A stretch of DNA of 64,000 nt, from the NCBI GenBank assembly GCA_965368975.1, contig CBDUPA010000003.1, positions 160,001 to 224,000 on the forward strand, written 5' to 3'. This stretch comes from an uncultured bacterium. GTDB lineage: Bacteria; Acidobacteriota; Thermoanaerobaculia; Multivoradales; JAHZIX01. Shown here one piece after another: positions 1-64,000 of the stretch (position 1 is its first letter; each line of letters opens with the position of its first letter). Below the pieces are notes generated by a model. That model had not been told where the DNA came from, did no database searches, and saw only the letters and a program-made list of their open reading frames with translations. A program made the translations under genes and the position numbers.

Positions 1-2
1 CC

Positions 3-680
3 CCCGAGTTCGCCAAGACGACAGCCGAAGAGTTCGTGCGCGACTTCCTCGGTGGTCGTTTGGGCCTCCGGGAACTCTACGTTGGGCAGAGCTTCGTCTT
101 CGGTCACGGTCGCCAGGGTGATCTCCACCTGCTGCGTGACGTCGGTGCCAGCTGCGGTCTCGAGGCCATCGGCGTCGACGAAGTGGCGCGGCGCGGCGAA
201 CGCATCTCGTCGACACGGGTCCGCCGCGCGATCAGTGAAGGGCGGGTCGAGGCGGCAGAGGAGATGCTCGGTCGTCCGCACACCGTGACGGGTGTCATCA
301 CGCGCGGCGATCGCATGGGCAAGCGCCTGGGCTGGCCCACCATCAACCTGGTGCCCGACAATGAACTCCTGCCAGCGGATGGCGTCTACGCCACGCGCGT
401 GCACTTCCCGCACCTACCCGCGACCTTCGACTCTTCGACCAACATCGGCACGCGGCCGACGGTCTACGAGAACTACCAACGGGTGGTTGAGAGCCACATT
501 CTGGACTTCAACACCGACGTCTACGGCCAGCGTGTCGAGCTGAGCTTCTACAAGCGCCTGCGCGAAGAGCGAATCTTCGCCACGGTCATGGATCTGTCGG
601 CCCAGATCGGGCGCGACGTCGAGGCGACGCGGGAATTTTTCGCGGCTCGAGAAGGCTTGGCAACTACGAGGGAAGCGTGA
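3..680 (+). CDS. ribF: Bifunctional riboflavin kinase/FAD synthetase (5'-truncated by window edge)
   Basis: Motifs ISSTRVR, GKRLGWPTIN, GVYA, NIGTRPT, ESHILDF and LREERIF. The frame is open back to position 3. Confidence 0.95.
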   Translation, partial: PEFAKTTAEEFVRDFLGGRLGLRELYVGQSFVFGHGRQGDLHLLRDVGASCGLEAIGVDEVARRGERISSTRVRRAISEGRVEAAEEMLGRPHTVTGVITRGDRMGKRLGWPTINLVPDNELLPADGVYATRVHFPHLPATFDSSTNIGTRPTVYENYQRVVESHILDFNTDVYGQRVELSFYKRLREERIFATVMDLSAQIGRDVEATREFFAAREGLATTREA

Positions 681-855
681 TGCCGATGAGCATCCTCGAG
701 CAAACCGAGAGCTTGTCAGCGACCGTATCCACTTCAAAGCCCGCTTCGGCGGCGTTGGGCGTACAATCGACACGAAGGACTTGCTGAGACCATTCGCCCG
801 CACCTCGGAGCCAGCGAAACGCAACGGATCGAATTCAGGAGAAAGGAAGAGACTC

Positions 856-1179
856 ATGGCTGAAAATATCGTGGAACTCAATTCTGACAACTTCCAGTCG
901 ACCATCGACGGTGACAAGCCGGTTCTGGTCGATTTCTGGGCTACCTGGTGTGGCCCGTGCCGCATGGTGGCGCCGGTCCTCAGTGAACTGGCCGACGAGG
1001 TCAGCGACAAGGTCCAGATCGCCAAGCTGGATGTCGATGCCAACCAGGAGATCGCCATGAAGTACGGCGTTTCCAGCATCCCGTCTTTCCTGCTGTTCCA
1101 GGGAGGCGAGGTCAAGGACCGCATGATGGGCGCCATGCCCAAGTCGGCCTTCGAGCAGTTCCTGGCGCGTAACGTCTGA
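856..1179 (+). CDS. trxA: Thioredoxin
   Basis: VDFWATWCGPC active site, 107 aa. ATG at 856 follows an AAGGA RBS, so the ORF-track start at 781 is probably too long. Confidence 0.95.
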   Translation: MAENIVELNSDNFQSTIDGDKPVLVDFWATWCGPCRMVAPVLSELADEVSDKVQIAKLDVDANQEIAMKYGVSSIPSFLLFQGGEVKDRMMGAMPKSAFEQFLARNV

Positions 1180-1207
1180 CGGGCGCGCGGCTTCGAAGCC
1201 GGAAATG

Positions 1208-1241
1208 AGCGGGAGTTGCCCTCGTGGCACTCCCGCTTTTT
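1208..1241 (+). terminator. Rho-independent terminator after trxA
   Basis: AGCGGGAG(T)TGCC-loop-GGCACTCCCGCT stem followed by a T run. Confidence 0.75.
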
Positions 1242-1356
1242 CGTGCCCGCTTTCGTGTTCAGCCGTCCGGGCGTGCCCGGACGGCACGCGGCCGGTACAG
1301 GTGGCCGCAGGCGTTGATGTACGCTGAGACTGTGGCACAATCTCGACGGATCTCCC

Positions 1357-2637
1357 ATGATGGAAGCCCTGGCCCCTCACCTCGATCTTCTGCGTCACCA
1401 GCTCGACGCGCGGCAGTGTGCCGCCTTGCTGGTCATCGCCGATTCGGCGCACGATCCCGACATCGCGCTGTTCACCGGCAATGCGCACCTGCGGCGCTGT
1501 CTACTGATCGCGGCGCCGGGCAAACCGGTGCACCTGGCCTTCTTCAGTCCCCTGGAGCGCGAGGAGGCGGCGGCGACGCGTCTACGCTGCATCACGCCCG
1601 AGCAACTCGACCTGGTGCGCTGGGAGCGCGAGATCCGTGACCCGGCCGAGCGTCTGGCGACGGTCCTCGAGCAGGCCTTGTGGCGCGCCGGTGTCGCTCC
1701 TGGCAGGCTGGCCCTGGCCGGCCACGCCGGCGTCGGCGAGGTCAACGCGGCGTGTCGACTGCTGCAGCGCGAAGGTTGGTCCTTCGACTCCGGTCACGAC
1801 ATCGTGTTGCGCCTGCGCAAGACCAAGACTGTCGACCAGTTGCGCCGACTCCGTCGTGCTGCCACCGGAACCATGGCGGCGTTCCGCCAAGTCGCTGAAA
1901 TGCTGACCTTCAGCCGTCCCGATCCAAGGGCTGGTGGTAGTTCCAAGGAGAGCCGCGGTGCCGAGCTGTGGCTGGGGGACGAGCGCCTGACTGTCAGTCG
2001 CCTGCGCGGTGCTATCGCCATGACGCTGGCAGCGGAGGGTCTGGAGCAGCCCGAGGGCAACATCGTGGCCCCTGCGGAGGAGGGAGCCGTACCGCACAAC
2101 GCCGGCAGCGCCGACCGCGTCATACGTGTTGGGGAGACCTTGATCGTCGACCTCTTTCCCGGCCACGGCGTGTTCGCGGATTGCACCCGGACCTTCTGTG
2201 TTCCCGAGGCCCGGACTGGCAAGGTCCCCGCCCACATCCAGCGCGCCCATGACCTGGTGCTCGCTGCCCTGCGCCGCGCGCACCTCGAGGCTCGGCCCGG
2301 TGTGCGCGGCTGGGACCTGCAAGAGGCCACCTGTCGTGGCTTCGAAGCGGCGGGCTTCGCCACCGCCCTGTCCGACCCTCACACCCGCACCGGTTACGTC
2401 CATGGCCTCGGCCACGGCGTCGGGCTGGACGTGCACGAGTTTCCCAGCTTCCGCCAGCAGGCGGGGGAGGAAGGTGTGCTAGACGTTGGCGACGTCTTCA
2501 CCCTCGAGCCCGGGCTTTACGACCCGGAGGCCGGCTATGCGGTGCGTCTCGAGGACTTGGTGTGGCTGGGGCCGGAGGGGGTCGAAAACCTGACGCCGTT
2601 GCCGTACGAGCTGGATCCGAGGGCGTGGGTAGGGTAA
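1357..2637 (+). CDS. M24 family Xaa-Pro aminopeptidase/dipeptidase
   Basis: Metal-ligand motifs DLFP, ADCTRT, HGLGHGVG..HE, EPG and RLED. Confidence 0.9.
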   Translation: MMEALAPHLDLLRHQLDARQCAALLVIADSAHDPDIALFTGNAHLRRCLLIAAPGKPVHLAFFSPLEREEAAATRLRCITPEQLDLVRWEREIRDPAERLATVLEQALWRAGVAPGRLALAGHAGVGEVNAACRLLQREGWSFDSGHDIVLRLRKTKTVDQLRRLRRAATGTMAAFRQVAEMLTFSRPDPRAGGSSKESRGAELWLGDERLTVSRLRGAIAMTLAAEGLEQPEGNIVAPAEEGAVPHNAGSADRVIRVGETLIVDLFPGHGVFADCTRTFCVPEARTGKVPAHIQRAHDLVLAALRRAHLEARPGVRGWDLQEATCRGFEAAGFATALSDPHTRTGYVHGLGHGVGLDVHEFPSFRQQAGEEGVLDVGDVFTLEPGLYDPEAGYAVRLEDLVWLGPEGVENLTPLPYELDPRAWVG

Positions 2638-2666
2638 GTCTCGAACTCAGCCTTGCGGGCTCCGTT

Positions 2667-5600
2667 TCACTTGGAAGCCTTGGTACTGAGTACCTGGAGC
2701 CGCCGTTGGGCCAGCTGGTAGACCGACAGATGTGACGAGTCCTCGTTGCCCTCGACCTTGCGATAAGCGTCGGCTGCCGCCTCACGGACGCCGAATTGCT
2801 CGGCGATCCGGCCCAGCACGTACCAGTCGGCGGAGGTCGGATGCTCGGCGCCAGCGACCTTCATGCCTTGTAGCAGGATCTCTCGCGCCTCCTGCACACG
2901 CCCGACCTCGGCATAGACCGAGGCTAGAGTGTGCAGGTGGTTGGGGTCGCCCTGCTGGCCCATTTGCACGGAGCGTTGCGCGTAGTCGATGGTTTGCTTG
3001 CTCACCGCGTCGCGGATCAGTTGACTCCAGGCCAGCGAGTTGAGCATGGAAGACGTTGCCTTGCCTTGCGCCAACAGGTCCCGGTAGATGGCTTCGCTCT
3101 CCTGGAGTTGCCCCTGGGCCTGGTGCCAGTTGGCCAGGTAGGCGAGCAGGTCGGGGGAGTCTGGATTCTGTGCCAGGCGAGTCTTGAGGAGCTTGCGGCT
3201 TTCCTCCCAGGCTTCCAGCTGCAGCAAAAGGTTGACTCGGACTCTGAACAGCGAGTCGGAGTCGGGGAAGGCCATGGATAGATCGCTCAGCAGGTCGGTC
3301 GCTTCCTGGTACCGCTCGAGCTGGATCAAGGCCTGAATGCGAGCCATGCGCACCTGCTGCTGGAAGGTCGTTGCGTCGAGGCCGGCTGGTGTTTCGCCCT
3401 TGGCGGCGGTGCTCAGCAGGTCGAGGGCTCGGGAGGCGGATGTTTCCTGGTGGCTGAGCAGTGCACCGGCAACCGCGCGCAGTCGCCCTGGGTCGGCGGG
3501 TGGGTCTGTACCTAGCAGAACACGTGCTGGCGGTCCTGGGAAATCGTCGTCTTCCTGGGGACGGACGTTTGTGGCGCGCAGCAACCATTGGCGTGCGGCG
3601 TCGGTGTTGCCTTGCTGCAAGTAGTGCAGTGCCTGCAGCCCGACCGGTACGGTCGGATCCCCCAGGGTCAACAGGCGGAAACCGTCTGGCTGACGCACGA
3701 AGAAGAGGTGGTCACTCTGGTCCAGAGTACTGAGGACGCGGGCGTAGTAGCCGGACGTGTCGTCCCCTTCGATGACGATGTCGACGTTGCCCAGGGCTAT
3801 ATCCGCGACAGCTGTCAGGGGGACCGTCGTCTGCTGCACCGTCTCGGCGATGACGCGCAGATCGCGACGTTCGCGTTCGATCTCTCGAGGCGCCAGATCG
3901 TCACGGACCAGGTCGCTGTACAGTGGCAGGAGTTCGTCGACGCCGTCCGAAATGCTGCGCGCCAGCAAGCCGCGGACGAAGCCCTCTGGAGTCGCCAGGT
4001 CGAGGTCGAGATCTTCGATACGACGGGTCCGGCGCAGGGCGTTGGCGCGACCGAGCAATTGCGCGGCGTTGGGGGAGCCCTTGGCGGCGACAGTCAGGAT
4101 CTCGGCGGCCTGCGCGTAGAGTCGCAGTTGCAGGAGAGACGCGGTGGTGGCCGCCAGTTGAGTGCTGCGCCGCTGAGCATCCTGCAACTTGAGAGCTTCG
4201 CGGATCGCCGCGCCGCTGCCACGGGTGGCGGTGAGGGCGGCGAGCAAGAGCGGGCTCTCGTTGACTTCGAGGTCGAGTTCTCGGCCCAGCGCCAGGACAT
4301 CGTCGAAGCGCTCAGCGCGCAGCAGCGCGATCAGCAGGTTGTTGTCCAGGCTGCTTTCTCCCTGCGCCCGCAAGGCCTGGTATTCCTCGATCGCCTCGTC
4401 GAGGCGGGCACCCGGACCGTAGCGGCGCCCGGCGTGGTTGTACTCGAGGATGACGGCCAGGTTCTGGCGATGGATCAACGAATCTGGCTCCAGGCGCTTG
4501 GCCTGGCGGTAGGCTGCCTCGGTTCCCTCGGGGGTCCAGCCGGGGCCGAACGGACGGCCGATCAGGTCGTGATTGAGGACGATTCCGAGGGCCTGATGGG
4601 CGATCGCCAGGCCGGGTTCCAGCTTCACCGCCGCCCGTGCCTCGCGCCGAGCCGCCTCGCCGAGGCCGGCCTCGAGGAGGGCGCGGGCGATACGCGTTCG
4701 GGGTAAGGCGCGACCGGGTTGGGCGTCGGCGAGCCGGCGAAATTCCGCCAGCGCCTCGCGTACCTGCCCGGAGACCAGGTGCGTCTCGCCGACATGCTCG
4801 AAGTAGAGCAGGATCGGGTCTTCCTGGAGCACGTCGTGCACGCCCGAGATCAGCTCCTCGGCTTCCTCGGCGCTGCAGCGGCGCGCACCGGTGTCGAAGC
4901 TCAGCCGTGCCTCGACACTACCGTCCGGCAGGTTCTCGAAGCGGTAGTGCAGGCGTGCCGGCCCGAGTTCCTGGTCGCGCGCGGGCGGCAAGGAAAGCGA
5001 GCGGTAGCCGTCCGGTGGGTGGATGTGGTAGCGCCACTCGGCGCGGAAGGGCTCGGCCAACTCCAGGTCGTGCTGGCGCGGTGGGCGGTCGCCGGACGCT
5101 TGCAGGAGCCAGTCCGGCAAGCGGTAGAACAGGCTGTAGGGGTTGATCGCCACCGCGGCATCGGCGAGGTCCGTGAACGCGATGCTCGCCCGGTCTACTT
5201 CGACGCTCAGCGTCAATGGCTGGGCGAGGTCGTCGAGCGGCGAGATACTGAGCCCCACCACTTCCTGGGCGCTGTAGTAGTCGCGAGCGTAGGATCCGAG
5301 CGCGTCGCTGCGGTCGGCTTCGGTGAGCCGGCTGTAGTCGTGGCGGTAGGCGCGCTCCACGGAGCCGGACAGGCGCGAGCGTTCGATCACACGGCCGGGG
5401 CCCAGCTCCTGCAAGTAGATGTCGCGCTCCTCGCTCAGCAGGTTGCTGCCCGACTCGGCTACGGGTGTGCGCAGCAAGCCGTCGGTGGTGGGAGCGGCGA
5501 CCAGTGCCAGTCGATTCTGGTCGCCGAGCGGCAGTTCACCGGCGCGCGCGAACTCGTCGGTCGGGTCGATCCAGACCGCGCCGTGGTCGCCGTTGGGGGG

Positions 5601-6773
5601 CAGGTACACAATGGCGTGGTCGAACTCGCCCAGCCCGACCATTTCAGCAGAGACATCGAGTCCCGGGCCGACGCTCAGCAGGGCCACCGAGGCGTCGAAA
5701 CCGGCAGCGCGCAGTAGGCCGACCAGGAGGGTTGCCTTGTCCTTGCAGTCGCCGTAGTGCCGGTCGAGGGTCTCGGCGGGAGTGTAGGGAACGATCGCGG
5801 ACTCACCGAACTCCAAGCCAGTGTAGCGCACACGCTGCTGGACCCAGGCGAGCAGTGCCGCGATGCGCTCGCTGCGGCCGTCGATCTGCGCCACGATGGC
5901 ACGCGCGGTGGTCTCCAGGTCGGCAGCCTGACCGTTCGTCAGCTGCTGCTCGACGATGCGGTGGTACAGGGTGGCGACGTCGTTCCAGGTGCGTCCGGTC
6001 GCTACCTGGATGCGCGGCCAGGTGGCGACTCCGGGCGGTAGTGAGGACTCCGGCAGCGTGGCTTCTGGTGGATCGAGTCGCTCGAAGGTCCAGCGTACGC
6101 GGTTGCCTTGATTGGCATCTCCTGGATTGCGCACGGGTTCCAGCTCAGGCAGCAAGTCGCGGGAGAAACTGAGGGGTAGCTCCGAGGGAGCCTCGACGAC
6201 CAAGCGCAAGCGCTGCACCGGTACGGTCCAGGCCATGGAGACGGAGTGCACGACGCCGGCCTCGAACAAGGGCTGCGTTTCCCGCAACACGTGTTCTTCC
6301 TCGACCACCACCCCGGGAGCCATCGCCGGCAGCGGTGCGCGCAACAGTCGGCGATCGCTGAGCAAGGACTCGGTCTCGCTGGCCGGTAGCTCGGCCAGCG
6401 TTGCCGGGTCGAGAAGGTGCTCGGTGCCCGCCGCCGTCACCACGCGGGCGCGGATCTGCGGTCGTTCTTGGTACCAAGGACTCCACGATGACTCGACCGA
6501 ACCCCAGCTGTCGACTGCCGCGGCGCTCAACACTCGGTAGACCAGGTAGCGCGTGCGCGTCGCGCGGCCCTGCTCGTCGAAGTGGAGTGTCATGTCCTGG
6601 GTGATGACCTGCACGTCGGCGTCCGGGGCCGGCGGTAGCTCCTGAGCAGCGTGCAAGAGCGTGGCGGCTTCGGCACCGAAGGGGGTGTCCCAGGGGGCTG
6701 GCTGGGCGGTGCCGGGGGCAGCAACGGTGACGACAAGCAGGAGAAGGCAGTGCAGAGCGGAGGCGAGTTTCAT
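2667..6773 (-). CDS. Secreted DUF3857 + transglutaminase-like (Cys-His-Asp) + TPR-repeat protein
   Basis: Signal peptide from ATG 6773, triad motifs GDCKDKA / FDHAIVY / WIDPT, and many TPR-like helical repeats in the C-terminal half. Confidence 0.8.
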   Translation of the reverse strand: MKLASALHCLLLLVVTVAAPGTAQPAPWDTPFGAEAATLLHAAQELPPAPDADVQVITQDMTLHFDEQGRATRTRYLVYRVLSAAAVDSWGSVESSWSPWYQERPQIRARVVTAAGTEHLLDPATLAELPASETESLLSDRRLLRAPLPAMAPGVVVEEEHVLRETQPLFEAGVVHSVSMAWTVPVQRLRLVVEAPSELPLSFSRDLLPELEPVRNPGDANQGNRVRWTFERLDPPEATLPESSLPPGVATWPRIQVATGRTWNDVATLYHRIVEQQLTNGQAADLETTARAIVAQIDGRSERIAALLAWVQQRVRYTGLEFGESAIVPYTPAETLDRHYGDCKDKATLLVGLLRAAGFDASVALLSVGPGLDVSAEMVGLGEFDHAIVYLPPNGDHGAVWIDPTDEFARAGELPLGDQNRLALVAAPTTDGLLRTPVAESGSNLLSEERDIYLQELGPGRVIERSRLSGSVERAYRHDYSRLTEADRSDALGSYARDYYSAQEVVGLSISPLDDLAQPLTLSVEVDRASIAFTDLADAAVAINPYSLFYRLPDWLLQASGDRPPRQHDLELAEPFRAEWRYHIHPPDGYRSLSLPPARDQELGPARLHYRFENLPDGSVEARLSFDTGARRCSAEEAEELISGVHDVLQEDPILLYFEHVGETHLVSGQVREALAEFRRLADAQPGRALPRTRIARALLEAGLGEAARREARAAVKLEPGLAIAHQALGIVLNHDLIGRPFGPGWTPEGTEAAYRQAKRLEPDSLIHRQNLAVILEYNHAGRRYGPGARLDEAIEEYQALRAQGESSLDNNLLIALLRAERFDDVLALGRELDLEVNESPLLLAALTATRGSGAAIREALKLQDAQRRSTQLAATTASLLQLRLYAQAAEILTVAAKGSPNAAQLLGRANALRRTRRIEDLDLDLATPEGFVRGLLARSISDGVDELLPLYSDLVRDDLAPREIERERRDLRVIAETVQQTTVPLTAVADIALGNVDIVIEGDDTSGYYARVLSTLDQSDHLFFVRQPDGFRLLTLGDPTVPVGLQALHYLQQGNTDAARQWLLRATNVRPQEDDDFPGPPARVLLGTDPPADPGRLRAVAGALLSHQETSASRALDLLSTAAKGETPAGLDATTFQQQVRMARIQALIQLERYQEATDLLSDLSMAFPDSDSLFRVRVNLLLQLEAWEESRKLLKTRLAQNPDSPDLLAYLANWHQAQGQLQESEAIYRDLLAQGKATSSMLNSLAWSQLIRDAVSKQTIDYAQRSVQMGQQGDPNHLHTLASVYAEVGRVQEAREILLQGMKVAGAEHPTSADWYVLGRIAEQFGVREAAADAYRKVEGNEDSSHLSVYQLAQRRLQVLSTKASK

Positions 6774-6960
6774 GGAGAACTCCGTGAACAAATGGAACTG
6801 TTTTGGACGATTGAGTCTACCGTACTTCGAGGTGCCTGGCCGTTCGTCTGGGCGGCCTCTCTGCTAAAGTGCTGGAGAGTTGATCACCCGCGTCCTCCTC
6901 TCCCTGGGGGGTGATCTGGGTTTCTGCCTTCATACCTGGAGTACCCATAAGGAGTCTTCC

Positions 6961-8322
6961 ATGCCTGCTACGCCCTTCGAGCTCTCTCCCCGGACCGCGC
7001 AAGCCCTCTTTCTGAGTGTGCTGCTGTGCATCCTCGGTGTCCCGCTGTCGGCGGCGAGTCAGGAAGCGACGGTATCCCTGTTCGGAACCGTCGAGGCGAC
7101 GGACAAGCACGCCCAAGTCGGATCGGAGGTGCTGCGCGTCTTCCGCGTCACCGTGACGCCAGCGCTGCTCAGGGAGGACCTCGCAGCGACCCAGCGCTTG
7201 GTGATCGACCTGCCGGATGGCTACTGGGCCGAGGCTCAGCGCGTGTCGCTGCAGCACAGGCGAGACGGCTACACCTGGCACGGCCGGCTGGCGGGTGGGG
7301 GCGACATGGTGCTCAGTGTCCACGATGGTCACCTCGCGGGTGTCTGGTTCGACGGTTCGGAGGTGTACCAGATCCTGCCGCAGGAGCTGTCGGCGACAGG
7401 GGAGCGAGTCGGAGAGGTCGGAGCTCAGATCGGCCATCGACTGCTGCACATCGATGCACAGCGCTATCTGGAATGCGGGGTCGCCGAGGCCCCGGCGGCG
7501 TTGCGTCGCACCTACACCGAGTCCGCCGAGATCGCGGCCGACACAGGAGCCCCGGTCCGTCCTGGGGCCGACAAGGCGGTCAGCCAGGTGGACGTCATGG
7601 TGCTCTACACACCGTCCGCACGCAGCGCCGCCGGTGGCCTAGCAGCGATGAATACGCTGATCCAGAACGCGATTGACATCACGAACACGGCTTACGGCAA
7701 TAGTGGTATCGATGTCGAGTTGCGGCTGGCGCACTTCCGCGAGATTGCCTACACGGAGACCGATATCAGCGCGTCACTCGACTGGCTGGAAGTCGATGGC
7801 GATGTCGCCGCGCTGCGGGAGCGCTACGGTGCCGACCTGGTCGCCCTGCTGAGCAACGACGGTGGTGCTTGCGGAGTCGGCAACGTTCAGCGGACCGCCA
7901 ACGCTAGCTGGTTCGAAGACTACGCCTTCCAGGTCACCGTCTGGTCCTGCGCCGTTGGCAACCTCAGCTTCGCGCACGAGTTTGGCCACAATCAGGGGTG
8001 TGAGCACAATCCCGAGAATGGCATCAGCCCCGCTTCGTCGGCTTCGTATCCCTACAGCTTCGGCCACTACCACAGCGGTAACTACCGAACGGTGATGTCC
8101 TACTCCAGCCCGTGCGCCTCCTTCTGTCAGCGCGTGCCGTACTTCTCGAACTCGACCGTCAGCTACAGCGGAGAAGTGACCGGCATCCTGGATGCGCGCG
8201 AGAACTACCGCACCATCAACAACACGGCCGCCACCATGGCGGGCTACAAAGCACCACCCACTTGGTTCTTCGAGGACAGCTTCGAGTCCGGGAACGTGAG
8301 CCAGTGGACCCTCTTCCCGTAA
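6961..8322 (+). CDS. Secreted reprolysin-like (M12B) zinc metalloprotease with pro-domain and C-terminal DxFESG tail
   Basis: HEFGHNQGCEH zinc motif, TVMSY Met-turn, possible cysteine switch (ECG), signal peptide. ATG 6961 follows AAGGAG. Ends FFEDSFESGNVSQWTLFP. Confidence 0.88.
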   Translation: MPATPFELSPRTAQALFLSVLLCILGVPLSAASQEATVSLFGTVEATDKHAQVGSEVLRVFRVTVTPALLREDLAATQRLVIDLPDGYWAEAQRVSLQHRRDGYTWHGRLAGGGDMVLSVHDGHLAGVWFDGSEVYQILPQELSATGERVGEVGAQIGHRLLHIDAQRYLECGVAEAPAALRRTYTESAEIAADTGAPVRPGADKAVSQVDVMVLYTPSARSAAGGLAAMNTLIQNAIDITNTAYGNSGIDVELRLAHFREIAYTETDISASLDWLEVDGDVAALRERYGADLVALLSNDGGACGVGNVQRTANASWFEDYAFQVTVWSCAVGNLSFAHEFGHNQGCEHNPENGISPASSASYPYSFGHYHSGNYRTVMSYSSPCASFCQRVPYFSNSTVSYSGEVTGILDARENYRTINNTAATMAGYKAPPTWFFEDSFESGNVSQWTLFP

Positions 8323-8357
8323 CAAGTCGCCGTGAAGGAATCCTCGTCCCGAAGGCC

Positions 8358-9581
8358 TCAGCGTGCCGCCAGCGCGGTCGAGGCTACGCGCGCGGCCTGC
8401 GCCAGGACGGCGGCACCAACGAAGATCGACTCGTCGGCGGCGTAGAAATGCGGTGCATGGGCGGGGATGATTTCGCCGTGGGGTTCGCGCGCGCCGATGC
8501 GCAGGAAGGTGCCGGGGATCTTCTCCTGGAAGAAGGCGAAGTCCTCGGCAGCCATGTTGAGTAGGCCGAAGGGTACGACGTTGTCGGCGCCCAGTAGCTC
8601 GCTGGCGGCTTGGCGAGCCCAGGCGGTGGTTTCCGGCGGGTTGACCACTGGGGGTAGGCCGATGGAGTAGCGCAGCTCGGCCTTCAGGTGGTGCGTCGCG
8701 GCGACGTTGTGCGTGATGTGCTCCAACTCGTCGCGCAGCAGCTGCCGGACCTCGGGAGTGGTGGTGCGCAGCGTGCCCTTGAGCTGGGCCTCTCCGGGAA
8801 TGACGTTGGCGGCCTGGCCGGCGTGGAGGCTGCAGATCGACAGCACACCGGGCAGACTCGGGTCGAGACGACGGGCGACCACCGTCTGTAGGGCCATCAC
8901 CAGTGCGGCAGCGCCGACGACCGGGTCGTGGGACTCTTGCGGCCGGGCGCCATGGGCGCCGCTGCCGATCAGATCGATCTCGAACAGATCGCTAGAAGCG
9001 GCGAGTGGGCCGTCGTCGGCAACCACCTGGCCGACCGGGAAGCGCCGGTCGACATGACCGCCGAAGATCGCCGCGACGCCGTCGAGGGCACCCGAGTCGA
9101 GAATCTGCGACGCACCCAGACCGACCTCTTCAGCGGGCTGGAATACGACCAGCACGTCACCCGCCGCCGGTTCGGCGGCTAGCAGGGCGCCGACACCGAC
9201 CGCCCACGTGGCGTGCACATCATGACCGCAGGCGTGCATGACGCCCTCGTTCTGTGACGCAAAGGCCAGGCCGGTATTCTCCTGCACCGGCAGTGCGTCG
9301 ATGTCGCCGCGGATCGCCACCACTGGTGCGCTGCGATCACGGCCGGCGAAGCGGGCGACGATGCCGGTTTCGGTGACCCGCTCGATGGCTGCCGGCTGCA
9401 ACGGTTGCAGGGCCGCTTCCAGCTTGTCGGCGGTTCGATGCTCGTGCAGTGAGAGCTCGGGGTGGCGGTGCAGGTCGTGGCGCAGCTCCACCAGACGCTG
9501 ACGCAGCGCCTGGGGTAGAGCTGCGGCGACGGCGTCGGGCAGCGGCGCCGGACGCGGCTCGAAGGTGGCGGAGGGACTCAT
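8358..9581 (-). CDS. M20D amidohydrolase (probable N-succinyl-L-amino acid desuccinylase)
   Basis: HRHPELS, RGDIDALP, MHACGHD, FQPAEE and AEDF motifs. In an operon with NSAR/OSBS and a GNAT. Confidence 0.88.
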   Translation of the reverse strand: MSPSATFEPRPAPLPDAVAAALPQALRQRLVELRHDLHRHPELSLHEHRTADKLEAALQPLQPAAIERVTETGIVARFAGRDRSAPVVAIRGDIDALPVQENTGLAFASQNEGVMHACGHDVHATWAVGVGALLAAEPAAGDVLVVFQPAEEVGLGASQILDSGALDGVAAIFGGHVDRRFPVGQVVADDGPLAASSDLFEIDLIGSGAHGARPQESHDPVVGAAALVMALQTVVARRLDPSLPGVLSICSLHAGQAANVIPGEAQLKGTLRTTTPEVRQLLRDELEHITHNVAATHHLKAELRYSIGLPPVVNPPETTAWARQAASELLGADNVVPFGLLNMAAEDFAFFQEKIPGTFLRIGAREPHGEIIPAHAPHFYAADESIFVGAAVLAQAARVASTALAAR

Positions 9582-9632
9582 GCTCAGGCTCCAGGTGGTG
9601 GGTCGAGGGCTGTTGCGGCGTGTGGAGATGGG

Positions 9633-10757
9633 TCAGTCGGCTAGCACCGTCTGGCGGCGCACGGTCAGGTGCTCGATGCGTTCACGGTCGACTTCGACAC
9701 CGAGGCCGGGACGCTCGAAGGGGACGCGCACCCGGCCGTCCTGCATCGTCCACTCGGGCGTCACGATATCTTGCTGCCAGTAGCGCGCGCTGGGTGACAG
9801 GTCCCCGGGCAGCCGAAAGTTGGGTAGGGAAGCCAGCGCCACGTTGTGGGCACGTCCGATTCCGCTCTCGAGCATGCCGCCGCACCACACCGGTACCTCG
9901 TGCGCGGCACACAGGTCGTGCAGCGCGATCGAGATCTGGAAGCCAGCGACGCGGCCCGGCTTGATGTTGAGCACGCGGCCGGCGTCGAGTTGCAGCATGT
10001 GGCGGCCGTGGTCGAGGCTGCACACCGATTCGTCGAGGCAGATCGGAGTGCGCAGCAGCGCCTGCAGGCCGGCGTGATCCACCAGGTCGTCCCACGCTAG
10101 CGGCTGTTCCAGCATGACCAGGTCGAAGTCGTCCAGGCGCTTCAGGTGCTCGGTGTCGTCGAGGCTGTAGGCACTGTTGGCGTCTGCCATCAGGGCGACG
10201 TCGGGGCCGAGTGCCGCGCGTACAGCAGCAACGTGCTCGATGTCGAAGCCGGGTTTGATCTTCAGCTTGATCTTGCGATACCCAGCGCCGATAGCGGCTA
10301 CGGCTTTGGCGGCCTGAGCCTGGGGCGTCGGCTCGATGCCCATCGAAATACCGGTGGCGACCGTCGCACGCTCGCCGCCCAGGAGTTGTGCCAGGGCGAC
10401 GCCGCGCAACTCGGCTTCGAGCGCCCAGCAGCCCATCTCGAGCGCCCCGCGGGCCATCTCGTGCCCGCGGATGCCCGGTCGTAGCAGGTCGTGGACCTGA
10501 CGGGCGCTGTCGATCTTCTGGCCCAGCAGCCGCGGTGCTAGCCACTCCCGTAGGGCCAGCCAGGCAGTGTCGATGGTCTCGGGCGAATAGCGGGGTGTCT
10601 CGAGCGCGACACACTCGCTCCAGCTGTGGGCACCTTGGGTGTCGGTCAGTTCCAGCAGCAGGATGCGGCGTTCTTGCACCGCGCCCATGGAGGTGACGAA
10701 AGGCTCCCGCAGGGGCAGCCGGATTTCGCGCAGCTCGAGGCGCTCGACGCACAGCAT
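9633..10757 (-). CDS. menC: o-succinylbenzoate synthase / N-succinylamino acid racemase (enolase superfamily, NSAR/OSBS subfamily)
   Basis: KLKIKPG (KxK), DAN, EQP, DES, NIKPGRV and WCGGMLE motifs. No other men genes nearby. Confidence 0.88.
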   Translation of the reverse strand: MLCVERLELREIRLPLREPFVTSMGAVQERRILLLELTDTQGAHSWSECVALETPRYSPETIDTAWLALREWLAPRLLGQKIDSARQVHDLLRPGIRGHEMARGALEMGCWALEAELRGVALAQLLGGERATVATGISMGIEPTPQAQAAKAVAAIGAGYRKIKLKIKPGFDIEHVAAVRAALGPDVALMADANSAYSLDDTEHLKRLDDFDLVMLEQPLAWDDLVDHAGLQALLRTPICLDESVCSLDHGRHMLQLDAGRVLNIKPGRVAGFQISIALHDLCAAHEVPVWCGGMLESGIGRAHNVALASLPNFRLPGDLSPSARYWQQDIVTPEWTMQDGRVRVPFERPGLGVEVDRERIEHLTVRRQTVLAD

Positions 10758-10758
10758 C

Positions 10759-11634
10759 TCAGGTTCGTTCCAATTCGTAGTAACAGAGCGCGGCGGGATC
10801 CTTAGAACCGGTCCGGCACAGGCGGGCGACGATGTAGCCGTGACTCAAATAGTACGGCAGCGCCCGCCGAGTCGCATGACGATACCGGATCGCCATTGCG
10901 GCGTCGATCTCTTTGAGCGCCTGGATGTCGCCCGGGATCGCGATACGCACGAAGGTGCTCAGGGGCAACTCGACGCTCTCGTCGGCGGCGTCGCTGTCCA
11001 GTACCGGTGCCTCGTCCCAGGCTGCTTCACGTTCACGTTCGCCGACCGGATCGCGATTCAGGTCCCACGCCGCGATCAGGCGGTCGGTGCCGATGCCCCG
11101 GTGCAAGGGACTGCTGGAGCCGTCACCGTAGATGTTCACCACGTACTCTTGCATTCGACAGTGCAGTCGATTGATGTTCAGATAGGCGTTGCGGGCGACG
11201 AGCGGGTCGAAGGTCCAGTTCATCTCCGCCACGCCGAGGTCCACCAACTGGTCGCGCTGGTATTGCTTCAACATCGTACCCACGCCCCGGTTGCGCCACT
11301 GCAGATCGACGGCCAGCATGTGTGACCAATGAATCAGTTTGCCCTTGCGCAGGCCCGTGAGGCCATACACCATTCCGATCAGGTGTCCATCGGCGTCGAA
11401 GGCACCGGCAGCCACGCCGCCGAGCTTGCGGCAAATCATGAACAGAGCCGGAGGGACACATTCGGGGTAGTCCTGCCCCCAGGTACGTCGCTGCATCTCC
11501 ACGGCAGCTCGAAAGTCCTCCTGGCTATCCAGGTCGCGCAGGGTCGGCGGCGCTTGACTGACGGGCCTGGATGGTGACTCGGCTGAGTCCCGCGACTGTG
11601 GCCTCGGGGCTCCGGATGCGTTGGTGTCACTCAT
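10759..11634 (-). CDS. GNAT-family acyltransferase (probable D-amino acid N-succinyltransferase)
   Basis: WSHMLAV..RNRGVG..LK..QR, WTFDPLVARNAYLN and TDRL motifs. Its stop codon abuts the NSAR/OSBS start. Confidence 0.82.
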   Translation of the reverse strand: MSDTNASGAPRPQSRDSAESPSRPVSQAPPTLRDLDSQEDFRAAVEMQRRTWGQDYPECVPPALFMICRKLGGVAAGAFDADGHLIGMVYGLTGLRKGKLIHWSHMLAVDLQWRNRGVGTMLKQYQRDQLVDLGVAEMNWTFDPLVARNAYLNINRLHCRMQEYVVNIYGDGSSSPLHRGIGTDRLIAAWDLNRDPVGEREREAAWDEAPVLDSDAADESVELPLSTFVRIAIPGDIQALKEIDAAMAIRYRHATRRALPYYLSHGYIVARLCRTGSKDPAALCYYELERT

Positions 11635-11719
11635 GGTACGCGGTATTCTACGTCAACATCGGGTGCTCGTATACCCATTTCCGATACCTAGAGAGTCTAG
11701 AAAGGATAGTAGAATTCCT

Positions 11720-12634
11720 TTGAAGGTTACTTTTATCAGCCGTAAGGGAGGTGTCGGCAAGACCACGAGCGCGGTCAATCTGGCCGCGGAGCTGGCCGCA
11801 CTAGGGCATCGTGTGTTGCTCATCGACCTCGATGCACAGTGTTCGGCTTCGTTGTCGCTGGGGGTCGAACGCCGGTTCCTAGCTCCCTCGATATCGGACG
11901 TCTTGACCTCTGAGCGCACGCTCGTCGAGGTCATCCGGCCATCGTCGGTCCCTGGCCTCGATTTGGTCACCGGTTCGGTCGATCTCGCCGACCTGGAATT
12001 GCGCATGCTGCAGGTTCCGAAGCGCGAGCAACTTCTGCGGCGCATATTCGATGCCGAAGAGCTGGAGTACGACTTCGTCCTGTTCGACTGTCCCGCTGGC
12101 CTCGGACTGCTACCACGTGCGTCGCTCCTGGCCGCCGAGGTGTTTCTCATCCCGATCGCACCCCAGTTCCTGATCCTCGACGGTCTGAACAACTTCCTGG
12201 CTGCGATCGGCCGCCACTGCCAACGCTTGCAGGTGCGTCCACGCCTGCTCGGCGTGCTGTTGACGCAGGTGGATTACCGGGTCAACGTTACCCGCCAGTA
12301 TGTCAACGAGTTGCGCTCAGACTACGGCAGCTGGATCTTCGGCGTCGAGGTGCGCACCAATGTGCGTGTCGCAGAGGCGCCCAGTTATGGAGTACCTGTG
12401 CGCGAGTATGCGCCCAAGTCGACCGGTGCCGCGGCTTACCGTCTACTGGCCGAGGAGTTCCTGATGCGCTGCGAAGGGAGGGAAGACGTAGCGGTGGAGA
12501 CGGCGCAGCCGGTTGCTGGACATCGAGTCACCGTTACGCCGGCGGGGAAGGGCGGGGAAACTGAAAGGGGGCAAAAATATGCCCGCCATCCGCTTGGAGC
12601 GGCGGCGGGCAAAGCCGTTGTTCCTCTCACATGA
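11720..12634 (+). CDS. ParA/Soj-family ATPase (orphan)
   Basis: Deviant Walker A KGGVGKTT, IDLDAQ, DCPAG and EAPSYG. Probable TTG start at 11720. No parB in the window. Confidence 0.88.
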   Translation: MKVTFISRKGGVGKTTSAVNLAAELAALGHRVLLIDLDAQCSASLSLGVERRFLAPSISDVLTSERTLVEVIRPSSVPGLDLVTGSVDLADLELRMLQVPKREQLLRRIFDAEELEYDFVLFDCPAGLGLLPRASLLAAEVFLIPIAPQFLILDGLNNFLAAIGRHCQRLQVRPRLLGVLLTQVDYRVNVTRQYVNELRSDYGSWIFGVEVRTNVRVAEAPSYGVPVREYAPKSTGAAAYRLLAEEFLMRCEGREDVAVETAQPVAGHRVTVTPAGKGGETERGQKYARHPLGAAAGKAVVPLT

Positions 12635-12773
12635 TGAGACAGGCACGATCGGCGAAATTCTCGGTTCCTCGGGAGTTCTGGGCGGGATTCCAAAGGTTTT
12701 TGACATCGCCTGCTTGGTTATGCCACGATCCACAGGTTGTTGTTGAAATTACCTGAATGACCGACAAGGGATC

Positions 12774-13703
12774 TTGATGATCGACCCTGCTTCCAACTCG
12801 TTGCGCGTCCTGATCGTGGATGACGACGCGGTTGACCGCTTGGCGGTGCGCAGAATTCTCGAACGGAAGCAGATCGCACACACGATCGAAGAGCGAGGCT
12901 ACCTCGTGGACGGTCTGAAGGCTGTCGAAGAAGGCAAGTTCGACGTGGCGCTGGTGGACCACAACCTGCCTGACGGCGACGCCTTCGGTTTCTTACGTTC
13001 GCTGGATGAACGAGCTCTGCACGGCCCGCCGGTCGTGGTGATGACCGGCGCCGAGCAAGAGGAGCTCGGGCTCGAACTCTTGGCCGCTGGCGCGCAGGAT
13101 TACCTGCTCAAGGGGGACATCAACCGCAGTAGCCTGGAACGCGCGCTGCGCTACGCTGTTGAGCGTCACCGCATCCAGCGGCAGCTCGACGAAGCCAACG
13201 AGCGCTTGGAAGCGTTGAGTCGCCAGGATCCCCTGACCGAGGTGCTCAACCGTCGCGGTCTGGAAGCGTTGTTGAACGTGGAGCGCAGCCGTTCGCAGCG
13301 TCGTGGTCTCGACCTGGTGGCCCTGTTGATCGACTGCGACGACTTCAAGCGCATCAACGACGAACTCGGCCACGCAGCTGGCGACCAGGTGCTGATGCAG
13401 ATCGCCGAGTTGCTGGGCGAGGCGACGCGCGCCGTGGATCACGTGGCGCGCATCGGCGGTGACGAGTTTCTGATCCTGGTCTCTGAGACGCACTTGGATG
13501 CGGCCCTCGAGGTTGCTGAGCGGGTGCGTCGCAAGGTCTCCGAGAAGCCGCTCAGCGTGCCCGGCGGCGAGGTCGAGATGACGGTGAGTATCGGTGCCGC
13601 CAACGTCACCTATGCACCCGATGTGCACAGCCTGGTGATCGCGACGCAGGAAGCCCTGCGTCAGGCGAAGCAGAAGGGCAAAGACCGGGTGATGGCGGGC
13701 TGA
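12774..13703 (+). CDS. Response regulator diguanylate cyclase (REC-GGDEF)
   Basis: VLIVDDD / VDHNLPD receiver, DPLTEVLNRR, FKRINDELGH, intact GGDEF with RxxD I-site (RAVD). Confidence 0.93.
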   Translation: MMIDPASNSLRVLIVDDDAVDRLAVRRILERKQIAHTIEERGYLVDGLKAVEEGKFDVALVDHNLPDGDAFGFLRSLDERALHGPPVVVMTGAEQEELGLELLAAGAQDYLLKGDINRSSLERALRYAVERHRIQRQLDEANERLEALSRQDPLTEVLNRRGLEALLNVERSRSQRRGLDLVALLIDCDDFKRINDELGHAAGDQVLMQIAELLGEATRAVDHVARIGGDEFLILVSETHLDAALEVAERVRRKVSEKPLSVPGGEVEMTVSIGAANVTYAPDVHSLVIATQEALRQAKQKGKDRVMAG

Positions 13704-13740
13704 GCCCGCCATCGAAATCCCCACCTCTGACAGGATGTCG

Positions 13741-16700
13741 CTAGGGGACGACGGTCCAGCCCCCGAGAGTGCCAGACTCGAAGTCGTCGCTCTTGAGCAT
13801 CTGCAGCACTCGGGGAGCGAGTGCGAAGTCGGCTCGGATCGGAGTATCGCCGGTGAGCTGCAGTGAGTAGCCCTGGTCCGGATCGCATTGACCGGCGAAG
13901 GCTGAGCCATTCGGACAATCGACGCCCACGTAGACCTGTTCGGCGTACCCCAGGCTGTTGCGGGATGAGACGAGATAGGTACTCGTATCCAGCGCCTGGT
14001 AGTAGTGACCGTTCGCGTTCGTGGTAGCCGTAGCGACCAGGGTCGAGTCCTGGGCGTTCCAGATGTCGATCTGCACGTTCTCCAAGGCTGCACCGGTGCC
14101 AGCATCCTTGACGTACCCGTAGAGACCCACCTGTGCCGGGTACTCGACCAGCTGTATGTTCGGTGTCGCCAGATGCGGAGCGGTCATGATCTGCTTACCT
14201 TTGGCTGGGTCACATTGCTGGGAGTAGTACGCGCTGACGCCCAACGGGCACAGGATGCCGTCGTACAGCGTCGGGATCGCAGTCGAGAGTGACGGATCCG
14301 AGCTGACGGTGTAGGTACCCTCGAGGCCGGTGAATCGGAAGTAGCCGTCCGCATCCGTATAGGCACTGGTTGGATTGAAGGGGTTCGGTTGACTGTCCCA
14401 GGCTTCGATTCGCCGCGAAGCGACGCCGGAGCCGTCCACCGCGCTGACCAACCGGCCGGTCAGTACGCCGCGCGGCGCGAGCACGAAGTCGATGGCGGTG
14501 ATCTGCTCGTCTGTGGAGACCGTGAAAACGGTGCCAGTGGTGACGTCGCAGCCGGGAGCAGTGCCGTTGAACGGGCAGGTGACACCGTCGAAGAGCTCAC
14601 CATAGTAGGAGTCGCTGGCGGCAGTGATCGTGTACATGCCTGCCGCGCCTCGCAGCGTGTAGGAGTTGTTGAGGTTTGTTGTCGCGTCGACCTGGTTCCC
14701 GTCTTCGTCCCACAAGCGGACCACGGCGCCATACGCGTTGCCGCCGGTCTCGGTGTCCAAGACGGTGCCGGAGAACGTCGTCCAGGTTTCGAGCTGGAAG
14801 TCGAACCTTCCCAGAGTCGTACCGACCTGGGGGTGGACTGGCGTCCCGTCCGAGATGGGACAGCTGCCGTTCGGCGGACAGTGGACGTTCGGGTAGACCT
14901 CGTTGATGTACCTGGAATCGCAGCCAATACACTTCAAGGCCAGGAGAGTCACCGGCTTGGCAGGGAGTTGGTTCAGCTCGTAGTCACCGTTCGCGTCGGT
15001 CACGTCGCCAGCCACGTAGAAGTCGGGAAGGTCCGGGTCGAACGCGTAGACGTACCAGCGATACAACGGATTTCCCGAGGCGTTGGTGACTCGGCCAGAG
15101 AGCCTGCCGCCTTCCTGCAGCTGCAGATCGATACCGGCGCGGTGTGCGCCGAGAGTCAGCTCGATGTCGACGCCATCTTCGAGGTCGCAGATACCGTTGG
15201 GGCCCAAGCACTGCCCATCCGGGTAGATCTCGTAGAGGTAGCCATTGCCTCCGGCCTCTAAGAAGTAACTTCGCGGACCGAGACCTTGGAAGCTGTACTG
15301 ACCCAGCGTGTCGGTGTACGTCGAACTCATGATGGTGTTCGGTGCGACTCGTAGCTTCACGCGTACCCCGGCTATCGGATTGTCTTCGGTATCCCGAATG
15401 GTACCGGAGATACGGCCAATGTTGCGCAGCTGAAAGTCGATGCCGCTGGTCTCCGTGTGGACCTGCACGGCGACGCGCGTGGCACTGGCGAGATCGCAGC
15501 CGCCGAGAAGCTCACACTCGATTCCGTCGTAGTACTGAGACAGAAAACCGTATCTGCTGGCCTTGACCACGTACTCGCCTGCTGCGAGGCCGCGCTGTAG
15601 GTACGTACCTTGGCTGTCGGTGTAGGCGCGGCCGATCCAGTAGCCGTCCGGGTTCTGAATCTCGACCTCGGCGCCCGCGATGGGAAGGCCATCCTGTTCG
15701 ATGACGGTGCCGCTGATCGCTCCCATGGAGGACAGCTGCATATCGATTCCCGTGACCGTCTGCCCGCTGCTGACTGCGATAGCGGCACCATTGGTTACCC
15801 CGCAGATGGTTGGATCACTCGGACAGTCCAACCCGTTGTAGATCTGACCGATGTAGTACGCCAGCTCGGCGCTGACGTAGTACGTGCCCGCCGGAAGTTT
15901 TTCGAACGCAAAGCTGCCATCGGCTGCCGAAAAGATCCGGTGCAAGTAGTCTCCTTGCGCATCCCAAAGCTCGATTCGCGCTCTGTCGAGTCCCTGCCCC
16001 TCGGGATCGGTGACCATGCCTTGGATGCGCGCCGCGGCGACCAGATCGAAATCGATGCCAGACACGGTCCCGGCTGCAGGAGTGTGCACGGTCTCACCGG
16101 CGTCGACGTCGCACGAGTAGACGCAGGGTTGGTCCCGGTACAGTTCGTCCACGTAGTCGCCGGAGCTCGAAGTGCGAAGCTTGAATCCTTCGTACGGGTA
16201 GTATGAATCCTTGGTGGCCGTCACCGTGTAGCTGCCGTCGGAGTTGGTTGTGGTGCTGCGTTGGAAGTAGCCGTCACTATAAAGGTTCACCTGCACATTC
16301 TGCAGCGGAGCTGCATTCGCCTGTGCGGTTACCGTGCCGCTGATCTCCCCCCCCCCGTTCCGTAGTTGAGTTGGTACTGGCCGCCGCTTCCCTCGAAGCT
16401 GCTGATGCGAATCCAGAGACTCTGGTTGGTGGAGAGTTGGGCACCCAGCGCGGACTGCAGCCCGAAAGCATCGTCATTGCAGGAAACCTGGTTGTTGGCG
16501 GTTCCTGGGCATTCGAGATGTACTGACAGGACGGTGTCGAAGTCGGATCCGATCGTGTCAGCTGCGAATCGAAGGTACGAGGGCGAGCTGACGCGGTACC
16601 AGACGTCGCCATCGCCTTGGCCTCCGCAGCCAGTACTACCATCGAGGGTGGCTCCCGCGAGCGAACCGGTGTAGCTACCGAAGGCAATCAGCGGAGCGGT

Positions 16701-17114
16701 CTCGCAGGTATCCGAACCCGGCTGCGCGATGATGGCCTTCTCGGCGATGAGCGGGGGCGACACGAGCGCTCGCATCGCCTGGACTTCGCCCTCCGCGCGC
16801 GTCTCGCTTGTGGCACACATCGTCTCGGCCGCACGCTGTAGGTTTTCGACCAGCGGTAGTAGCGCGTCGAACTTGGGCGCCAGCTCGGAGAGGTCGGTGC
16901 GTAGGAGTAGCCACTTGGCCTCGAAGCTCCGGCTCGCCGCGCGCGCTTCTTCGCAGGTCGAGAGATCTGCGGTGGCGATGCGGTGCAGCACGCGGCGCAG
17001 TTCGTCGTCGAAGTCCTGCAGTTGATCGGCTGGCGTGCTAGCTCGAGCCGTGCTGGTGCAGCAAACGACGAGGGCAAAGAGTGTGAGCCCACGAAGGGCG
17101 ATGCCGAAACGCAT
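13741..17114 (-). pseudogene. Array paralog 1 (short type, ~1,123 aa if repaired), split by a frameshift in a G10 homopolymer
   Basis: ORFs 16329-17114 and 13741-16296 align co-linearly with the N- and C-terminal parts of the neighbouring 1136-aa paralog. The break falls exactly at C10 (16347-16356). Ends SDDFESGTLGGWTVVP. Confidence 0.85.
16347..16356. repeat. C10/G10 homopolymer at the frameshift site
   Basis: Sequence tgatct-CCCCCCCCCC-gttccgta. G8 or G11 would restore the reading frame. Confidence 0.9.
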
Positions 17115-17269
17115 GGGGGGTCTCCAAAAGTTGTTCGGGAAGGTGCTCGGGACGGACTTGCGTCCCGAGCGTGTGCACTCGTCTCTTTAGACAGCCACTG
17201 TGCTTCGTTTTTGCACCATGAAGCGCACTTTGTCTTCTGCAACTTCCATTTTCAGCTGACTGGCGTAGC

Positions 17270-20200
17270 TCAGGGCAGTGCTGGCTCGACCGTCCAGCCA
17301 TCTAGCGTGCCGGACTCGAAGCCGTCGCGCTTGAGCACCTCTCGGGGCGTGAGCGCGAAGTCGGCTCGGATCGGAATGTTGCCGGTGAGGTCCAGCGTAT
17401 AGCCCTGGTTCGGCTGGCACGGGCCGTAGAAGGCGGAGCCGGCGAGGCAGGCGACTCCGACATAGACCTGTTCCACGTGGCCCGGGCTGTTGCGAGTGGA
17501 GACGAAGTACGTCCCGACGCTCAGCGCTTGGTAGTAGTGACCGTTCGCGTCCGTGGTGGCGGTGGCGGCCAGGGTCGAGTCCTGGGCGTTCCAGATGTCG
17601 ACGGCCACACCCGCCAGTCCGTCGCCGGAGGTCTCGTCTGTCACGTAGCCGTAGAGTCCCACCTGTTGCGGATACTCCATCATCAGGATGCTCGGCGCAG
17701 CTTGGTTGGCGCCGATCACGATCGGCTTGCCTTTGGCGGGCTCGCATTCTCTGGAATAGTAGGAACTTACACCGAGTGGGCACAAGATACCGTCGAACAA
17801 GGTCGGGATAGCATTGCTAGGCGGATCGGTGCTCACCGTGAAGGTGCCGACGAGACCAGTGAAGCGGAAGTAGCCGTCGGCATCGGTATAGACCGAGGGA
17901 GGACTGAACGGGCTGGGCTGCAGATCCCATGCTTCGATGAGCCGGGAAGCGACGCCGGAGCCATCGACCGCGCTGACCAACCGTCCCGTGAGTACGCCGC
18001 GCGGCTCGAGCACGAAGTCGATGTCGGTGATCTGCTGATCTGTCGATACATTGAAAACCGTGCCGGTGGTGACGTCGCAAGTAGGGACTCTGCCGTTGAA
18101 TGGACAGGCGATGTCATCGAAAACTTCGCCATGGTAGGAGTCGCTGGCGGCGGTGACCGTGAACTTGCCGCTGGCGCCTCGCAGGGTGAACGGGTTGCCG
18201 GAACTGGTCCTAGCCCAATCTACCTGGTTGCCGTTCTCGTCCCAGAGGCGGATCTCGGTATACCTTGCCTTGCCTCCGGTCTCCGAATCGTAAATGGTAC
18301 CCGTGAAGGTGGTCCACATCCCGATCTGAAAGTCGAAGCTGCCCAGACTCGTTTCGACCTGAGGCGTGACGCGCAGTCCGTCGGTGATGGGGCAGCTGCG
18401 GTCTGGCAGGCAGTGGACGTTCGGGTAGATCTCGTTGATGTACTCGGAGCTACATCCGGAACACCTCGAGGCCTTGAGGTAGACAGGCGTGGGGGGTAGG
18501 TGTTCGAGTACATAGTTTCCGTTTATGTCGGTCAACGCGAAAGCCAGGTTGTAGTCGATGGTGTTCGGGTCAAAGGCATACACCCCCCAACGATGGAGAG
18601 GCGCGCCGGTAGTATCGGTGATCCGGCCGAACAAGCGACCACCTTCCTGCAACTGCAGGTCGATACCGCTGCGATGGGCGCCGAGTGTCATCTCGATACC
18701 GGTCCCCTCTGCGAACTCACAGGTACCGTTGTTGCCCAGGCAGGGCCCGTCGGGATAGATCTCCCAGACATAGCCGTTGCCACCGGCCATCACGTAGTAC
18801 GTACCCTCTCCCAGGCCATCGAATTCGTACTGACCCAGAGCATCAGTGTAGGTCGAGTCCCGAATACTAGGCTCCGAGGTCCGCAGGTAGATGCGTATGT
18901 CGGCTAGCGGGTAGTTGTCGGTATCCCGGATGGAGCCGGAGATGCGACCGGTATTGTTCAGCTGGAAATCGATCCCTGCAGTCTCGGTGTCGGCCTGCAC
19001 CGTTATCCGCGTCGCGCTGGCGAGGTCACAGGACTCATTGCCGAGAAATCCGCATGGGAGGCCGTCGTAGTACTGGGACGAGAAGCCGTTTCTGCCGACC
19101 AGCACTAGATACTCTCCTGCTGCCAGACCTTGTTGTTCGTAGTGACCCTGGCTGTCCGTGGAGACCTGGGAGATCAAGGTGCCATCCGGAGTTTGAGTTT
19201 TGACGCTAGCGCTGGAGATCGGGGTGCCGTCCTGATCGACTACCGTGCCGCTGATCGAGCCCTCTTTACCCAGCTGCATGTCGATGCCGGTGACGCTCTG
19301 GCCGACGGCGACCGGGATGACGGTTCCGCGGGACAGAATACAGTTGGCAGTCAAGCCATGGGCGCAAGCCTGCCCGTCGTAGACTTCATTGACAAAACTA
19401 CTCGCATGAGACCTGACGAAGTACTTGCCCGCGGGGAGCCTGGTGAAGGCGTAGCTGCCATCAGCGGCCGAGAAGACCTGGTGCAGTTGCTCGCCCAGGT
19501 CATCCCACAGTTCGACCTCGATGTTCCGCAGACCCGTTCCCGAAGTGTCGGTGATCGTGCCCGCGATCCGCGCGGCCGGTGACAGTGCGAAGTCGATACC
19601 GGCGGCCGTACCACTTGCCGGTGGGGTTACTTCCTGGCCGAAGCCGGTGTTGCCGAGTTCCCGATCGCAGGGGGAGATGCACGGCTGGTCCTGGTAGACC
19701 TCGTCGATGTAGTCCTCGGAACCCGAGGCGCGAACCTTGAAGCCTTCGTAGTGCAGGCTACTGGTGGGAGCGCTGTAGCTGCCATCGGCGTCGGTGGTGA
19801 CGCTGCCGACAAAGGAGTAGTCGTGGTAGACGCTCACCTGCGCGCCCTCCAAGGGAGCCCCGTCGGCTTCCGCGGTGACCGTGCCGGCGATGCTACCCCC
19901 TATGCCGTAGTTCAGCTGATACTGGCCTCCGATCCCGTCGAAGCTGCTGATCCGGATCCACACACTCTGGTTGGCAGAGACCTCGGACAGCAAGGCCGAC
20001 TGCAGACCAGCGGTGTCGTCGTCGCACGCAATCTGGTTACTGGTCGTACCTGGGCACTCCAGGTGTACCGACACTACGGTGTCGAAGTCGGAGCCGAAGG
20101 TGTCGACCAGGAAGCGGAGGTACGAGGGCGAGTCGACGCGATACCACACGTCGCCGCTGCCCTGGCCGCCGCAGCCAGTGCTGCCGTCGAGCGTGGTTCC

Positions 20201-20668
20201 GAGGAGCGAGCCCGTGTAGCTGCCGAAGGCGATCAGCGGCGCCGTCTCGCAGGTGTCCGAGCCGGGCAGAGCCATGATGGCCTTGTCGACGCGCGGTATG
20301 CCCGGTGGCAACAGCAGTGAACGCATGGTTTGAAGCTCCCCGTCCGCGCGGGATGTACGCACGGAGCAGAGGGTCTCGGCGGCCCGGCGCAAGTTGCCGA
20401 CCAGCGGAGAAAGAGCGTCGAACTTCGACGCCAGCTCGGGTATCTCGGCGCGCAGCAGTCGCAGCTCGGCCTCGAAGGTACCGGCCGTCGCGCGCGCTGC
20501 TTCGCAGCTCGCGAGGTCCGCGGTGGCGATCCGGTGCAACGTCCGGTTCAGGTCGCGATCGAAGTCGCGCAGGCGCTCCTGGGGCGTGCTGCCCAGGGCC
20601 GTCGTGGTGCACAAGACGAGGCAGGCAAGGAGGATCGTCACGGGGCGGACACTGCTGTTGTAGCGCAT
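17270..20668 (-). CDS. Array paralog 2 (short type): secreted protein with helical N-domain, PPC-like domain, 8 carboxypeptidase-regulatory-like modules and DGFESG tail
   Basis: Signal peptide from ATG 20668 (GGAG RBS). Repeated G-x-I/V-x-D...GxY...YDGxxC..C...GIDFxL modules. Ends RDGFESGTLDGWTVEPALP. Confidence 0.85.
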   Translation of the reverse strand: MRYNSSVRPVTILLACLVLCTTTALGSTPQERLRDFDRDLNRTLHRIATADLASCEAARATAGTFEAELRLLRAEIPELASKFDALSPLVGNLRRAAETLCSVRTSRADGELQTMRSLLLPPGIPRVDKAIMALPGSDTCETAPLIAFGSYTGSLLGTTLDGSTGCGGQGSGDVWYRVDSPSYLRFLVDTFGSDFDTVVSVHLECPGTTSNQIACDDDTAGLQSALLSEVSANQSVWIRISSFDGIGGQYQLNYGIGGSIAGTVTAEADGAPLEGAQVSVYHDYSFVGSVTTDADGSYSAPTSSLHYEGFKVRASGSEDYIDEVYQDQPCISPCDRELGNTGFGQEVTPPASGTAAGIDFALSPAARIAGTITDTSGTGLRNIEVELWDDLGEQLHQVFSAADGSYAFTRLPAGKYFVRSHASSFVNEVYDGQACAHGLTANCILSRGTVIPVAVGQSVTGIDMQLGKEGSISGTVVDQDGTPISSASVKTQTPDGTLISQVSTDSQGHYEQQGLAAGEYLVLVGRNGFSSQYYDGLPCGFLGNESCDLASATRITVQADTETAGIDFQLNNTGRISGSIRDTDNYPLADIRIYLRTSEPSIRDSTYTDALGQYEFDGLGEGTYYVMAGGNGYVWEIYPDGPCLGNNGTCEFAEGTGIEMTLGAHRSGIDLQLQEGGRLFGRITDTTGAPLHRWGVYAFDPNTIDYNLAFALTDINGNYVLEHLPPTPVYLKASRCSGCSSEYINEIYPNVHCLPDRSCPITDGLRVTPQVETSLGSFDFQIGMWTTFTGTIYDSETGGKARYTEIRLWDENGNQVDWARTSSGNPFTLRGASGKFTVTAASDSYHGEVFDDIACPFNGRVPTCDVTTGTVFNVSTDQQITDIDFVLEPRGVLTGRLVSAVDGSGVASRLIEAWDLQPSPFSPPSVYTDADGYFRFTGLVGTFTVSTDPPSNAIPTLFDGILCPLGVSSYYSRECEPAKGKPIVIGANQAAPSILMMEYPQQVGLYGYVTDETSGDGLAGVAVDIWNAQDSTLAATATTDANGHYYQALSVGTYFVSTRNSPGHVEQVYVGVACLAGSAFYGPCQPNQGYTLDLTGNIPIRADFALTPREVLKRDGFESGTLDGWTVEPALP

Positions 20669-20736
20669 GTAGATCTCCAAACGTTCATCGGATTGCGTCG
20701 AGAGAGGAAGTCGACTCGACGTGAGAATTCATTTTG

Positions 20737-23700
20737 TCAATTCTCCAGGACGCTGCGCAGGGCGAAGTCGGCACGCTGGCCGGCCTGGAAGTCGAGCAGC
20801 AAGGTAGTGCCCGTGCCGGGATCGCAGGCGCTGTTGCCGTCGATGATGGGGCACTCCTGGTTCGGGTAGACCTGATCGACGAAGCCGAGGTCGTTCGAGG
20901 TCACGACACGGTACTGGCCGGTGGGGAGGTCCAGGACGTACGTACCGTCCTGCTCGCTGAAGCGACTGTCGACCAGGGTGCCGTCCAGGTCGTAGATCTC
21001 GATCCGTACATCCGCCAGGGGTGCGCCGCTGGCGGCGTTGCGGACGCTGCCGAATAGGCGTAGCGGCCGGTACGGCAAATGGAGATCGATACGCCGGCTG
21101 ATTCCTGCGGAAATGGCGAGAGGCGTGCCCTTTGTCGGATCGCAGGGTCTGCTGCAGGTGAGTCCGTCGTACAGGACGTTGCTGTAACCGTAAGAGCGCC
21201 CCGGCACGTCGTTCAGCGAGGAACTGAGGAAGTAAGTGCCATGCGCCAGTCCGGCAAAGACGTAGCGGCCGGCTCGGTTGGTGAAGGTGAACTGGTTGGC
21301 GCCGTCTAGCTTGCGCAGCTTCACGGACCTGAATGCCAAGGGGGCGCCAGTGACGCCGTCGAGCAGGAAGCCGTGGACTGTGCCCTGGGGACGCAGCAGG
21401 AAGTCGATGCCAGCGGTCGTCTGGCCGGCACGGGCACGCACGGCCCGGCCCTGGGTCGGGTCACAGGTCAGCGGACGGAAGGGACCGTTGGCGCCCGGAC
21501 AGGGCAGCAGGTCGTAGGTCTGAGCCTCGAGGGCTTCGTCCACGGCGGTCAAGTAGTAGAGGCCCGGTGGCAAGGCCGGCGTGGCGAAGGCGCCGTCCAC
21601 CGCCACGTCGACGGTGCCGCGCACGGACCGGTCGGCGTTCTGGTAACGCACCTCGGCGCTCGGCACCGGGTACTCACTGCTAGTCAGGTTGCGGTCCGTC
21701 ACCACGCGTCCCGCCAGCACGCCGCCGCCGCGCAACCGGAAGTCGATGCCGGTGAGGTGTGCGTCTTCCGCCACCAGCAGTGGGGTGCCGCCCTGGAACT
21801 GGTAGAGGAAGATGTCGGTTCGCGGCCGCACGTCCTCGACGCCGTCGTAGAACTGGGTGACATAGGGCGCTTCGCCTGGCACGGAGCGGGCCATGAGCAG
21901 GTAGAAGCCGCGTTCGAGAGCGGTGAGGGCATAGCTACCATCGCCCTGGCTGAACGCCGTGGCGTGAACCCTGCCGTAGTAGTCGTGCAGCAGTAGCTCG
22001 ATGTTCGGCAGCGGTTGACCGGCCAGGTCGGTAACGGTGCCGCGCACGCTGGCGTTGGTCTTGGCGCTGCCTGCGTTGGCGCGCGAGGGAATCGAAGGCG
22101 AGGGTTGTCGGCTTGCAGGCGTGGCGTCCAGGCGCGTACCGCGTTTGGGAAGGCGGAAATCCACCAGCGGGAAGTTGGCGTCGCCCACTTGCACCGCGCT
22201 GCCGGAGGCCGGATCGCAGTTGCCGAGCCAGGCCGAGCCGTCCGGACACGCCACGCCGTTGAAGACCTGGTCGAGGTGACCGATCTCGTTGTGGGTCGAG
22301 ACGAAGTAGCCGCCGGGCGGCAGCTCGAACTCGTACCGGCCACTGCTGTCGGTCTCGACCTGACCGACGTGGTCGCCGCTGCTGGCGTCCCAGACATCAA
22401 TGCGGATGCCGCTCAGGGGCACGTTACGGACCGGTTCCTCGACGCGACCGCGCAAGCCGGTGACCAGCGGTGTCAAGACGAAATCGATGTCCGGAGTCAG
22501 CTCGCGGTCGCGCACGGTGACCAGGGTGGCGCCCGCCGGTGCGCCGTTGCAGGGAGCCTCTTCGAGGCCGTCTGGGCAGTCGATGCCGGGGTAGAAGCGG
22601 GGCACGTACTGGCCTGCGCGGTGGCGTTCCCCAGCTCCAACATAATAGTCGCCAGGCGGCAGGGCATCGGTAGTGTAGAGGCCGGTCTGGAAGCTGCTCC
22701 TGTCGGTCGCGATCAGCTCACCGCTGGGATCGAAGATAGCGATCCTGGGCCCGATCGGCTGGCCGGTGAAGACGTTGACGGTGCGACCGGAAATGGCGCC
22801 GAAGGGGTCGAGGTGCAGGGCGATGCCGGAGATCACGTCGCCCAGCTCGATCTCGATCACGGTGCCGGTCGGTGCCTCGGTGCACTCACCGTTGCACTCC
22901 CCGCCGCCGTAGATCTGGCCGTTGTGTCCGCGGTAGGAAGCGGAGAGGCGGTAGGAGCCAGGCAGAATGCCGAACAGCTCGAAGGTGCCCTCGAACGCCT
23001 GCCGTGGCACGTCGACACGCTCGCCGGTGGTGGCATCCCAGAGCTGCAGGTCCGGGAAGGTGAGCTCACCGCCGGTGACCGAGCTGAAGACGCGCGGGCG
23101 CAGCACGCCGAGGGTTTCGAGTTCGAAGTCGAAGCCAGTCTGGGGAGCGACGGCACCCTCGAAGACCACCGGCGTGCCCTGCTCCAGGGGAGGGCAATCC
23201 GGCAGGCATGGCAGACCGTCGAAGAGTTCACTGCGCCAAGCTTCGGTACTCACGATCAACCGGTACTCGCCGGCCTTGATGCCGCGGATCTCGTAGTCGC
23301 CCGCACTGTCAGGGAAACCCAGTCCCACGACCTGGTCGCTGGCCGACCACAGCTGAACCTGGCCGCGGCTGATCGCCCCGCCCTGGCTGTCGGTAACGCG
23401 CCCTTGGAGTGTGCCGAGCGCGCGAGCCTCGAGATCGATACCCGTGACGCCGGCACTGCCGACGTTGATGGCAGTCGCGCCGTCGGTGGAGCACGAAGTG
23501 TTCAGAGAGTCGCAGGGCGGTGCGCCCAGGAGCTGAGGATGGATATCCCTGTTGAAGAACAGGTAGTACTCAGCGGCTGGCACTGACAGGGTGTATCTGC
23601 CTTGTGTGTCCGTGCTGGTGGAGTTGGTGATCTGAGGGAAGGGGTCGTAGACGCGATACGGCGAGGCCGTCACTACGACGCTTGCCAGCGGTGCGCCGGT

Positions 23701-25890
23701 GATGTCCGTGACGGTCCCCTCGATCGTCGGGTGCGGCACCAGCTGGAAGTCGATACCGGTGATCGGGGACTCCTGGGCCACCAGCGGTACGGCGTCGAGC
23801 GGATCGCAGCGGTCTTCGTTGATGAAGTCGGTGAACAGCGGGCAAGTGGCGCCGCCGTAGACCTGGTCCTCGTGGCTGCGGCCGCTGTCGGTGTACAGGT
23901 AGTAGGTGTCGCCGACCTGGGTGGGCAGGCGGTAGGAGCCGTCTGGCTGGGTGAAGACGGAGTTGATGCTGAAGTCGTCGCTGTTGTAGGCGTTGATCCG
24001 GCGATCGACCAAAGGCGTACCGTGGATATCGGTCATGTACCCCTGGATCGAAGAGCCACTGACGGTGAGTGGGCTCAGCTCGAAATCCACCCCTGTCGCC
24101 GCCGGGTAGTGACGGCCGGTCGGCTGCATGTCGAGGATCGAGGATCGCAGCAGGTCGTTGCTGGAGCCACAGCCGAAGGAGAGGCAATCGATGTGGTCGA
24201 ACAGCTGCGACCGGTAGCCATCCGCCTGGGTGTAGACGAAGTAGCCCCAGGGCGGGACGTTGCGTAGCACGTATTCGCCGTTGGCGTCGGTGGTGGTGGT
24301 GCGGTTGAAGTTGTCCTCCAGGTCCGCGCGCTGGCTTCGCACAATTGCCCCTGCCAGCGGCTGGCCTTCCGTGTCGGTCACTCTGCCGCGAATGTGGACA
24401 CCGTCGAGCAACACCAGATCGATGCCGGACGTCTCGGTGCCGGTCGCCACCGGCACCGGCGTACCGTCCAGGGGGTCACAGCCGGCCGGGCAGGGTAGGC
24501 CGCCGTAGAGTATACCGGTGGTGAAGAACGGTTCCCCGCGGTAGGCATAGAGGAAGTAGTTGCCGTCGGGCATGCCCTCCACGAAGAAACTGCCGTCGTC
24601 AAAGCGCGTGTGCGCGTACCGGAAGATCTCGCCGTCGGCGTAGAAGACGGCGACGACCACGCCGGTGGCCGGTGTTCCGTCTTCGTTCGACACGCGACCA
24701 CTCAAGCGGCCTCCCGGACTCAGTTCCAGGTCGATGCCGGTCAGCATCTCGCCGGCGCGTAGGGGCAGCGCTGTGCCCAACTCGTCGGTGCCGCAGTGAT
24801 CGTCGCGCTGGAAGCGGATCACGTCGTCGAAGAGCTCGTCGACGTGTGCCGGAGCTCCGTAGCTGTGGAGGTAGGCATCCTGGCTGTCGAGGTCGTCGTC
24901 CGGGTAGCCGAAGTGGTAGGAGCCGGTGGTCGTGGTCGAGAAGGTGCTCTCGAGGTGGAAGCCGAACTCACGGTTGCACAGTTCGATCCGGGTGTTGATC
25001 GGCGAGCCATCGCTCTCGCTGCTCACGCGCCCTTCAACGCTGGGATACATGCCAACGCGCAACTGGTAGTCGCCGCTGTCGTCGGCGGAGAAGCCGGACA
25101 GGCGAACGAGCACTTCCTGCCCTGCGTTCATCAAGGCATAGGCCGTTGCTTGAAGACCGTAGCTGTCGTCGGCGCACACCCTCTCGTTGCTGCCCGTGCC
25201 CGGACATTCATCCGCTCGATGCACCGACACGACGGTGTCGAAGTTCGAACCGGAGCTGTCGAAGCCGACGGCGCCGCGCTCTGTGGCCCGGTAGCGGAAC
25301 CAGACATCGCGCGAGTCAGAGAGGCTGCAGCCGTTGCCGCCGTCCTGTGTCGCCGTGCTCAACGAGCCGGTGACCGTCTGGCCTAGTTCCAGGATCTGCG
25401 CATCCGCGCAGCTGTCGTTGGCCGGTGCGGTCTTCGACTGGGCTCGCGGCGACTGGGATCGCGGCGCCAGGGGAGTGTGGGTGCGCAGCGCGTCCAGGGC
25501 CGCCACTTCACCGCGCTGGTGTAGCTCCAGGGCCAGGCGCAGGTTGTCCTCCAAGGCGCGCAGGGCGTCGAGCTTACGGGCAGTGACGGAGTCGGGCGTC
25601 GCCGCTGCCAGTGCTGCGAGAGAGTCCAGTTGCTGGCCTACCGCTTGCTGCCGACTCTGCCAGCTGGCGCGTTGTGCTTTGTCAGGTGACCTGGTCTCGC
25701 GCACCTCGACCAGGAGCTGGTGCAGCTGCTGGTTCAGCTGTTGCAGGTCGTGTTGGGTGTCGCTATTCCCAGCGACTGGCTGGTGCGTCGCGGCGATGGC
25801 GGGCGCCGCGAGGAGCAGGAGCAGGGGCAGCACCAAGAGGTTGCGCGGCCGAAGGGCGGAAAGGGGCGAATAGCATCGGGATGAAACCAC
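20737..25890 (-). CDS. Array paralog 3 (long type, 1717 aa): secreted protein with 13 carboxypeptidase-regulatory-like modules
   Basis: GTG start with GGAGG RBS, signal peptide, PANDSCADA, repeated modules. Ends QRADFALRSVLEN. Confidence 0.85.
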   Translation of the reverse strand: MVSSRCYSPLSALRPRNLLVLPLLLLLAAPAIAATHQPVAGNSDTQHDLQQLNQQLHQLLVEVRETRSPDKAQRASWQSRQQAVGQQLDSLAALAAATPDSVTARKLDALRALEDNLRLALELHQRGEVAALDALRTHTPLAPRSQSPRAQSKTAPANDSCADAQILELGQTVTGSLSTATQDGGNGCSLSDSRDVWFRYRATERGAVGFDSSGSNFDTVVSVHRADECPGTGSNERVCADDSYGLQATAYALMNAGQEVLVRLSGFSADDSGDYQLRVGMYPSVEGRVSSESDGSPINTRIELCNREFGFHLESTFSTTTTGSYHFGYPDDDLDSQDAYLHSYGAPAHVDELFDDVIRFQRDDHCGTDELGTALPLRAGEMLTGIDLELSPGGRLSGRVSNEDGTPATGVVVAVFYADGEIFRYAHTRFDDGSFFVEGMPDGNYFLYAYRGEPFFTTGILYGGLPCPAGCDPLDGTPVPVATGTETSGIDLVLLDGVHIRGRVTDTEGQPLAGAIVRSQRADLEDNFNRTTTTDANGEYVLRNVPPWGYFVYTQADGYRSQLFDHIDCLSFGCGSSNDLLRSSILDMQPTGRHYPAATGVDFELSPLTVSGSSIQGYMTDIHGTPLVDRRINAYNSDDFSINSVFTQPDGSYRLPTQVGDTYYLYTDSGRSHEDQVYGGATCPLFTDFINEDRCDPLDAVPLVAQESPITGIDFQLVPHPTIEGTVTDITGAPLASVVVTASPYRVYDPFPQITNSTSTDTQGRYTLSVPAAEYYLFFNRDIHPQLLGAPPCDSLNTSCSTDGATAINVGSAGVTGIDLEARALGTLQGRVTDSQGGAISRGQVQLWSASDQVVGLGFPDSAGDYEIRGIKAGEYRLIVSTEAWRSELFDGLPCLPDCPPLEQGTPVVFEGAVAPQTGFDFELETLGVLRPRVFSSVTGGELTFPDLQLWDATTGERVDVPRQAFEGTFELFGILPGSYRLSASYRGHNGQIYGGGECNGECTEAPTGTVIEIELGDVISGIALHLDPFGAISGRTVNVFTGQPIGPRIAIFDPSGELIATDRSSFQTGLYTTDALPPGDYYVGAGERHRAGQYVPRFYPGIDCPDGLEEAPCNGAPAGATLVTVRDRELTPDIDFVLTPLVTGLRGRVEEPVRNVPLSGIRIDVWDASSGDHVGQVETDSSGRYEFELPPGGYFVSTHNEIGHLDQVFNGVACPDGSAWLGNCDPASGSAVQVGDANFPLVDFRLPKRGTRLDATPASRQPSPSIPSRANAGSAKTNASVRGTVTDLAGQPLPNIELLLHDYYGRVHATAFSQGDGSYALTALERGFYLLMARSVPGEAPYVTQFYDGVEDVRPRTDIFLYQFQGGTPLLVAEDAHLTGIDFRLRGGGVLAGRVVTDRNLTSSEYPVPSAEVRYQNADRSVRGTVDVAVDGAFATPALPPGLYYLTAVDEALEAQTYDLLPCPGANGPFRPLTCDPTQGRAVRARAGQTTAGIDFLLRPQGTVHGFLLDGVTGAPLAFRSVKLRKLDGANQFTFTNRAGRYVFAGLAHGTYFLSSSLNDVPGRSYGYSNVLYDGLTCSRPCDPTKGTPLAISAGISRRIDLHLPYRPLRLFGSVRNAASGAPLADVRIEIYDLDGTLVDSRFSEQDGTYVLDLPTGQYRVVTSNDLGFVDQVYPNQECPIIDGNSACDPGTGTTLLLDFQAGQRADFALRSVLEN

Positions 25891-25969
25891 AGAGAACCTC
25901 CAAGAGATTGGACAGTAGGACGTCTAGGGCCGTTCGCTTGCGATGACTGTTCTTGCGCCGACCCCTAGA

Positions 25970-25999
25970 GTAGGCGCAAGAGATCCGGGGGCGGGATCA
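25970..25999 (-). promoter_or_regulatory. Conserved upstream motif, copy A (TGATCCCG-N10-TCTTGCGCCTAC)
   Basis: Both blocks and their spacing recur exactly at 31509-31538, upstream of the next paralog. Confidence 0.55.
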
Positions 26000-26172
26000 G
26001 ATGTCCCTGGAGGAGGTCAAAGCCGAGCAACGGGAGTCGATCTTCGTGAGTAGCTGCAATGTTGCCGTGCGAGCGGCGAACTAGACTCCCACTGGTGGCA
26101 GCCTCTGTTTGTTGGGGACGGCAGAGCCGTAGGTCCTGTACGGGCAACTGGGCTCCAGGTTGCTTACGGTGG

Positions 26173-29100
26173 CTAGTTCGGCGCCAGCACACTGCGCAAG
26201 GAGAAGTCGGCTCGCTGTCCGGTTTCGAAGTCGAGCGTCAGCGGCGTACCGCTGCCGGGATCGCAGGCTGAGCTGCCATCGACGATCGGACACTCCTGGT
26301 TCGGATAGACCTGGTCGACGAAGCCGAGGTTGTTGTCGGTCAGCACGTGGTACTGACCGGGTGGGAGGTTGATTAGGTAGCTGCCGTCGAAGTTGCTGTA
26401 AGTCGTAGCGACCAGTGCGCCGTTGGCGTCGTAGACTTCGACGCGAATATTGTGCAAGACAGCGCCGCTCGCGGCGTTGCGTACGGTGCCGAATACGCGC
26501 AGCGGCGAGCGCGGCAGGTAGAGGTTGATAGTCCGATCGACTCCGGGATCGCCGAGGATCGGTTTCCCCTTGGTCGGCTCGCACGCTCCGCGGCAACTCA
26601 GGCCGTCGTAAAGCACGTTCGCGTAGTTCTCACCGCCGGCTCCTAGGGTACGCAGGAAGTACGTGCCGACGGGTAGGTTGTCCAAGATGTAGCGCCCAGC
26701 ACGGTTGGACCTCGTTCGCCAGGACTGTTCAAAGGCCGGCGCAACCGCCTCGATCGTCATTCCGGGCAACGGTTCGCCGCTGACGGCGTCATAGAGGTAG
26801 CCGGAAATCCTTGCCCAAGGGCGCAGATAGAAGTCGATGCTCGATGTCGTTTGGCCCGCGCGCACGTGCACTGGGCGTCCCTGTGTGGGGTCGCAGCTGA
26901 AGGGACGGAAGGCTATCGTGTAGTCGAGAGGGCAGGGAATGCGGTCGTAGTTCTGGGCTTCGAACCCGAAGCTGACGGCCGTCAGATAGTAGCGTCCGGG
27001 TGGCAGCGGGGATGAAGCGAAGGTGCCATCTGCCGCGATATTGAGCCAACCGGAGAGGGAACCATCTGCGTTCTGGAAGCGGACTTGGCCGGACGGTACC
27101 GGTTCGTTGGTACCAGTACGCTGGCCGCTGGTGAAGACACGTCCAGTGATCAAGCCGCCGGCGCGTAGACGAAAATCGATATCTTCGACGCTACTGTCGG
27201 CTGCCAATGGTACCGGGGTGCCACCGTCGAAGCGGAGGTCGAAGCTCCGGTTGCTGCAGACTGGAGTGCAGTCGATACCGTCGAAGATCTGCTCGACGTA
27301 GGGCGCCGAGGCGCTGACAGAGCGGGCGACGAGCACGTAGTACCCGGGCTCGAGGTTGTCGAGGAGGTAGCTACCGTCGGCCTGCGTCGAGGTCGAAGTG
27401 AGAATGTTGCCGAAGAGACTCTGCAACAAGACTTCGATATCTTGTAAGGGGGTTCCGCTTCGGTCGGTGACGGTACCGTGGATACGGGAGGTGGCTTGAC
27501 TTGATGAGGCCGCAGGCCCAGCACCCGAGCTGCCGATCGGAATGCGGAGAGCCTGGACCGGTGTCGAGGTCTCCGGCACGTCTCCGCGCGCGCTTCGTTG
27601 CGTCAGCCGAAAGCTCACGAATGGGAAGGCGGGGCTGGCGACCTCGACCGCGGTACCCGAGGAGGGATCGCAGCGACCGAGCCAGGCCGAGCCCTCTGCG
27701 CAGATGACTCCGCGGTACACCTCGTCACGCCAGCCTCGATCGTTGTGCGTCGAAACGAAATAACCTCCCGGTGGTAGCTCGGCTGCAAAGTTCGAACTTG
27801 TGACTTCGATGCGCTCGACGTGTGCCCCGGTCGAGGCGTCCCAGATGTCCACGTGAACACCATCAATCGGCTGAGAGTCGGCGGTCCGAACGTCGCCACG
27901 AAGTCCCGTGGACAGAGGTGTCAACACGAGGTCGATGTTCGCGGTCAGTCGGCCATTGACGACTTCCACAAGAAGGGCATCGCTTCCCGGTCCGCGCATG
28001 CACGGGGCCCGGTCGAAGCCATCCGGGCAGTCGACATCCGGAAACAGTCGAGGCATCTGGTTTCTATTAGTTGCGCCGACATAGTAGAAGCCGTCCGGAA
28101 GGGCTCTGGTCGTGTAGTTCCCGTCCGCGAACTGGCTGCTGCTAGCGGTGGTCACCTGCTGGCCCGTGCTGGCCCAGACCACGATGTCGGAGGATGTTCC
28201 ACGGCCAGTGAAAGCACCTGTAATGCGGCCCGAAATGGCACCGAAGGGTACGAGTCGAAACTCTATGCCAGAAATCACGTCGCCAAGTCCGATATGTAGG
28301 ATGTCTCCGTCCGGTGCCGAGGTGCAGGTTTCGGTACACGCGCTGCCACCGTAGATCTGACCGTTGTAGCCGAACCTAGAAGCGGAGAGGCGGTACGAGC
28401 CGGGTTGGATGTCGAAGAACTCGAACTCGCCGTCCACAGTTCTGCGTAGGACATGAGCGGGTTCACCGGACCCGGCGTGCCACAGTTGTAGGTCAGGATC
28501 GGATAGTTTCGCTCCGTTGGTGGCGTCGACGAAGCGCGCATGTAGGACCGCGAGGGCATCAAGCTGAAAGTCGAAGCCGGTTTGGGGGACTCGAGAACCG
28601 GTGAAGTTGACGGCGAGTCCCTGCTCCAGCGGCGGACAGCTCGGTAGGCAAGGGAGGTTGTCGTAGAGTTCGCCAACCCAGCCGGCGCCACTGTATTCGA
28701 GCCAGTGCTTCCCGACCGGTATGCCGCCGATTTCGTATTCGCCCTGGAGGTTCGGAGTGCCCGACCCGAGTACCACTCCGAGATCGTTGCGCAACAGGAC
28801 ACTGCCGTCGCTGACAGGCTGCCCTGCCATGTCGAGCACGCGGCCAGTCAAGGTGCCGAACCCTCGAGCCTGCAGATCGACGCCGGTAACGTCTGCAGCT
28901 TCAACTGCCACAGCTGTGGCACCTTCCGTCGGGCAACTGAAGACGTTGAAGAGGTCGTCGCACGGCGGCGCTCCCAGTACCTGCGGCATGATGCCTTTGC
29001 TGAAGTACAGGAAGTGGTCGCCTGCCGGTACTGGCAGGCTGTACCGACCTTCAGCGTCGGTCGTAGTCTGGTTGGTTAGGGTGGGGAAGGGCCGGTATTC

Positions 29101-31365
29101 CGGAGAGCGGGTGGCGACCACTTCGACGCCAACAAAAGGCAGACCATCGACGTCTTTCACAGTGCCCTCGATCCGCGGGTGCGGCACCAGTTGGAAGTCG
29201 ATACCGGGAGTCACGGAAGACTGTGCCTCGAGCGGTTCACCGTCTAGTGGCTGGCAGCGGCTGTCTCTGATGTCGGTTGTGTACAGCGGACAAGTCTTGC
29301 CGCCGTAGAGCTGATCTTCATGGGTGCGTGAGCTGTCGGTGTACAGGAAGTAGGTAGTGCCCGGCTCGGTAACCAGCAGGTAGCTGCCGTCGTCTGCGGT
29401 GCGTGTGAAGACAGTTCTAGATCGGTCCGGGTCAAAGGCCAGCACCAAGCGCTCGGCCAGCGGAGTCCCTTCGGTGTCGGTGACGCGGCCCGCGAAGGCC
29501 GAGCCGCTGAAGGCGTCAGCCTCCGATTGCATCCGGAAATCGGCACGCAGACTCGGATAGTGGCGGCCAGTGCGTTGCAGGTCGATGACGGTCAAGCCGA
29601 CGAGCTGAGTCAGAGGACAGCTGTCCGGCGGGCACTCGGCACCGTCGAAGAGCTGCGTCACAAACCCATCGGCGCTCACCTGGAGCAAGTAGCTCCAGGC
29701 CGGCAAGTTGCGCAGAATGTAGTTGCCGTCGGCATCGGTGCTCGTGGTGCGGATGAACTGAGAGTCCCGGTCACCCTCCAAGAGCTGGAGTCGAGCGCCC
29801 TCCACAGCCTGCCCATGACTATCCGTTACGCGTCCGTAGATGTGGATGTCGTCGGTCAAGAAGACATCGATGCCCGAGCTTTCCTGGCCGGCCTGGACTT
29901 GAACCGCCTGGCCTTGCAACGGATCGCAACCGGTGGGGCAAGGAACGCCACCGTAGAGCGTACCGTCCGCCGATTGAGTGTCTCGATTGACCTGGACGAA
30001 GTACTCGCCAGTGGGCATGCCCGCCAAGCGGTACGAACCGTCGAGTGTCAGGCGACTCGCGTACAAGCGCCCCTGCTCGTCGTAGACGCGCACCACGATT
30101 ACTTGCAGCGAACTCGGTGGGGTCGCGGGAGTACCATCGGCATTGAAGATCTGACCGCTAATTGCGCCGCCGCGGGCGAGCTGGAGGTCGATGCCGTTCA
30201 GGTGACTGCCGGTACGCAAGGGAAGGACCGTTCCGATCTGTTCGGTGCCGCAGAACCTGGAATCCAGCTCCAGCTGAATGTCGTCGTACGCTTCGTTGAT
30301 GTGTTCGCGGGCCTGGCGCGAGTGGAGGTAGGCATCCTGAACGTCGAAGCCCGGCGAAAAGGCGGGCGTTCTGCCGAGTCGGTAGTCACCGGTCTCCGCA
30401 TCGGTCAAGGTCGAGGCGATGAAGAAACCGAAATCTCGATTGCACAAGGCGACCTGCGCTCTCAGTGGTGAACCGTCCTCATCGCTGGTGATCTTGCCGG
30501 CGACAGTCGGAGGGCTACCCGCGCGTATCTGGTACTCACCTGCCGCCGCCGCATCGAAGCCAGCGAGTCGGATCAGAACCTCGTCGCCGGCTGGTAACAG
30601 GAGGGAAGCGATACCTTGAAGGCCGACACTGTCGTCGCTGCAGGTGACTTCATTGCTGGCTCCGAAGACCTGGTTAACGCCGAAACCAGGACAGCTCCGG
30701 TGTACGGAGACGGTAGTGTCGAAATCGGAACCGAGGCTGCTGAAGCTCACGAAGCCGGTCTCGAGCGCCGTGTAACGGAACCAAACGTCACGCCCTCCGG
30801 CTGCGCTACAGTTGCTCTCACCGTCAGCAGTGGCTTCGCTCAGGTTGCCAGTACGAATCTGGCCGAGCGCGAGCGAAAGGGCATTGGCGCAATCGTCGTT
30901 GGTCGGGGCTACCTTGTCACTCATCCCTGTCCGGCTACCGGAGGTGACCGGTAGTTCTCCCGCGGTGGGCAGCTGCTCGAGAGCCTCGAATCGGCCTTCC
31001 TGGAAGAACTCGACAGCCAACCGGAAGTTGTGCGCCAGGGCGCGCAGGGCGTCCACCTTGGCCGGCGGTAGGCCGGAGGCCAGCAGCTCATCGAGCTGAT
31101 GATCGAGCTGCGCAACCCGTGTTCGCCAGGTGGCGAGCTGTTCTGCCCCGTCCTTGTCGGTGGGCTCGGTGTCGCGAACCTCGACCAGCCAGCCCTGGAG
31201 CTGCCGATCGAGTTCCTGTAGTTCGAGGTGGCTGGTTCGCTGCCCTGGCTGTACCTCCTGGGCTGCGATTGGCAAAGTCGCGAGGCACAGGAGCAGCAGG
31301 ACGAGTACCGGCAGGAAGGTAGTCGGGGCTGCACGGAAAAGGCGAGGGAGATGAGTCTTAGGCAT
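26173..31365 (-). CDS. Array paralog 4 (long type, ~1730 aa)
   Basis: Probable ATG 31365 (GGAG RBS), signal peptide, PTNDDCANA, 13 modules. Ends QRADFSLRSVLAPN. Confidence 0.85.
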   Translation of the reverse strand: MPKTHLPRLFRAAPTTFLPVLVLLLLCLATLPIAAQEVQPGQRTSHLELQELDRQLQGWLVEVRDTEPTDKDGAEQLATWRTRVAQLDHQLDELLASGLPPAKVDALRALAHNFRLAVEFFQEGRFEALEQLPTAGELPVTSGSRTGMSDKVAPTNDDCANALSLALGQIRTGNLSEATADGESNCSAAGGRDVWFRYTALETGFVSFSSLGSDFDTTVSVHRSCPGFGVNQVFGASNEVTCSDDSVGLQGIASLLLPAGDEVLIRLAGFDAAAAGEYQIRAGSPPTVAGKITSDEDGSPLRAQVALCNRDFGFFIASTLTDAETGDYRLGRTPAFSPGFDVQDAYLHSRQAREHINEAYDDIQLELDSRFCGTEQIGTVLPLRTGSHLNGIDLQLARGGAISGQIFNADGTPATPPSSLQVIVVRVYDEQGRLYASRLTLDGSYRLAGMPTGEYFVQVNRDTQSADGTLYGGVPCPTGCDPLQGQAVQVQAGQESSGIDVFLTDDIHIYGRVTDSHGQAVEGARLQLLEGDRDSQFIRTTSTDADGNYILRNLPAWSYLLQVSADGFVTQLFDGAECPPDSCPLTQLVGLTVIDLQRTGRHYPSLRADFRMQSEADAFSGSAFAGRVTDTEGTPLAERLVLAFDPDRSRTVFTRTADDGSYLLVTEPGTTYFLYTDSSRTHEDQLYGGKTCPLYTTDIRDSRCQPLDGEPLEAQSSVTPGIDFQLVPHPRIEGTVKDVDGLPFVGVEVVATRSPEYRPFPTLTNQTTTDAEGRYSLPVPAGDHFLYFSKGIMPQVLGAPPCDDLFNVFSCPTEGATAVAVEAADVTGVDLQARGFGTLTGRVLDMAGQPVSDGSVLLRNDLGVVLGSGTPNLQGEYEIGGIPVGKHWLEYSGAGWVGELYDNLPCLPSCPPLEQGLAVNFTGSRVPQTGFDFQLDALAVLHARFVDATNGAKLSDPDLQLWHAGSGEPAHVLRRTVDGEFEFFDIQPGSYRLSASRFGYNGQIYGGSACTETCTSAPDGDILHIGLGDVISGIEFRLVPFGAISGRITGAFTGRGTSSDIVVWASTGQQVTTASSSQFADGNYTTRALPDGFYYVGATNRNQMPRLFPDVDCPDGFDRAPCMRGPGSDALLVEVVNGRLTANIDLVLTPLSTGLRGDVRTADSQPIDGVHVDIWDASTGAHVERIEVTSSNFAAELPPGGYFVSTHNDRGWRDEVYRGVICAEGSAWLGRCDPSSGTAVEVASPAFPFVSFRLTQRSARGDVPETSTPVQALRIPIGSSGAGPAASSSQATSRIHGTVTDRSGTPLQDIEVLLQSLFGNILTSTSTQADGSYLLDNLEPGYYVLVARSVSASAPYVEQIFDGIDCTPVCSNRSFDLRFDGGTPVPLAADSSVEDIDFRLRAGGLITGRVFTSGQRTGTNEPVPSGQVRFQNADGSLSGWLNIAADGTFASSPLPPGRYYLTAVSFGFEAQNYDRIPCPLDYTIAFRPFSCDPTQGRPVHVRAGQTTSSIDFYLRPWARISGYLYDAVSGEPLPGMTIEAVAPAFEQSWRTRSNRAGRYILDNLPVGTYFLRTLGAGGENYANVLYDGLSCRGACEPTKGKPILGDPGVDRTINLYLPRSPLRVFGTVRNAASGAVLHNIRVEVYDANGALVATTYSNFDGSYLINLPPGQYHVLTDNNLGFVDQVYPNQECPIVDGSSACDPGSGTPLTLDFETGQRADFSLRSVLAPN

Positions 31366-31508
31366 CGGGAGATTCTCCGGTTCGATGGGGGTTCCTGCTT
31401 GCTCCGATTCTCCTTGAGATCGGGATGACCTCACGGGACCTCCGAAAGGCGGTTCTATGTGTGTCCAAATCACTTTCTCATGCAGGTGCCGCTAGTAGGC
31501 TTCATGAG

Positions 31509-31538
31509 GTAGGCGCAAGACTCGCGGGAACGGGATCA
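31509..31538 (-). promoter_or_regulatory. Conserved upstream motif, copy B (TGATCCCG-N10-TCTTGCGCCTAC)
   Basis: Matches 25970-25999 within otherwise diverged intergenic DNA. Confidence 0.55.
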
Positions 31539-31574
31539 CCGGCAAGTCCGCGCCAGGAGGTGCTGAGTCCGCGG

Positions 31575-34500
31575 TCACGGCGCCAGCACGCTGCGCAAGG
31601 CGAAATCGGCGCGTTGACCGGTCTCGAAGTCGAGGGCAACCGGAGTGCCCGCGGTGGGATCGCAGACGTCGGCGCACTCCTGATCTGGGTACGCCTGATC
31701 AACGAAGCTCAGATCGTTCGACGTCACGACGTGGTACTGGCCGGGCGGCAGGTCGAAGCGGTACTCGCCGTCGTCTTCGCTGAAAGTCCAGTCCACGAGG
31801 GTGCCGGCGAGATCGTAGACCTCGATCCGGACGTTGCCCAGCGGGGCGCCGCTGACGGCGCTGCGAAGGGTGCCGAAGAGGTGTAGTGGCCGGCGGGGCA
31901 GTTGCAGGTCGATGCGCTGGCGGACGCCGGCACTGACGGAGATCGTCGTACCTTTGGTGGGTTCGCAGGGTTCCTGGCAGGTCAAGCCCTGGAACAGCAC
32001 GTTGCTGTGGTCGCTCGGACTGAAGAGGGTGTTCTCGAGTTGGGTTGCGAGGACGTAGTCGCCGTCGAACAGACCCTCGAAGACGTAGCGCCCGGCGCGG
32101 TTGCTCACGACCTGGTAGGTGACGGTGCCACGCTCGCGAACCATCTGTAGCGGGACAAAGGGCAGAGGCTCGCCGCTCACCGCGTCGGTAACGAAGCCGG
32201 TGACCACGCCGGCCGGGCGCAGGAAGAAGTCGACGCCGCTGGTGGTCTGGTTCGGGCGCACTCGCGCCGGGCGGCCGTTGGTGAGGGTGCAGCTGAACGG
32301 CCGCGAGGGCACGTCGGCGTCGCGCGGGCAGGGGATGCGGCTGTAGTTCTGGGCTTCGAAGTTGCCACCATAGGCGGTGAGGAAGTAAGAACCGGGGGGC
32401 AGAATCGGGGTGCTGAATGTGCCGTCGCTGGCGGTCTCGAGGAAGCCGTAGACGGAGAGATCGGCGTTCTCGAAGCGCACGGTGATCCCGGCGAGTGGGT
32501 ATTCGCTGGCGGTTGACGCAGCGTCGCTGAGTACGCGGCCGGTGAGGATGCCGCCGGGGCGTAGTCGGAAGTCGATGCCGTCGATCTGCGCTCCTTCGGA
32601 CACCGGCACCGGGGTACCGCCATGCCTCGTGTAGTCGAAGTCGTAACCCTGGTTGCACAGCCAAGCGCAGTCGGCGCCGTCGAAGACCTGGCGTACGAAC
32701 AGAGTCTCGCCCGTCAACGAACGCGCTTCGAACAGGTAAATGCCGCTGTTGACGGCGGTGAAGTGATAGCTGCCGTCGGTTTCGGTGAGAGTGCTGGTCA
32801 CTTCGTGACCGGAGAAGCCACGCTGGACTACCTGGATGCCTTTCAGGGGTTGGCCCGTGATGTCGGTCACGGTGCCGCTGATGGTTGCGGTGGCTTTGCT
32901 GCTCGTTGGGTTGCTCGGTTCTTGGTGCGTCGGCAGCGGTAGCGCAGAGGGCAAAGCTGTGCCATCGTTGTGCGAGCCGCGGCCACGGGCGAGCGTGAGA
33001 GTGATCGATGGGAACCGGGCGCTGCCGACCTGCACCGGTGTGCCGAGCGCCGGATCACACCCTTCTTGCCGGGCCGAGCCAGCTGGGCAGCCCACGTTGT
33101 CGAACACCTCGTCGATCAAGCCCAGTTCGTTGTGCGTCGAGACGAAGTAGCCACCTGGTGGCAGCTCGAAGGAGAAGCGCGCCGAGGCGTCGGTCTCGCC
33201 CTGGGCGGTCAGGACGCCGGTGCGGGCGTCCCAGACGTCGATGCCGATAGTTCCCGGTAGTGGCCCGCCAGCGGTCTGGAACACGCGGCCGTTCAGGCCG
33301 GTGGTGCGCGGGCTGAGAGTGAAGTCGATCCCGGCGGTGGTGGTGGAGTCGCTTACCGTGACTGCGGCTGCTTGGGGTGGGATGCCGGCGCAGGTACCGC
33401 CTTCGAGGCCGTCAGGGCAGGCGACGCCGGGATGGAACTGCGGTATTTCCCCGGTCTCGCTCGCGGATGTTTGCCCGGCGCCGACGAAGTATTCGCCGTC
33501 CGGGAGTGGGTCAGTGGTGTAGGTGCCGTCCGCGGGCGAGGTCGATGTCCGCTCAACAACTCTTCCGTCAGGGCTGTACACCCTGACCGACACGCTGACC
33601 GGCTGGCCGGTGAGCGCCTCGGTCACCCGGCCGGCGATGGCGCCGTAGGGGGCGAGGTGGAAGTCGAGGCCGTCGATCTCCTGCTCCAGCGTCACCTCGA
33701 GTTGGGTACCGGCCGGCGTTTCGTCGCTGCAGGCCTCGACGCAGTCAGCGCCGCCGTAGAACTGGCCGTGATACCCGGTGTCGCTGGCCGAAAGGTAGTA
33801 GGTGCCAGGCGGCAGACCTTCGACTTCGAAGTTGCCTTGGAAGTCCGAGCTAATAGTGAGTTGGCTGACGCGCAGGCCGCTGTCGGCGTCCCAGACCTGG
33901 AGGTCCGGCTGGCTCACCGTCCTGCCCGATACCGCGTCCCATACGCGGCCTCTCAGCTTGCCGAGTGCTTCCAGTTCGATGTCGATGCCGGTCAGCGGGG
34001 TGACGCTGCCGTCCAGAACCAGGCTGGTTCCTTGCTGCCAGTCCGGACAGTCGGGCTGGCACAGCAGGCCGTCGTAGAGTTCGTCGCGCCGGGTCGAGAA
34101 GCGGGTGGCCAGCTTGTACTCGCCCGCCAGCAGGTGCGAGAAGTGGAAGGCGCCATCGTCTTGCGGAGACACGATCCGTTCGACCTCGCCCTCACGGACC
34201 GACCACAACACGACACTGTCGAGAAGGTCCGGCCCGTGGCCCTGGGTGTCGGTCACCCGGCCGCTGATGCTGCCCAACGCCCGGGCTCGCAGGTCGACGG
34301 TGAGATCCGCCGTGGTCACAGTGAAGACGGTGGCACCGTCGGTAGGGCAGAAGGAGCCAGGGTTGCACTCCGCGGCACCCGGAATGTGCGGGTGGATGCC
34401 GTTGCTGAAGCTGAGATAGTGATCGCCGGGCGGCACGGGCAGCGTGTAGGTGCCGTCAGTGGCGGTGGAAGTCACATTGGTCGCGGGGTAGAAGGCATCG

Positions 34501-36662
34501 AAAAGAGGTACTCGGGTCGCCGCGACGGAAACGTCCATCAGCGGAGTGCCAGCGACGTCGGTGACCGTGCCACGGATCATCGGGTGGGGGACGAGTTGGA
34601 AGTCGATGCCGGTCAGCGGTGCCGCCGGTGCCACCAGCGGGACCGCGTGCAGCGGATCGCAGCGGTCGTCGTCGATGAATTCGGCGTACCCGGGGCAGGG
34701 TTGTCCCCCGTACACCTGGTCTTCGTGACTGCGGCCGCTGTTGGTGTAGAGGTAGTAGGTGCGTCCGGCCTCGGTGGGTAGGCGATACGAGCCGTCCGTA
34801 CCGGTGGTGGAGGTCAAGGTACGGTCGGCTTCGGGCTCATACGCCTTGATCTGGCGGTCGGCTAGCGGGTTGCCGCCGCTTTCGGTCAAGCGGCCTTGGA
34901 GGCTCGAGGGATTGACGGGGCGGGGTAGCAGTTCGAAGTCGATCAGCGCGCTCGGATAGTGGCGTCCGGTGGGTTGCAGGTCGACCACCGCGGCGTCGAT
35001 CAGCTCACACTCGCTACCCGGTAGGCAGTTGTGGCTGTCGTAGTACTGGAAGAAGTGACTCTGTGCCGTGGCGTAGAGGAAGAAACCGTAGGCCGGCAGG
35101 TTGCGCAGCAAGTACTCGCCGTTGGCGTCGGTCTCGGTGCGCCGATCCATGAACGGCTGCTGCCGGAGGTCGGCTTGCCGGGCACCGACGGAGGCGCCGG
35201 TGAGCGGCTGGCCATCGGCGTCGGTGACGCGGCCACGGATCTCGACCCAGCTCTCAAGCACGATGTCTACGCCGCTGGTCTCGTGCCCCTGCTCGACGCG
35301 TACCGGCTGACCGGTCAGCGGGTCGCAGGGCCGGGGACAAGCGATGTCGCCATAGAGGAAATCCTTGCCGTCGGCCGGCAGCAAGCGCACGAAGTACTCA
35401 CCCGCAGGAAGGCCATCGAGCTGGTAGTCGCCTTCGAGGCGACTCTTGAGGCGGCCGAACTCGCGGCCGTCTTCGAAGTAGATGCGGATGTCGATTCCAC
35501 CGGCAGGCCGGCCGTCGGCGTAGTGGATCTGGCCGCTCAGGCTACCGCCGCGCGCCAGCGACAGGTCGAGGCCAGAGAGCACTTCGCCGGCCTGCAAGGG
35601 CAGCAGCGCACCGAGCTGCTCGCGGCCGCACGAGGCTTGCAGCCCGGAGGGGCGGGGGAGGTCGTCGTACAGCTCGTCGACATGGCCGGCGGTCTGCCAA
35701 GTGTGCAGATAGGCGGGGCCGGAATCGAGCTGCCTGCCGGGCAGCGCACCGACCCGGTACATGCCGGTGGCATCGCTACCGCCGCTGGCGAGATTGAAGC
35801 CGGTGTCGCGGCTGCACAGCTGAACCCTTGTTTGCAGCGGTGCGCCGTCGCTGTCGCGACTCACCCTGCCCTCGACCAGGGCGCGCTCACCGACGCGCAA
35901 CTGGTAGTTGCCGGTGCTCGTCGGGTCGAAGCCGGCCAGGCGAATGAAGACTTCTTGACCGGCGTCGAGGATGTAGTACGCGGCCGCTTGCAGGCCGTAG
36001 TCGTCGTCGCTGCAGGCGAGCTCGTTGGTAGTGAGACCGGGACAGCCGGAGTGGAGGGAGACCACGGTGTCGAAGCTCGATCCGGAGCTGTCGAAGCCGA
36101 GCGTGCCGCGGGTGTCCGCTCGGTAGCGAAACCAGACGTCGCGCGCGCCGGGTTGACCGCATGTGCCGTCGCCGTCCAAGCCACTCTCGTCCAAACTACC
36201 CGTCACAACCTGCCCGAGCACCAGCGGCTGAGCGGCGAGACAGGTGTCGTTGGCGGGCGCGGCTTTGGATGTCGCCCAGGACGCGATCGGCGCCTGGGCG
36301 CGCAGCTCGGCCAGGCTCGCGGTCTCGCCGCGCTCGTGCATCTCGAGGGCCAGCCGCAGGTTGTGCTGTAGAGCACGCAAGGCATCCAGCTTGCGCGCCG
36401 TGATCGGATCGTCCGTGCGAGTCACGCGCGTTTCTAGCGCTTCGAGTTGCCGCGTTAGCGCCTGGTGCCGGCTCTGCCAAGTACTGCGCAGTGACTTGTC
36501 CGGCGCAGCAGTGTCACGAACCTCGACCAGGAACTGGTGTAACTGCTGATCGAGCTGCTGCAGATCCTGGTGGGGCGTGGCTTGGGCCGCTACGAGCAGA
36601 GGCGCGAGCCCGACGAGCAGGCTACAGAGCAGACGGGCTGGATGGCGAACGGATGAAATCAC
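31575..36662 (-). CDS. Array paralog 5 (long type, 1695 aa)
   Basis: GTG start with GGAGG RBS, signal peptide, PANDTCLAA, 13 modules. Ends QRADFALRSVLAP. Confidence 0.85.
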   Translation of the reverse strand: MISSVRHPARLLCSLLVGLAPLLVAAQATPHQDLQQLDQQLHQFLVEVRDTAAPDKSLRSTWQSRHQALTRQLEALETRVTRTDDPITARKLDALRALQHNLRLALEMHERGETASLAELRAQAPIASWATSKAAPANDTCLAAQPLVLGQVVTGSLDESGLDGDGTCGQPGARDVWFRYRADTRGTLGFDSSGSSFDTVVSLHSGCPGLTTNELACSDDDYGLQAAAYYILDAGQEVFIRLAGFDPTSTGNYQLRVGERALVEGRVSRDSDGAPLQTRVQLCSRDTGFNLASGGSDATGMYRVGALPGRQLDSGPAYLHTWQTAGHVDELYDDLPRPSGLQASCGREQLGALLPLQAGEVLSGLDLSLARGGSLSGQIHYADGRPAGGIDIRIYFEDGREFGRLKSRLEGDYQLDGLPAGEYFVRLLPADGKDFLYGDIACPRPCDPLTGQPVRVEQGHETSGVDIVLESWVEIRGRVTDADGQPLTGASVGARQADLRQQPFMDRRTETDANGEYLLRNLPAYGFFLYATAQSHFFQYYDSHNCLPGSECELIDAAVVDLQPTGRHYPSALIDFELLPRPVNPSSLQGRLTESGGNPLADRQIKAYEPEADRTLTSTTGTDGSYRLPTEAGRTYYLYTNSGRSHEDQVYGGQPCPGYAEFIDDDRCDPLHAVPLVAPAAPLTGIDFQLVPHPMIRGTVTDVAGTPLMDVSVAATRVPLFDAFYPATNVTSTATDGTYTLPVPPGDHYLSFSNGIHPHIPGAAECNPGSFCPTDGATVFTVTTADLTVDLRARALGSISGRVTDTQGHGPDLLDSVVLWSVREGEVERIVSPQDDGAFHFSHLLAGEYKLATRFSTRRDELYDGLLCQPDCPDWQQGTSLVLDGSVTPLTGIDIELEALGKLRGRVWDAVSGRTVSQPDLQVWDADSGLRVSQLTISSDFQGNFEVEGLPPGTYYLSASDTGYHGQFYGGADCVEACSDETPAGTQLEVTLEQEIDGLDFHLAPYGAIAGRVTEALTGQPVSVSVRVYSPDGRVVERTSTSPADGTYTTDPLPDGEYFVGAGQTSASETGEIPQFHPGVACPDGLEGGTCAGIPPQAAAVTVSDSTTTAGIDFTLSPRTTGLNGRVFQTAGGPLPGTIGIDVWDARTGVLTAQGETDASARFSFELPPGGYFVSTHNELGLIDEVFDNVGCPAGSARQEGCDPALGTPVQVGSARFPSITLTLARGRGSHNDGTALPSALPLPTHQEPSNPTSSKATATISGTVTDITGQPLKGIQVVQRGFSGHEVTSTLTETDGSYHFTAVNSGIYLFEARSLTGETLFVRQVFDGADCAWLCNQGYDFDYTRHGGTPVPVSEGAQIDGIDFRLRPGGILTGRVLSDAASTASEYPLAGITVRFENADLSVYGFLETASDGTFSTPILPPGSYFLTAYGGNFEAQNYSRIPCPRDADVPSRPFSCTLTNGRPARVRPNQTTSGVDFFLRPAGVVTGFVTDAVSGEPLPFVPLQMVRERGTVTYQVVSNRAGRYVFEGLFDGDYVLATQLENTLFSPSDHSNVLFQGLTCQEPCEPTKGTTISVSAGVRQRIDLQLPRRPLHLFGTLRSAVSGAPLGNVRIEVYDLAGTLVDWTFSEDDGEYRFDLPPGQYHVVTSNDLSFVDQAYPDQECADVCDPTAGTPVALDFETGQRADFALRSVLAP

Positions 36663-36725
36663 GCAGACCTCCGCAAGGACATGGTGGACGTGTCGAGGTT
36701 GTTTCTCGCAGCAAGGGCTACGAGT

Positions 36726-39700
36726 CTACGGTTCAAGGACGCTGCGCAGTTCGAAGTCGGCGCGCTGGCCTGTCTCGAAGTCGAGAGTCAGCGGCGTGCC
36801 CGCCGTCGGTTCACAGCTGCCGGCACATTCCTGCCCCGGATACGCCTGGTCGAGGAAACCGAGGATGTTACGCGTCGAAACGCGGTACTGGCCAGGTGGC
36901 ACGTCGAGCCGGTAGCTGCCGTCCGGCAGCGTGGTGGTCGTGCCGGCGAACGCACCTGCGATGTCATGAACGTTGACTTCGATACCGGCCAGCGGAGCGC
37001 CGCTGGCGGCGTTGCGCACCGAGCCGAAGAGGCGCAGCGGCAGGTGAGGTAGGTGCAGGTCGATGCGGACGTCGCTCTGAACTTCGATCGGAATGGGACT
37101 GCCTTTGTCGAACTTGCAGAGCTCACGGCAGACGAGTCCGGCATGCAGGACGTTGGCATAGTCGCTCGCCAGCAGGTTGCGGTCGACGTCACTGCCCAGG
37201 TAGTAGGTACCGTTGGTCAGCCCGCTGAAGGAGAAGTGTCCTCCGCGACCACTGCGCACATGAATCGGGGCGTCGCCCGGTCGTTCCAGGCGCAGGAACT
37301 GCCAGGGCAGAGGTTGCCCCGTTTCGAGGTCGAAAATCTGCCCGTGGATACGTCCATTGGGACGGAGAGGGAAATCGACGGACCGCGTTGTCATCCCAGG
37401 GCGAACCCGCACCTGGGTGCCCGTGAAGACATTGCAGCTCAGACGGTTGGGGACGTCGGGGTCCACCGGACAGGGCTGGTTGTCGAAGAGCTGTGTTTCG
37501 TGGCCCTTGTTGTAGGTGGTCAGCTTGTACAAGCCTGGTGGAAGTGCCGGTGTCTCGTAGTGGCCCTGTGCATCGACGGCAAGTGCGCGCGACCAGGACC
37601 CATCGGCGGAATACAGGGTGACACTGGCGCTGCCGATGGAGTTGCCGGTGACAGCGTCGAAGACGCGGCCTGCGATGCGTCCACCCAGGAGGAGGCGGAA
37701 GTCGATGCCACCTATGCTGGCATCCGCGGTCACCGGCACCTGAGTGCCCCGGCGCTGATCAAAGCCGATGGAGCCGGTGCACCAGGGTTCGCAGTCGACA
37801 CCGTCGAAGCTCTGTTCGACATAAGGCGTACTGCCGGCAGGGGAGCGGGCGTCGAAGACGTAGATGCCGGCGTCGAGGCCCGAGAAGCGATATCGCCCGT
37901 CGGCGTCTGTGACGGTAGTGTCGATGAGGGAGCCCCTCTCATCGCCGCGCTCGACTTCGATGCCGGCCAGCGGTTGTCCCGTGCGGCTGCGCACCGTGCC
38001 TTCGACGCTGGCGCCCTGCTGCCTCGGTGAGCCGGGCCGGGCGCCGTCAGCGGTTGGAGTTCGAGAGGTTCGAGGTTGACCGAGAATGAAGTTCACGGAC
38101 GTGAAGTCGCGGCCCAGGGCTGCAACCGGTGTGCCCAGACGGGGTGCGCAGCGACCCTGCAAGGCCGAGCCATCCGGACACGCGACCCCCCGGTGCACCT
38201 CGTCGACGAGACCGAGCTGGTTGTGGGTCGTGACGAAGTAGCTGCTCGGCGGCAGGCTCAGGCTGAAGGAGCCGCCGGGCTGGGTGAAAGCGTGCCCGGC
38301 GTATGCTCCCGTATAAGCGTCCCACGCGTCGATGCGAACACCGACCAAAGACTGGCCTCCCGCAGCCTCGACGGAGCCCCAGATGCCGCTGGCGCGCGGA
38401 GGCAGCACGAAGTCGATGCCGGTCGTGGTCTCCCGAGCCTGGACGGTCACGGGAGTCGCTACGGAGGCAGGGTTCTCGCAGGGAGGTTGCCCGATGCCAT
38501 TGGGACAGCCGACGCCGTCATAGAACGTGGGCTCGTAGGCGCTGCTCGTGCTACCGGCGCTCACGAAGTAGGTGCCGGTCGGCAGCGCTCGCGAACGATA
38601 CTCGCCGTTGCTGAAGGCCGATGCGTTCACCGTATCCACTATCTGCCCGCTGGCGGCAAAGATACGGATCGTCGTCGAGATCCCTCGATCGGTCAGGGCT
38701 TCGCTCACCCGGCCGGTAATGGAACTGTTCGGGGTCAAGTCGAGATCCAGGCCTGTCAGGGTATCCCCGGTCGCGATTGCGAGCCGGTCGCCGCGCAGGA
38801 TCGCGGGTACGGAGCAGGAGTCGACTCCCTCGCAGCGATCGCCCCCATGAACTTGCCCGAAGAAGCCGTTGGCGGTGGCGGTCAAGAAGTAGGTTCCCGG
38901 CTCGACTCCCTCCAGCAGGAAGCGACCATCGTTGCCAGTGAACGCCGAGAAGTTGGTGAGGCTGGCCGTGGAATCCCAGAGGTTGACGGCGGCGCGGTCG
39001 ACCGGCTCACCGGACGCTGCGTCGAGGACCCGGCCGCTGAGGGCCGGCTGTTGCTGCAGGACGAACTCGACCCCGTCTTGCACGACGGCTTCGCCGCTGA
39101 AGGAGAAGATCGTCCCCCCGGTACCGGGACAGTTCCCCTCGCAGGCGATGCCATCGTAGACCTGGTCTTGCCAGTTGGGAGTCTCCGTGAAGACCTGGTA
39201 CTCATGATCGCCTGCCAGCAGGTGGCTGAAGCTGAAGGCGCCGGAGCCGTTGAGGAGAGCCCGCGCGAGCCGGCGCTGCTCGGACACGGACCACAGCCAG
39301 ACCTCACCTTGCGTGACGAGCCGCCCGGCCGCGTCCAGCACGCGTCCGCGCACCGCCCCGCGTGCCAGCGCCCGGATGTCGATGTTGTCGATGTCCGACG
39401 TCTCGACGTGCAACTGTTGGGCCCCGGCGGTCGAACAGGGCTCGCCGTCCTCGTCTGGGCACGGGGCGGCGCCATAGACGTGCAGATGAATCGGGCCGAA
39501 GAAGAGCACGAAGTGATCGCCGGGCGGCACGGGCAGCACATAGGCACCCAGCTCGTCGGTGGCGGCGCTGCCATTCGGGAAGGTGAGGCAGAAGTCGAGA
39601 TCCGTCTCATTGCATGCCACGACACTGACGTTCTCCATCGGCCGACCTGCGATATCGGTGACCCTGCCCTGGATTCGCGGCAACGACCGGAGCTGGAAGT

Positions 39701-41819
39701 CGAGGCTGGCGACCGATCCGGTTCCTGGAGAGACGGGAACGGCGCGCAAGGGATCACATCCATCGCGAGTGGGCCGCCCAGCGTTGTCATAGTGCGGGCA
39801 CACCTCGCCCCCGAGGACCTGGTTCTCATGTGTCGCCGGCGCCTTGGTGTACAGGTGGTACGTCCGGTTCGGTGCGACTGTCATCCGGAACGAACCATCG
39901 AGGCCGGTGAAGCTCGTGTATCCCTGGTCGTTCACCGGGTCGTAAGCGCGCACTTCGACACTATGGATCGGGGCGCCGGAGTTACGGTCAGAGATGGTGC
40001 CAGTCAGGGTCGGCTGGCTACCGGCAGCCAGGCCCAACTCGAAGTCGATCACCACGTCGTCGGCCTGGTGCAGGTCGACGACCCGGGCCTGCGTGAAGTC
40101 GCAGTTCGAGCCGCAAGCGAGGTCCTCGTAGATCTCCGTGACGTAGCGGGTCGCGCTCGCTTCGACGAAGTAGGCCACGGGGTCGAGGTCATGGAAGGCG
40201 TAGCTGCCGTCCTCGGCGGAACGGACCGCCCTGGGCGAGAGCAGGAGATCGCCGCGGTAAGCGCGCACGATTGCATCCTCGAGCGGGGTTCCGTCCTCGC
40301 GGGTCACGGTGCCGCGCAGGGTCGGGCCGCCGGGTGCCTGGAAATCGATGCCGGAGGTGGTCTGTCCCAGAGAGACCGCTACCGGGGTACCGTCCGTGGG
40401 CGAGCAGGAGAGGCCGCAGGGGATGGCATCGTAGATCACGCTGTCGATGGGATTGCGCGGGAAGGCCTGGAAGAAGAGGTCGCCGGCGGGAAGCCCGCCG
40501 AGGGTGTAGTAGCCGTGAACGTTGGAGACGGTCCAGCCTAGAGGCCGCCCGCTTGCATCGTAGGCGTGGATCCGGGCCGTTACGCCCCGGCCATCGACTT
40601 GGTGCACCCTGCCGGAGACGCTGCCGCCCCTAGAAAGCGCCATCTCGATGCCCTCGACGTGGTCTCCGCCACGTAATTCGATCTTGGTGCCTTCCGGCTC
40701 GTTGCACGCGATGTACGCGTCGTCGGGGCGTACGATGTCGTCGTAGACCTCGCCGACATAGCCGAGCCTCCGGCTATCGTAGGTGTGGACGTAGTAGCTG
40801 GCGGGGCCGATCAGATCTCTGAAAGGCCTGCCGAACCGGAACGTGCCGTCGTCGGCGGTCGTGGCCGTCTGCACGAGGAAACCACCCTCGCTCGAGCACA
40901 GCAAGGTCCCTACCCGTAGTGGCTGGCCACCGGGATCGCTGACGACGCGGCCGCTGATCGTCGGTGGGGCGCTGACGTGCAGCCGGTAGACGCCGTCGCC
41001 GACGTCGGGAGTGAAGCCCGAGAGCCGGACCCAGACCTCCTGACCGGGCCTCAGCCTGGTCATGGCAGCCCCCTGCAGGCCGTAGCTGTCGTCACTGCAC
41101 ACCAGTTCGTTGCTGGCCAGACCCGGGCAGCTGGTGTGTATCGAGACCGTCGTGTCGAAGCTGGATCCGCTGCTGTCGAAGACGACGTAGTCATCTTCGA
41201 GGGCGGTGTAGCGGAACCAGGCGTCCGGGCTTTCGGGGGACCCCGTGCACGAACTCTGACCGTCGGCGCTGGCCTCGGCGAGTGTGCCCTGCACCACGGT
41301 GCCGAGGGACAGCAGTAGAGCGTCTTTGCAGGTGTCATTGGCCGGGGCCTGGGCCTTGTCGGGCTGAGCCGAAAGGCTCGTGGGGAGTGCTACGTCCGCC
41401 TGGGCGGTCGAACGCAGGAAGCGCAGGGACTCGACATCACCGGCGGTGCTCAGGCGGACGGCACGTTGGAGGTTCTCCCGCAGCAGGCGGACGCTATCCA
41501 GCTTGCGCTGCCAGGTGCGGTCGGTGCCCCGTCGTTGCAGGCCGGCGGTCGCTAGTGCCTCGAGGCGTGCGTCGAAGTCCCGCAAAGCAGCCTGCCACGC
41601 CTCGAGGCGCTGCTCCGTCGCCGTACCGTCTGTAGTCGCGTTGTTTCGAACCTCGGTCAGCTGCTGTTGGATCTCCGCGTCGAAGCGTTGCAACTGCTCG
41701 TAGAGATTCGACTCGTCCTGCTGAGGTTCGGCCGCGCTCAGTGTCGGCGAAATCAGTGTTGGCGAAACGAGAGTGGCGGTGAGCAGCACGACAAGAAGCA
41801 GAAAGCGGCGGTAGGGCAT
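36726..41819 (-). CDS. Array paralog 6 (long type, ~1697 aa; first in transcription order)
   Basis: Probable ATG 41819 (GGAG RBS), signal peptide, PANDTCKDA, 13 modules. Ends QRADFELRSVLEP. Confidence 0.85.
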   Translation of the reverse strand: MPYRRFLLLVVLLTATLVSPTLISPTLSAAEPQQDESNLYEQLQRFDAEIQQQLTEVRNNATTDGTATEQRLEAWQAALRDFDARLEALATAGLQRRGTDRTWQRKLDSVRLLRENLQRAVRLSTAGDVESLRFLRSTAQADVALPTSLSAQPDKAQAPANDTCKDALLLSLGTVVQGTLAEASADGQSSCTGSPESPDAWFRYTALEDDYVVFDSSGSSFDTTVSIHTSCPGLASNELVCSDDSYGLQGAAMTRLRPGQEVWVRLSGFTPDVGDGVYRLHVSAPPTISGRVVSDPGGQPLRVGTLLCSSEGGFLVQTATTADDGTFRFGRPFRDLIGPASYYVHTYDSRRLGYVGEVYDDIVRPDDAYIACNEPEGTKIELRGGDHVEGIEMALSRGGSVSGRVHQVDGRGVTARIHAYDASGRPLGWTVSNVHGYYTLGGLPAGDLFFQAFPRNPIDSVIYDAIPCGLSCSPTDGTPVAVSLGQTTSGIDFQAPGGPTLRGTVTREDGTPLEDAIVRAYRGDLLLSPRAVRSAEDGSYAFHDLDPVAYFVEASATRYVTEIYEDLACGSNCDFTQARVVDLHQADDVVIDFELGLAAGSQPTLTGTISDRNSGAPIHSVEVRAYDPVNDQGYTSFTGLDGSFRMTVAPNRTYHLYTKAPATHENQVLGGEVCPHYDNAGRPTRDGCDPLRAVPVSPGTGSVASLDFQLRSLPRIQGRVTDIAGRPMENVSVVACNETDLDFCLTFPNGSAATDELGAYVLPVPPGDHFVLFFGPIHLHVYGAAPCPDEDGEPCSTAGAQQLHVETSDIDNIDIRALARGAVRGRVLDAAGRLVTQGEVWLWSVSEQRRLARALLNGSGAFSFSHLLAGDHEYQVFTETPNWQDQVYDGIACEGNCPGTGGTIFSFSGEAVVQDGVEFVLQQQPALSGRVLDAASGEPVDRAAVNLWDSTASLTNFSAFTGNDGRFLLEGVEPGTYFLTATANGFFGQVHGGDRCEGVDSCSVPAILRGDRLAIATGDTLTGLDLDLTPNSSITGRVSEALTDRGISTTIRIFAASGQIVDTVNASAFSNGEYRSRALPTGTYFVSAGSTSSAYEPTFYDGVGCPNGIGQPPCENPASVATPVTVQARETTTGIDFVLPPRASGIWGSVEAAGGQSLVGVRIDAWDAYTGAYAGHAFTQPGGSFSLSLPPSSYFVTTHNQLGLVDEVHRGVACPDGSALQGRCAPRLGTPVAALGRDFTSVNFILGQPRTSRTPTADGARPGSPRQQGASVEGTVRSRTGQPLAGIEVERGDERGSLIDTTVTDADGRYRFSGLDAGIYVFDARSPAGSTPYVEQSFDGVDCEPWCTGSIGFDQRRGTQVPVTADASIGGIDFRLLLGGRIAGRVFDAVTGNSIGSASVTLYSADGSWSRALAVDAQGHYETPALPPGLYKLTTYNKGHETQLFDNQPCPVDPDVPNRLSCNVFTGTQVRVRPGMTTRSVDFPLRPNGRIHGQIFDLETGQPLPWQFLRLERPGDAPIHVRSGRGGHFSFSGLTNGTYYLGSDVDRNLLASDYANVLHAGLVCRELCKFDKGSPIPIEVQSDVRIDLHLPHLPLRLFGSVRNAASGAPLAGIEVNVHDIAGAFAGTTTTLPDGSYRLDVPPGQYRVSTRNILGFLDQAYPGQECAGSCEPTAGTPLTLDFETGQRADFELRSVLEP

Positions 41820-41931
41820 GTGGCGCAACTCCGAGTGCAAGTATGAAGGGGCGTGGTTCCGTGGTTTCTTCTCGGCTCGAGATCTCGTTTATGGGACGGT
41901 CGTCCTCACGGAAATTCTCAATAAGAGGTTC

Positions 41932-41956
41932 GTAACGGCATGTTACAGTACGTGAC
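41932..41956. promoter_or_regulatory. Three GTNAC pentamers at exact 10-bp spacing (candidate transcription-factor site)
   Basis: GTAAC at 41932, GTTAC at 41942 and GTGAC at 41952, in the divergent promoter region. Confidence 0.4.
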
Positions 41957-42038
41957 AGTTCGCCTGGCCACCGCCGCGCGCCGCGATTCCTACCCCGGCT
42001 CCGCCACACCCCGACAACTCGCTGGAGACCTACTCGTT

Positions 42039-45413
<3,375 letters not shown>

Positions 45414-45486
45414 CGATCCCGGCCCCAGAGCAGAGCGTGCTCCGGTCCTTGCCGGGACTTCAATATGGGTGGTCTGAGACCGGCTC

Positions 45487-46398
45487 CTAAGTGCCCGGAC
45501 GGTACATCGGCGTGTCTGGCAACTCCGAACTCTGCCAACCCAGGGCCCGCGCCACTTCGCGCAACTTCATCTGCACCAGTCGCATGTTGCGTGGGCCCAT
45601 GCGCAGGAAGCTCTTCTGCGCCGGCGGTAGGCTCTCGAGCTGCGGGTCGAGGAACGAATAGGTCTGCACCTCGGGTCGCAGTTCGACCTCGCCTTCGAGG
45701 ATCGGCGTGCGCAGCAGGCGGCGCACGCTGCGGCGCAGGACGGACTCGAACTCACCTTCCGGATAGCCCAATTGCTGGTAGGCCTCGTCGGCCAGCGGGG
45801 CGAAGCGGCTGTAGAAGGTGACCAGATCGTCAGCGTCGAGACCGGCGACGGTTTCGGCCAGGTGGTCGAAACGGCGGTAGTTCTCGGCTGCCATGTAGAC
45901 CCGGCCTTCACTGCGTTCGACCTGGAAGGCGCTGCGCGGCGCCAGGAAGTTCAGGTGCTGGCGAGGGTTGCGCCCCTCGGCGATGTTGTCCAGCGCGGCG
46001 ACCCAGGTGCGGATGATCTCCGCGGTGCCGAGCAGCGGTCGGACGTCCTGGTCGAGCAAAGTCTCGGCTTGTTCTCGTACAGCATCGTCACTGGCATCGA
46101 GCGGTGGAGGCTCGAACGGTGGGGCGACTGGCTCGACGACGGTCGGAGCCGGTGGTGGGGTGGGCCGCGGATCGGTGGCCGAGTTGGGCCCTGTCGGGTC
46201 GCCGGGAGCCTGGCCGTCGCGGTCGAAGAAGAACAGCGCCGCTGCGATCAAGACGGCGACCACCGCAATGACGATCACCAGCTGGGCGCGGCGGTTGCGG
46301 CCGGGCAGCGGCGGCTGGGTGTTGGGTGGCGGACTCGACGAAGCTGGTGAACCGCCCGCGTCCGGGGTGTTCAGGGGTAGGTCGTTGAGTGAACTCAT
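45487..46398 (-). CDS. DUF3014-like single-pass membrane protein
   Basis: N-terminal TM helix, Pro-rich linker, then Y.RF..., AYQQLGYP and LESLPPAQK..LRMGP.N motifs. Overlaps the upstream gene by 4 nt. Confidence 0.75.
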   Translation of the reverse strand: MSSLNDLPLNTPDAGGSPASSSPPPNTQPPLPGRNRRAQLVIVIAVVAVLIAAALFFFDRDGQAPGDPTGPNSATDPRPTPPPAPTVVEPVAPPFEPPPLDASDDAVREQAETLLDQDVRPLLGTAEIIRTWVAALDNIAEGRNPRQHLNFLAPRSAFQVERSEGRVYMAAENYRRFDHLAETVAGLDADDLVTFYSRFAPLADEAYQQLGYPEGEFESVLRRSVRRLLRTPILEGEVELRPEVQTYSFLDPQLESLPPAQKSFLRMGPRNMRLVQMKLREVARALGWQSSELPDTPMYRPGT

Positions 46399-47804
46399 AC
46401 CGCACCTCCTGTCCGCGTTGCGGCAGCGGTCACAGCGCCGCCATCCGATGGTGGTTCGTCGAGCAAGGCTTCCAGCGTGCCTTCCAGCTCGGTGAGCAGA
46501 CGCGTGTAGTGCTCGCCGGTGCCGGGGCCGGAGAAGCCGCTGTGGATGCGCCGTACCCGACCGTCACGACCGACAAAGATAGTGGTGGGGAAGGCGACGA
46601 CGGCGGTCAGGTCGGGCAGGGTCTCGGCGGCGGCTTGCTTGTCGCTGGTGCCGGCCAGCAGCAACGGATAGTCGAGGTCGTAGCGATCGGCGAAGCGTCG
46701 CACCATCTCACGGTCCCGCTTCGGATCCCCGCGCAGTTCGTACGCCAGCCCGACAATCTCGAAGCCCCGGTCTTGGTATCGCTTGTGCCACGCGGCCAGT
46801 AGTGGCGCCTCATCGTTACAGTTCGGGCACCAGCTGCCGAAAATGTTGACCAGCACGACCTTGCCGTCGAAACGCGGATCGGAGAGTGAGACCGGCTGAT
46901 CGTCGAGGTCGGGGAACGTGAAGTCGAAGCGACCCTCGTCGTTGCGCAGACCGACCAGCTGCCAGGCGTCGGGCAGGTTCGCGGAAGCGGCCGCGTTGTT
47001 CTTGTCGTCACCGTTCGGCGGTTCGAGACGTTGAGCTGTCCAGGTGGCGTGGTAGCTGTCGCGCGACCAGAAGTCGCCCTGCAGGCTACCGTTCGCCTGC
47101 CGCCGTGCTTGAAAGAGGAAAGCGTGGGCACCGTCGAAGGTCGACAGGCGCAGCAGTCCACCGCGGTAGTCGCCTTCGAGGAAGCGGTAGTCGCCGGTGG
47201 GAGTCAGGAAGGTGCCGGTGACTACCGTGCCGTCTTGCTCGAACTCGCCGCGCGCCGGCTCGGTGCCGCTATCGTCGCTGAACTGGACGTGCCAGGTTCC
47301 CGCGATCGGTGTGGACTCGACGTCGTCCGTGGACGCCTCGTCGGCTGCACGGGTGCTGGCCGTCGTCTGTGCGGCTGGGCGGAAACGCTCCGTTGGGGGC
47401 GTGGCCCGCTCGGCAAGGAAGGGCAAGATGGAATTACCCTCGGGCACTGACTTGCGCCAGCGGCCTTCGAGTCGGGTACCTGACGTGTCGGCCGTGGCCT
47501 CGATCTCCGAGTCGTACCAGTCGAAGTGCAGCGTCAAGCGACCACCGTCGCCGGTGACGACACGGCTGGTGGGCACGCGTTCGTTGTCGTTGACCACGAC
47601 GGCTTGCAGGCCACCTTGATCGTCGCGCTCGATCTCGAGCAAGAAGGGCAGCTCGCCGCCGGGCGAGGCGAGGACGGCGCGCCAGACACCAGCGAACTCG
47701 AGGTGCTCGGTAGCGGGGGAGGCACAACCGGTCATCCAGAACGAGGTAAGAAGGAGAAAGCCGCTGATCAGGTCGGCTCGAAGAGACGTAGGCAAAGTCT
47801 TCAT
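46395..47804 (-). CDS. TlpA-family disulfide reductase lipoprotein
   Basis: Lipobox-like MTGC, and a C-terminal thioredoxin fold with GSWCPNC and AFPTT. Confidence 0.85.
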   Translation of the reverse strand: MKTLPTSLRADLISGFLLLTSFWMTGCASPATEHLEFAGVWRAVLASPGGELPFLLEIERDDQGGLQAVVVNDNERVPTSRVVTGDGGRLTLHFDWYDSEIEATADTSGTRLEGRWRKSVPEGNSILPFLAERATPPTERFRPAAQTTASTRAADEASTDDVESTPIAGTWHVQFSDDSGTEPARGEFEQDGTVVTGTFLTPTGDYRFLEGDYRGGLLRLSTFDGAHAFLFQARRQANGSLQGDFWSRDSYHATWTAQRLEPPNGDDKNNAAASANLPDAWQLVGLRNDEGRFDFTFPDLDDQPVSLSDPRFDGKVVLVNIFGSWCPNCNDEAPLLAAWHKRYQDRGFEIVGLAYELRGDPKRDREMVRRFADRYDLDYPLLLAGTSDKQAAAETLPDLTAVVAFPTTIFVGRDGRVRRIHSGFSGPGTGEHYTRLLTELEGTLEALLDEPPSDGGAVTAAATRTGGAV

Positions 47805-47808
47805 GTCT

Positions 47809-47836
47809 GCATCCTATACGCAGAGTATGACGAAGT
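47809..47836 (+). promoter_or_regulatory. Candidate autoregulatory ECF (SigK-type) promoter GCATCC-N16-CGAAGT
   Basis: Resembles the CATCC/CGAA elements of SigK-type promoters and lies ~60 nt upstream of the ECF gene. Confidence 0.5.
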
Positions 47837-47893
47837 GTTGAGTACCTGGCCAGACTGCCCAGAGCACGCGCCGGACCGGCGCCAGAGCCAAGG

Positions 47894-48559
47894 ATGAGAC
47901 TGATGATGAACGCTGAAATTGCTACCAAAACCTCCTTTGCGCCGCCTCGGCAGGACCGTTGTCACGGATCTGCCAAGGTGCTAAGCTTCCCGGTAGTGAC
48001 GACTGCCAAAAAACCCGAACCCCTTCTCCCGAAGATTGCCGCCGGCGATACACAGGCCGTCGACGAGTGTCTGGCCCGCTACAAGGGTTTGGTGTGGTGG
48101 CTGGCTCGCCAGTATGCACCCCTCGAAGCCGAAGACGCCGTGCAAGAGATCTTCATCGAGCTGTGGTCCAACGCGGACCGATACAAGCCGGAGCTGTCTT
48201 CGGAATCCGCCTTCATTTCGATGGTGGCGCGAAGACGGCTGATCGACCGACGGCGCAAGGCCGGGCGACGGCCGACGGAAGAGTCGCTGGAACCTGTGCT
48301 GTGGGACGAGTCGATGAGCACAGATTCGGATACCGTGGAGGCCGGAGCCGAAGTCGCTCTGGCCACGCGGGCCATTCGTCAGTTGCGGCCGCAGGAGCAG
48401 AAAGTCCTGTGGCTCAACCTGCACCAGGGTTTGACCCACACGGAGATCGCGGAGTCGCTGACCATGCCCCTCGGGACGGTCAAGACTTACATCCGCCGTG
48501 GGTTGATCCAGGTGCGCGAAATGCTCGAGCGAGCCAACCTGCAGGAGGCACAGCCATGA
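47894..48559 (+). CDS. ECF RNA polymerase sigma factor (SigK-like)
   Basis: Region 2 (AEDAVQEIFIELW..., RRRLIDRRRK) and region 4 (THTEIAESLTMPLGTVKTYIRRG). Exact start uncertain. Confidence 0.92.
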   Translation: MRLMMNAEIATKTSFAPPRQDRCHGSAKVLSFPVVTTAKKPEPLLPKIAAGDTQAVDECLARYKGLVWWLARQYAPLEAEDAVQEIFIELWSNADRYKPELSSESAFISMVARRRLIDRRRKAGRRPTEESLEPVLWDESMSTDSDTVEAGAEVALATRAIRQLRPQEQKVLWLNLHQGLTHTEIAESLTMPLGTVKTYIRRGLIQVREMLERANLQEAQP

Positions 48560-49521
48560 GCTGGACTCCCATGCCCCCGATGCCGGCCAACGAGCGCTTC
48601 CAAGAACTTCTGGTCGACCGTGCGACCGAAGGCCTGAGCGGCCAGCAAGAGGAGCAGATGTGCCGTCTGTTGCTGGACAACCCGGAGATCTCGGCTGGCA
48701 TGCTCGAACTGCCCGCCGCTGCGGCGCAGCTGGCGTTTGCCCAGATGCACGCCGCTAGTCGCGACAGCATCAGCGCCGCGCAGCTGCCGGAAGGTGTCGA
48801 GACTGGCCTGGCGAGTGCTGCGGAAGCCTTCAAGGCCACGCTGGCGGCGAGTTCTGGACAGGCGACCGGTGCTTCTGAACCTACAACTGCTGCCAGCAGT
48901 GTCCTGGCATTCGACCGAGGCCAGAGACAGCAGCGAGACCTCGAAAGCCCTGCGCCCTCCCTGGCGCGCAAGGCAGCGGCGGTGCCTGCGCCGACGCCCC
49001 GTGCCGTCAGTTGGAGCGGCTGGGCCGCTGCCGCCGCTGCGGCACTGGTAGCCGCAATCGGCTGGTGGCGTCCGCTGCCCGAGCCGGAAGTTCGCATCGT
49101 AGAGATGCACGTAGAGGTGCCTGCGCGAGGTCCAGAGCTGGCCGACGTTCGTGCCGCCGCGGACCTGATCGAGGTGCCCTGGACGGCGCTCGAAGATCCC
49201 GCGGTCGGAGAAGCGACCGGCGGTGAGGTGCTGTGGAGCAACCAGCTGCAGGCGGGTTTCATGATTTTCGACGGATTGGCTGCCAATGATCCGCAGCAGT
49301 TCCAGTACCAGTTGTGGATCTTTGACAGCAATCAGGATGAAGCCCATCCGATCGACGGCGGCGTCTTCGACGTCAACGCCGACGGTACGGCGACGGTGCC
49401 GATCGATGCCAAGCTCGATGTCACGCAGCCGACGCTTTTCGCCATCACGGTCGAGAAGCCGGGCGGTGTCGTAGTGTCGAGCCGAGAGCGACTGGCGCTG
49501 ATTGCGCCGGTCGCCAGCTGA
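48556..49521 (+). CDS. Anti-sigma factor, RskA-like
   Basis: ATGA overlap with the sigma stop codon, Ala-rich TM helix, C-terminal YQLW...FAITVEKPGG typical of RskA_C. Confidence 0.88.
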   Translation: MSWTPMPPMPANERFQELLVDRATEGLSGQQEEQMCRLLLDNPEISAGMLELPAAAAQLAFAQMHAASRDSISAAQLPEGVETGLASAAEAFKATLAASSGQATGASEPTTAASSVLAFDRGQRQQRDLESPAPSLARKAAAVPAPTPRAVSWSGWAAAAAAALVAAIGWWRPLPEPEVRIVEMHVEVPARGPELADVRAAADLIEVPWTALEDPAVGEATGGEVLWSNQLQAGFMIFDGLAANDPQQFQYQLWIFDSNQDEAHPIDGGVFDVNADGTATVPIDAKLDVTQPTLFAITVEKPGGVVVSSRERLALIAPVAS

Positions 49522-49526
49522 TCCAT

Positions 49527-49581
49527 CCCTCATCGACGAAAGGCCCGATGCGCGCAGCATCGGGCCTTTCGTCGATGAGGG
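49527..49581. terminator. 25-bp perfect inverted repeat between convergent genes (probable bidirectional terminator)
   Basis: CCCTCATCGACGAAAGGCCCGATGC-gcgca-GCATCGGGCCTTTCGTCGATGAGGG. Confidence 0.75.
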
Positions 49582-49623
49582 GGCTTTAAGGACGCAACGT
49601 CTTCCGTTGCACCGCAGCTTGTC

Positions 49624-51753
49624 TCAGAAGGTGGGCGGTGCTTCCTCTGCCTCCGTAGCTTCCGCCGCTTCTGCAGCTTCAGTGCGCGCCCGTCGCTCCT
49701 CTTCGCGTGCTTCCTGGCGCTGCTGCCGCCGCTGGTCGTGATGTTCTCGCAACTCGTGGCGTTGCTGCTCTCGCTGTTCGCGCAGCTGCTCGTGTTGCTG
49801 CCGCAATTGACGCCGCACCTCTTCCATTTCCTGGCGCTGGTGCTCGAGAGCCTCGCGGCGAGCTTGGTTTCCCTGCCGCAGCGCTTCTCGATGCTGCTCG
49901 CGTGCAGCTTCGATCTGCCGGCGTAGCTGCTCGCGTTGTTCGTCCGTCAGGCGCGCGGCTCGCCCTTGGCGCTCGGCCAACTCGCGAAGTTCCTGGATCT
50001 GTTCGTCCGAGAGCCGCACCTGGGCCGCCATGGCGCGGGCCTGTTCGGTTATGGCGCGCACCTCTTCCTCCGAGAACTGCATCTGGCTCGTCACCTCCGC
50101 GATGTGCGCTTCCAGCTCGGCTCGCTCGGCCTCGCTCAGCTGCGCGCTCTCCTCGGCCAGCCGCCGGGCGTTCGCTTCCAGCGCCTGCAGATCTTCCTCG
50201 GACAGCTGGACCCTGGCGGCCATGGCTTCGGCCTGGGCCTCGATGGCCGCTACCTGCTCTGCCGACAGAGTCGCGTGCTCCGCGATCTCGGCGGCCAACC
50301 GTTCGAGCCGCTGCATCTCCTCGGGAGACAGCTGGGCCTGGAGGGCAACGTCCAAGTCCGGGATGTCCGCGAGCACGGCCTCCAGTGCGCTCAGGTCGAT
50401 GTCGGGTAGCTCAGGCATGTCCGGCAGATCCGGCAGGACGACGACCGGTGCCGGGACGGATGGGCGTGGCAGCCGTGGGGGCGATGGTGGCGCCGGGGTG
50501 CTCGGCCGCGCGGTGCGTGCGGGAGGGGCTGGGGGTGCGGCGGTGGCTGGGGAGGCGTCCGGGGCTGCCGGCGTGTCTGGAGCGTCCGGGGCCGCTGGTG
50601 GTTCCGGGGTGTCGTCGCTGGCGGGAGCTTCGGCGGCGGGCGGTGCAGCAGGAGGCGGCTCGGCGGCGCCAATGGCGATCCGCGGTCCAACGACGGTCAC
50701 GGTGACCAAGGCTGCCAGTGCCATTGGCCGTAGCCAGCGGGAAGGATGCTCTGGAGCCGGCGCGGCGAGCAGACGGCGCACTCGCTGGCCCAGGCCCGAA
50801 CCCGCACCCGCCATGGCGGCGGCAGCCAGCGGCACCGCTTCGCCACCTTCCGCCAGGTGCCACTCGGCGACCTCGGTCAGGCAGCGTGCCAGCGACAACG
50901 GGCGTCCAGTGTTGCGCGCGGCCCATTCGTCGCAGCGGTACTCGGCGATACGCTGCAGGTGGCGGCTGGCGACGCGGTTGAGCGGCTGGAAGAAGAACAG
51001 ACGTTCGAGCACGCGGGTGGTCAGCAGCCAGGCGGGATCCTGGCGTTCGAGGTGAGCGAGCTCATGGGCCAGGATGGTCTCCTGCTGGTCGGCTGGCAAC
51101 TCGCGCACGGCGCGCTCCGGCAGGCAGATCTCGGGCCGCAGCCAGCCTTGCGCCAGCGGCACGGCGACGCGTCGAGACTCGCTGAGGCGTACGCGGCGAC
51201 GTAGCCGGGTCCGCTGGACCAGACGCTGCAGCGCTTGCGTCAGGGGGCCGTTCGCGACATCGCGCGACTGCAGGCCGGTGCGGAAGCGCAGGTACGACAC
51301 GACCAGGCCGGCGGCCAGCAACGTGGCGAGAGCCAGCCAGGTGATCCCGACGGCGCGCAGCGGCGTGCTGGCAGGAAGCGTGGTCAGGAGGGGCGAGAAG
51401 CTGCTGTCCGCGAGGCTGGCTGCCGCCGCGCCGGTAGAAAGTGAGCTGTCCGGCAGCGACGCCGCTGACGGCAAGCTGTTGCCCCGTGTCACGAACGGCG
51501 GTGCTGGCAGAGCCGCCACGGGCTCTGCGGCCATGGAGGCGGCCACCGGCTCGGCCGCCGGTAGCAGGTTCATCGGGGCCAGGCTCAGCTGCAGCGTGGC
51601 AGTGAACAAGCCACCGATCAGGGCGGCCTTCCAGGCGACCTCCTGCGTCGCCAAGCGGCGGTCGCGCAGAGTTGTGGAGAGCAGCCAGGCGGTGGCCAGC
51701 AACAGGGTGCTGTGCAAGGTATAAGTCAAGAGCCAAGACGTGAGAGTCATCAT
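49624..51753 (-). CDS. M56 family (BlaR1/MecR1-like) membrane metallopeptidase with helical-repeat C-terminal domain
   Basis: TM helices, P..GWLRPEICLP, HELAHLERQD, FFFQPL and EYRCDE. No penicillin-binding domain. Confidence 0.9.
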   Translation of the reverse strand: MMTLTSWLLTYTLHSTLLLATAWLLSTTLRDRRLATQEVAWKAALIGGLFTATLQLSLAPMNLLPAAEPVAASMAAEPVAALPAPPFVTRGNSLPSAASLPDSSLSTGAAAASLADSSFSPLLTTLPASTPLRAVGITWLALATLLAAGLVVSYLRFRTGLQSRDVANGPLTQALQRLVQRTRLRRRVRLSESRRVAVPLAQGWLRPEICLPERAVRELPADQQETILAHELAHLERQDPAWLLTTRVLERLFFFQPLNRVASRHLQRIAEYRCDEWAARNTGRPLSLARCLTEVAEWHLAEGGEAVPLAAAAMAGAGSGLGQRVRRLLAAPAPEHPSRWLRPMALAALVTVTVVGPRIAIGAAEPPPAAPPAAEAPASDDTPEPPAAPDAPDTPAAPDASPATAAPPAPPARTARPSTPAPPSPPRLPRPSVPAPVVVLPDLPDMPELPDIDLSALEAVLADIPDLDVALQAQLSPEEMQRLERLAAEIAEHATLSAEQVAAIEAQAEAMAARVQLSEEDLQALEANARRLAEESAQLSEAERAELEAHIAEVTSQMQFSEEEVRAITEQARAMAAQVRLSDEQIQELRELAERQGRAARLTDEQREQLRRQIEAAREQHREALRQGNQARREALEHQRQEMEEVRRQLRQQHEQLREQREQQRHELREHHDQRRQQRQEAREEERRARTEAAEAAEATEAEEAPPTF

Positions 51754-52124
51754 TGATCCTCCTCCAGGCGCTCGAGCTGAGCGCGCAGGTGCCGCAATTC
51801 TTCGGGGTCGATCTCGTGCTCCGAGAGCAGGTGATTGACCAGCGCTGCTGGGTTGCCCTCGAACAGCTGGTTCATCAGCGTGCCAACCATGGATCGGCAG
51901 ACGGCGTCTTCGCTGACCGTTGGCTGGTACAGGAAGCGCCGGCCTTCGGTGCGGTGGCGAACGACGCCCTTGTCTTCCATTTTCTTGAGCATGGTGGCGA
52001 CAGTCGTGGGGGCGAGTTCACGCGGTAGTGCTGCTTGTACATCGGTCACCGCGGCCTCGCCGTGCTGCCAAAGAACCTGCATGATGTCGAGCTGCAGGTC
52101 GCCCAGGCGGTGTTTTTGTGCCAT
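51750..52124 (-). CDS. BlaI/MecI/CopY family transcriptional repressor
   Basis: IMQVLW, TTVATMLKKMEDKG and FLYQP motifs. Overlaps the M56 gene by 4 nt. Confidence 0.93.
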   Translation of the reverse strand: MAQKHRLGDLQLDIMQVLWQHGEAAVTDVQAALPRELAPTTVATMLKKMEDKGVVRHRTEGRRFLYQPTVSEDAVCRSMVGTLMNQLFEGNPAALVNHLLSEHEIDPEELRHLRAQLERLEEDQ

Positions 52125-52211
52125 GAGAAGTTCCTTGTCGTGACGAGTGAAAGGAGGACTGCGAGGGAGCGGGCCCGCCGGTCGCTCGGATCTGTGTCTC
52201 TACTACGGACT

Positions 52212-52225
52212 ACGACCTCGGTAGT
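52212..52225. promoter_or_regulatory. Second, imperfect BlaI-type operator ACGAC-CTCG-GTAGT
   Basis: 12/14 match to the palindrome at 52270-52283. Confidence 0.55.
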
Positions 52226-52264
52226 TTCAGTCTCGAGGGGCGTGCCGCAAGGTCGACGACCCCA

Positions 52265-52292
52265 ATAGTACTACCTAGGTAGTTTTTGTCAA
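52265..52292 (-). promoter_or_regulatory. Sigma70 promoter TTGACA-N16-TACTAT with the operator palindrome ACTACCTAGGTAGT (52270-52283) in the spacer
   Basis: Read directly from the sequence. ACTAC-N4-GTAGT fits known BlaI/MecI operator architecture. Confidence 0.75.
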
Positions 52293-52330
52293 GCAATGAG
52301 GGTCGCCTGAGTTTGCAGCGCCCCTTGATC

Positions 52331-53791
52331 TCAGGCGGGGTCGCGCGCCAGACGAATGCCGGTGAACTGGAAGCGGGTGTCGGCTGGCCAGAAGTTGCGG
52401 TAGCTGACCCGGATGTGGTTGGCGGGCGTGGCGCACGAGCCGCCCCGCAGGACCCGCTGGTTGTCCATGAACTTGCCGTTGTATTCCATCAGCGCACCGT
52501 CGAAGGGACGGTAGCGTGGATACGGCTCGTAGTGGCTGGTGGTCCACTCCCACACATCTCCGAGCGCTTGGTGCATGTTTCTGGTATCCGCCTCCGGCGG
52601 CTGGTGGTTTCTGGCATCCGCCCCCGGCGGTTGGGGGTTTCTGGCATCCGCCTCCGGCGGTTGGGGGGCGCCGGCTGCCGCCGTGACGCCTCGTGGGTGC
52701 AGGTACAGGTCGTCGAGAAAGGTGCCGCTGGCTGGCGGGCTCGACTTCTGGCCATAGAGACGCGCTGCTTTTTCCCATTCGCGCTCGGTGGGAAGGCGCA
52801 CGCCGCGCCAGGTCTCGCCCTGTGCCGACAGCCAGCGAGCGTAGGCGTCGGCTTCGTAGAAACTGATGTGGCACACCGGCTCGTCGAGTTCGAGCGGACG
52901 ATCGCCCTGGAGCGTCCAGCAATGCCATGCGTCCCTGGTTGCACCGCCTTTCTGGTACCAGTAGAGCGGCGCCTGCCAGCCTTCGGCCTGCACGGCGGCC
53001 CAGCCGTTGGACAGCCAGAGCAGCGGGTCACGGTAGCCGCCGTCTTCGAGAAAGGCGAGGTACTCGCGGTTGGTCACCAGCCGGTCGGCGATGTGAACGT
53101 GATCCAAGTAGGCCTTGTGCACCGGCATCTCGTTGTCCCAACACCAGCCGCCCTCGAGGTTGCCGAAGTCGTAGAGCCCGGCGTCGATCGACAGAAAGTC
53201 CGGCCTACCAAGACTGGCCTGTGGACTCGAGACGCTCGAACTCGCGACGTCCGGGGTCGCGGAAGCCGGTATCCGCGCGGCGGCGTACGGCTCACGCAGT
53301 TCGCGCGGGTTGGTGCCGAGGATGTGCTTGAGTTCGGTGACCAGCAGTTCCTGGTGTTGCTGCTCGTGCTCGATGCCGGTGCGTACCAGGAAGGCGAGGC
53401 GGGCGAAGTCGGCTTGCGAAGCCTCCTCGAGCAGGGCTTCGAGCCGTGCGTCGACGCTCTGGCGAAAGTCGTAGATCTCGTCGGTGGTGGGGCGAGTGAC
53501 CAGGCCCCGTTGGTGGCGCGGTAGGCGTTCGCCCAGCGACTCGTAGTAGGAGTTCAACACGTACTCGAGGCGCGCGTCGGCGTCGCTATAGCGGCCGAAG
53601 GGTTCGAGGATGTTCTTGGCGAAGAACCAGGTGGTGTGCCCCAGGTTCCACCACGGTGGGCTGACGTCGGGCATGCTCTGAATGCGGTAGTCTTCAGGCT
53701 TCAACGGTGCGCACAACTCGGTGCTGAGATTGCGGGTGGCGCGCAAGCGGCGCAGCAGTATCTGGCGTTCGATCGAATCTTGTCGGTCCAT
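52331..53791 (-). CDS. egtB: Ergothioneine biosynthesis sulfoxide synthase EgtB
   Basis: QSMPDVSP.WW.LGHTTWFF, NSYY, HEQQHQEL iron ligands, and FGE-sulfatase domain (RLPTE.EWE, GDVWEWT, EYNGKFM, RGGSCAT, YRNF). Confidence 0.9.
   Translation of the reverse strand: MDRQDSIERQILLRRLRATRNLSTELCAPLKPEDYRIQSMPDVSPPWWNLGHTTWFFAKNILEPFGRYSDADARLEYVLNSYYESLGERLPRHQRGLVTRPTTDEIYDFRQSVDARLEALLEEASQADFARLAFLVRTGIEHEQQHQELLVTELKHILGTNPRELREPYAAARIPASATPDVASSSVSSPQASLGRPDFLSIDAGLYDFGNLEGGWCWDNEMPVHKAYLDHVHIADRLVTNREYLAFLEDGGYRDPLLWLSNGWAAVQAEGWQAPLYWYQKGGATRDAWHCWTLQGDRPLELDEPVCHISFYEADAYARWLSAQGETWRGVRLPTEREWEKAARLYGQKSSPPASGTFLDDLYLHPRGVTAAAGAPQPPEADARNPQPPGADARNHQPPEADTRNMHQALGDVWEWTTSHYEPYPRYRPFDGALMEYNGKFMDNQRVLRGGSCATPANHIRVSYRNFWPADTRFQFTGIRLARDPA
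52577..52666. repeat. 3 x 30-bp in-frame tandem repeat inside egtB
   Basis: Unit GTTTCTGG(C/T)ATCCGCC(T/C)CCGGCGG(C/T)TGG(T/G)G, encoding (P/H)QPP(E/G)AD(A/T)RN. Confidence 0.92.
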
Positions 53792-53884
53792 CCGAGAATC
53801 GTATCAAGAGCCGCGACGAGAGTTGCGAGCGGAGCGGTGGGCCGAGCGCGAAAGATGACCACGAGAGAGGATTAGGAGGACGCC

Positions 53885-55168
53885 TTGGAATCAGCGCGGA
53901 CGACCCAGACAGAGGCCCCGTCACGACCAGCGCCGGCTCCTTTGGATTGGCGCCGCCAGTTCGATTGCGCGGGTGGCGGCGCCGATGTGCTGTGGGTGAT
54001 GCACTGCGCCGAGGGCCCTGTGCCACGTGCCTCGGCGCAGGCGGTGTGTGACTTTCTGGAGGTCGAGACCCGGCCCTGGTTGCTCGACTGGGAAGGCGAT
54101 TTCTTGGGGCGTCCGGCCGAGGTGCGGCGACAGGCGGCACGGTTGTTTGGCGGTGAGGCAGAGGCTTATACCTTGGTGCCGACGACGTCCGCTGGCTTGG
54201 CGCTGATCGCGCAGGGCCTGGACTGGCGGCCTGGTGACGACCTTGTCGTGCCGCTAGGGGAGTTTCCCTCCAATGCCTGGCCGTGGCGGACGCTGCAAGC
54301 GCGCGGTGTCGAGGTGCGCGAGGTCGAACTCTGGGACGGCCACCGCGCCGGTCGCGAAGCCTGGCGAAGTGTGCCGCCACCGGCGGATGTCGATCCCGAG
54401 GTACGCTTGCTGGAGGCTCTCGGCCCTTCGACGCGAGTGCTGTCGGTCAGCTGGGTGCGCTTTCAGGATGGTCTGCGTCTCGATCTGCTGCGTCTGGCCG
54501 CCGGCTGCGCCGAGCGCGGCGTCTTGCTGGTCGTCGACGGTATCCAAGGGGCGGGCACGCTGCCGCTGGAGTTGGGCAGTGAAGCCCTCGCGGGGGTTGC
54601 CGCCTTCGCCACCGGCGGTCACAAGGGCTTGCTGGCGCCCCAGGGGCTTGGCGTGCTGTGGACGGCAGCGGACCTGCGCCAGCACTTGACGCCGCCGGGC
54701 GGCTGGCTGTCGGTCGAGGGTGCCACCGACTTCAGCCGTCCGTCGACTGACTTCGACCGCGGCTGGCTGGCTGGCGGCGAGCGACTGGAGCTGGGGGTGC
54801 CGAACTTGGTCGGCTGTGCCGCGCTGGCGCCGTCCTTGCAGCTGCTCGCTGACGCCGACCCGACACGCATCGCCGAACACGTCAGCACGTTGCAGGGCGC
54901 GCTCCTGCAGGCGCTCGCCGGGTCACCCTGGCAGGCGGAAGCCGAACGTCTCGACGCCTTGCGCCGGCGTGACCGCTTGGGCTCGATCTTGTCGTTCCAC
55001 CATGGTGCCAGAGGTGAGCCGGCGCTGCAGGACCTGCTACAGCGCGGTTTCGATCAGCGCCTCTATGCCTCCGTGCGCGAGGGGTACCTGCGGATTGCCC
55101 TGCACGGTTGGCATCTTGGCTCGGACATCTCCCGATTGGTAGAATGGTTGGTTGACACCCCTACTTGA
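53885..55168 (+). CDS. Aminotransferase class V / PLP-dependent C-S lyase-like enzyme (EgtE candidate)
   Basis: EFPSN, VSWV, VDGIQG, and GGHKGLLAPQG containing the PLP lysine. Divergent from egtB. Confidence 0.8.
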   Translation: MESARTTQTEAPSRPAPAPLDWRRQFDCAGGGADVLWVMHCAEGPVPRASAQAVCDFLEVETRPWLLDWEGDFLGRPAEVRRQAARLFGGEAEAYTLVPTTSAGLALIAQGLDWRPGDDLVVPLGEFPSNAWPWRTLQARGVEVREVELWDGHRAGREAWRSVPPPADVDPEVRLLEALGPSTRVLSVSWVRFQDGLRLDLLRLAAGCAERGVLLVVDGIQGAGTLPLELGSEALAGVAAFATGGHKGLLAPQGLGVLWTAADLRQHLTPPGGWLSVEGATDFSRPSTDFDRGWLAGGERLELGVPNLVGCAALAPSLQLLADADPTRIAEHVSTLQGALLQALAGSPWQAEAERLDALRRRDRLGSILSFHHGARGEPALQDLLQRGFDQRLYASVREGYLRIALHGWHLGSDISRLVEWLVDTPT

Positions 55169-55180
55169 GGCCCCTATACT
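55152..55180 (+). promoter_or_regulatory. Sigma70 promoter of rpsA, TTGACA-N17-TATACT
   Basis: Near-consensus hexamers at 55152-55157 and 55175-55180. Confidence 0.8.
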
Positions 55181-55303
55181 CGCCGTCCCGAGTTCAAATC
55201 TACCCCCGGGCTCGGCCCCCCCTCTCAGACGCCTATTTGCAAGCTTCTTGCAAGAAGACATCGGCCGGCGTCTGAAATCCAAGCCAAGGAGGTTTCCAGA
55301 CCG

Positions 55304-57280
55304 ATGCAAACTAGTGAAGAAAATCACCAGGAGGTGGCTGTGCCAATGGGCACAGACGACTTCGGTGACATGCCCATGGAGGGCGGCGAAGCCGGAATGA
55401 GCTTCGAAGAATTGGTCCGCATGTATGACGACAGCATGCGGAATCTCGTCGAAGGCGAGGTGGTGCCCGGCACCGTGATTGGAGTCACCAGCGACGAGGT
55501 TATCGTCGATGTTGGGTACAAGTCGGAAGGCATCATTCCGATCGCCGAGTTCCGCGACCGTGATGGCCAAGTGACCATCGAGGTAGGAGATGAAGTCGAA
55601 GTCCTGCTGGAGAAGACCGAGGACGTCGAAGGTCATGTTCTGCTCTCGCGTCAGAAGGCCGAGCGGATGCGGCGCTGGAACGAGGTCGAGAAGGCCTACA
55701 AGGAAAGTCAGACGGTCACCGGCCGGATTCTGGACCGCATCAAGGGCGGTCTGACGGTCGATGTCGGTCTACGGGCGTTCCTGCCTGGCTCTCTGATCGA
55801 CATCAAGCCGGTCAAGCACCTCGAGTCCCTGAAGGGCGAAGAGTTCGAGTTCAAGGTGATCAGTCTGGATCGCCGGCGCAACAACATCGTGCTGTCGCGC
55901 AAGGCCGTGCTCGAGAAGGAACTGGAGAAGAAGAAGGCAGAGACGATTACCAAGCTCACGGAAGGCGTCCGCATGCCGGGCGTGGTCAAGAACATTACCG
56001 ACTATGGTGTGTTCATCGACCTGGGCGGAATCGACGGTCTGCTGCACATCACCGACATTTCCTGGGGCCGCGTCAACCACCCGTCCGAGCACTTCGGTGT
56101 TGGCGACGAGGTGGAAGTGGTCATCCTCAAGTTCGACCCGGAGACCGAGCGTGTGTCCCTGGGCTACAAGCAGAAGAGCGAGGATCCCTGGACCTTGGTC
56201 GACAAGAAGTACCCGATCGGCTCGCGTGTGCATGGCCGCGTGGTCAGCCTGGTCGATTACGGTGCCTTCGTGGAGATCGAGGAAGGTGTCGAGGGTCTGA
56301 TCCACGTCAGCGAGATGTCCTGGACCAAGAAAGTGGTCAACCCGTCGAAGTTGCTCAACGTCGACGACCAGGTCGAGGCGATCGTTTCCGAGCTGGACAT
56401 GGACCAGCGGCGTATCAGCCTGTCGTTGCGTCAGACCGAGCGCAATCCTTGGGAGGAGCTGGCCGACACCCTGCCGGTGGGCTCGATCATCGAGGGTCGC
56501 GTACGCAACCTGACCGAGTTCGGTGCCTTCGTCGAGATCACGGACGACATCGATGGTCTGATTCACGTCTCCGACATGAGCTGGACCAAGCGCATCAAGC
56601 ATCCTAGCGAGGTGCTCAAGAAGGGCGATGTCGTCAAGGCGCGGATCACCAACATCGACGTCGACAACCAGCGCGTTTCGCTGTCGATCAAGGAGTTCAT
56701 GCCCAACGCGTGGCAGGACTTCGTGGACAGCCATCGCACCGGTGACACCGTCGAGGGGCAGGTGGTCAACGTCACTGATTTCGGCTTGTTCATCGACATC
56801 TACGAGGGCCTGGAAGGCCTGGCTCACATCAGTGAGGTGGATGCTCCGACCAACAAACTGGACGCCTACTTCAAGAACGGTGACTGGGTGCGCGCGCGCA
56901 TTCTGCGCATCGAAGAAGGCGACAAGAAGGTCGGGCTCACCATGCGTGGTGTGCCTCAGCCCACGGCCGAGGAGATCGAGGAGTTGGAGGCCGAGGCCGC
57001 CAACGACAGCGAATCCAGCCTGCGGGACGCCATTGTGACCTCCTCCGCCGAGGACGAAGAAGCCCAGGCTGCCGCTGCCGCAGCGGAAGCTGCAGCATCG
57101 GAAGCTGAAGCACCGGCTGAAGACGCCCCTGCCGAGGATGGTGCTGAAGAGACCCCCGAGGTCGAGGCTGCAGCCGACGACGCCGAGGAAACCACCGAAG
57201 CCGACGACGCTTCTGGGGCTGAAGAGGCTTCCGAAGACGAGGCAGAGGCGGCCGACGAAGCGGAAGACAAGGCGGACTGA
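55304..57280 (+). CDS. rpsA: 30S ribosomal protein S1 with acidic Ala/Glu-rich C-terminal tail
   Basis: Six S1 repeats (e.g. DVGYKSEG, YGVFIDLGGIDGLLH, EGLIHVSEMSW). Confidence 0.98.
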   Translation: MQTSEENHQEVAVPMGTDDFGDMPMEGGEAGMSFEELVRMYDDSMRNLVEGEVVPGTVIGVTSDEVIVDVGYKSEGIIPIAEFRDRDGQVTIEVGDEVEVLLEKTEDVEGHVLLSRQKAERMRRWNEVEKAYKESQTVTGRILDRIKGGLTVDVGLRAFLPGSLIDIKPVKHLESLKGEEFEFKVISLDRRRNNIVLSRKAVLEKELEKKKAETITKLTEGVRMPGVVKNITDYGVFIDLGGIDGLLHITDISWGRVNHPSEHFGVGDEVEVVILKFDPETERVSLGYKQKSEDPWTLVDKKYPIGSRVHGRVVSLVDYGAFVEIEEGVEGLIHVSEMSWTKKVVNPSKLLNVDDQVEAIVSELDMDQRRISLSLRQTERNPWEELADTLPVGSIIEGRVRNLTEFGAFVEITDDIDGLIHVSDMSWTKRIKHPSEVLKKGDVVKARITNIDVDNQRVSLSIKEFMPNAWQDFVDSHRTGDTVEGQVVNVTDFGLFIDIYEGLEGLAHISEVDAPTNKLDAYFKNGDWVRARILRIEEGDKKVGLTMRGVPQPTAEEIEELEAEAANDSESSLRDAIVTSSAEDEEAQAAAAAAEAAASEAEAPAEDAPAEDGAEETPEVEAAADDAEETTEADDASGAEEASEDEAEAADEAEDKAD

Positions 57281-57303
57281 GCCCGTAGCCAGGAGCCAAG
57301 CTC

Positions 57304-57594
57304 ATGACCAAGGCTGAGTTGGTAGACGAGGTGGCCCGCAACGTGGAGCTGCCGAAGAAACACGCGGAAGACATTGTCAGCACGGTGTTCGAAAGCATCG
57401 TGTCCTCGCTCCAGCGAGGGGACAAGGTCGAACTGCGTGGCTTCGGCAGCTTCCGTATCCGCGAGCGTAGCGAGCGGATGGGCCGCAATCCCAAGACGGG
57501 CGAGCCGGTTCCTGTGCCGGCCAAGCGTATTCCCTACTTCAAGCCTGGTAAGCAGCTGCGAGAGCTGCTCAACGGCTCCGAGGCTGACGGGTGA
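57304..57594 (+). CDS. ihfB: Integration host factor beta / HU-family DNA-binding protein
   Basis: MTKAELV, VELRGFGSF, GRNPKTGE and PYFKPGK motifs. Lies directly after rpsA. Confidence 0.9.
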   Translation: MTKAELVDEVARNVELPKKHAEDIVSTVFESIVSSLQRGDKVELRGFGSFRIRERSERMGRNPKTGEPVPVPAKRIPYFKPGKQLRELLNGSEADG

Positions 57595-58052
57595 CCTCAG
57601 AGGGTTCGACAGCGAATCCCTTGCCGACCACGGATCCCGAGGCACAAGGCCCACAACCGCCCGTGCCGGGTGTCGTCAAGCCGGCGCTGCCACCCTTCGC
57701 GGTGGCGGTGCTGGCCTGGCTGATCCCTGGTGCCGGGCATTGGTTGCTCGGGCGGCGTGCGCGGGCCGTGGTTTTCTGCGTTCTCATCCTGACGTCTTTC
57801 GTGCTAGGGGCCGTCCTGCAGGGTAACTTGCACCGATTCCACGCTGGCCAGCCCGTGCTCGCCATTCTCGGCACACTCGGCACGATGGGCGTGGGCCTCC
57901 CGTACTTCGTCTTGCGATACCTCTTTGGCTACCAAGGGGAGGTCGAGGCGCCGACGTTCGAGTACGGCACAGCCTTCCTGATCAGCGCTGGCTTGATGAA
58001 CCTGCTGTTGTTGCTGAATCTGTGGGATATCGCCAAAGGCTACGAGGAATGA
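57591..58052 (+). CDS. Membrane protein (DUF6677-like)
   Basis: LAWLIPGAGH, EYG..F...AGLMNLL, several TM helices. Confidence 0.7.
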   Translation: MTSEGSTANPLPTTDPEAQGPQPPVPGVVKPALPPFAVAVLAWLIPGAGHWLLGRRARAVVFCVLILTSFVLGAVLQGNLHRFHAGQPVLAILGTLGTMGVGLPYFVLRYLFGYQGEVEAPTFEYGTAFLISAGLMNLLLLLNLWDIAKGYEE

Positions 58053-58092
58053 GGCGGGGGAGGAGCGCGGCGCGCGCGCGCCGAGTGGTGCG

Positions 58093-58284
58093 ATGAGTCA
58101 CTTCCTGTTGATGGTCGTGTATGCCTTCCTGGTCAGCACCTTCTTGGCGTTGCTCTGGCGGCGCCAGCCAAAGGCCCAGCTGAAGCTCTTTCTGCAGTTA
58201 TTTCTGGGCATGGTGGGTGGTGGCCTGCTACTAGCCTATCTGATGTATCCCTTCCCTTCGGGGCCGCCTGCCCCGATCCCTTGA
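58093..58284 (+). CDS. Small two-TM membrane protein
   Basis: 63 aa with two hydrophobic helices, positioned within the operon. Confidence 0.65.
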   Translation: MSHFLLMVVYAFLVSTFLALLWRRQPKAQLKLFLQLFLGMVGGGLLLAYLMYPFPSGPPAPIP

Positions 58285-58336
58285 CGCGCTCGCGACAGGG
58301 GTCCAATCGCGAACCCGCCGAGGACGCACTGCATCC

Positions 58337-59521
58337 ATGGAATCTCGCACGCTGATGCTGGTGGCCGGTGAGGCCTCCGGCGATCTGCACGCGGCACGCT
58401 TGTTGACCGAGGTGCGCCGACAGCTGCCTGACGTCGAGCTGCAAGCCTTCGGCTTCGGCGGTGACGAACTGCGCGCGAACGGCCTTGAGATCATCGAGGA
58501 CGGTTCCCGCATCGCGGTGGTCGGCATTGTAGAAGTGCTCAAGATTCTGCCGTTGGCCCGGCAGGTCTTCCGGCGCCTGCTGGAGGAAGCCGAAGCGCGG
58601 CGTCCCGACGTCGCCGTGCTGGTCGACTTTCCCGAGTTCAATCTGCGTCTGGCGCGCGAGCTCGAGCGCCGTGGTATCCCCGTGGTCTACTACATCAGCC
58701 CGCAGGTGTGGGCCTGGCGCCGTCGACGCGTGCGGGAGATTGCGCGTGTGGTCGACGAGATGCTGGTGCTCTTTCCCTTCGAAGCCGATTTCTACCGCGG
58801 TCACGATGTGCCTGTCACGCACGTCGGTCATCCGCTGGTGGACGAGGTGCCGCAACTGCGGCAAGCGTGGGCCGAGGGGCCACCGGCCGACAAGGTCTAC
58901 CGCCTGGCATTGTTGCCGGGCTCGCGGCCGAGTGAGGTGGAGCGGAACCTGCTGCCCATGCTGCAGGCGGCAGCCTTGCTTCGTCGCGAGGTACCGCTGG
59001 CGGTGCGCCTGATCAAGGCACGGACCGTCGAGCAGAGCCAGGTGGACGAGGTCATCGAGCGCGCGGAGTTGCCGTCCGAGCTGCAGCTGGAGGTGATCGA
59101 TAGCGACCGCTTCCACGTTGTCGCCGATAGCCACCTGGCGCTGTGCGCGTCCGGCACCGCGACGCTCGAGACGGGTCTGCTCGGTACGCCGATGATCGTC
59201 GTGTACCGGTTGAGCCGTTGGACCTACCTGCTGGGACGGCTTCTGGTACGATTACCTTTCATCAGTCTGGTCAACCTGGTTCTAGACCGCAAGGTCGTTC
59301 CGGAGTTGCTGCAAGCGCAGGCCGCCCCGGCGAACATCGCGCGCCAGGCCCTGCAGTTGCTCACCCGAAACGGCGAAGTCGAGCGCATGCGGGAAGGCTT
59401 GTCCGGACTGCGCCAGGCGCTCGGTGAGAGCGGTGCCAGCCGTCGTGCTGCCGCCGCTGTCGTCGCCTGGCTGCAGCGCCAGCGCCAGCGCTCGGTCCCT
59501 GCTTCCGGAGTCTCAGCTTGA
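58337..59521 (+). CDS. lpxB: Lipid A disaccharide synthase
   Basis: AGEASGDLH, VDFPEFN, SPQVWAWR, LLPGSR and SGTATLE motifs. Confidence 0.96.
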   Translation: MESRTLMLVAGEASGDLHAARLLTEVRRQLPDVELQAFGFGGDELRANGLEIIEDGSRIAVVGIVEVLKILPLARQVFRRLLEEAEARRPDVAVLVDFPEFNLRLARELERRGIPVVYYISPQVWAWRRRRVREIARVVDEMLVLFPFEADFYRGHDVPVTHVGHPLVDEVPQLRQAWAEGPPADKVYRLALLPGSRPSEVERNLLPMLQAAALLRREVPLAVRLIKARTVEQSQVDEVIERAELPSELQLEVIDSDRFHVVADSHLALCASGTATLETGLLGTPMIVVYRLSRWTYLLGRLLVRLPFISLVNLVLDRKVVPELLQAQAAPANIARQALQLLTRNGEVERMREGLSGLRQALGESGASRRAAAAVVAWLQRQRQRSVPASGVSA

Positions 59522-61461
59522 GCCAAACACCCGAACACCTGGCATCCGACCAGAAGCCCTCCAGATATCCCCTGATCCAGTTCTTCTGGCAGTACATCCG
59601 GCGCTATGCGCCGTGGGCCGGTGTCGCCGTGGCCGCGATCCTGACCATCGCTGCTGCGACGGCGGTGATGATCTCCCTGATCGAGCCGATTTTCGGCGAG
59701 GTCTTGCTGGCCGACGAAGCCGAACGCCAGGAATTGCTTGGCGGTATTCCGTTTGCCGGTGGCGGTAGCGACGAGGACGACGAGAAACCCGCGTGGATGC
59801 CTGAGCAGGTGCATGCACTGCTGCAGAAGCTCGACCTGGCGGAGCATCTGCGCGCCGGCTACCAGGGGCTCAAACAGCGTTTCGACATCGGTCCGAACGA
59901 GGTCGTGTACTTCGCTCCGATCTTGTTTGTGTTCACCTATTTCGTGCGCAGCTTGGCCTTCTTTGTCAGCGGTTTCAGCTTCCAGCGCATCGGCCTGGGT
60001 GTCACTACGGACATTCGTAACGATCTCTACCGCCTGATTCTGCGCCAATCCAGCCGCTTCCATGCCGAGCACACTTCGGGCGAGTTGATGAGTCGGGTGA
60101 TCAACGACGTCACCATCATGCAGGCGGCCGTCTCCAACCGCTTGCTCGACTTGCTGCAGCAGAGCGTCACGCTCCTGGTCATGCTGGTGATGCTGCTGTC
60201 GATCCACTTCCAGCTGGCCATCATCTCGCTGGTCGTGACGCCGGTGATCCTGTACCCGATCATTCGCTTCGGCAAAGGCATCCGCGGCACCAGCCATCGG
60301 AGCCAGGAACGTATGGCCGATCTGGCGCAACTGCTCAGCGAAGGCGTGCGCGGTCACCGGGTGGTCAAGGCCTTCGGGATGGAGAACTTCGAGTTCCAGC
60401 GTTTCTTCCAAGCCACGCGCCGTCATTTGCGGGTCAACCTGCGGGCGCAAATCCTGGCCAACTTGTCGAGTCCGGTGATCGAGACCATGGCGGCGATCGG
60501 TTCGGCGGCGTTGCTGATCTATGCCGGCAAGAGCATCCGCGCGGGCACGCTGGAAGTCTCGGTCCTGGTCACCTTCCTGACCACGCTGATGCTGATGTAT
60601 GACCCGATCCGCAAGCTCAACAAGGCGAACCTGATTTTGCAGGAAGCCGTGGCGGCGTCGCAGCGCATCGCGGGGCTGATGGCGATCCCGAACGAGATCG
60701 AAGACGGTACCGGTGCCGAGCCCTTGACGACGGTGGAGCAGGGCGTGCACTTCGAGAACGTGGTGTTCGGCTACGAGAACGAGGTCATTCTCAAGGGTAT
60801 CGATCTGCGGTTGCATTCAGGACAGATCATCGCGCTGGTGGGCGCCTCGGGTGCCGGCAAGTCGACTCTGGCCAACCTGCTACCGCGCTTCTTCGATCCC
60901 GATGAGGGCCGAGTGACCATCGACGGCGTCGACATTCGGAAGCTGCCGCTGGACAACCTGCGGTCGCTGATCGGCCTGGTGACCCAGGAGACGATGCTGT
61001 TCAACGACTCGCTGCGCAACAACATCGCCTACGGACGCTCGGATCTACCGCTCGAACGCGTCCAGGAGGCCGCCGCCGCCGCCTACGCGGACGAGTTCAT
61101 CGAGACGCTGCCGAAGGGGTACGATACGGTGATCGGCGAGGCCGGTCTGAAGCTCTCTGGCGGCCAGCGTCAGCGCATCGCGATCGCGCGCGCGCTGCTC
61201 AAGAACGCCCCGATTCTGATCCTCGACGAGGCGACCTCGCATCTCGACTCGGAGTCCGAGGCGCTGGTGCAGAAAGCGCTCTACAACCTGATGCAGGGGC
61301 GTACAACGCTCGTTATCGCGCACCGCTTGGCGACGGTCACGCGCGCCGACCGCATCGTCGTCATGGCGAGCGGTCGCATTATCGAGGAAGGCACCCACGA
61401 TGAGCTGCTGCAGCAAGAGGGGGCCTACAAGCGTCTCTATGATCTGCAGTTCCGGGTGTGA
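59518..61461 (+). CDS. msbA: Lipid A export ABC transporter (MsbA-like)
   Basis: Fused TMD + NBD (GASGAGKST, LSGGQRQR, LDEATS). Coupled to lpxB. Confidence 0.85.
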   Translation: MSQTPEHLASDQKPSRYPLIQFFWQYIRRYAPWAGVAVAAILTIAAATAVMISLIEPIFGEVLLADEAERQELLGGIPFAGGGSDEDDEKPAWMPEQVHALLQKLDLAEHLRAGYQGLKQRFDIGPNEVVYFAPILFVFTYFVRSLAFFVSGFSFQRIGLGVTTDIRNDLYRLILRQSSRFHAEHTSGELMSRVINDVTIMQAAVSNRLLDLLQQSVTLLVMLVMLLSIHFQLAIISLVVTPVILYPIIRFGKGIRGTSHRSQERMADLAQLLSEGVRGHRVVKAFGMENFEFQRFFQATRRHLRVNLRAQILANLSSPVIETMAAIGSAALLIYAGKSIRAGTLEVSVLVTFLTTLMLMYDPIRKLNKANLILQEAVAASQRIAGLMAIPNEIEDGTGAEPLTTVEQGVHFENVVFGYENEVILKGIDLRLHSGQIIALVGASGAGKSTLANLLPRFFDPDEGRVTIDGVDIRKLPLDNLRSLIGLVTQETMLFNDSLRNNIAYGRSDLPLERVQEAAAAAYADEFIETLPKGYDTVIGEAGLKLSGGQRQRIAIARALLKNAPILILDEATSHLDSESEALVQKALYNLMQGRTTLVIAHRLATVTRADRIVVMASGRIIEEGTHDELLQQEGAYKRLYDLQFRV

Positions 61462-61488
61462 CGAGCAGGTGATGAACAGAGGAGCGCT

Positions 61489-62382
61489 ATGCGCAGCATG
61501 ACCGGCTTCGGCCAAGCCGCCGACAGCAACGAGCAGTACCAGGTGACGGTGACGATCCGCACCGTCAATCACCGTCACCTCGACCTCAACGTGCGCCTCG
61601 ACGACAGCTATCAGCGCGCCGAGACGCCGCTGCGCGAGCTGATCGGCAGCGAGCTGCTGCGCGGTCGCGTTGACGTGACCATCGACGTGCGGGCTCTGCA
61701 ACCGGCGACGCCACGCGTGCGCTTGAACCGGTCGCTGCTGGCGGCGTTGCAGGGTGAGCTGCGACAGTTGCAGTCGGATGATCTCGTCAGGGGCGAGCTC
61801 CAGGCCGGAGATGCCTTGCAGCTGCCGGAAGTGTTGGAGGTCCAGGTACAGGCAGCCGCCTGGACGGAGGGCGACCAGGAGTTGCTGCTGGGCGCCGCCG
61901 CCACGGCACTGGCTCAAGTGGTCGAGACGCGCCAGCGCGAGGGTTCGGCGCTGCGCGACCTCTTGGAGGCTCGCCAGCAAGGATTGCTCGACGTGCACGC
62001 ACGCCTGGTCGAGCTGCGACCGCAGGCAGTGGAGGAGATTCACCGCAACCTCCTGCGGCGCCTGCAAGACATGCTCGACGGGCCCGGCTCGGAGCGTCGC
62101 GCCCTCGACGAACAACGCCTGGCGCAGGAAGTCGCCTTGCTGGCTGATCGCTCCGACGTGGCCGAGGAGCTCGACCGCCTCAGCTCGCACTTGGGCCACC
62201 TGCAAGAGATGTTGGAGTCCGAAGGTAGCATCGGCAAGCGACTCGATTTCCTGGCTCAAGAGATCTTCCGCGAGCTCAACACCGTTGGTTCGAAGTGCCG
62301 GCACAAGGACATGACGCGCACCATGCTGGATGGCAAGGTTCTGTGCGAGCAGCTGCGCGAACAAATCCAGAACGTCGAATGA
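61489..62382 (+). CDS. yicC: YicC/YloC family endoribonuclease
   Basis: MRSMTGFG, VNHRHLD, EELDRL, GKRLDF..QE..RE.NT.GSK and REQIQNVE motifs. Confidence 0.96.
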   Translation: MRSMTGFGQAADSNEQYQVTVTIRTVNHRHLDLNVRLDDSYQRAETPLRELIGSELLRGRVDVTIDVRALQPATPRVRLNRSLLAALQGELRQLQSDDLVRGELQAGDALQLPEVLEVQVQAAAWTEGDQELLLGAAATALAQVVETRQREGSALRDLLEARQQGLLDVHARLVELRPQAVEEIHRNLLRRLQDMLDGPGSERRALDEQRLAQEVALLADRSDVAEELDRLSSHLGHLQEMLESEGSIGKRLDFLAQEIFRELNTVGSKCRHKDMTRTMLDGKVLCEQLREQIQNVE

Positions 62383-63053
62383 GTGACCCCGTGGCCCACG
62401 AACCTGCGCATCGGCCGCGCGGCACGCTGCTGATCGTGTCTGGTCCCTCCGGTGCTGGCAAAGGGACCTTGATCAACAAACTGCCCGAGGCTGGCGTTCC
62501 CGACATCGCCTTTTCCGTCAGCCATACGACTCGCGCCGCGCGGGCGGGCGAGGTCGAGGGGGACCACTACCACTTCGTCAGTGTCGATTCGTTCAAGCAG
62601 ATGATCGAAGCTGGCGAATTCCTGGAGTGGGCCGAGGTCTATGGCAACTTCTACGGCACCAGCCGGCAAGCCGTTGCCAGCCTGCTCGACGCTGGCCGCG
62701 ACGTGGTGCTGGATATCGATGTCCAGGGTGCGGCGCAGGTGCGAGCGCTGTTTCCGGAGGCTGTCAGCGTGCTGGTGGTGCCACCGAGCTATGACGAGCT
62801 ATGCCAGCGTCTGCACGGTCGCGGGCTGGATGATCCGCAGGTGATTGCGCGCCGCCTGGCCGCGGCACCGCAGGAGATCGGGCGCTACGAAGAGTACGAT
62901 CATGTTATCCTCAACGACCATGTCGAGTCGGCGAGTGGCCTGCTGGCAGCCATCCTCCTCGCCCGCCGTAGCCGTCTCGATCGCATGCATGGACGGGTCC
63001 GGGACGTCTTGAACGCCTTTCCCGACAACGAACCACAACCTCAGAATAGCTAG
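62379..63053 (+). CDS. gmk: Guanylate kinase
   Basis: SGPSGAGKGT, VSHTTR, FLEWAEVYGNFYGT and LDIDVQG motifs. ATG 62379 overlaps the yicC stop. Confidence 0.96.
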   Translation: MSDPVAHEPAHRPRGTLLIVSGPSGAGKGTLINKLPEAGVPDIAFSVSHTTRAARAGEVEGDHYHFVSVDSFKQMIEAGEFLEWAEVYGNFYGTSRQAVASLLDAGRDVVLDIDVQGAAQVRALFPEAVSVLVVPPSYDELCQRLHGRGLDDPQVIARRLAAAPQEIGRYEEYDHVILNDHVESASGLLAAILLARRSRLDRMHGRVRDVLNAFPDNEPQPQNS

Positions 63054-63086
63054 CTCACCGAGCAACGGCTCGAAGGAGACCGTTCT

Positions 63087-63350
63087 ATGGATCGATTGCC
63101 CGAAGATGTCCACAGTAAGTTTCGCTTTGTCCTGCTGGCGGCCAACCGTGCCGAACAGTTGATGCGAGGCGCACCGCCACGGGTGGACCCGAAAGACCGC
63201 AAGCTGACTAGCGTGGCTGTCGACGAGATCTCGCAGGGTGCTGTCGACTGGTCGCTGACCGATGGCAAGCCGGCGTCCGCCGAAGCTGCCGAGGTGGTCG
63301 AGGTGGCCGAAGAGGCGGCCGAGCCGGCGGCTGACGAAGCCGACGCCTGA
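63087..63350 (+). CDS. rpoZ: RNA polymerase omega subunit
   Basis: SKFRFVLLAANRAEQL motif. gmk-rpoZ-coaBC synteny. Confidence 0.93.
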   Translation: MDRLPEDVHSKFRFVLLAANRAEQLMRGAPPRVDPKDRKLTSVAVDEISQGAVDWSLTDGKPASAEAAEVVEVAEEAAEPAADEADA

Positions 63351-63364
63351 CGAGAATCCCGGCT

Positions 63365-64000
63365 GTGAGCGCGACCCCCCCTCTGCGCGTCTTGCTGGGA
63401 GTCGGTGGTGGAATCGCTGCGTTCAAGGCGGCGCAGATCACACGCCGCTTGCGCGAGCGTGGTCACCAGGTGCGCTGTGCCATGACCGAGCACGCCACCG
63501 CCTTTCTGACGCCGCTGACGCTGGAAGTGCTGAGCACCGAGCCGGTGTATCGGCAGGAGTATCTGCGACCGACCGACAGCGGCGAGGAGTTGCACATCAC
63601 TGCAGCTCTGTGGGCGGACGTGCTGTGCGTCGCGCCGACCACGTGCAACTTGTTGGCCAAGCTTGCTCAAGGGCTGGCCGACGACTTCTTGACTACGACC
63701 GCACTGGCGTGCACCGCGCCGTTGGTGTTGGCGCCGGCCATGCACCACCACATGTGGAATCACTCGGCGGTGCGTGCCAACGTCGACCTACTGCGCCGTC
63801 GTGACGTCGTTTTCGCCGGTCCGGTCGAGGGGCTGCTGGCGTCCGGGGAGCAGGGGCAGGGGCGCCTGGCCGACCCGGAAGATATCGTGCTGGCCATTGA
63901 AGCCGCGGCCTACGCTCGGCAGGCTGGTCGTGGTGTGGAGGACGGCAGCTCGTCCGCAGGCGCCAGTCTTGCAGCAGGCAGCAGTCTTGCCACAAGCAGC
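63365..64000 (+). CDS. coaBC: Phosphopantothenoylcysteine decarboxylase/ligase CoaBC (3'-truncated by window edge)
   Basis: Not in the ORF track because it has no stop. Manual translation from GTG 63365 gives LLGVGGGIAAFKA, APTTCNLLAKLAQGLADD, APAMHPHMW and GRLADPE. Confidence 0.93.
   Translation, partial: MSATPPLRVLLGVGGGIAAFKAAQITRRLRERGHQVRCAMTEHATAFLTPLTLEVLSTEPVYRQEYLRPTDSGEELHITAALWADVLCVAPTTCNLLAKLAQGLADDFLTTTALACTAPLVLAPAMHHHMWNHSAVRANVDLLRRRDVVFAGPVEGLLASGEQGQGRLADPEDIVLAIEAAAYARQAGRGVEDGSSSAGASLAAGSSLATSS

Follow-up and report, generated by a model that had tools for sequence, protein, structure and literature searches.

A tandem array of head-and-stalk proteins in a thermoanaerobaculian acidobacterium and a C-terminal tail that recurs on unrelated exported proteins

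MSCRAMM/Sdr adhesins and Gram-positive pilins have their binding region at the N-terminus, in front of a stalk of tandem CnaB/prealbumin-like sandwiches. Collagen-binding and PPC domains (ColG s3b, ColH s3; PF04151, PF23759) are joined to peptidases, and PPC-like domains also serve as passive accessory or pro-domains of peptidases. Sorting signals such as the T9SS C-terminal domain (CTD), PEP-CTERM and LPXTG are placed at the exact end of many unrelated exported proteins; 'choice-of-anchor' domains, in NCBIfam naming, precede sorting signals. Generic carboxypeptidase regulatory-like giant repeat proteins occur in Acidobacteriota and in other phyla. Acidobacteriota are abundant and, to our knowledge, almost nothing is known about how they build their surface or secrete their enzymes.

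The locus presented here is from the genome of an uncultured-type soil/sediment acidobacterium of the class Thermoanaerobaculia. The window, i.e., the whole stretch of DNA analysed, has a length of 64,000 nucleotides. Six co-oriented paralogous genes, g1 to g6, occupy positions 13741-41840 on the minus strand (Table 1). All share one layout: a signal peptide, a three-helix bundle, a β-sandwich head with four cysteines and a stalk of 8 (g1, g2) or 13 (g3 to g6) modules. The modules are about 105 aa long and of the CarboxypepD_reg type. A profile built from one g2 module and iterated over the six proteins gives exactly 68 of them (8+8+13+13+13+13), matching the approximately 68 which the original prediction had counted manually. 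The six giant paralogs and the shared layout proposed there are borne out by the ORF listing and by Pfam. One amendment is due: the paralogs number six, yet g1 is not a single open frame, which leaves five intact genes. Inter-module gaps of 20-35 aa exist in the long paralogs only between modules 9 and 10.

Table 1. Coordinates of the array and of associated features in the window.
Feature	Positions	Strand	Remarks
Reprolysin-like (M12B) metallopeptidase	6880..8322	+	ends in a variant of the g1/g2 tail, ...EDSFESGNVSQWTLFP-stop
Response regulator with GGDEF domain	12774..13703	+	GGDEF and RxxD motifs intact; convergent with g1; within inserted island
g1, C-terminal piece, 851 aa	13741..16296	-	8 modules and tail; 62% identity to g2
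Tail of g1	13744..13803	-	C-terminal; ends ...DDFESGTLGGWTVVP-stop
G10 homopolymer (C10 on + strand)	16347..16356	-	g1 head/stalk junction; frame shifted +2 nt relative to g2
g1, N-terminal piece, 261 aa	16329..17114	-	signal peptide, helices, head; 67% identity to g2
g2, short paralog, 1136 aa	17270..20680	-	head ~19904-20680; 8 modules; C-terminal tail
Tail of g2	17273..17332	-	C-terminal; ends ...RDGFESGTLDGWTVEPALP-stop; predicted disordered in cis
g3, long paralog, 1717 aa	20737..25890	-	head ~25051-25890; 13 modules; module 10 without Cys
Pro/Ser/Thr-rich linker, g3 modules 9/10	22063..22149	-	from module-profile gaps
g4, long paralog, 1766 aa from GTG	26173..31473	-	probable start Met37 at 31365, giving 1730 aa; 13 modules
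g5, long paralog, 1695 aa	31575..36662	-	head ~35892-36662; 13 modules
g6, long paralog, 1704 aa	36726..41840	-	first ATG 41819; signal peptide, 3-helix bundle, PPC-like head ~40977-41840, 13 modules
Equivalents of the g3 linker in g4, g5, g6	27499-27603, 32898-32990, 38022-38081	-	from module-profile gaps

The array is part of an island. In three genomes of the same family (G003, G005, G001) the TolB/amidohydrolase gene directly adjoins the ParA-like and MR_MLE genes. Because these flanking genes are contiguous there, the array and the GGDEF regulator constitute an insertion of about 29 kb between genes which are neighbours in the three relatives. The adjacent diguanylate cyclase gene may suggest a link of the array to c-di-GMP; against it, the adjacency is seen in one genome and the two genes are convergent. 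In G049 and L016 the homologs are single-copy and their neighbours are not conserved, so the genomic context provides no functional clue. Promoter and terminator scans of the array returned fewer sites than shuffled sequence, and the terminator scan detected no intergenic terminator on the minus strand. The two pieces of g1 are out of frame at a G10 run, where g2 reads GGGGGTAG; this run is one of 7 runs of 10 or more in 7.13 Mb. Thus five genes of the array are intact, whereas g1 is either frameshifted, subject to phase variation or wrongly assembled; its shift could stem from an assembly error or mark a dead gene.

The cysteines of the modules are regularly placed. Exactly two are present in 64 of the 68 modules, 4-14 residues apart in 60 and 61-64 residues apart in the other four, which are the first modules of the long paralogs. 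Three modules possess four Cys and one has none (Table 1). In the profile, columns C74 and C82 are Cys in 63 and 61 of the 68 modules, respectively. The even Cys counts, together with the export signals, suggest that the modules are disulfide-bonded. In a Pfam scan PF13620 (CarboxypepD_reg) matches all six proteins with E-values of 2e-62 to 8e-98 per protein; the scores are 208-321 bits (cut-off 32.3), and every protein has 6-10 stretches that score separately. SdrD_B and SpaA score on the array proteins, too. An AF2 model of g2 modules 7-8 has a pLDDT of 85-90 over the two modules. Foldseek matches it to TIE, SdrD B and Gram-positive pilin CnaB domains, and to the TTR-like domain of carboxypeptidase D (5aq0) with a target TM of 0.84. 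According to this model the modules are predicted to fold like CnaB/SdrD-B/transthyretin stalk domains, as had been proposed from the sequence.

The array thus resembles MSCRAMM/Sdr adhesins and pilins in its order of parts, yet differs in several respects. The host is a Gram-negative acidobacterium, and an LPXTG motif, SD repeats and a DEv-IgG A domain are missing. Stabilisation apparently is by a short Cys loop instead of by isopeptide bonds or Ca sites, and the head is PPC-like. Full-length Sdr models (NF012181, NF000535) reach at most 34 bits against cut-offs of 1700-2500. The C-termini of the array proteins read ...RSVLEN/AP or ...GWTV..P and contain no LPXTG, TM segment or SD run.

How old is the array? 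For all 68 modules the best cross-gene match is the module at the same position of a paralog, the median of the best module-to-module identities within a gene is 31%, and the paralogs are 27-67% identical to each other (g6 shares 38-41% with g3 to g5). Therefore, these comparisons point to old whole-gene duplications. Cys pairs and module borders are kept across paralogs of such divergence, which indicates purifying selection. The module family itself is large: it has 4677 cluster representatives at E<=0.001, among them g4 in its 1730-aa form (P0222); protein lengths reach 7021 aa, and matched stretches number as many as 40. Because of this size the array proteins are, as judged from sequence, best classified as a new variant within a known module family and not as a new system. 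Compared with generic giant repeat proteins of the same module family, the array is distinguished by a conserved head that is helical and PPC-like, by stalks of two fixed lengths with positional orthology and by the six-gene tandem expansion. The latter was not found in the other genomes searched.

The head displays the predicted motif, (N/S)DxC ... DVW(F/Y)R ... FDT(V/T)(V/L)S, and four invariant Cys. A model of the g3 head, of moderate confidence (pLDDT 74), has helices at residues 42-126, and the sandwich spans 156-281. Foldseek gives as best matches the collagen-binding domains of ColG/ColH and the PPC domain of the B. anthracis collagenase (E 7e-6, target TM 0.76); the values for 4hpk, 1nqd, 3jqw and 5sv5 are E 7e-6 to 1e-4 and target TM 0.69-0.78. 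In this model the head is a predicted jelly-roll which superposes on solved CBD/PPC domains, as in clostridial collagenases. None of the PPC/GBD Pfam models (PF04151, PF23759) exceeds its gathering score on the heads of the array; the only match, PF23759 on g3, reaches 16.8 of the 27 bits required (E 0.0087). In more distant relatives of the head PF23759 or PF04151 is present, and the Atlas neighbours of the head are PPC/GBD clusters. Unlike the described collagen-binding domains, the array head is N-terminal, positioned after a three-helix bundle, equipped with four invariant Cys and joined to a stalk instead of a peptidase. The build of head and stalk, in part with a tail, recurs elsewhere in single genes, and head and tail are combined in 19 of 148 close module relatives.

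With moderate confidence we favour the view that a lineage-specific expansion produced this array of rod proteins, which would be non-enzymatic, exported via Sec and probably extracellular or cell-surface binding fibres. Old whole-gene duplications within the inserted island would have generated the six paralogs. The PPC/collagen-binding-domain-like sandwich, located behind a compact three-helix bundle and probably secured by two disulfides, would bind a polymer or a surface. The stalk, most modules of which may be stapled by a short disulfide loop formed after export, would be a stiff spacer of 8 or 13 units. Such proteins may function as adhesins or matrix fibrils, outside the cell or at its surface, and six diverged paralogs would make available a set of different heads and stalk lengths. 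A tail of about 20 aa, common to many unrelated exported enzymes of the class, would address the two short paralogs, g1 and g2; the tail-less long paralogs would have to be placed differently. The proposal would include a binding function and passage across the outer membrane. As the long paralogs show no cell anchor, they may be free in the matrix or even periplasmic. Of the original prediction, the adhesin or fibre part is consistent with the binding-domain fold of the modelled head; the term 'undescribed system' was too strong, considering the size of the module family and the recurrence of the head-plus-stalk build in single genes. The locus offers a clean and testable case, in a Gram-negative organism, of a probable fibre family with head and stalk which in form resembles Gram-positive adhesins.

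It is unlikely that the proteins are purely structural parts of the envelope or matrix (S-layer-like, sheath, biofilm scaffold), with the head engaged in self-assembly instead of ligand binding. Such a role would agree with the long and rigid stalk, with the Sulfolobus SlaA/SlaB S-layer chain among the stalk fold matches, with the diguanylate cyclase in the same island and with weak local matches to the model of the Kustd1514 anammox S-layer glycoprotein. The latter (NF052345), however, are only local and with 34-62 bits far below the cut-off of 1400; they reflect shared β-sandwich repeats, and a Kustd1514-type S-layer glycoprotein was dismissed. Six paralogs at 27-67% identity are an odd fit for a lattice protein. 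Further, the relatives elsewhere are single genes and the nearest genomes have none, which argues against a core envelope part.

Export beyond the inner membrane raises the question of a route. Pfam and NCBIfam identify no catalytic domain, TM anchor, RTX repeat or autotransporter barrel in the array proteins, and no secretion component is encoded among the 30 flanking ORFs scanned; both absences had been noted in the original prediction. The host genome has two secretins. The T9SS type A CTD model TIGR04183 scores above its 23-bit cut-off in g3 to g6 (28-49 bits, partial stretches). The best stretches (g4 456-501, g5 1016-1060, g6 1037-1094, g3 1627-1666 of 1717) are within stalk modules and not at the extreme C-terminus; they are read as a generic sandwich likeness, and T9SS type A cargo was rejected for g3 to g6. 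SprA_N (PF14349) has no match in the host genome (G000) nor in any control genome, in a search run without positive control. An exosortase/PEP-CTERM-type signal was discarded as well: none of the six proteins ends in motif, hydrophobic helix and basic tail, and the tail of g1 and g2 is free of a TM helix. Separately, one exosortase-like frame was seen in the host genome.

With Sec signals present and no recognised outer-membrane translocation signal, one may ask whether the proteins remain periplasmic or sit on the outer membrane's inner face, e.g., as partners of the many TonB-dependent transporters with a CarboxypepD_reg head, and are not surface fibres at all. The same Pfam domain heads Oar/SusC-type receptors, and TIGR04056 matches weakly. 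We consider this quite improbable. TIGR04056 attains 17-34 bits against a cut-off of 368 and covers only profile positions 2-50, i.e., the N-terminal domain; plug and barrel are absent (no TonB_dep_Rec or Plug Pfam match), which also disposes of the array proteins as Oar/SusC-type transporters, and the window has no gene for a TonB-dependent receptor. In addition, 8-13 tandem sandwiches of about 105 aa would, judged from general domain sizes, extend over tens of nanometres and exceed the width of the periplasm.

A sorting-type feature, of which the original prediction also speaks, is present: g1, g2 and the neighbouring metallopeptidase end in a tail of about 20 aa, [IL]F-x-D-G-F-E-S-G-[DNT]-x-x-x-W-[ST]-x3-P-stop. 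The four long paralogs are without it. Tail profile A3 matches g1 and g2 with E 4e-10, and the matches end at the stop or at most 3 residues before. In the host's own genome 20 of 25 tail-profile matches lie within 9 aa of a stop codon. The tail terminates about 20 otherwise unrelated exported proteins of the host and, in a sister genome, over 100; at least 117 tails were counted in G003. Among database proteins retrieved with the tail motif 111 of 120 have it at most 12 aa from their end, and many enzyme families are represented. Tail-bearing hydrolases belong to GH9, BNR sialidase-like, M12, M14, S8, trypsin-like and GDSL-type families. The distribution among genomes is patchy with high multiplicity: G003, G005, G008, G014 and G049 are rich in tails, and genomes of the g11 genus are free of them. 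Compared with its relatives, the host has more degenerate tails. One protein has the tail immediately behind a choice-of-anchor Q domain. A DNA repeat is ruled out as codons vary synonymously and the downstream DNA is not conserved. No Pfam or NCBIfam model matches the tail and no description was found in the searchable literature. Apparently, it is undescribed and a more novel result than the array itself.

As an exact-end element on many unrelated exported proteins the tail resembles the T9SS CTD, PEP-CTERM and LPXTG signals. It differs from them in being about 20 aa long, acidic and aromatic, with no transmembrane helix, basic end or domain of about 80 aa. Its distribution suggests a sorting or docking label which would address g1 and g2. 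No second shared C-terminal signal was found on the long paralogs; within the host genome the ...RSVL.. ends are confined to g3 to g6. Neighbours of 20 tail genes in G000 recur only as Ser/Thr kinases and TPR proteins, both abundant families, and after addition of 20 regions of G049 no family is shared next to tail genes, apart from one of about 300 aa seen three times.

What might read the tail? Conceivably, the long untagged paralogs are scaffolds which, with their modules or heads, capture tail-bearing enzymes in a cellulosome-like display, the tail being a mini-dockerin. The tail is on many hydrolase families and free in the cis model of g2, and three tail-bearing genes of the window are beside four untagged 13-module proteins. 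Nevertheless, such a scaffold is very unlikely: tail-rich genomes have no long type and most have no head, and a universal reader must therefore be something else. For the same reason the head as tail reader was rejected, the tail-rich genomes G008, G013, G019 and G003 having no head match (at E<=1e-10 for G008, G013 and G019). Least probable of all is a decaying remnant of a horizontally acquired island with little present function, to which one could attribute the frameshift in g1, the absence of the island at the syntenic site of related genomes and the degenerate tails of the host, but five frames of 1136-1766 codons run without a break at a genomic G+C of 65% and the retained Cys pairs and module borders speak for selection.

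Returning to binding fibres, array and tail may be combined in one reading, which we put forward tentatively. The tail, in the form ...[IL]F-A-D-G-F-E-S-G-D-T-S-A-W-S-x-x-[VI]-P-stop, would be the address label of an undescribed sorting or surface-docking system of Thermoanaerobaculia that serves tens to more than 100 exported proteins per genome. Then g1 and g2 would be stalked, head-bearing cargo, and the long paralogs a tail-less derivative, a fusion of 9 and 4 modules, held at the surface by other means. Together they would form a variable repertoire of binding fibres, possibly phase-switched via the G10 run, under control of c-di-GMP. Across a whole class, a large part of the exported proteome bears this tail. 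Should it be a sorting or docking signal, identification of the reader would reveal a new way in which diderm bacteria place proteins, the prediction of secreted enzymes from soil and sediment metagenomes would improve, and a 20-residue tag would be available to study or direct surface display in these organisms.

The tail is not invariably terminal. In nine cases an internal match is followed by GH114, LamG, an FGE-sulfatase domain or nothing known. Since these nine precede different things, the tail as an obligate first strand of one downstream domain is unsupported. At three loci of other Acidobacteriota the tail is followed by an unassigned region of about 280 aa. A weak match of the tail to the start of NTTRR-F1 (E 0.034) is a lead only.

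Sequences and structure models suggest that the six paralogs g1-g6 are exported stalks, probably stapled by disulfides, each with a head of a binding type. Their form recalls the stalked adhesins of Gram-positive bacteria, of which they would be a Gram-negative counterpart. The array itself is a variation on a known family type; the feature most worth following up is the C-terminal tail of the short paralogs.

Genes of the array and its neighborhood in the window
Feature	Position	Strand	Remarks
Reprolysin-like M12B metallopeptidase	6880-8322	+	tail variant at ~8248-8319, ...EDSFESGNVSQWTLFP-stop; array 5 kb away
Response-regulator diguanylate cyclase	12774-13703		motifs GGDEF and RxxD both intact
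g1	array, 13741-41840	-	two pieces, 261 aa + 851 aa
g2	array, 13741-41840	-	1136 aa
g3	array, 13741-41840	-	1717 aa
g4	array, 13741-41840	-	1766 aa
g5	array, 13741-41840	-	1695 aa
g6	array, 13741-41840	-	1704 aa

The ORF listing of the window (62-70% G+C) contains six co-oriented minus-strand frames in the array. A profile seeded with one g2 module and iterated on the six proteins until convergence resolved 68 modules of ~105 aa each (8+8+13+13+13+13). This confirms the original prediction of two paralogs with 8 and four with 13 modules, and equals its manual count of about 68. Neighboring modules abut, except that in each long paralog modules 9 and 10 are separated by a linker of 20-35 aa rich in Pro, Ser and Thr, the sole real gap. 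Exactly two Cys are present in 64 of 68 modules, four in three and none in one. The spacing is 4-14 residues in 60 of the 64 two-Cys modules and 61-64 residues in module 1 of each long paralog; the Cys columns of the profile are fixed (C74 in 63/68 modules, C82 in 61/68). Pfam reports CarboxypepD_reg with overlapping SdrD_B and SpaA matches. A confident AF2 model of the last two g2 modules (pLDDT 85-90) resembles B. anthracis TIE, the B domains of SdrD, CnaB domains of Gram-positive pilins and the transthyretin-like domain of carboxypeptidase D; both results agree with the predicted carboxypeptidase-regulatory-like (transthyretin/Cna-B-like) character.

At the N-terminus of all six proteins a hydrophobic, signal-like stretch closes with a small-x-small site (judged by eye). 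For the ~230-290 residues which follow, Pfam has nothing above threshold. Four invariant Cys and the motifs DVW(F/Y)R and FDTV(V/L)S emerge when the six heads are aligned with three outside relatives. In the AF2 head model (pLDDT 74) residues 42-126 form a three-helix bundle and residues 156-281 a beta-sandwich; the sandwich resembles a collagenase PPC domain and the ColG and ColH collagen-binding domains. More distant head relatives, i.e., peptidases, T9SS cargo and other exported proteins, carry PF23759 or PF04151, and the Atlas neighbors of the head are consistent with such relatives. The proposed layout of signal peptide, helical domain, motif-bearing domain and repeats thus holds, the signal by eye, the motifs by alignment and the helices by AF2. 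Because head, modules, linker and tail account for every residue of g1-g6 with zero left over, a hidden catalytic domain is unlikely; Pfam and NCBIfam scans likewise bear out that no catalytic motif had been recognized.

For 68 of 68 modules the best cross-gene match is the same-position module of a paralog, and identity between modules of one gene is only ~31%. This argues that the module arrays are old and that the genes multiplied by whole-gene duplication. Identities are 62-67% for g1/g2, 45-50% among g3/g4/g5, 38-41% for g6 against these three, and 27-29% between short and long types. The best-conserved part of the long paralogs is the last module (56-67%). Modules 9 and 13 of the long paralogs are the nearest match to the final module of the short ones, which suggests a fusion in which a 9-module unit was joined via the linker to a 4-module unit.

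The g1 pieces are 67% (N-terminal part) and 62% (C-terminal part) identical to g2. The frameshift between them sits in a coding-strand run of ten G (16347-16356), where g2 has GGGGGTAG and g1 is two bases longer. Its cause may be slipped-strand switching or an assembly error, or the gene may be dead. Homopolymers of this length are rare: 7.13 Mb of genome contain 7 runs of at least 10 identical bases, one at a contig end. Two more long G runs, G9 at C10:236169-236177 and G11 at C20:107206-107216, are placed precisely between or next to open frames of great size (1139 + 344 aa; 1109 aa), which may be additional giant genes interrupted or controlled by a homopolymer.

Thermoanaerobaculia MAGs have copies of ribosomal protein S1 with up to 82% identity to the one encoded in the window. 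LpxB and an MsbA-like ABC transporter mark the envelope as diderm. Diguanylate cyclase and array constitute an insertion of ~29 kb because the flanking genes directly adjoin each other in three genomes of the same family (G003, G005, G001), i.e., the TolB/amidohydrolase ortholog next to ParA-like and MR_MLE genes; in G002 TolB and MR_MLE alone were detected. A flanking repeat of 10 nt or more was not seen at the island. Six diverged copies would have expanded inside an acquired island that also brought the cyclase. Secretion genes were absent from the 30 flanking ORFs scanned, as originally stated for the window; two secretins and one exosortase-like frame are encoded elsewhere in the genome. 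Between g1 and the GGDEF regulator convergent with it, a perfect hairpin, GGCGGGC-TGA-GCCCGCC (13690-13715), overlaps the regulator's stop codon; it looks like a bidirectional terminator, though absent from the consensus scan output. The upstream regions of g3 (25891-26172) and g4 (31366-31574) have the 12-mer TCTTGCGCCTAC in common, possibly an operator or part of a promoter used by both genes; the copy in front of g3 is matched by GGCGCAAGA as an inverted repeat at a distance of 13 nt.

In its own genome (7.1 Mb, 99% complete) the head is found only in g1-g6. Among 200 further genomes of the class G185, G049 and G210 have one full-length copy each; near-full heads occur in G025 and G035 (40 relatives searched) and one full-length head in the Acidobacteriota MAG locus L016. 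Metagenome proteins P0013, P0016-P0018 and P0044 have the same build. When 1.84 billion cluster representatives were searched with the last five modules of g3, 4677 proteins passed E<=0.001 and 787 passed E<=1e-30; many are 2000-7000 aa long. The supposition of an undescribed system therefore goes too far. The module family is widespread and unstudied: no paper on it surfaced in the literature reached by the terms tried. A regex survey covered 148 of the best 150 of these 4677 proteins, leaving out P0001 and P0003 (g5 and g6 themselves); P0222 is g4. Head motif was present in 28, tail in 42 and both in 19. The long type is not confined to this genome because P0233, a 591-aa fragment (47% identical), ends as long paralogs do. 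Two head-plus-stalk relatives without tail, L188 (G035:C189, 4048-6597) and P0013, end in another common C-terminal region of ~80 aa (...AGG.V.L..G..L..GG.L.I...), so the family exchanges its C-terminal endings.

The tails of g1 and g2 read ...DDFESGTLGGWTVVP and ...RDGFESGTLDGWTVEPALP, those of outside relatives ...IF(A/V/R)DGFESG(D/N)xxxWS....; in a cis model of g2 the tail is disordered. With the M12B peptidase, three genes in the window bear it. A six-frame scan of the genome uncovered seven more open frames with this ending, all with signal-like N-termini (by eye) and otherwise unrelated: a CAP family protein, an M23 peptidase, two propeller proteins, a P-domain/DUF11 protein and two without Pfam family. 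A 13-row tail profile (E<=1) gave 25 matches in this genome: three are internal motifs, two are spurious, and 20 are at most 9 residues from a stop codon, among them the M12B peptidase of the window and a 5256-codon frame. About 20 unrelated exported proteins of this genome thus carry the ~20-aa tail, [IL]F-x-DGFESG-x4-W-x5-stop (for example at C1:657942-659537, C14:154754-157198 and C38:9956-10006).

At E<=1e-5 the tail occurs in 15 of 301 Acidobacteriota genomes (286 without). Five genomes of the window's own family have 117, 62, 25, 21 and 3; G003 has at least 117, G008, G014 and G049 at least 27 each, and G005 also has it. The motif is at most 8 residues from the stop in 17 of the 26 loci of other genomes where the pattern found it. 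When 5.8 billion proteins were searched by words with a consensus-type tail of 40 aa, 111 of the 120 proteins among the matches listed had the motif at most 12 residues from the end, mostly as EIFADGFESGDTSAWSSSVP-stop and across many Pfam families; P0175 has it right behind a choice-of-anchor Q domain. A DNA repeat is ruled out: in the 19 G049 tails examined, Ser is encoded from both of its codon families and Pro by four codons, all three stop codons occur and the downstream DNA is unconserved, which indicates selection on the peptide. Pfam and NCBIfam hold no model matching it. In the literature searched, papers containing 'GFESG' were unrelated, and none paired 'Thermoanaerobaculia' with 'sorting signal'. 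A partner reading the tail was not found in the neighborhood of tail genes in the window's genome and G049. The tail resembles a tag for sorting or docking, of a kind so far undescribed.

Outside the class some Acidobacteriota loci (L201 and L216, G429:C6; L203, G232:C9) have a non-terminal motif; behind it come a linker rich in Ser and Thr and a conserved beta-rich region of ~280 aa without Pfam family, possibly the domain with which the tail was ancestrally paired or from which it arose. Immediately 3' of about 6 of the 19 tail genes examined in G049 (L239-L256) a G-rich repeat of type GGGATCTGGGATCTGGGGG is located, which may be a REP-like or terminator element.
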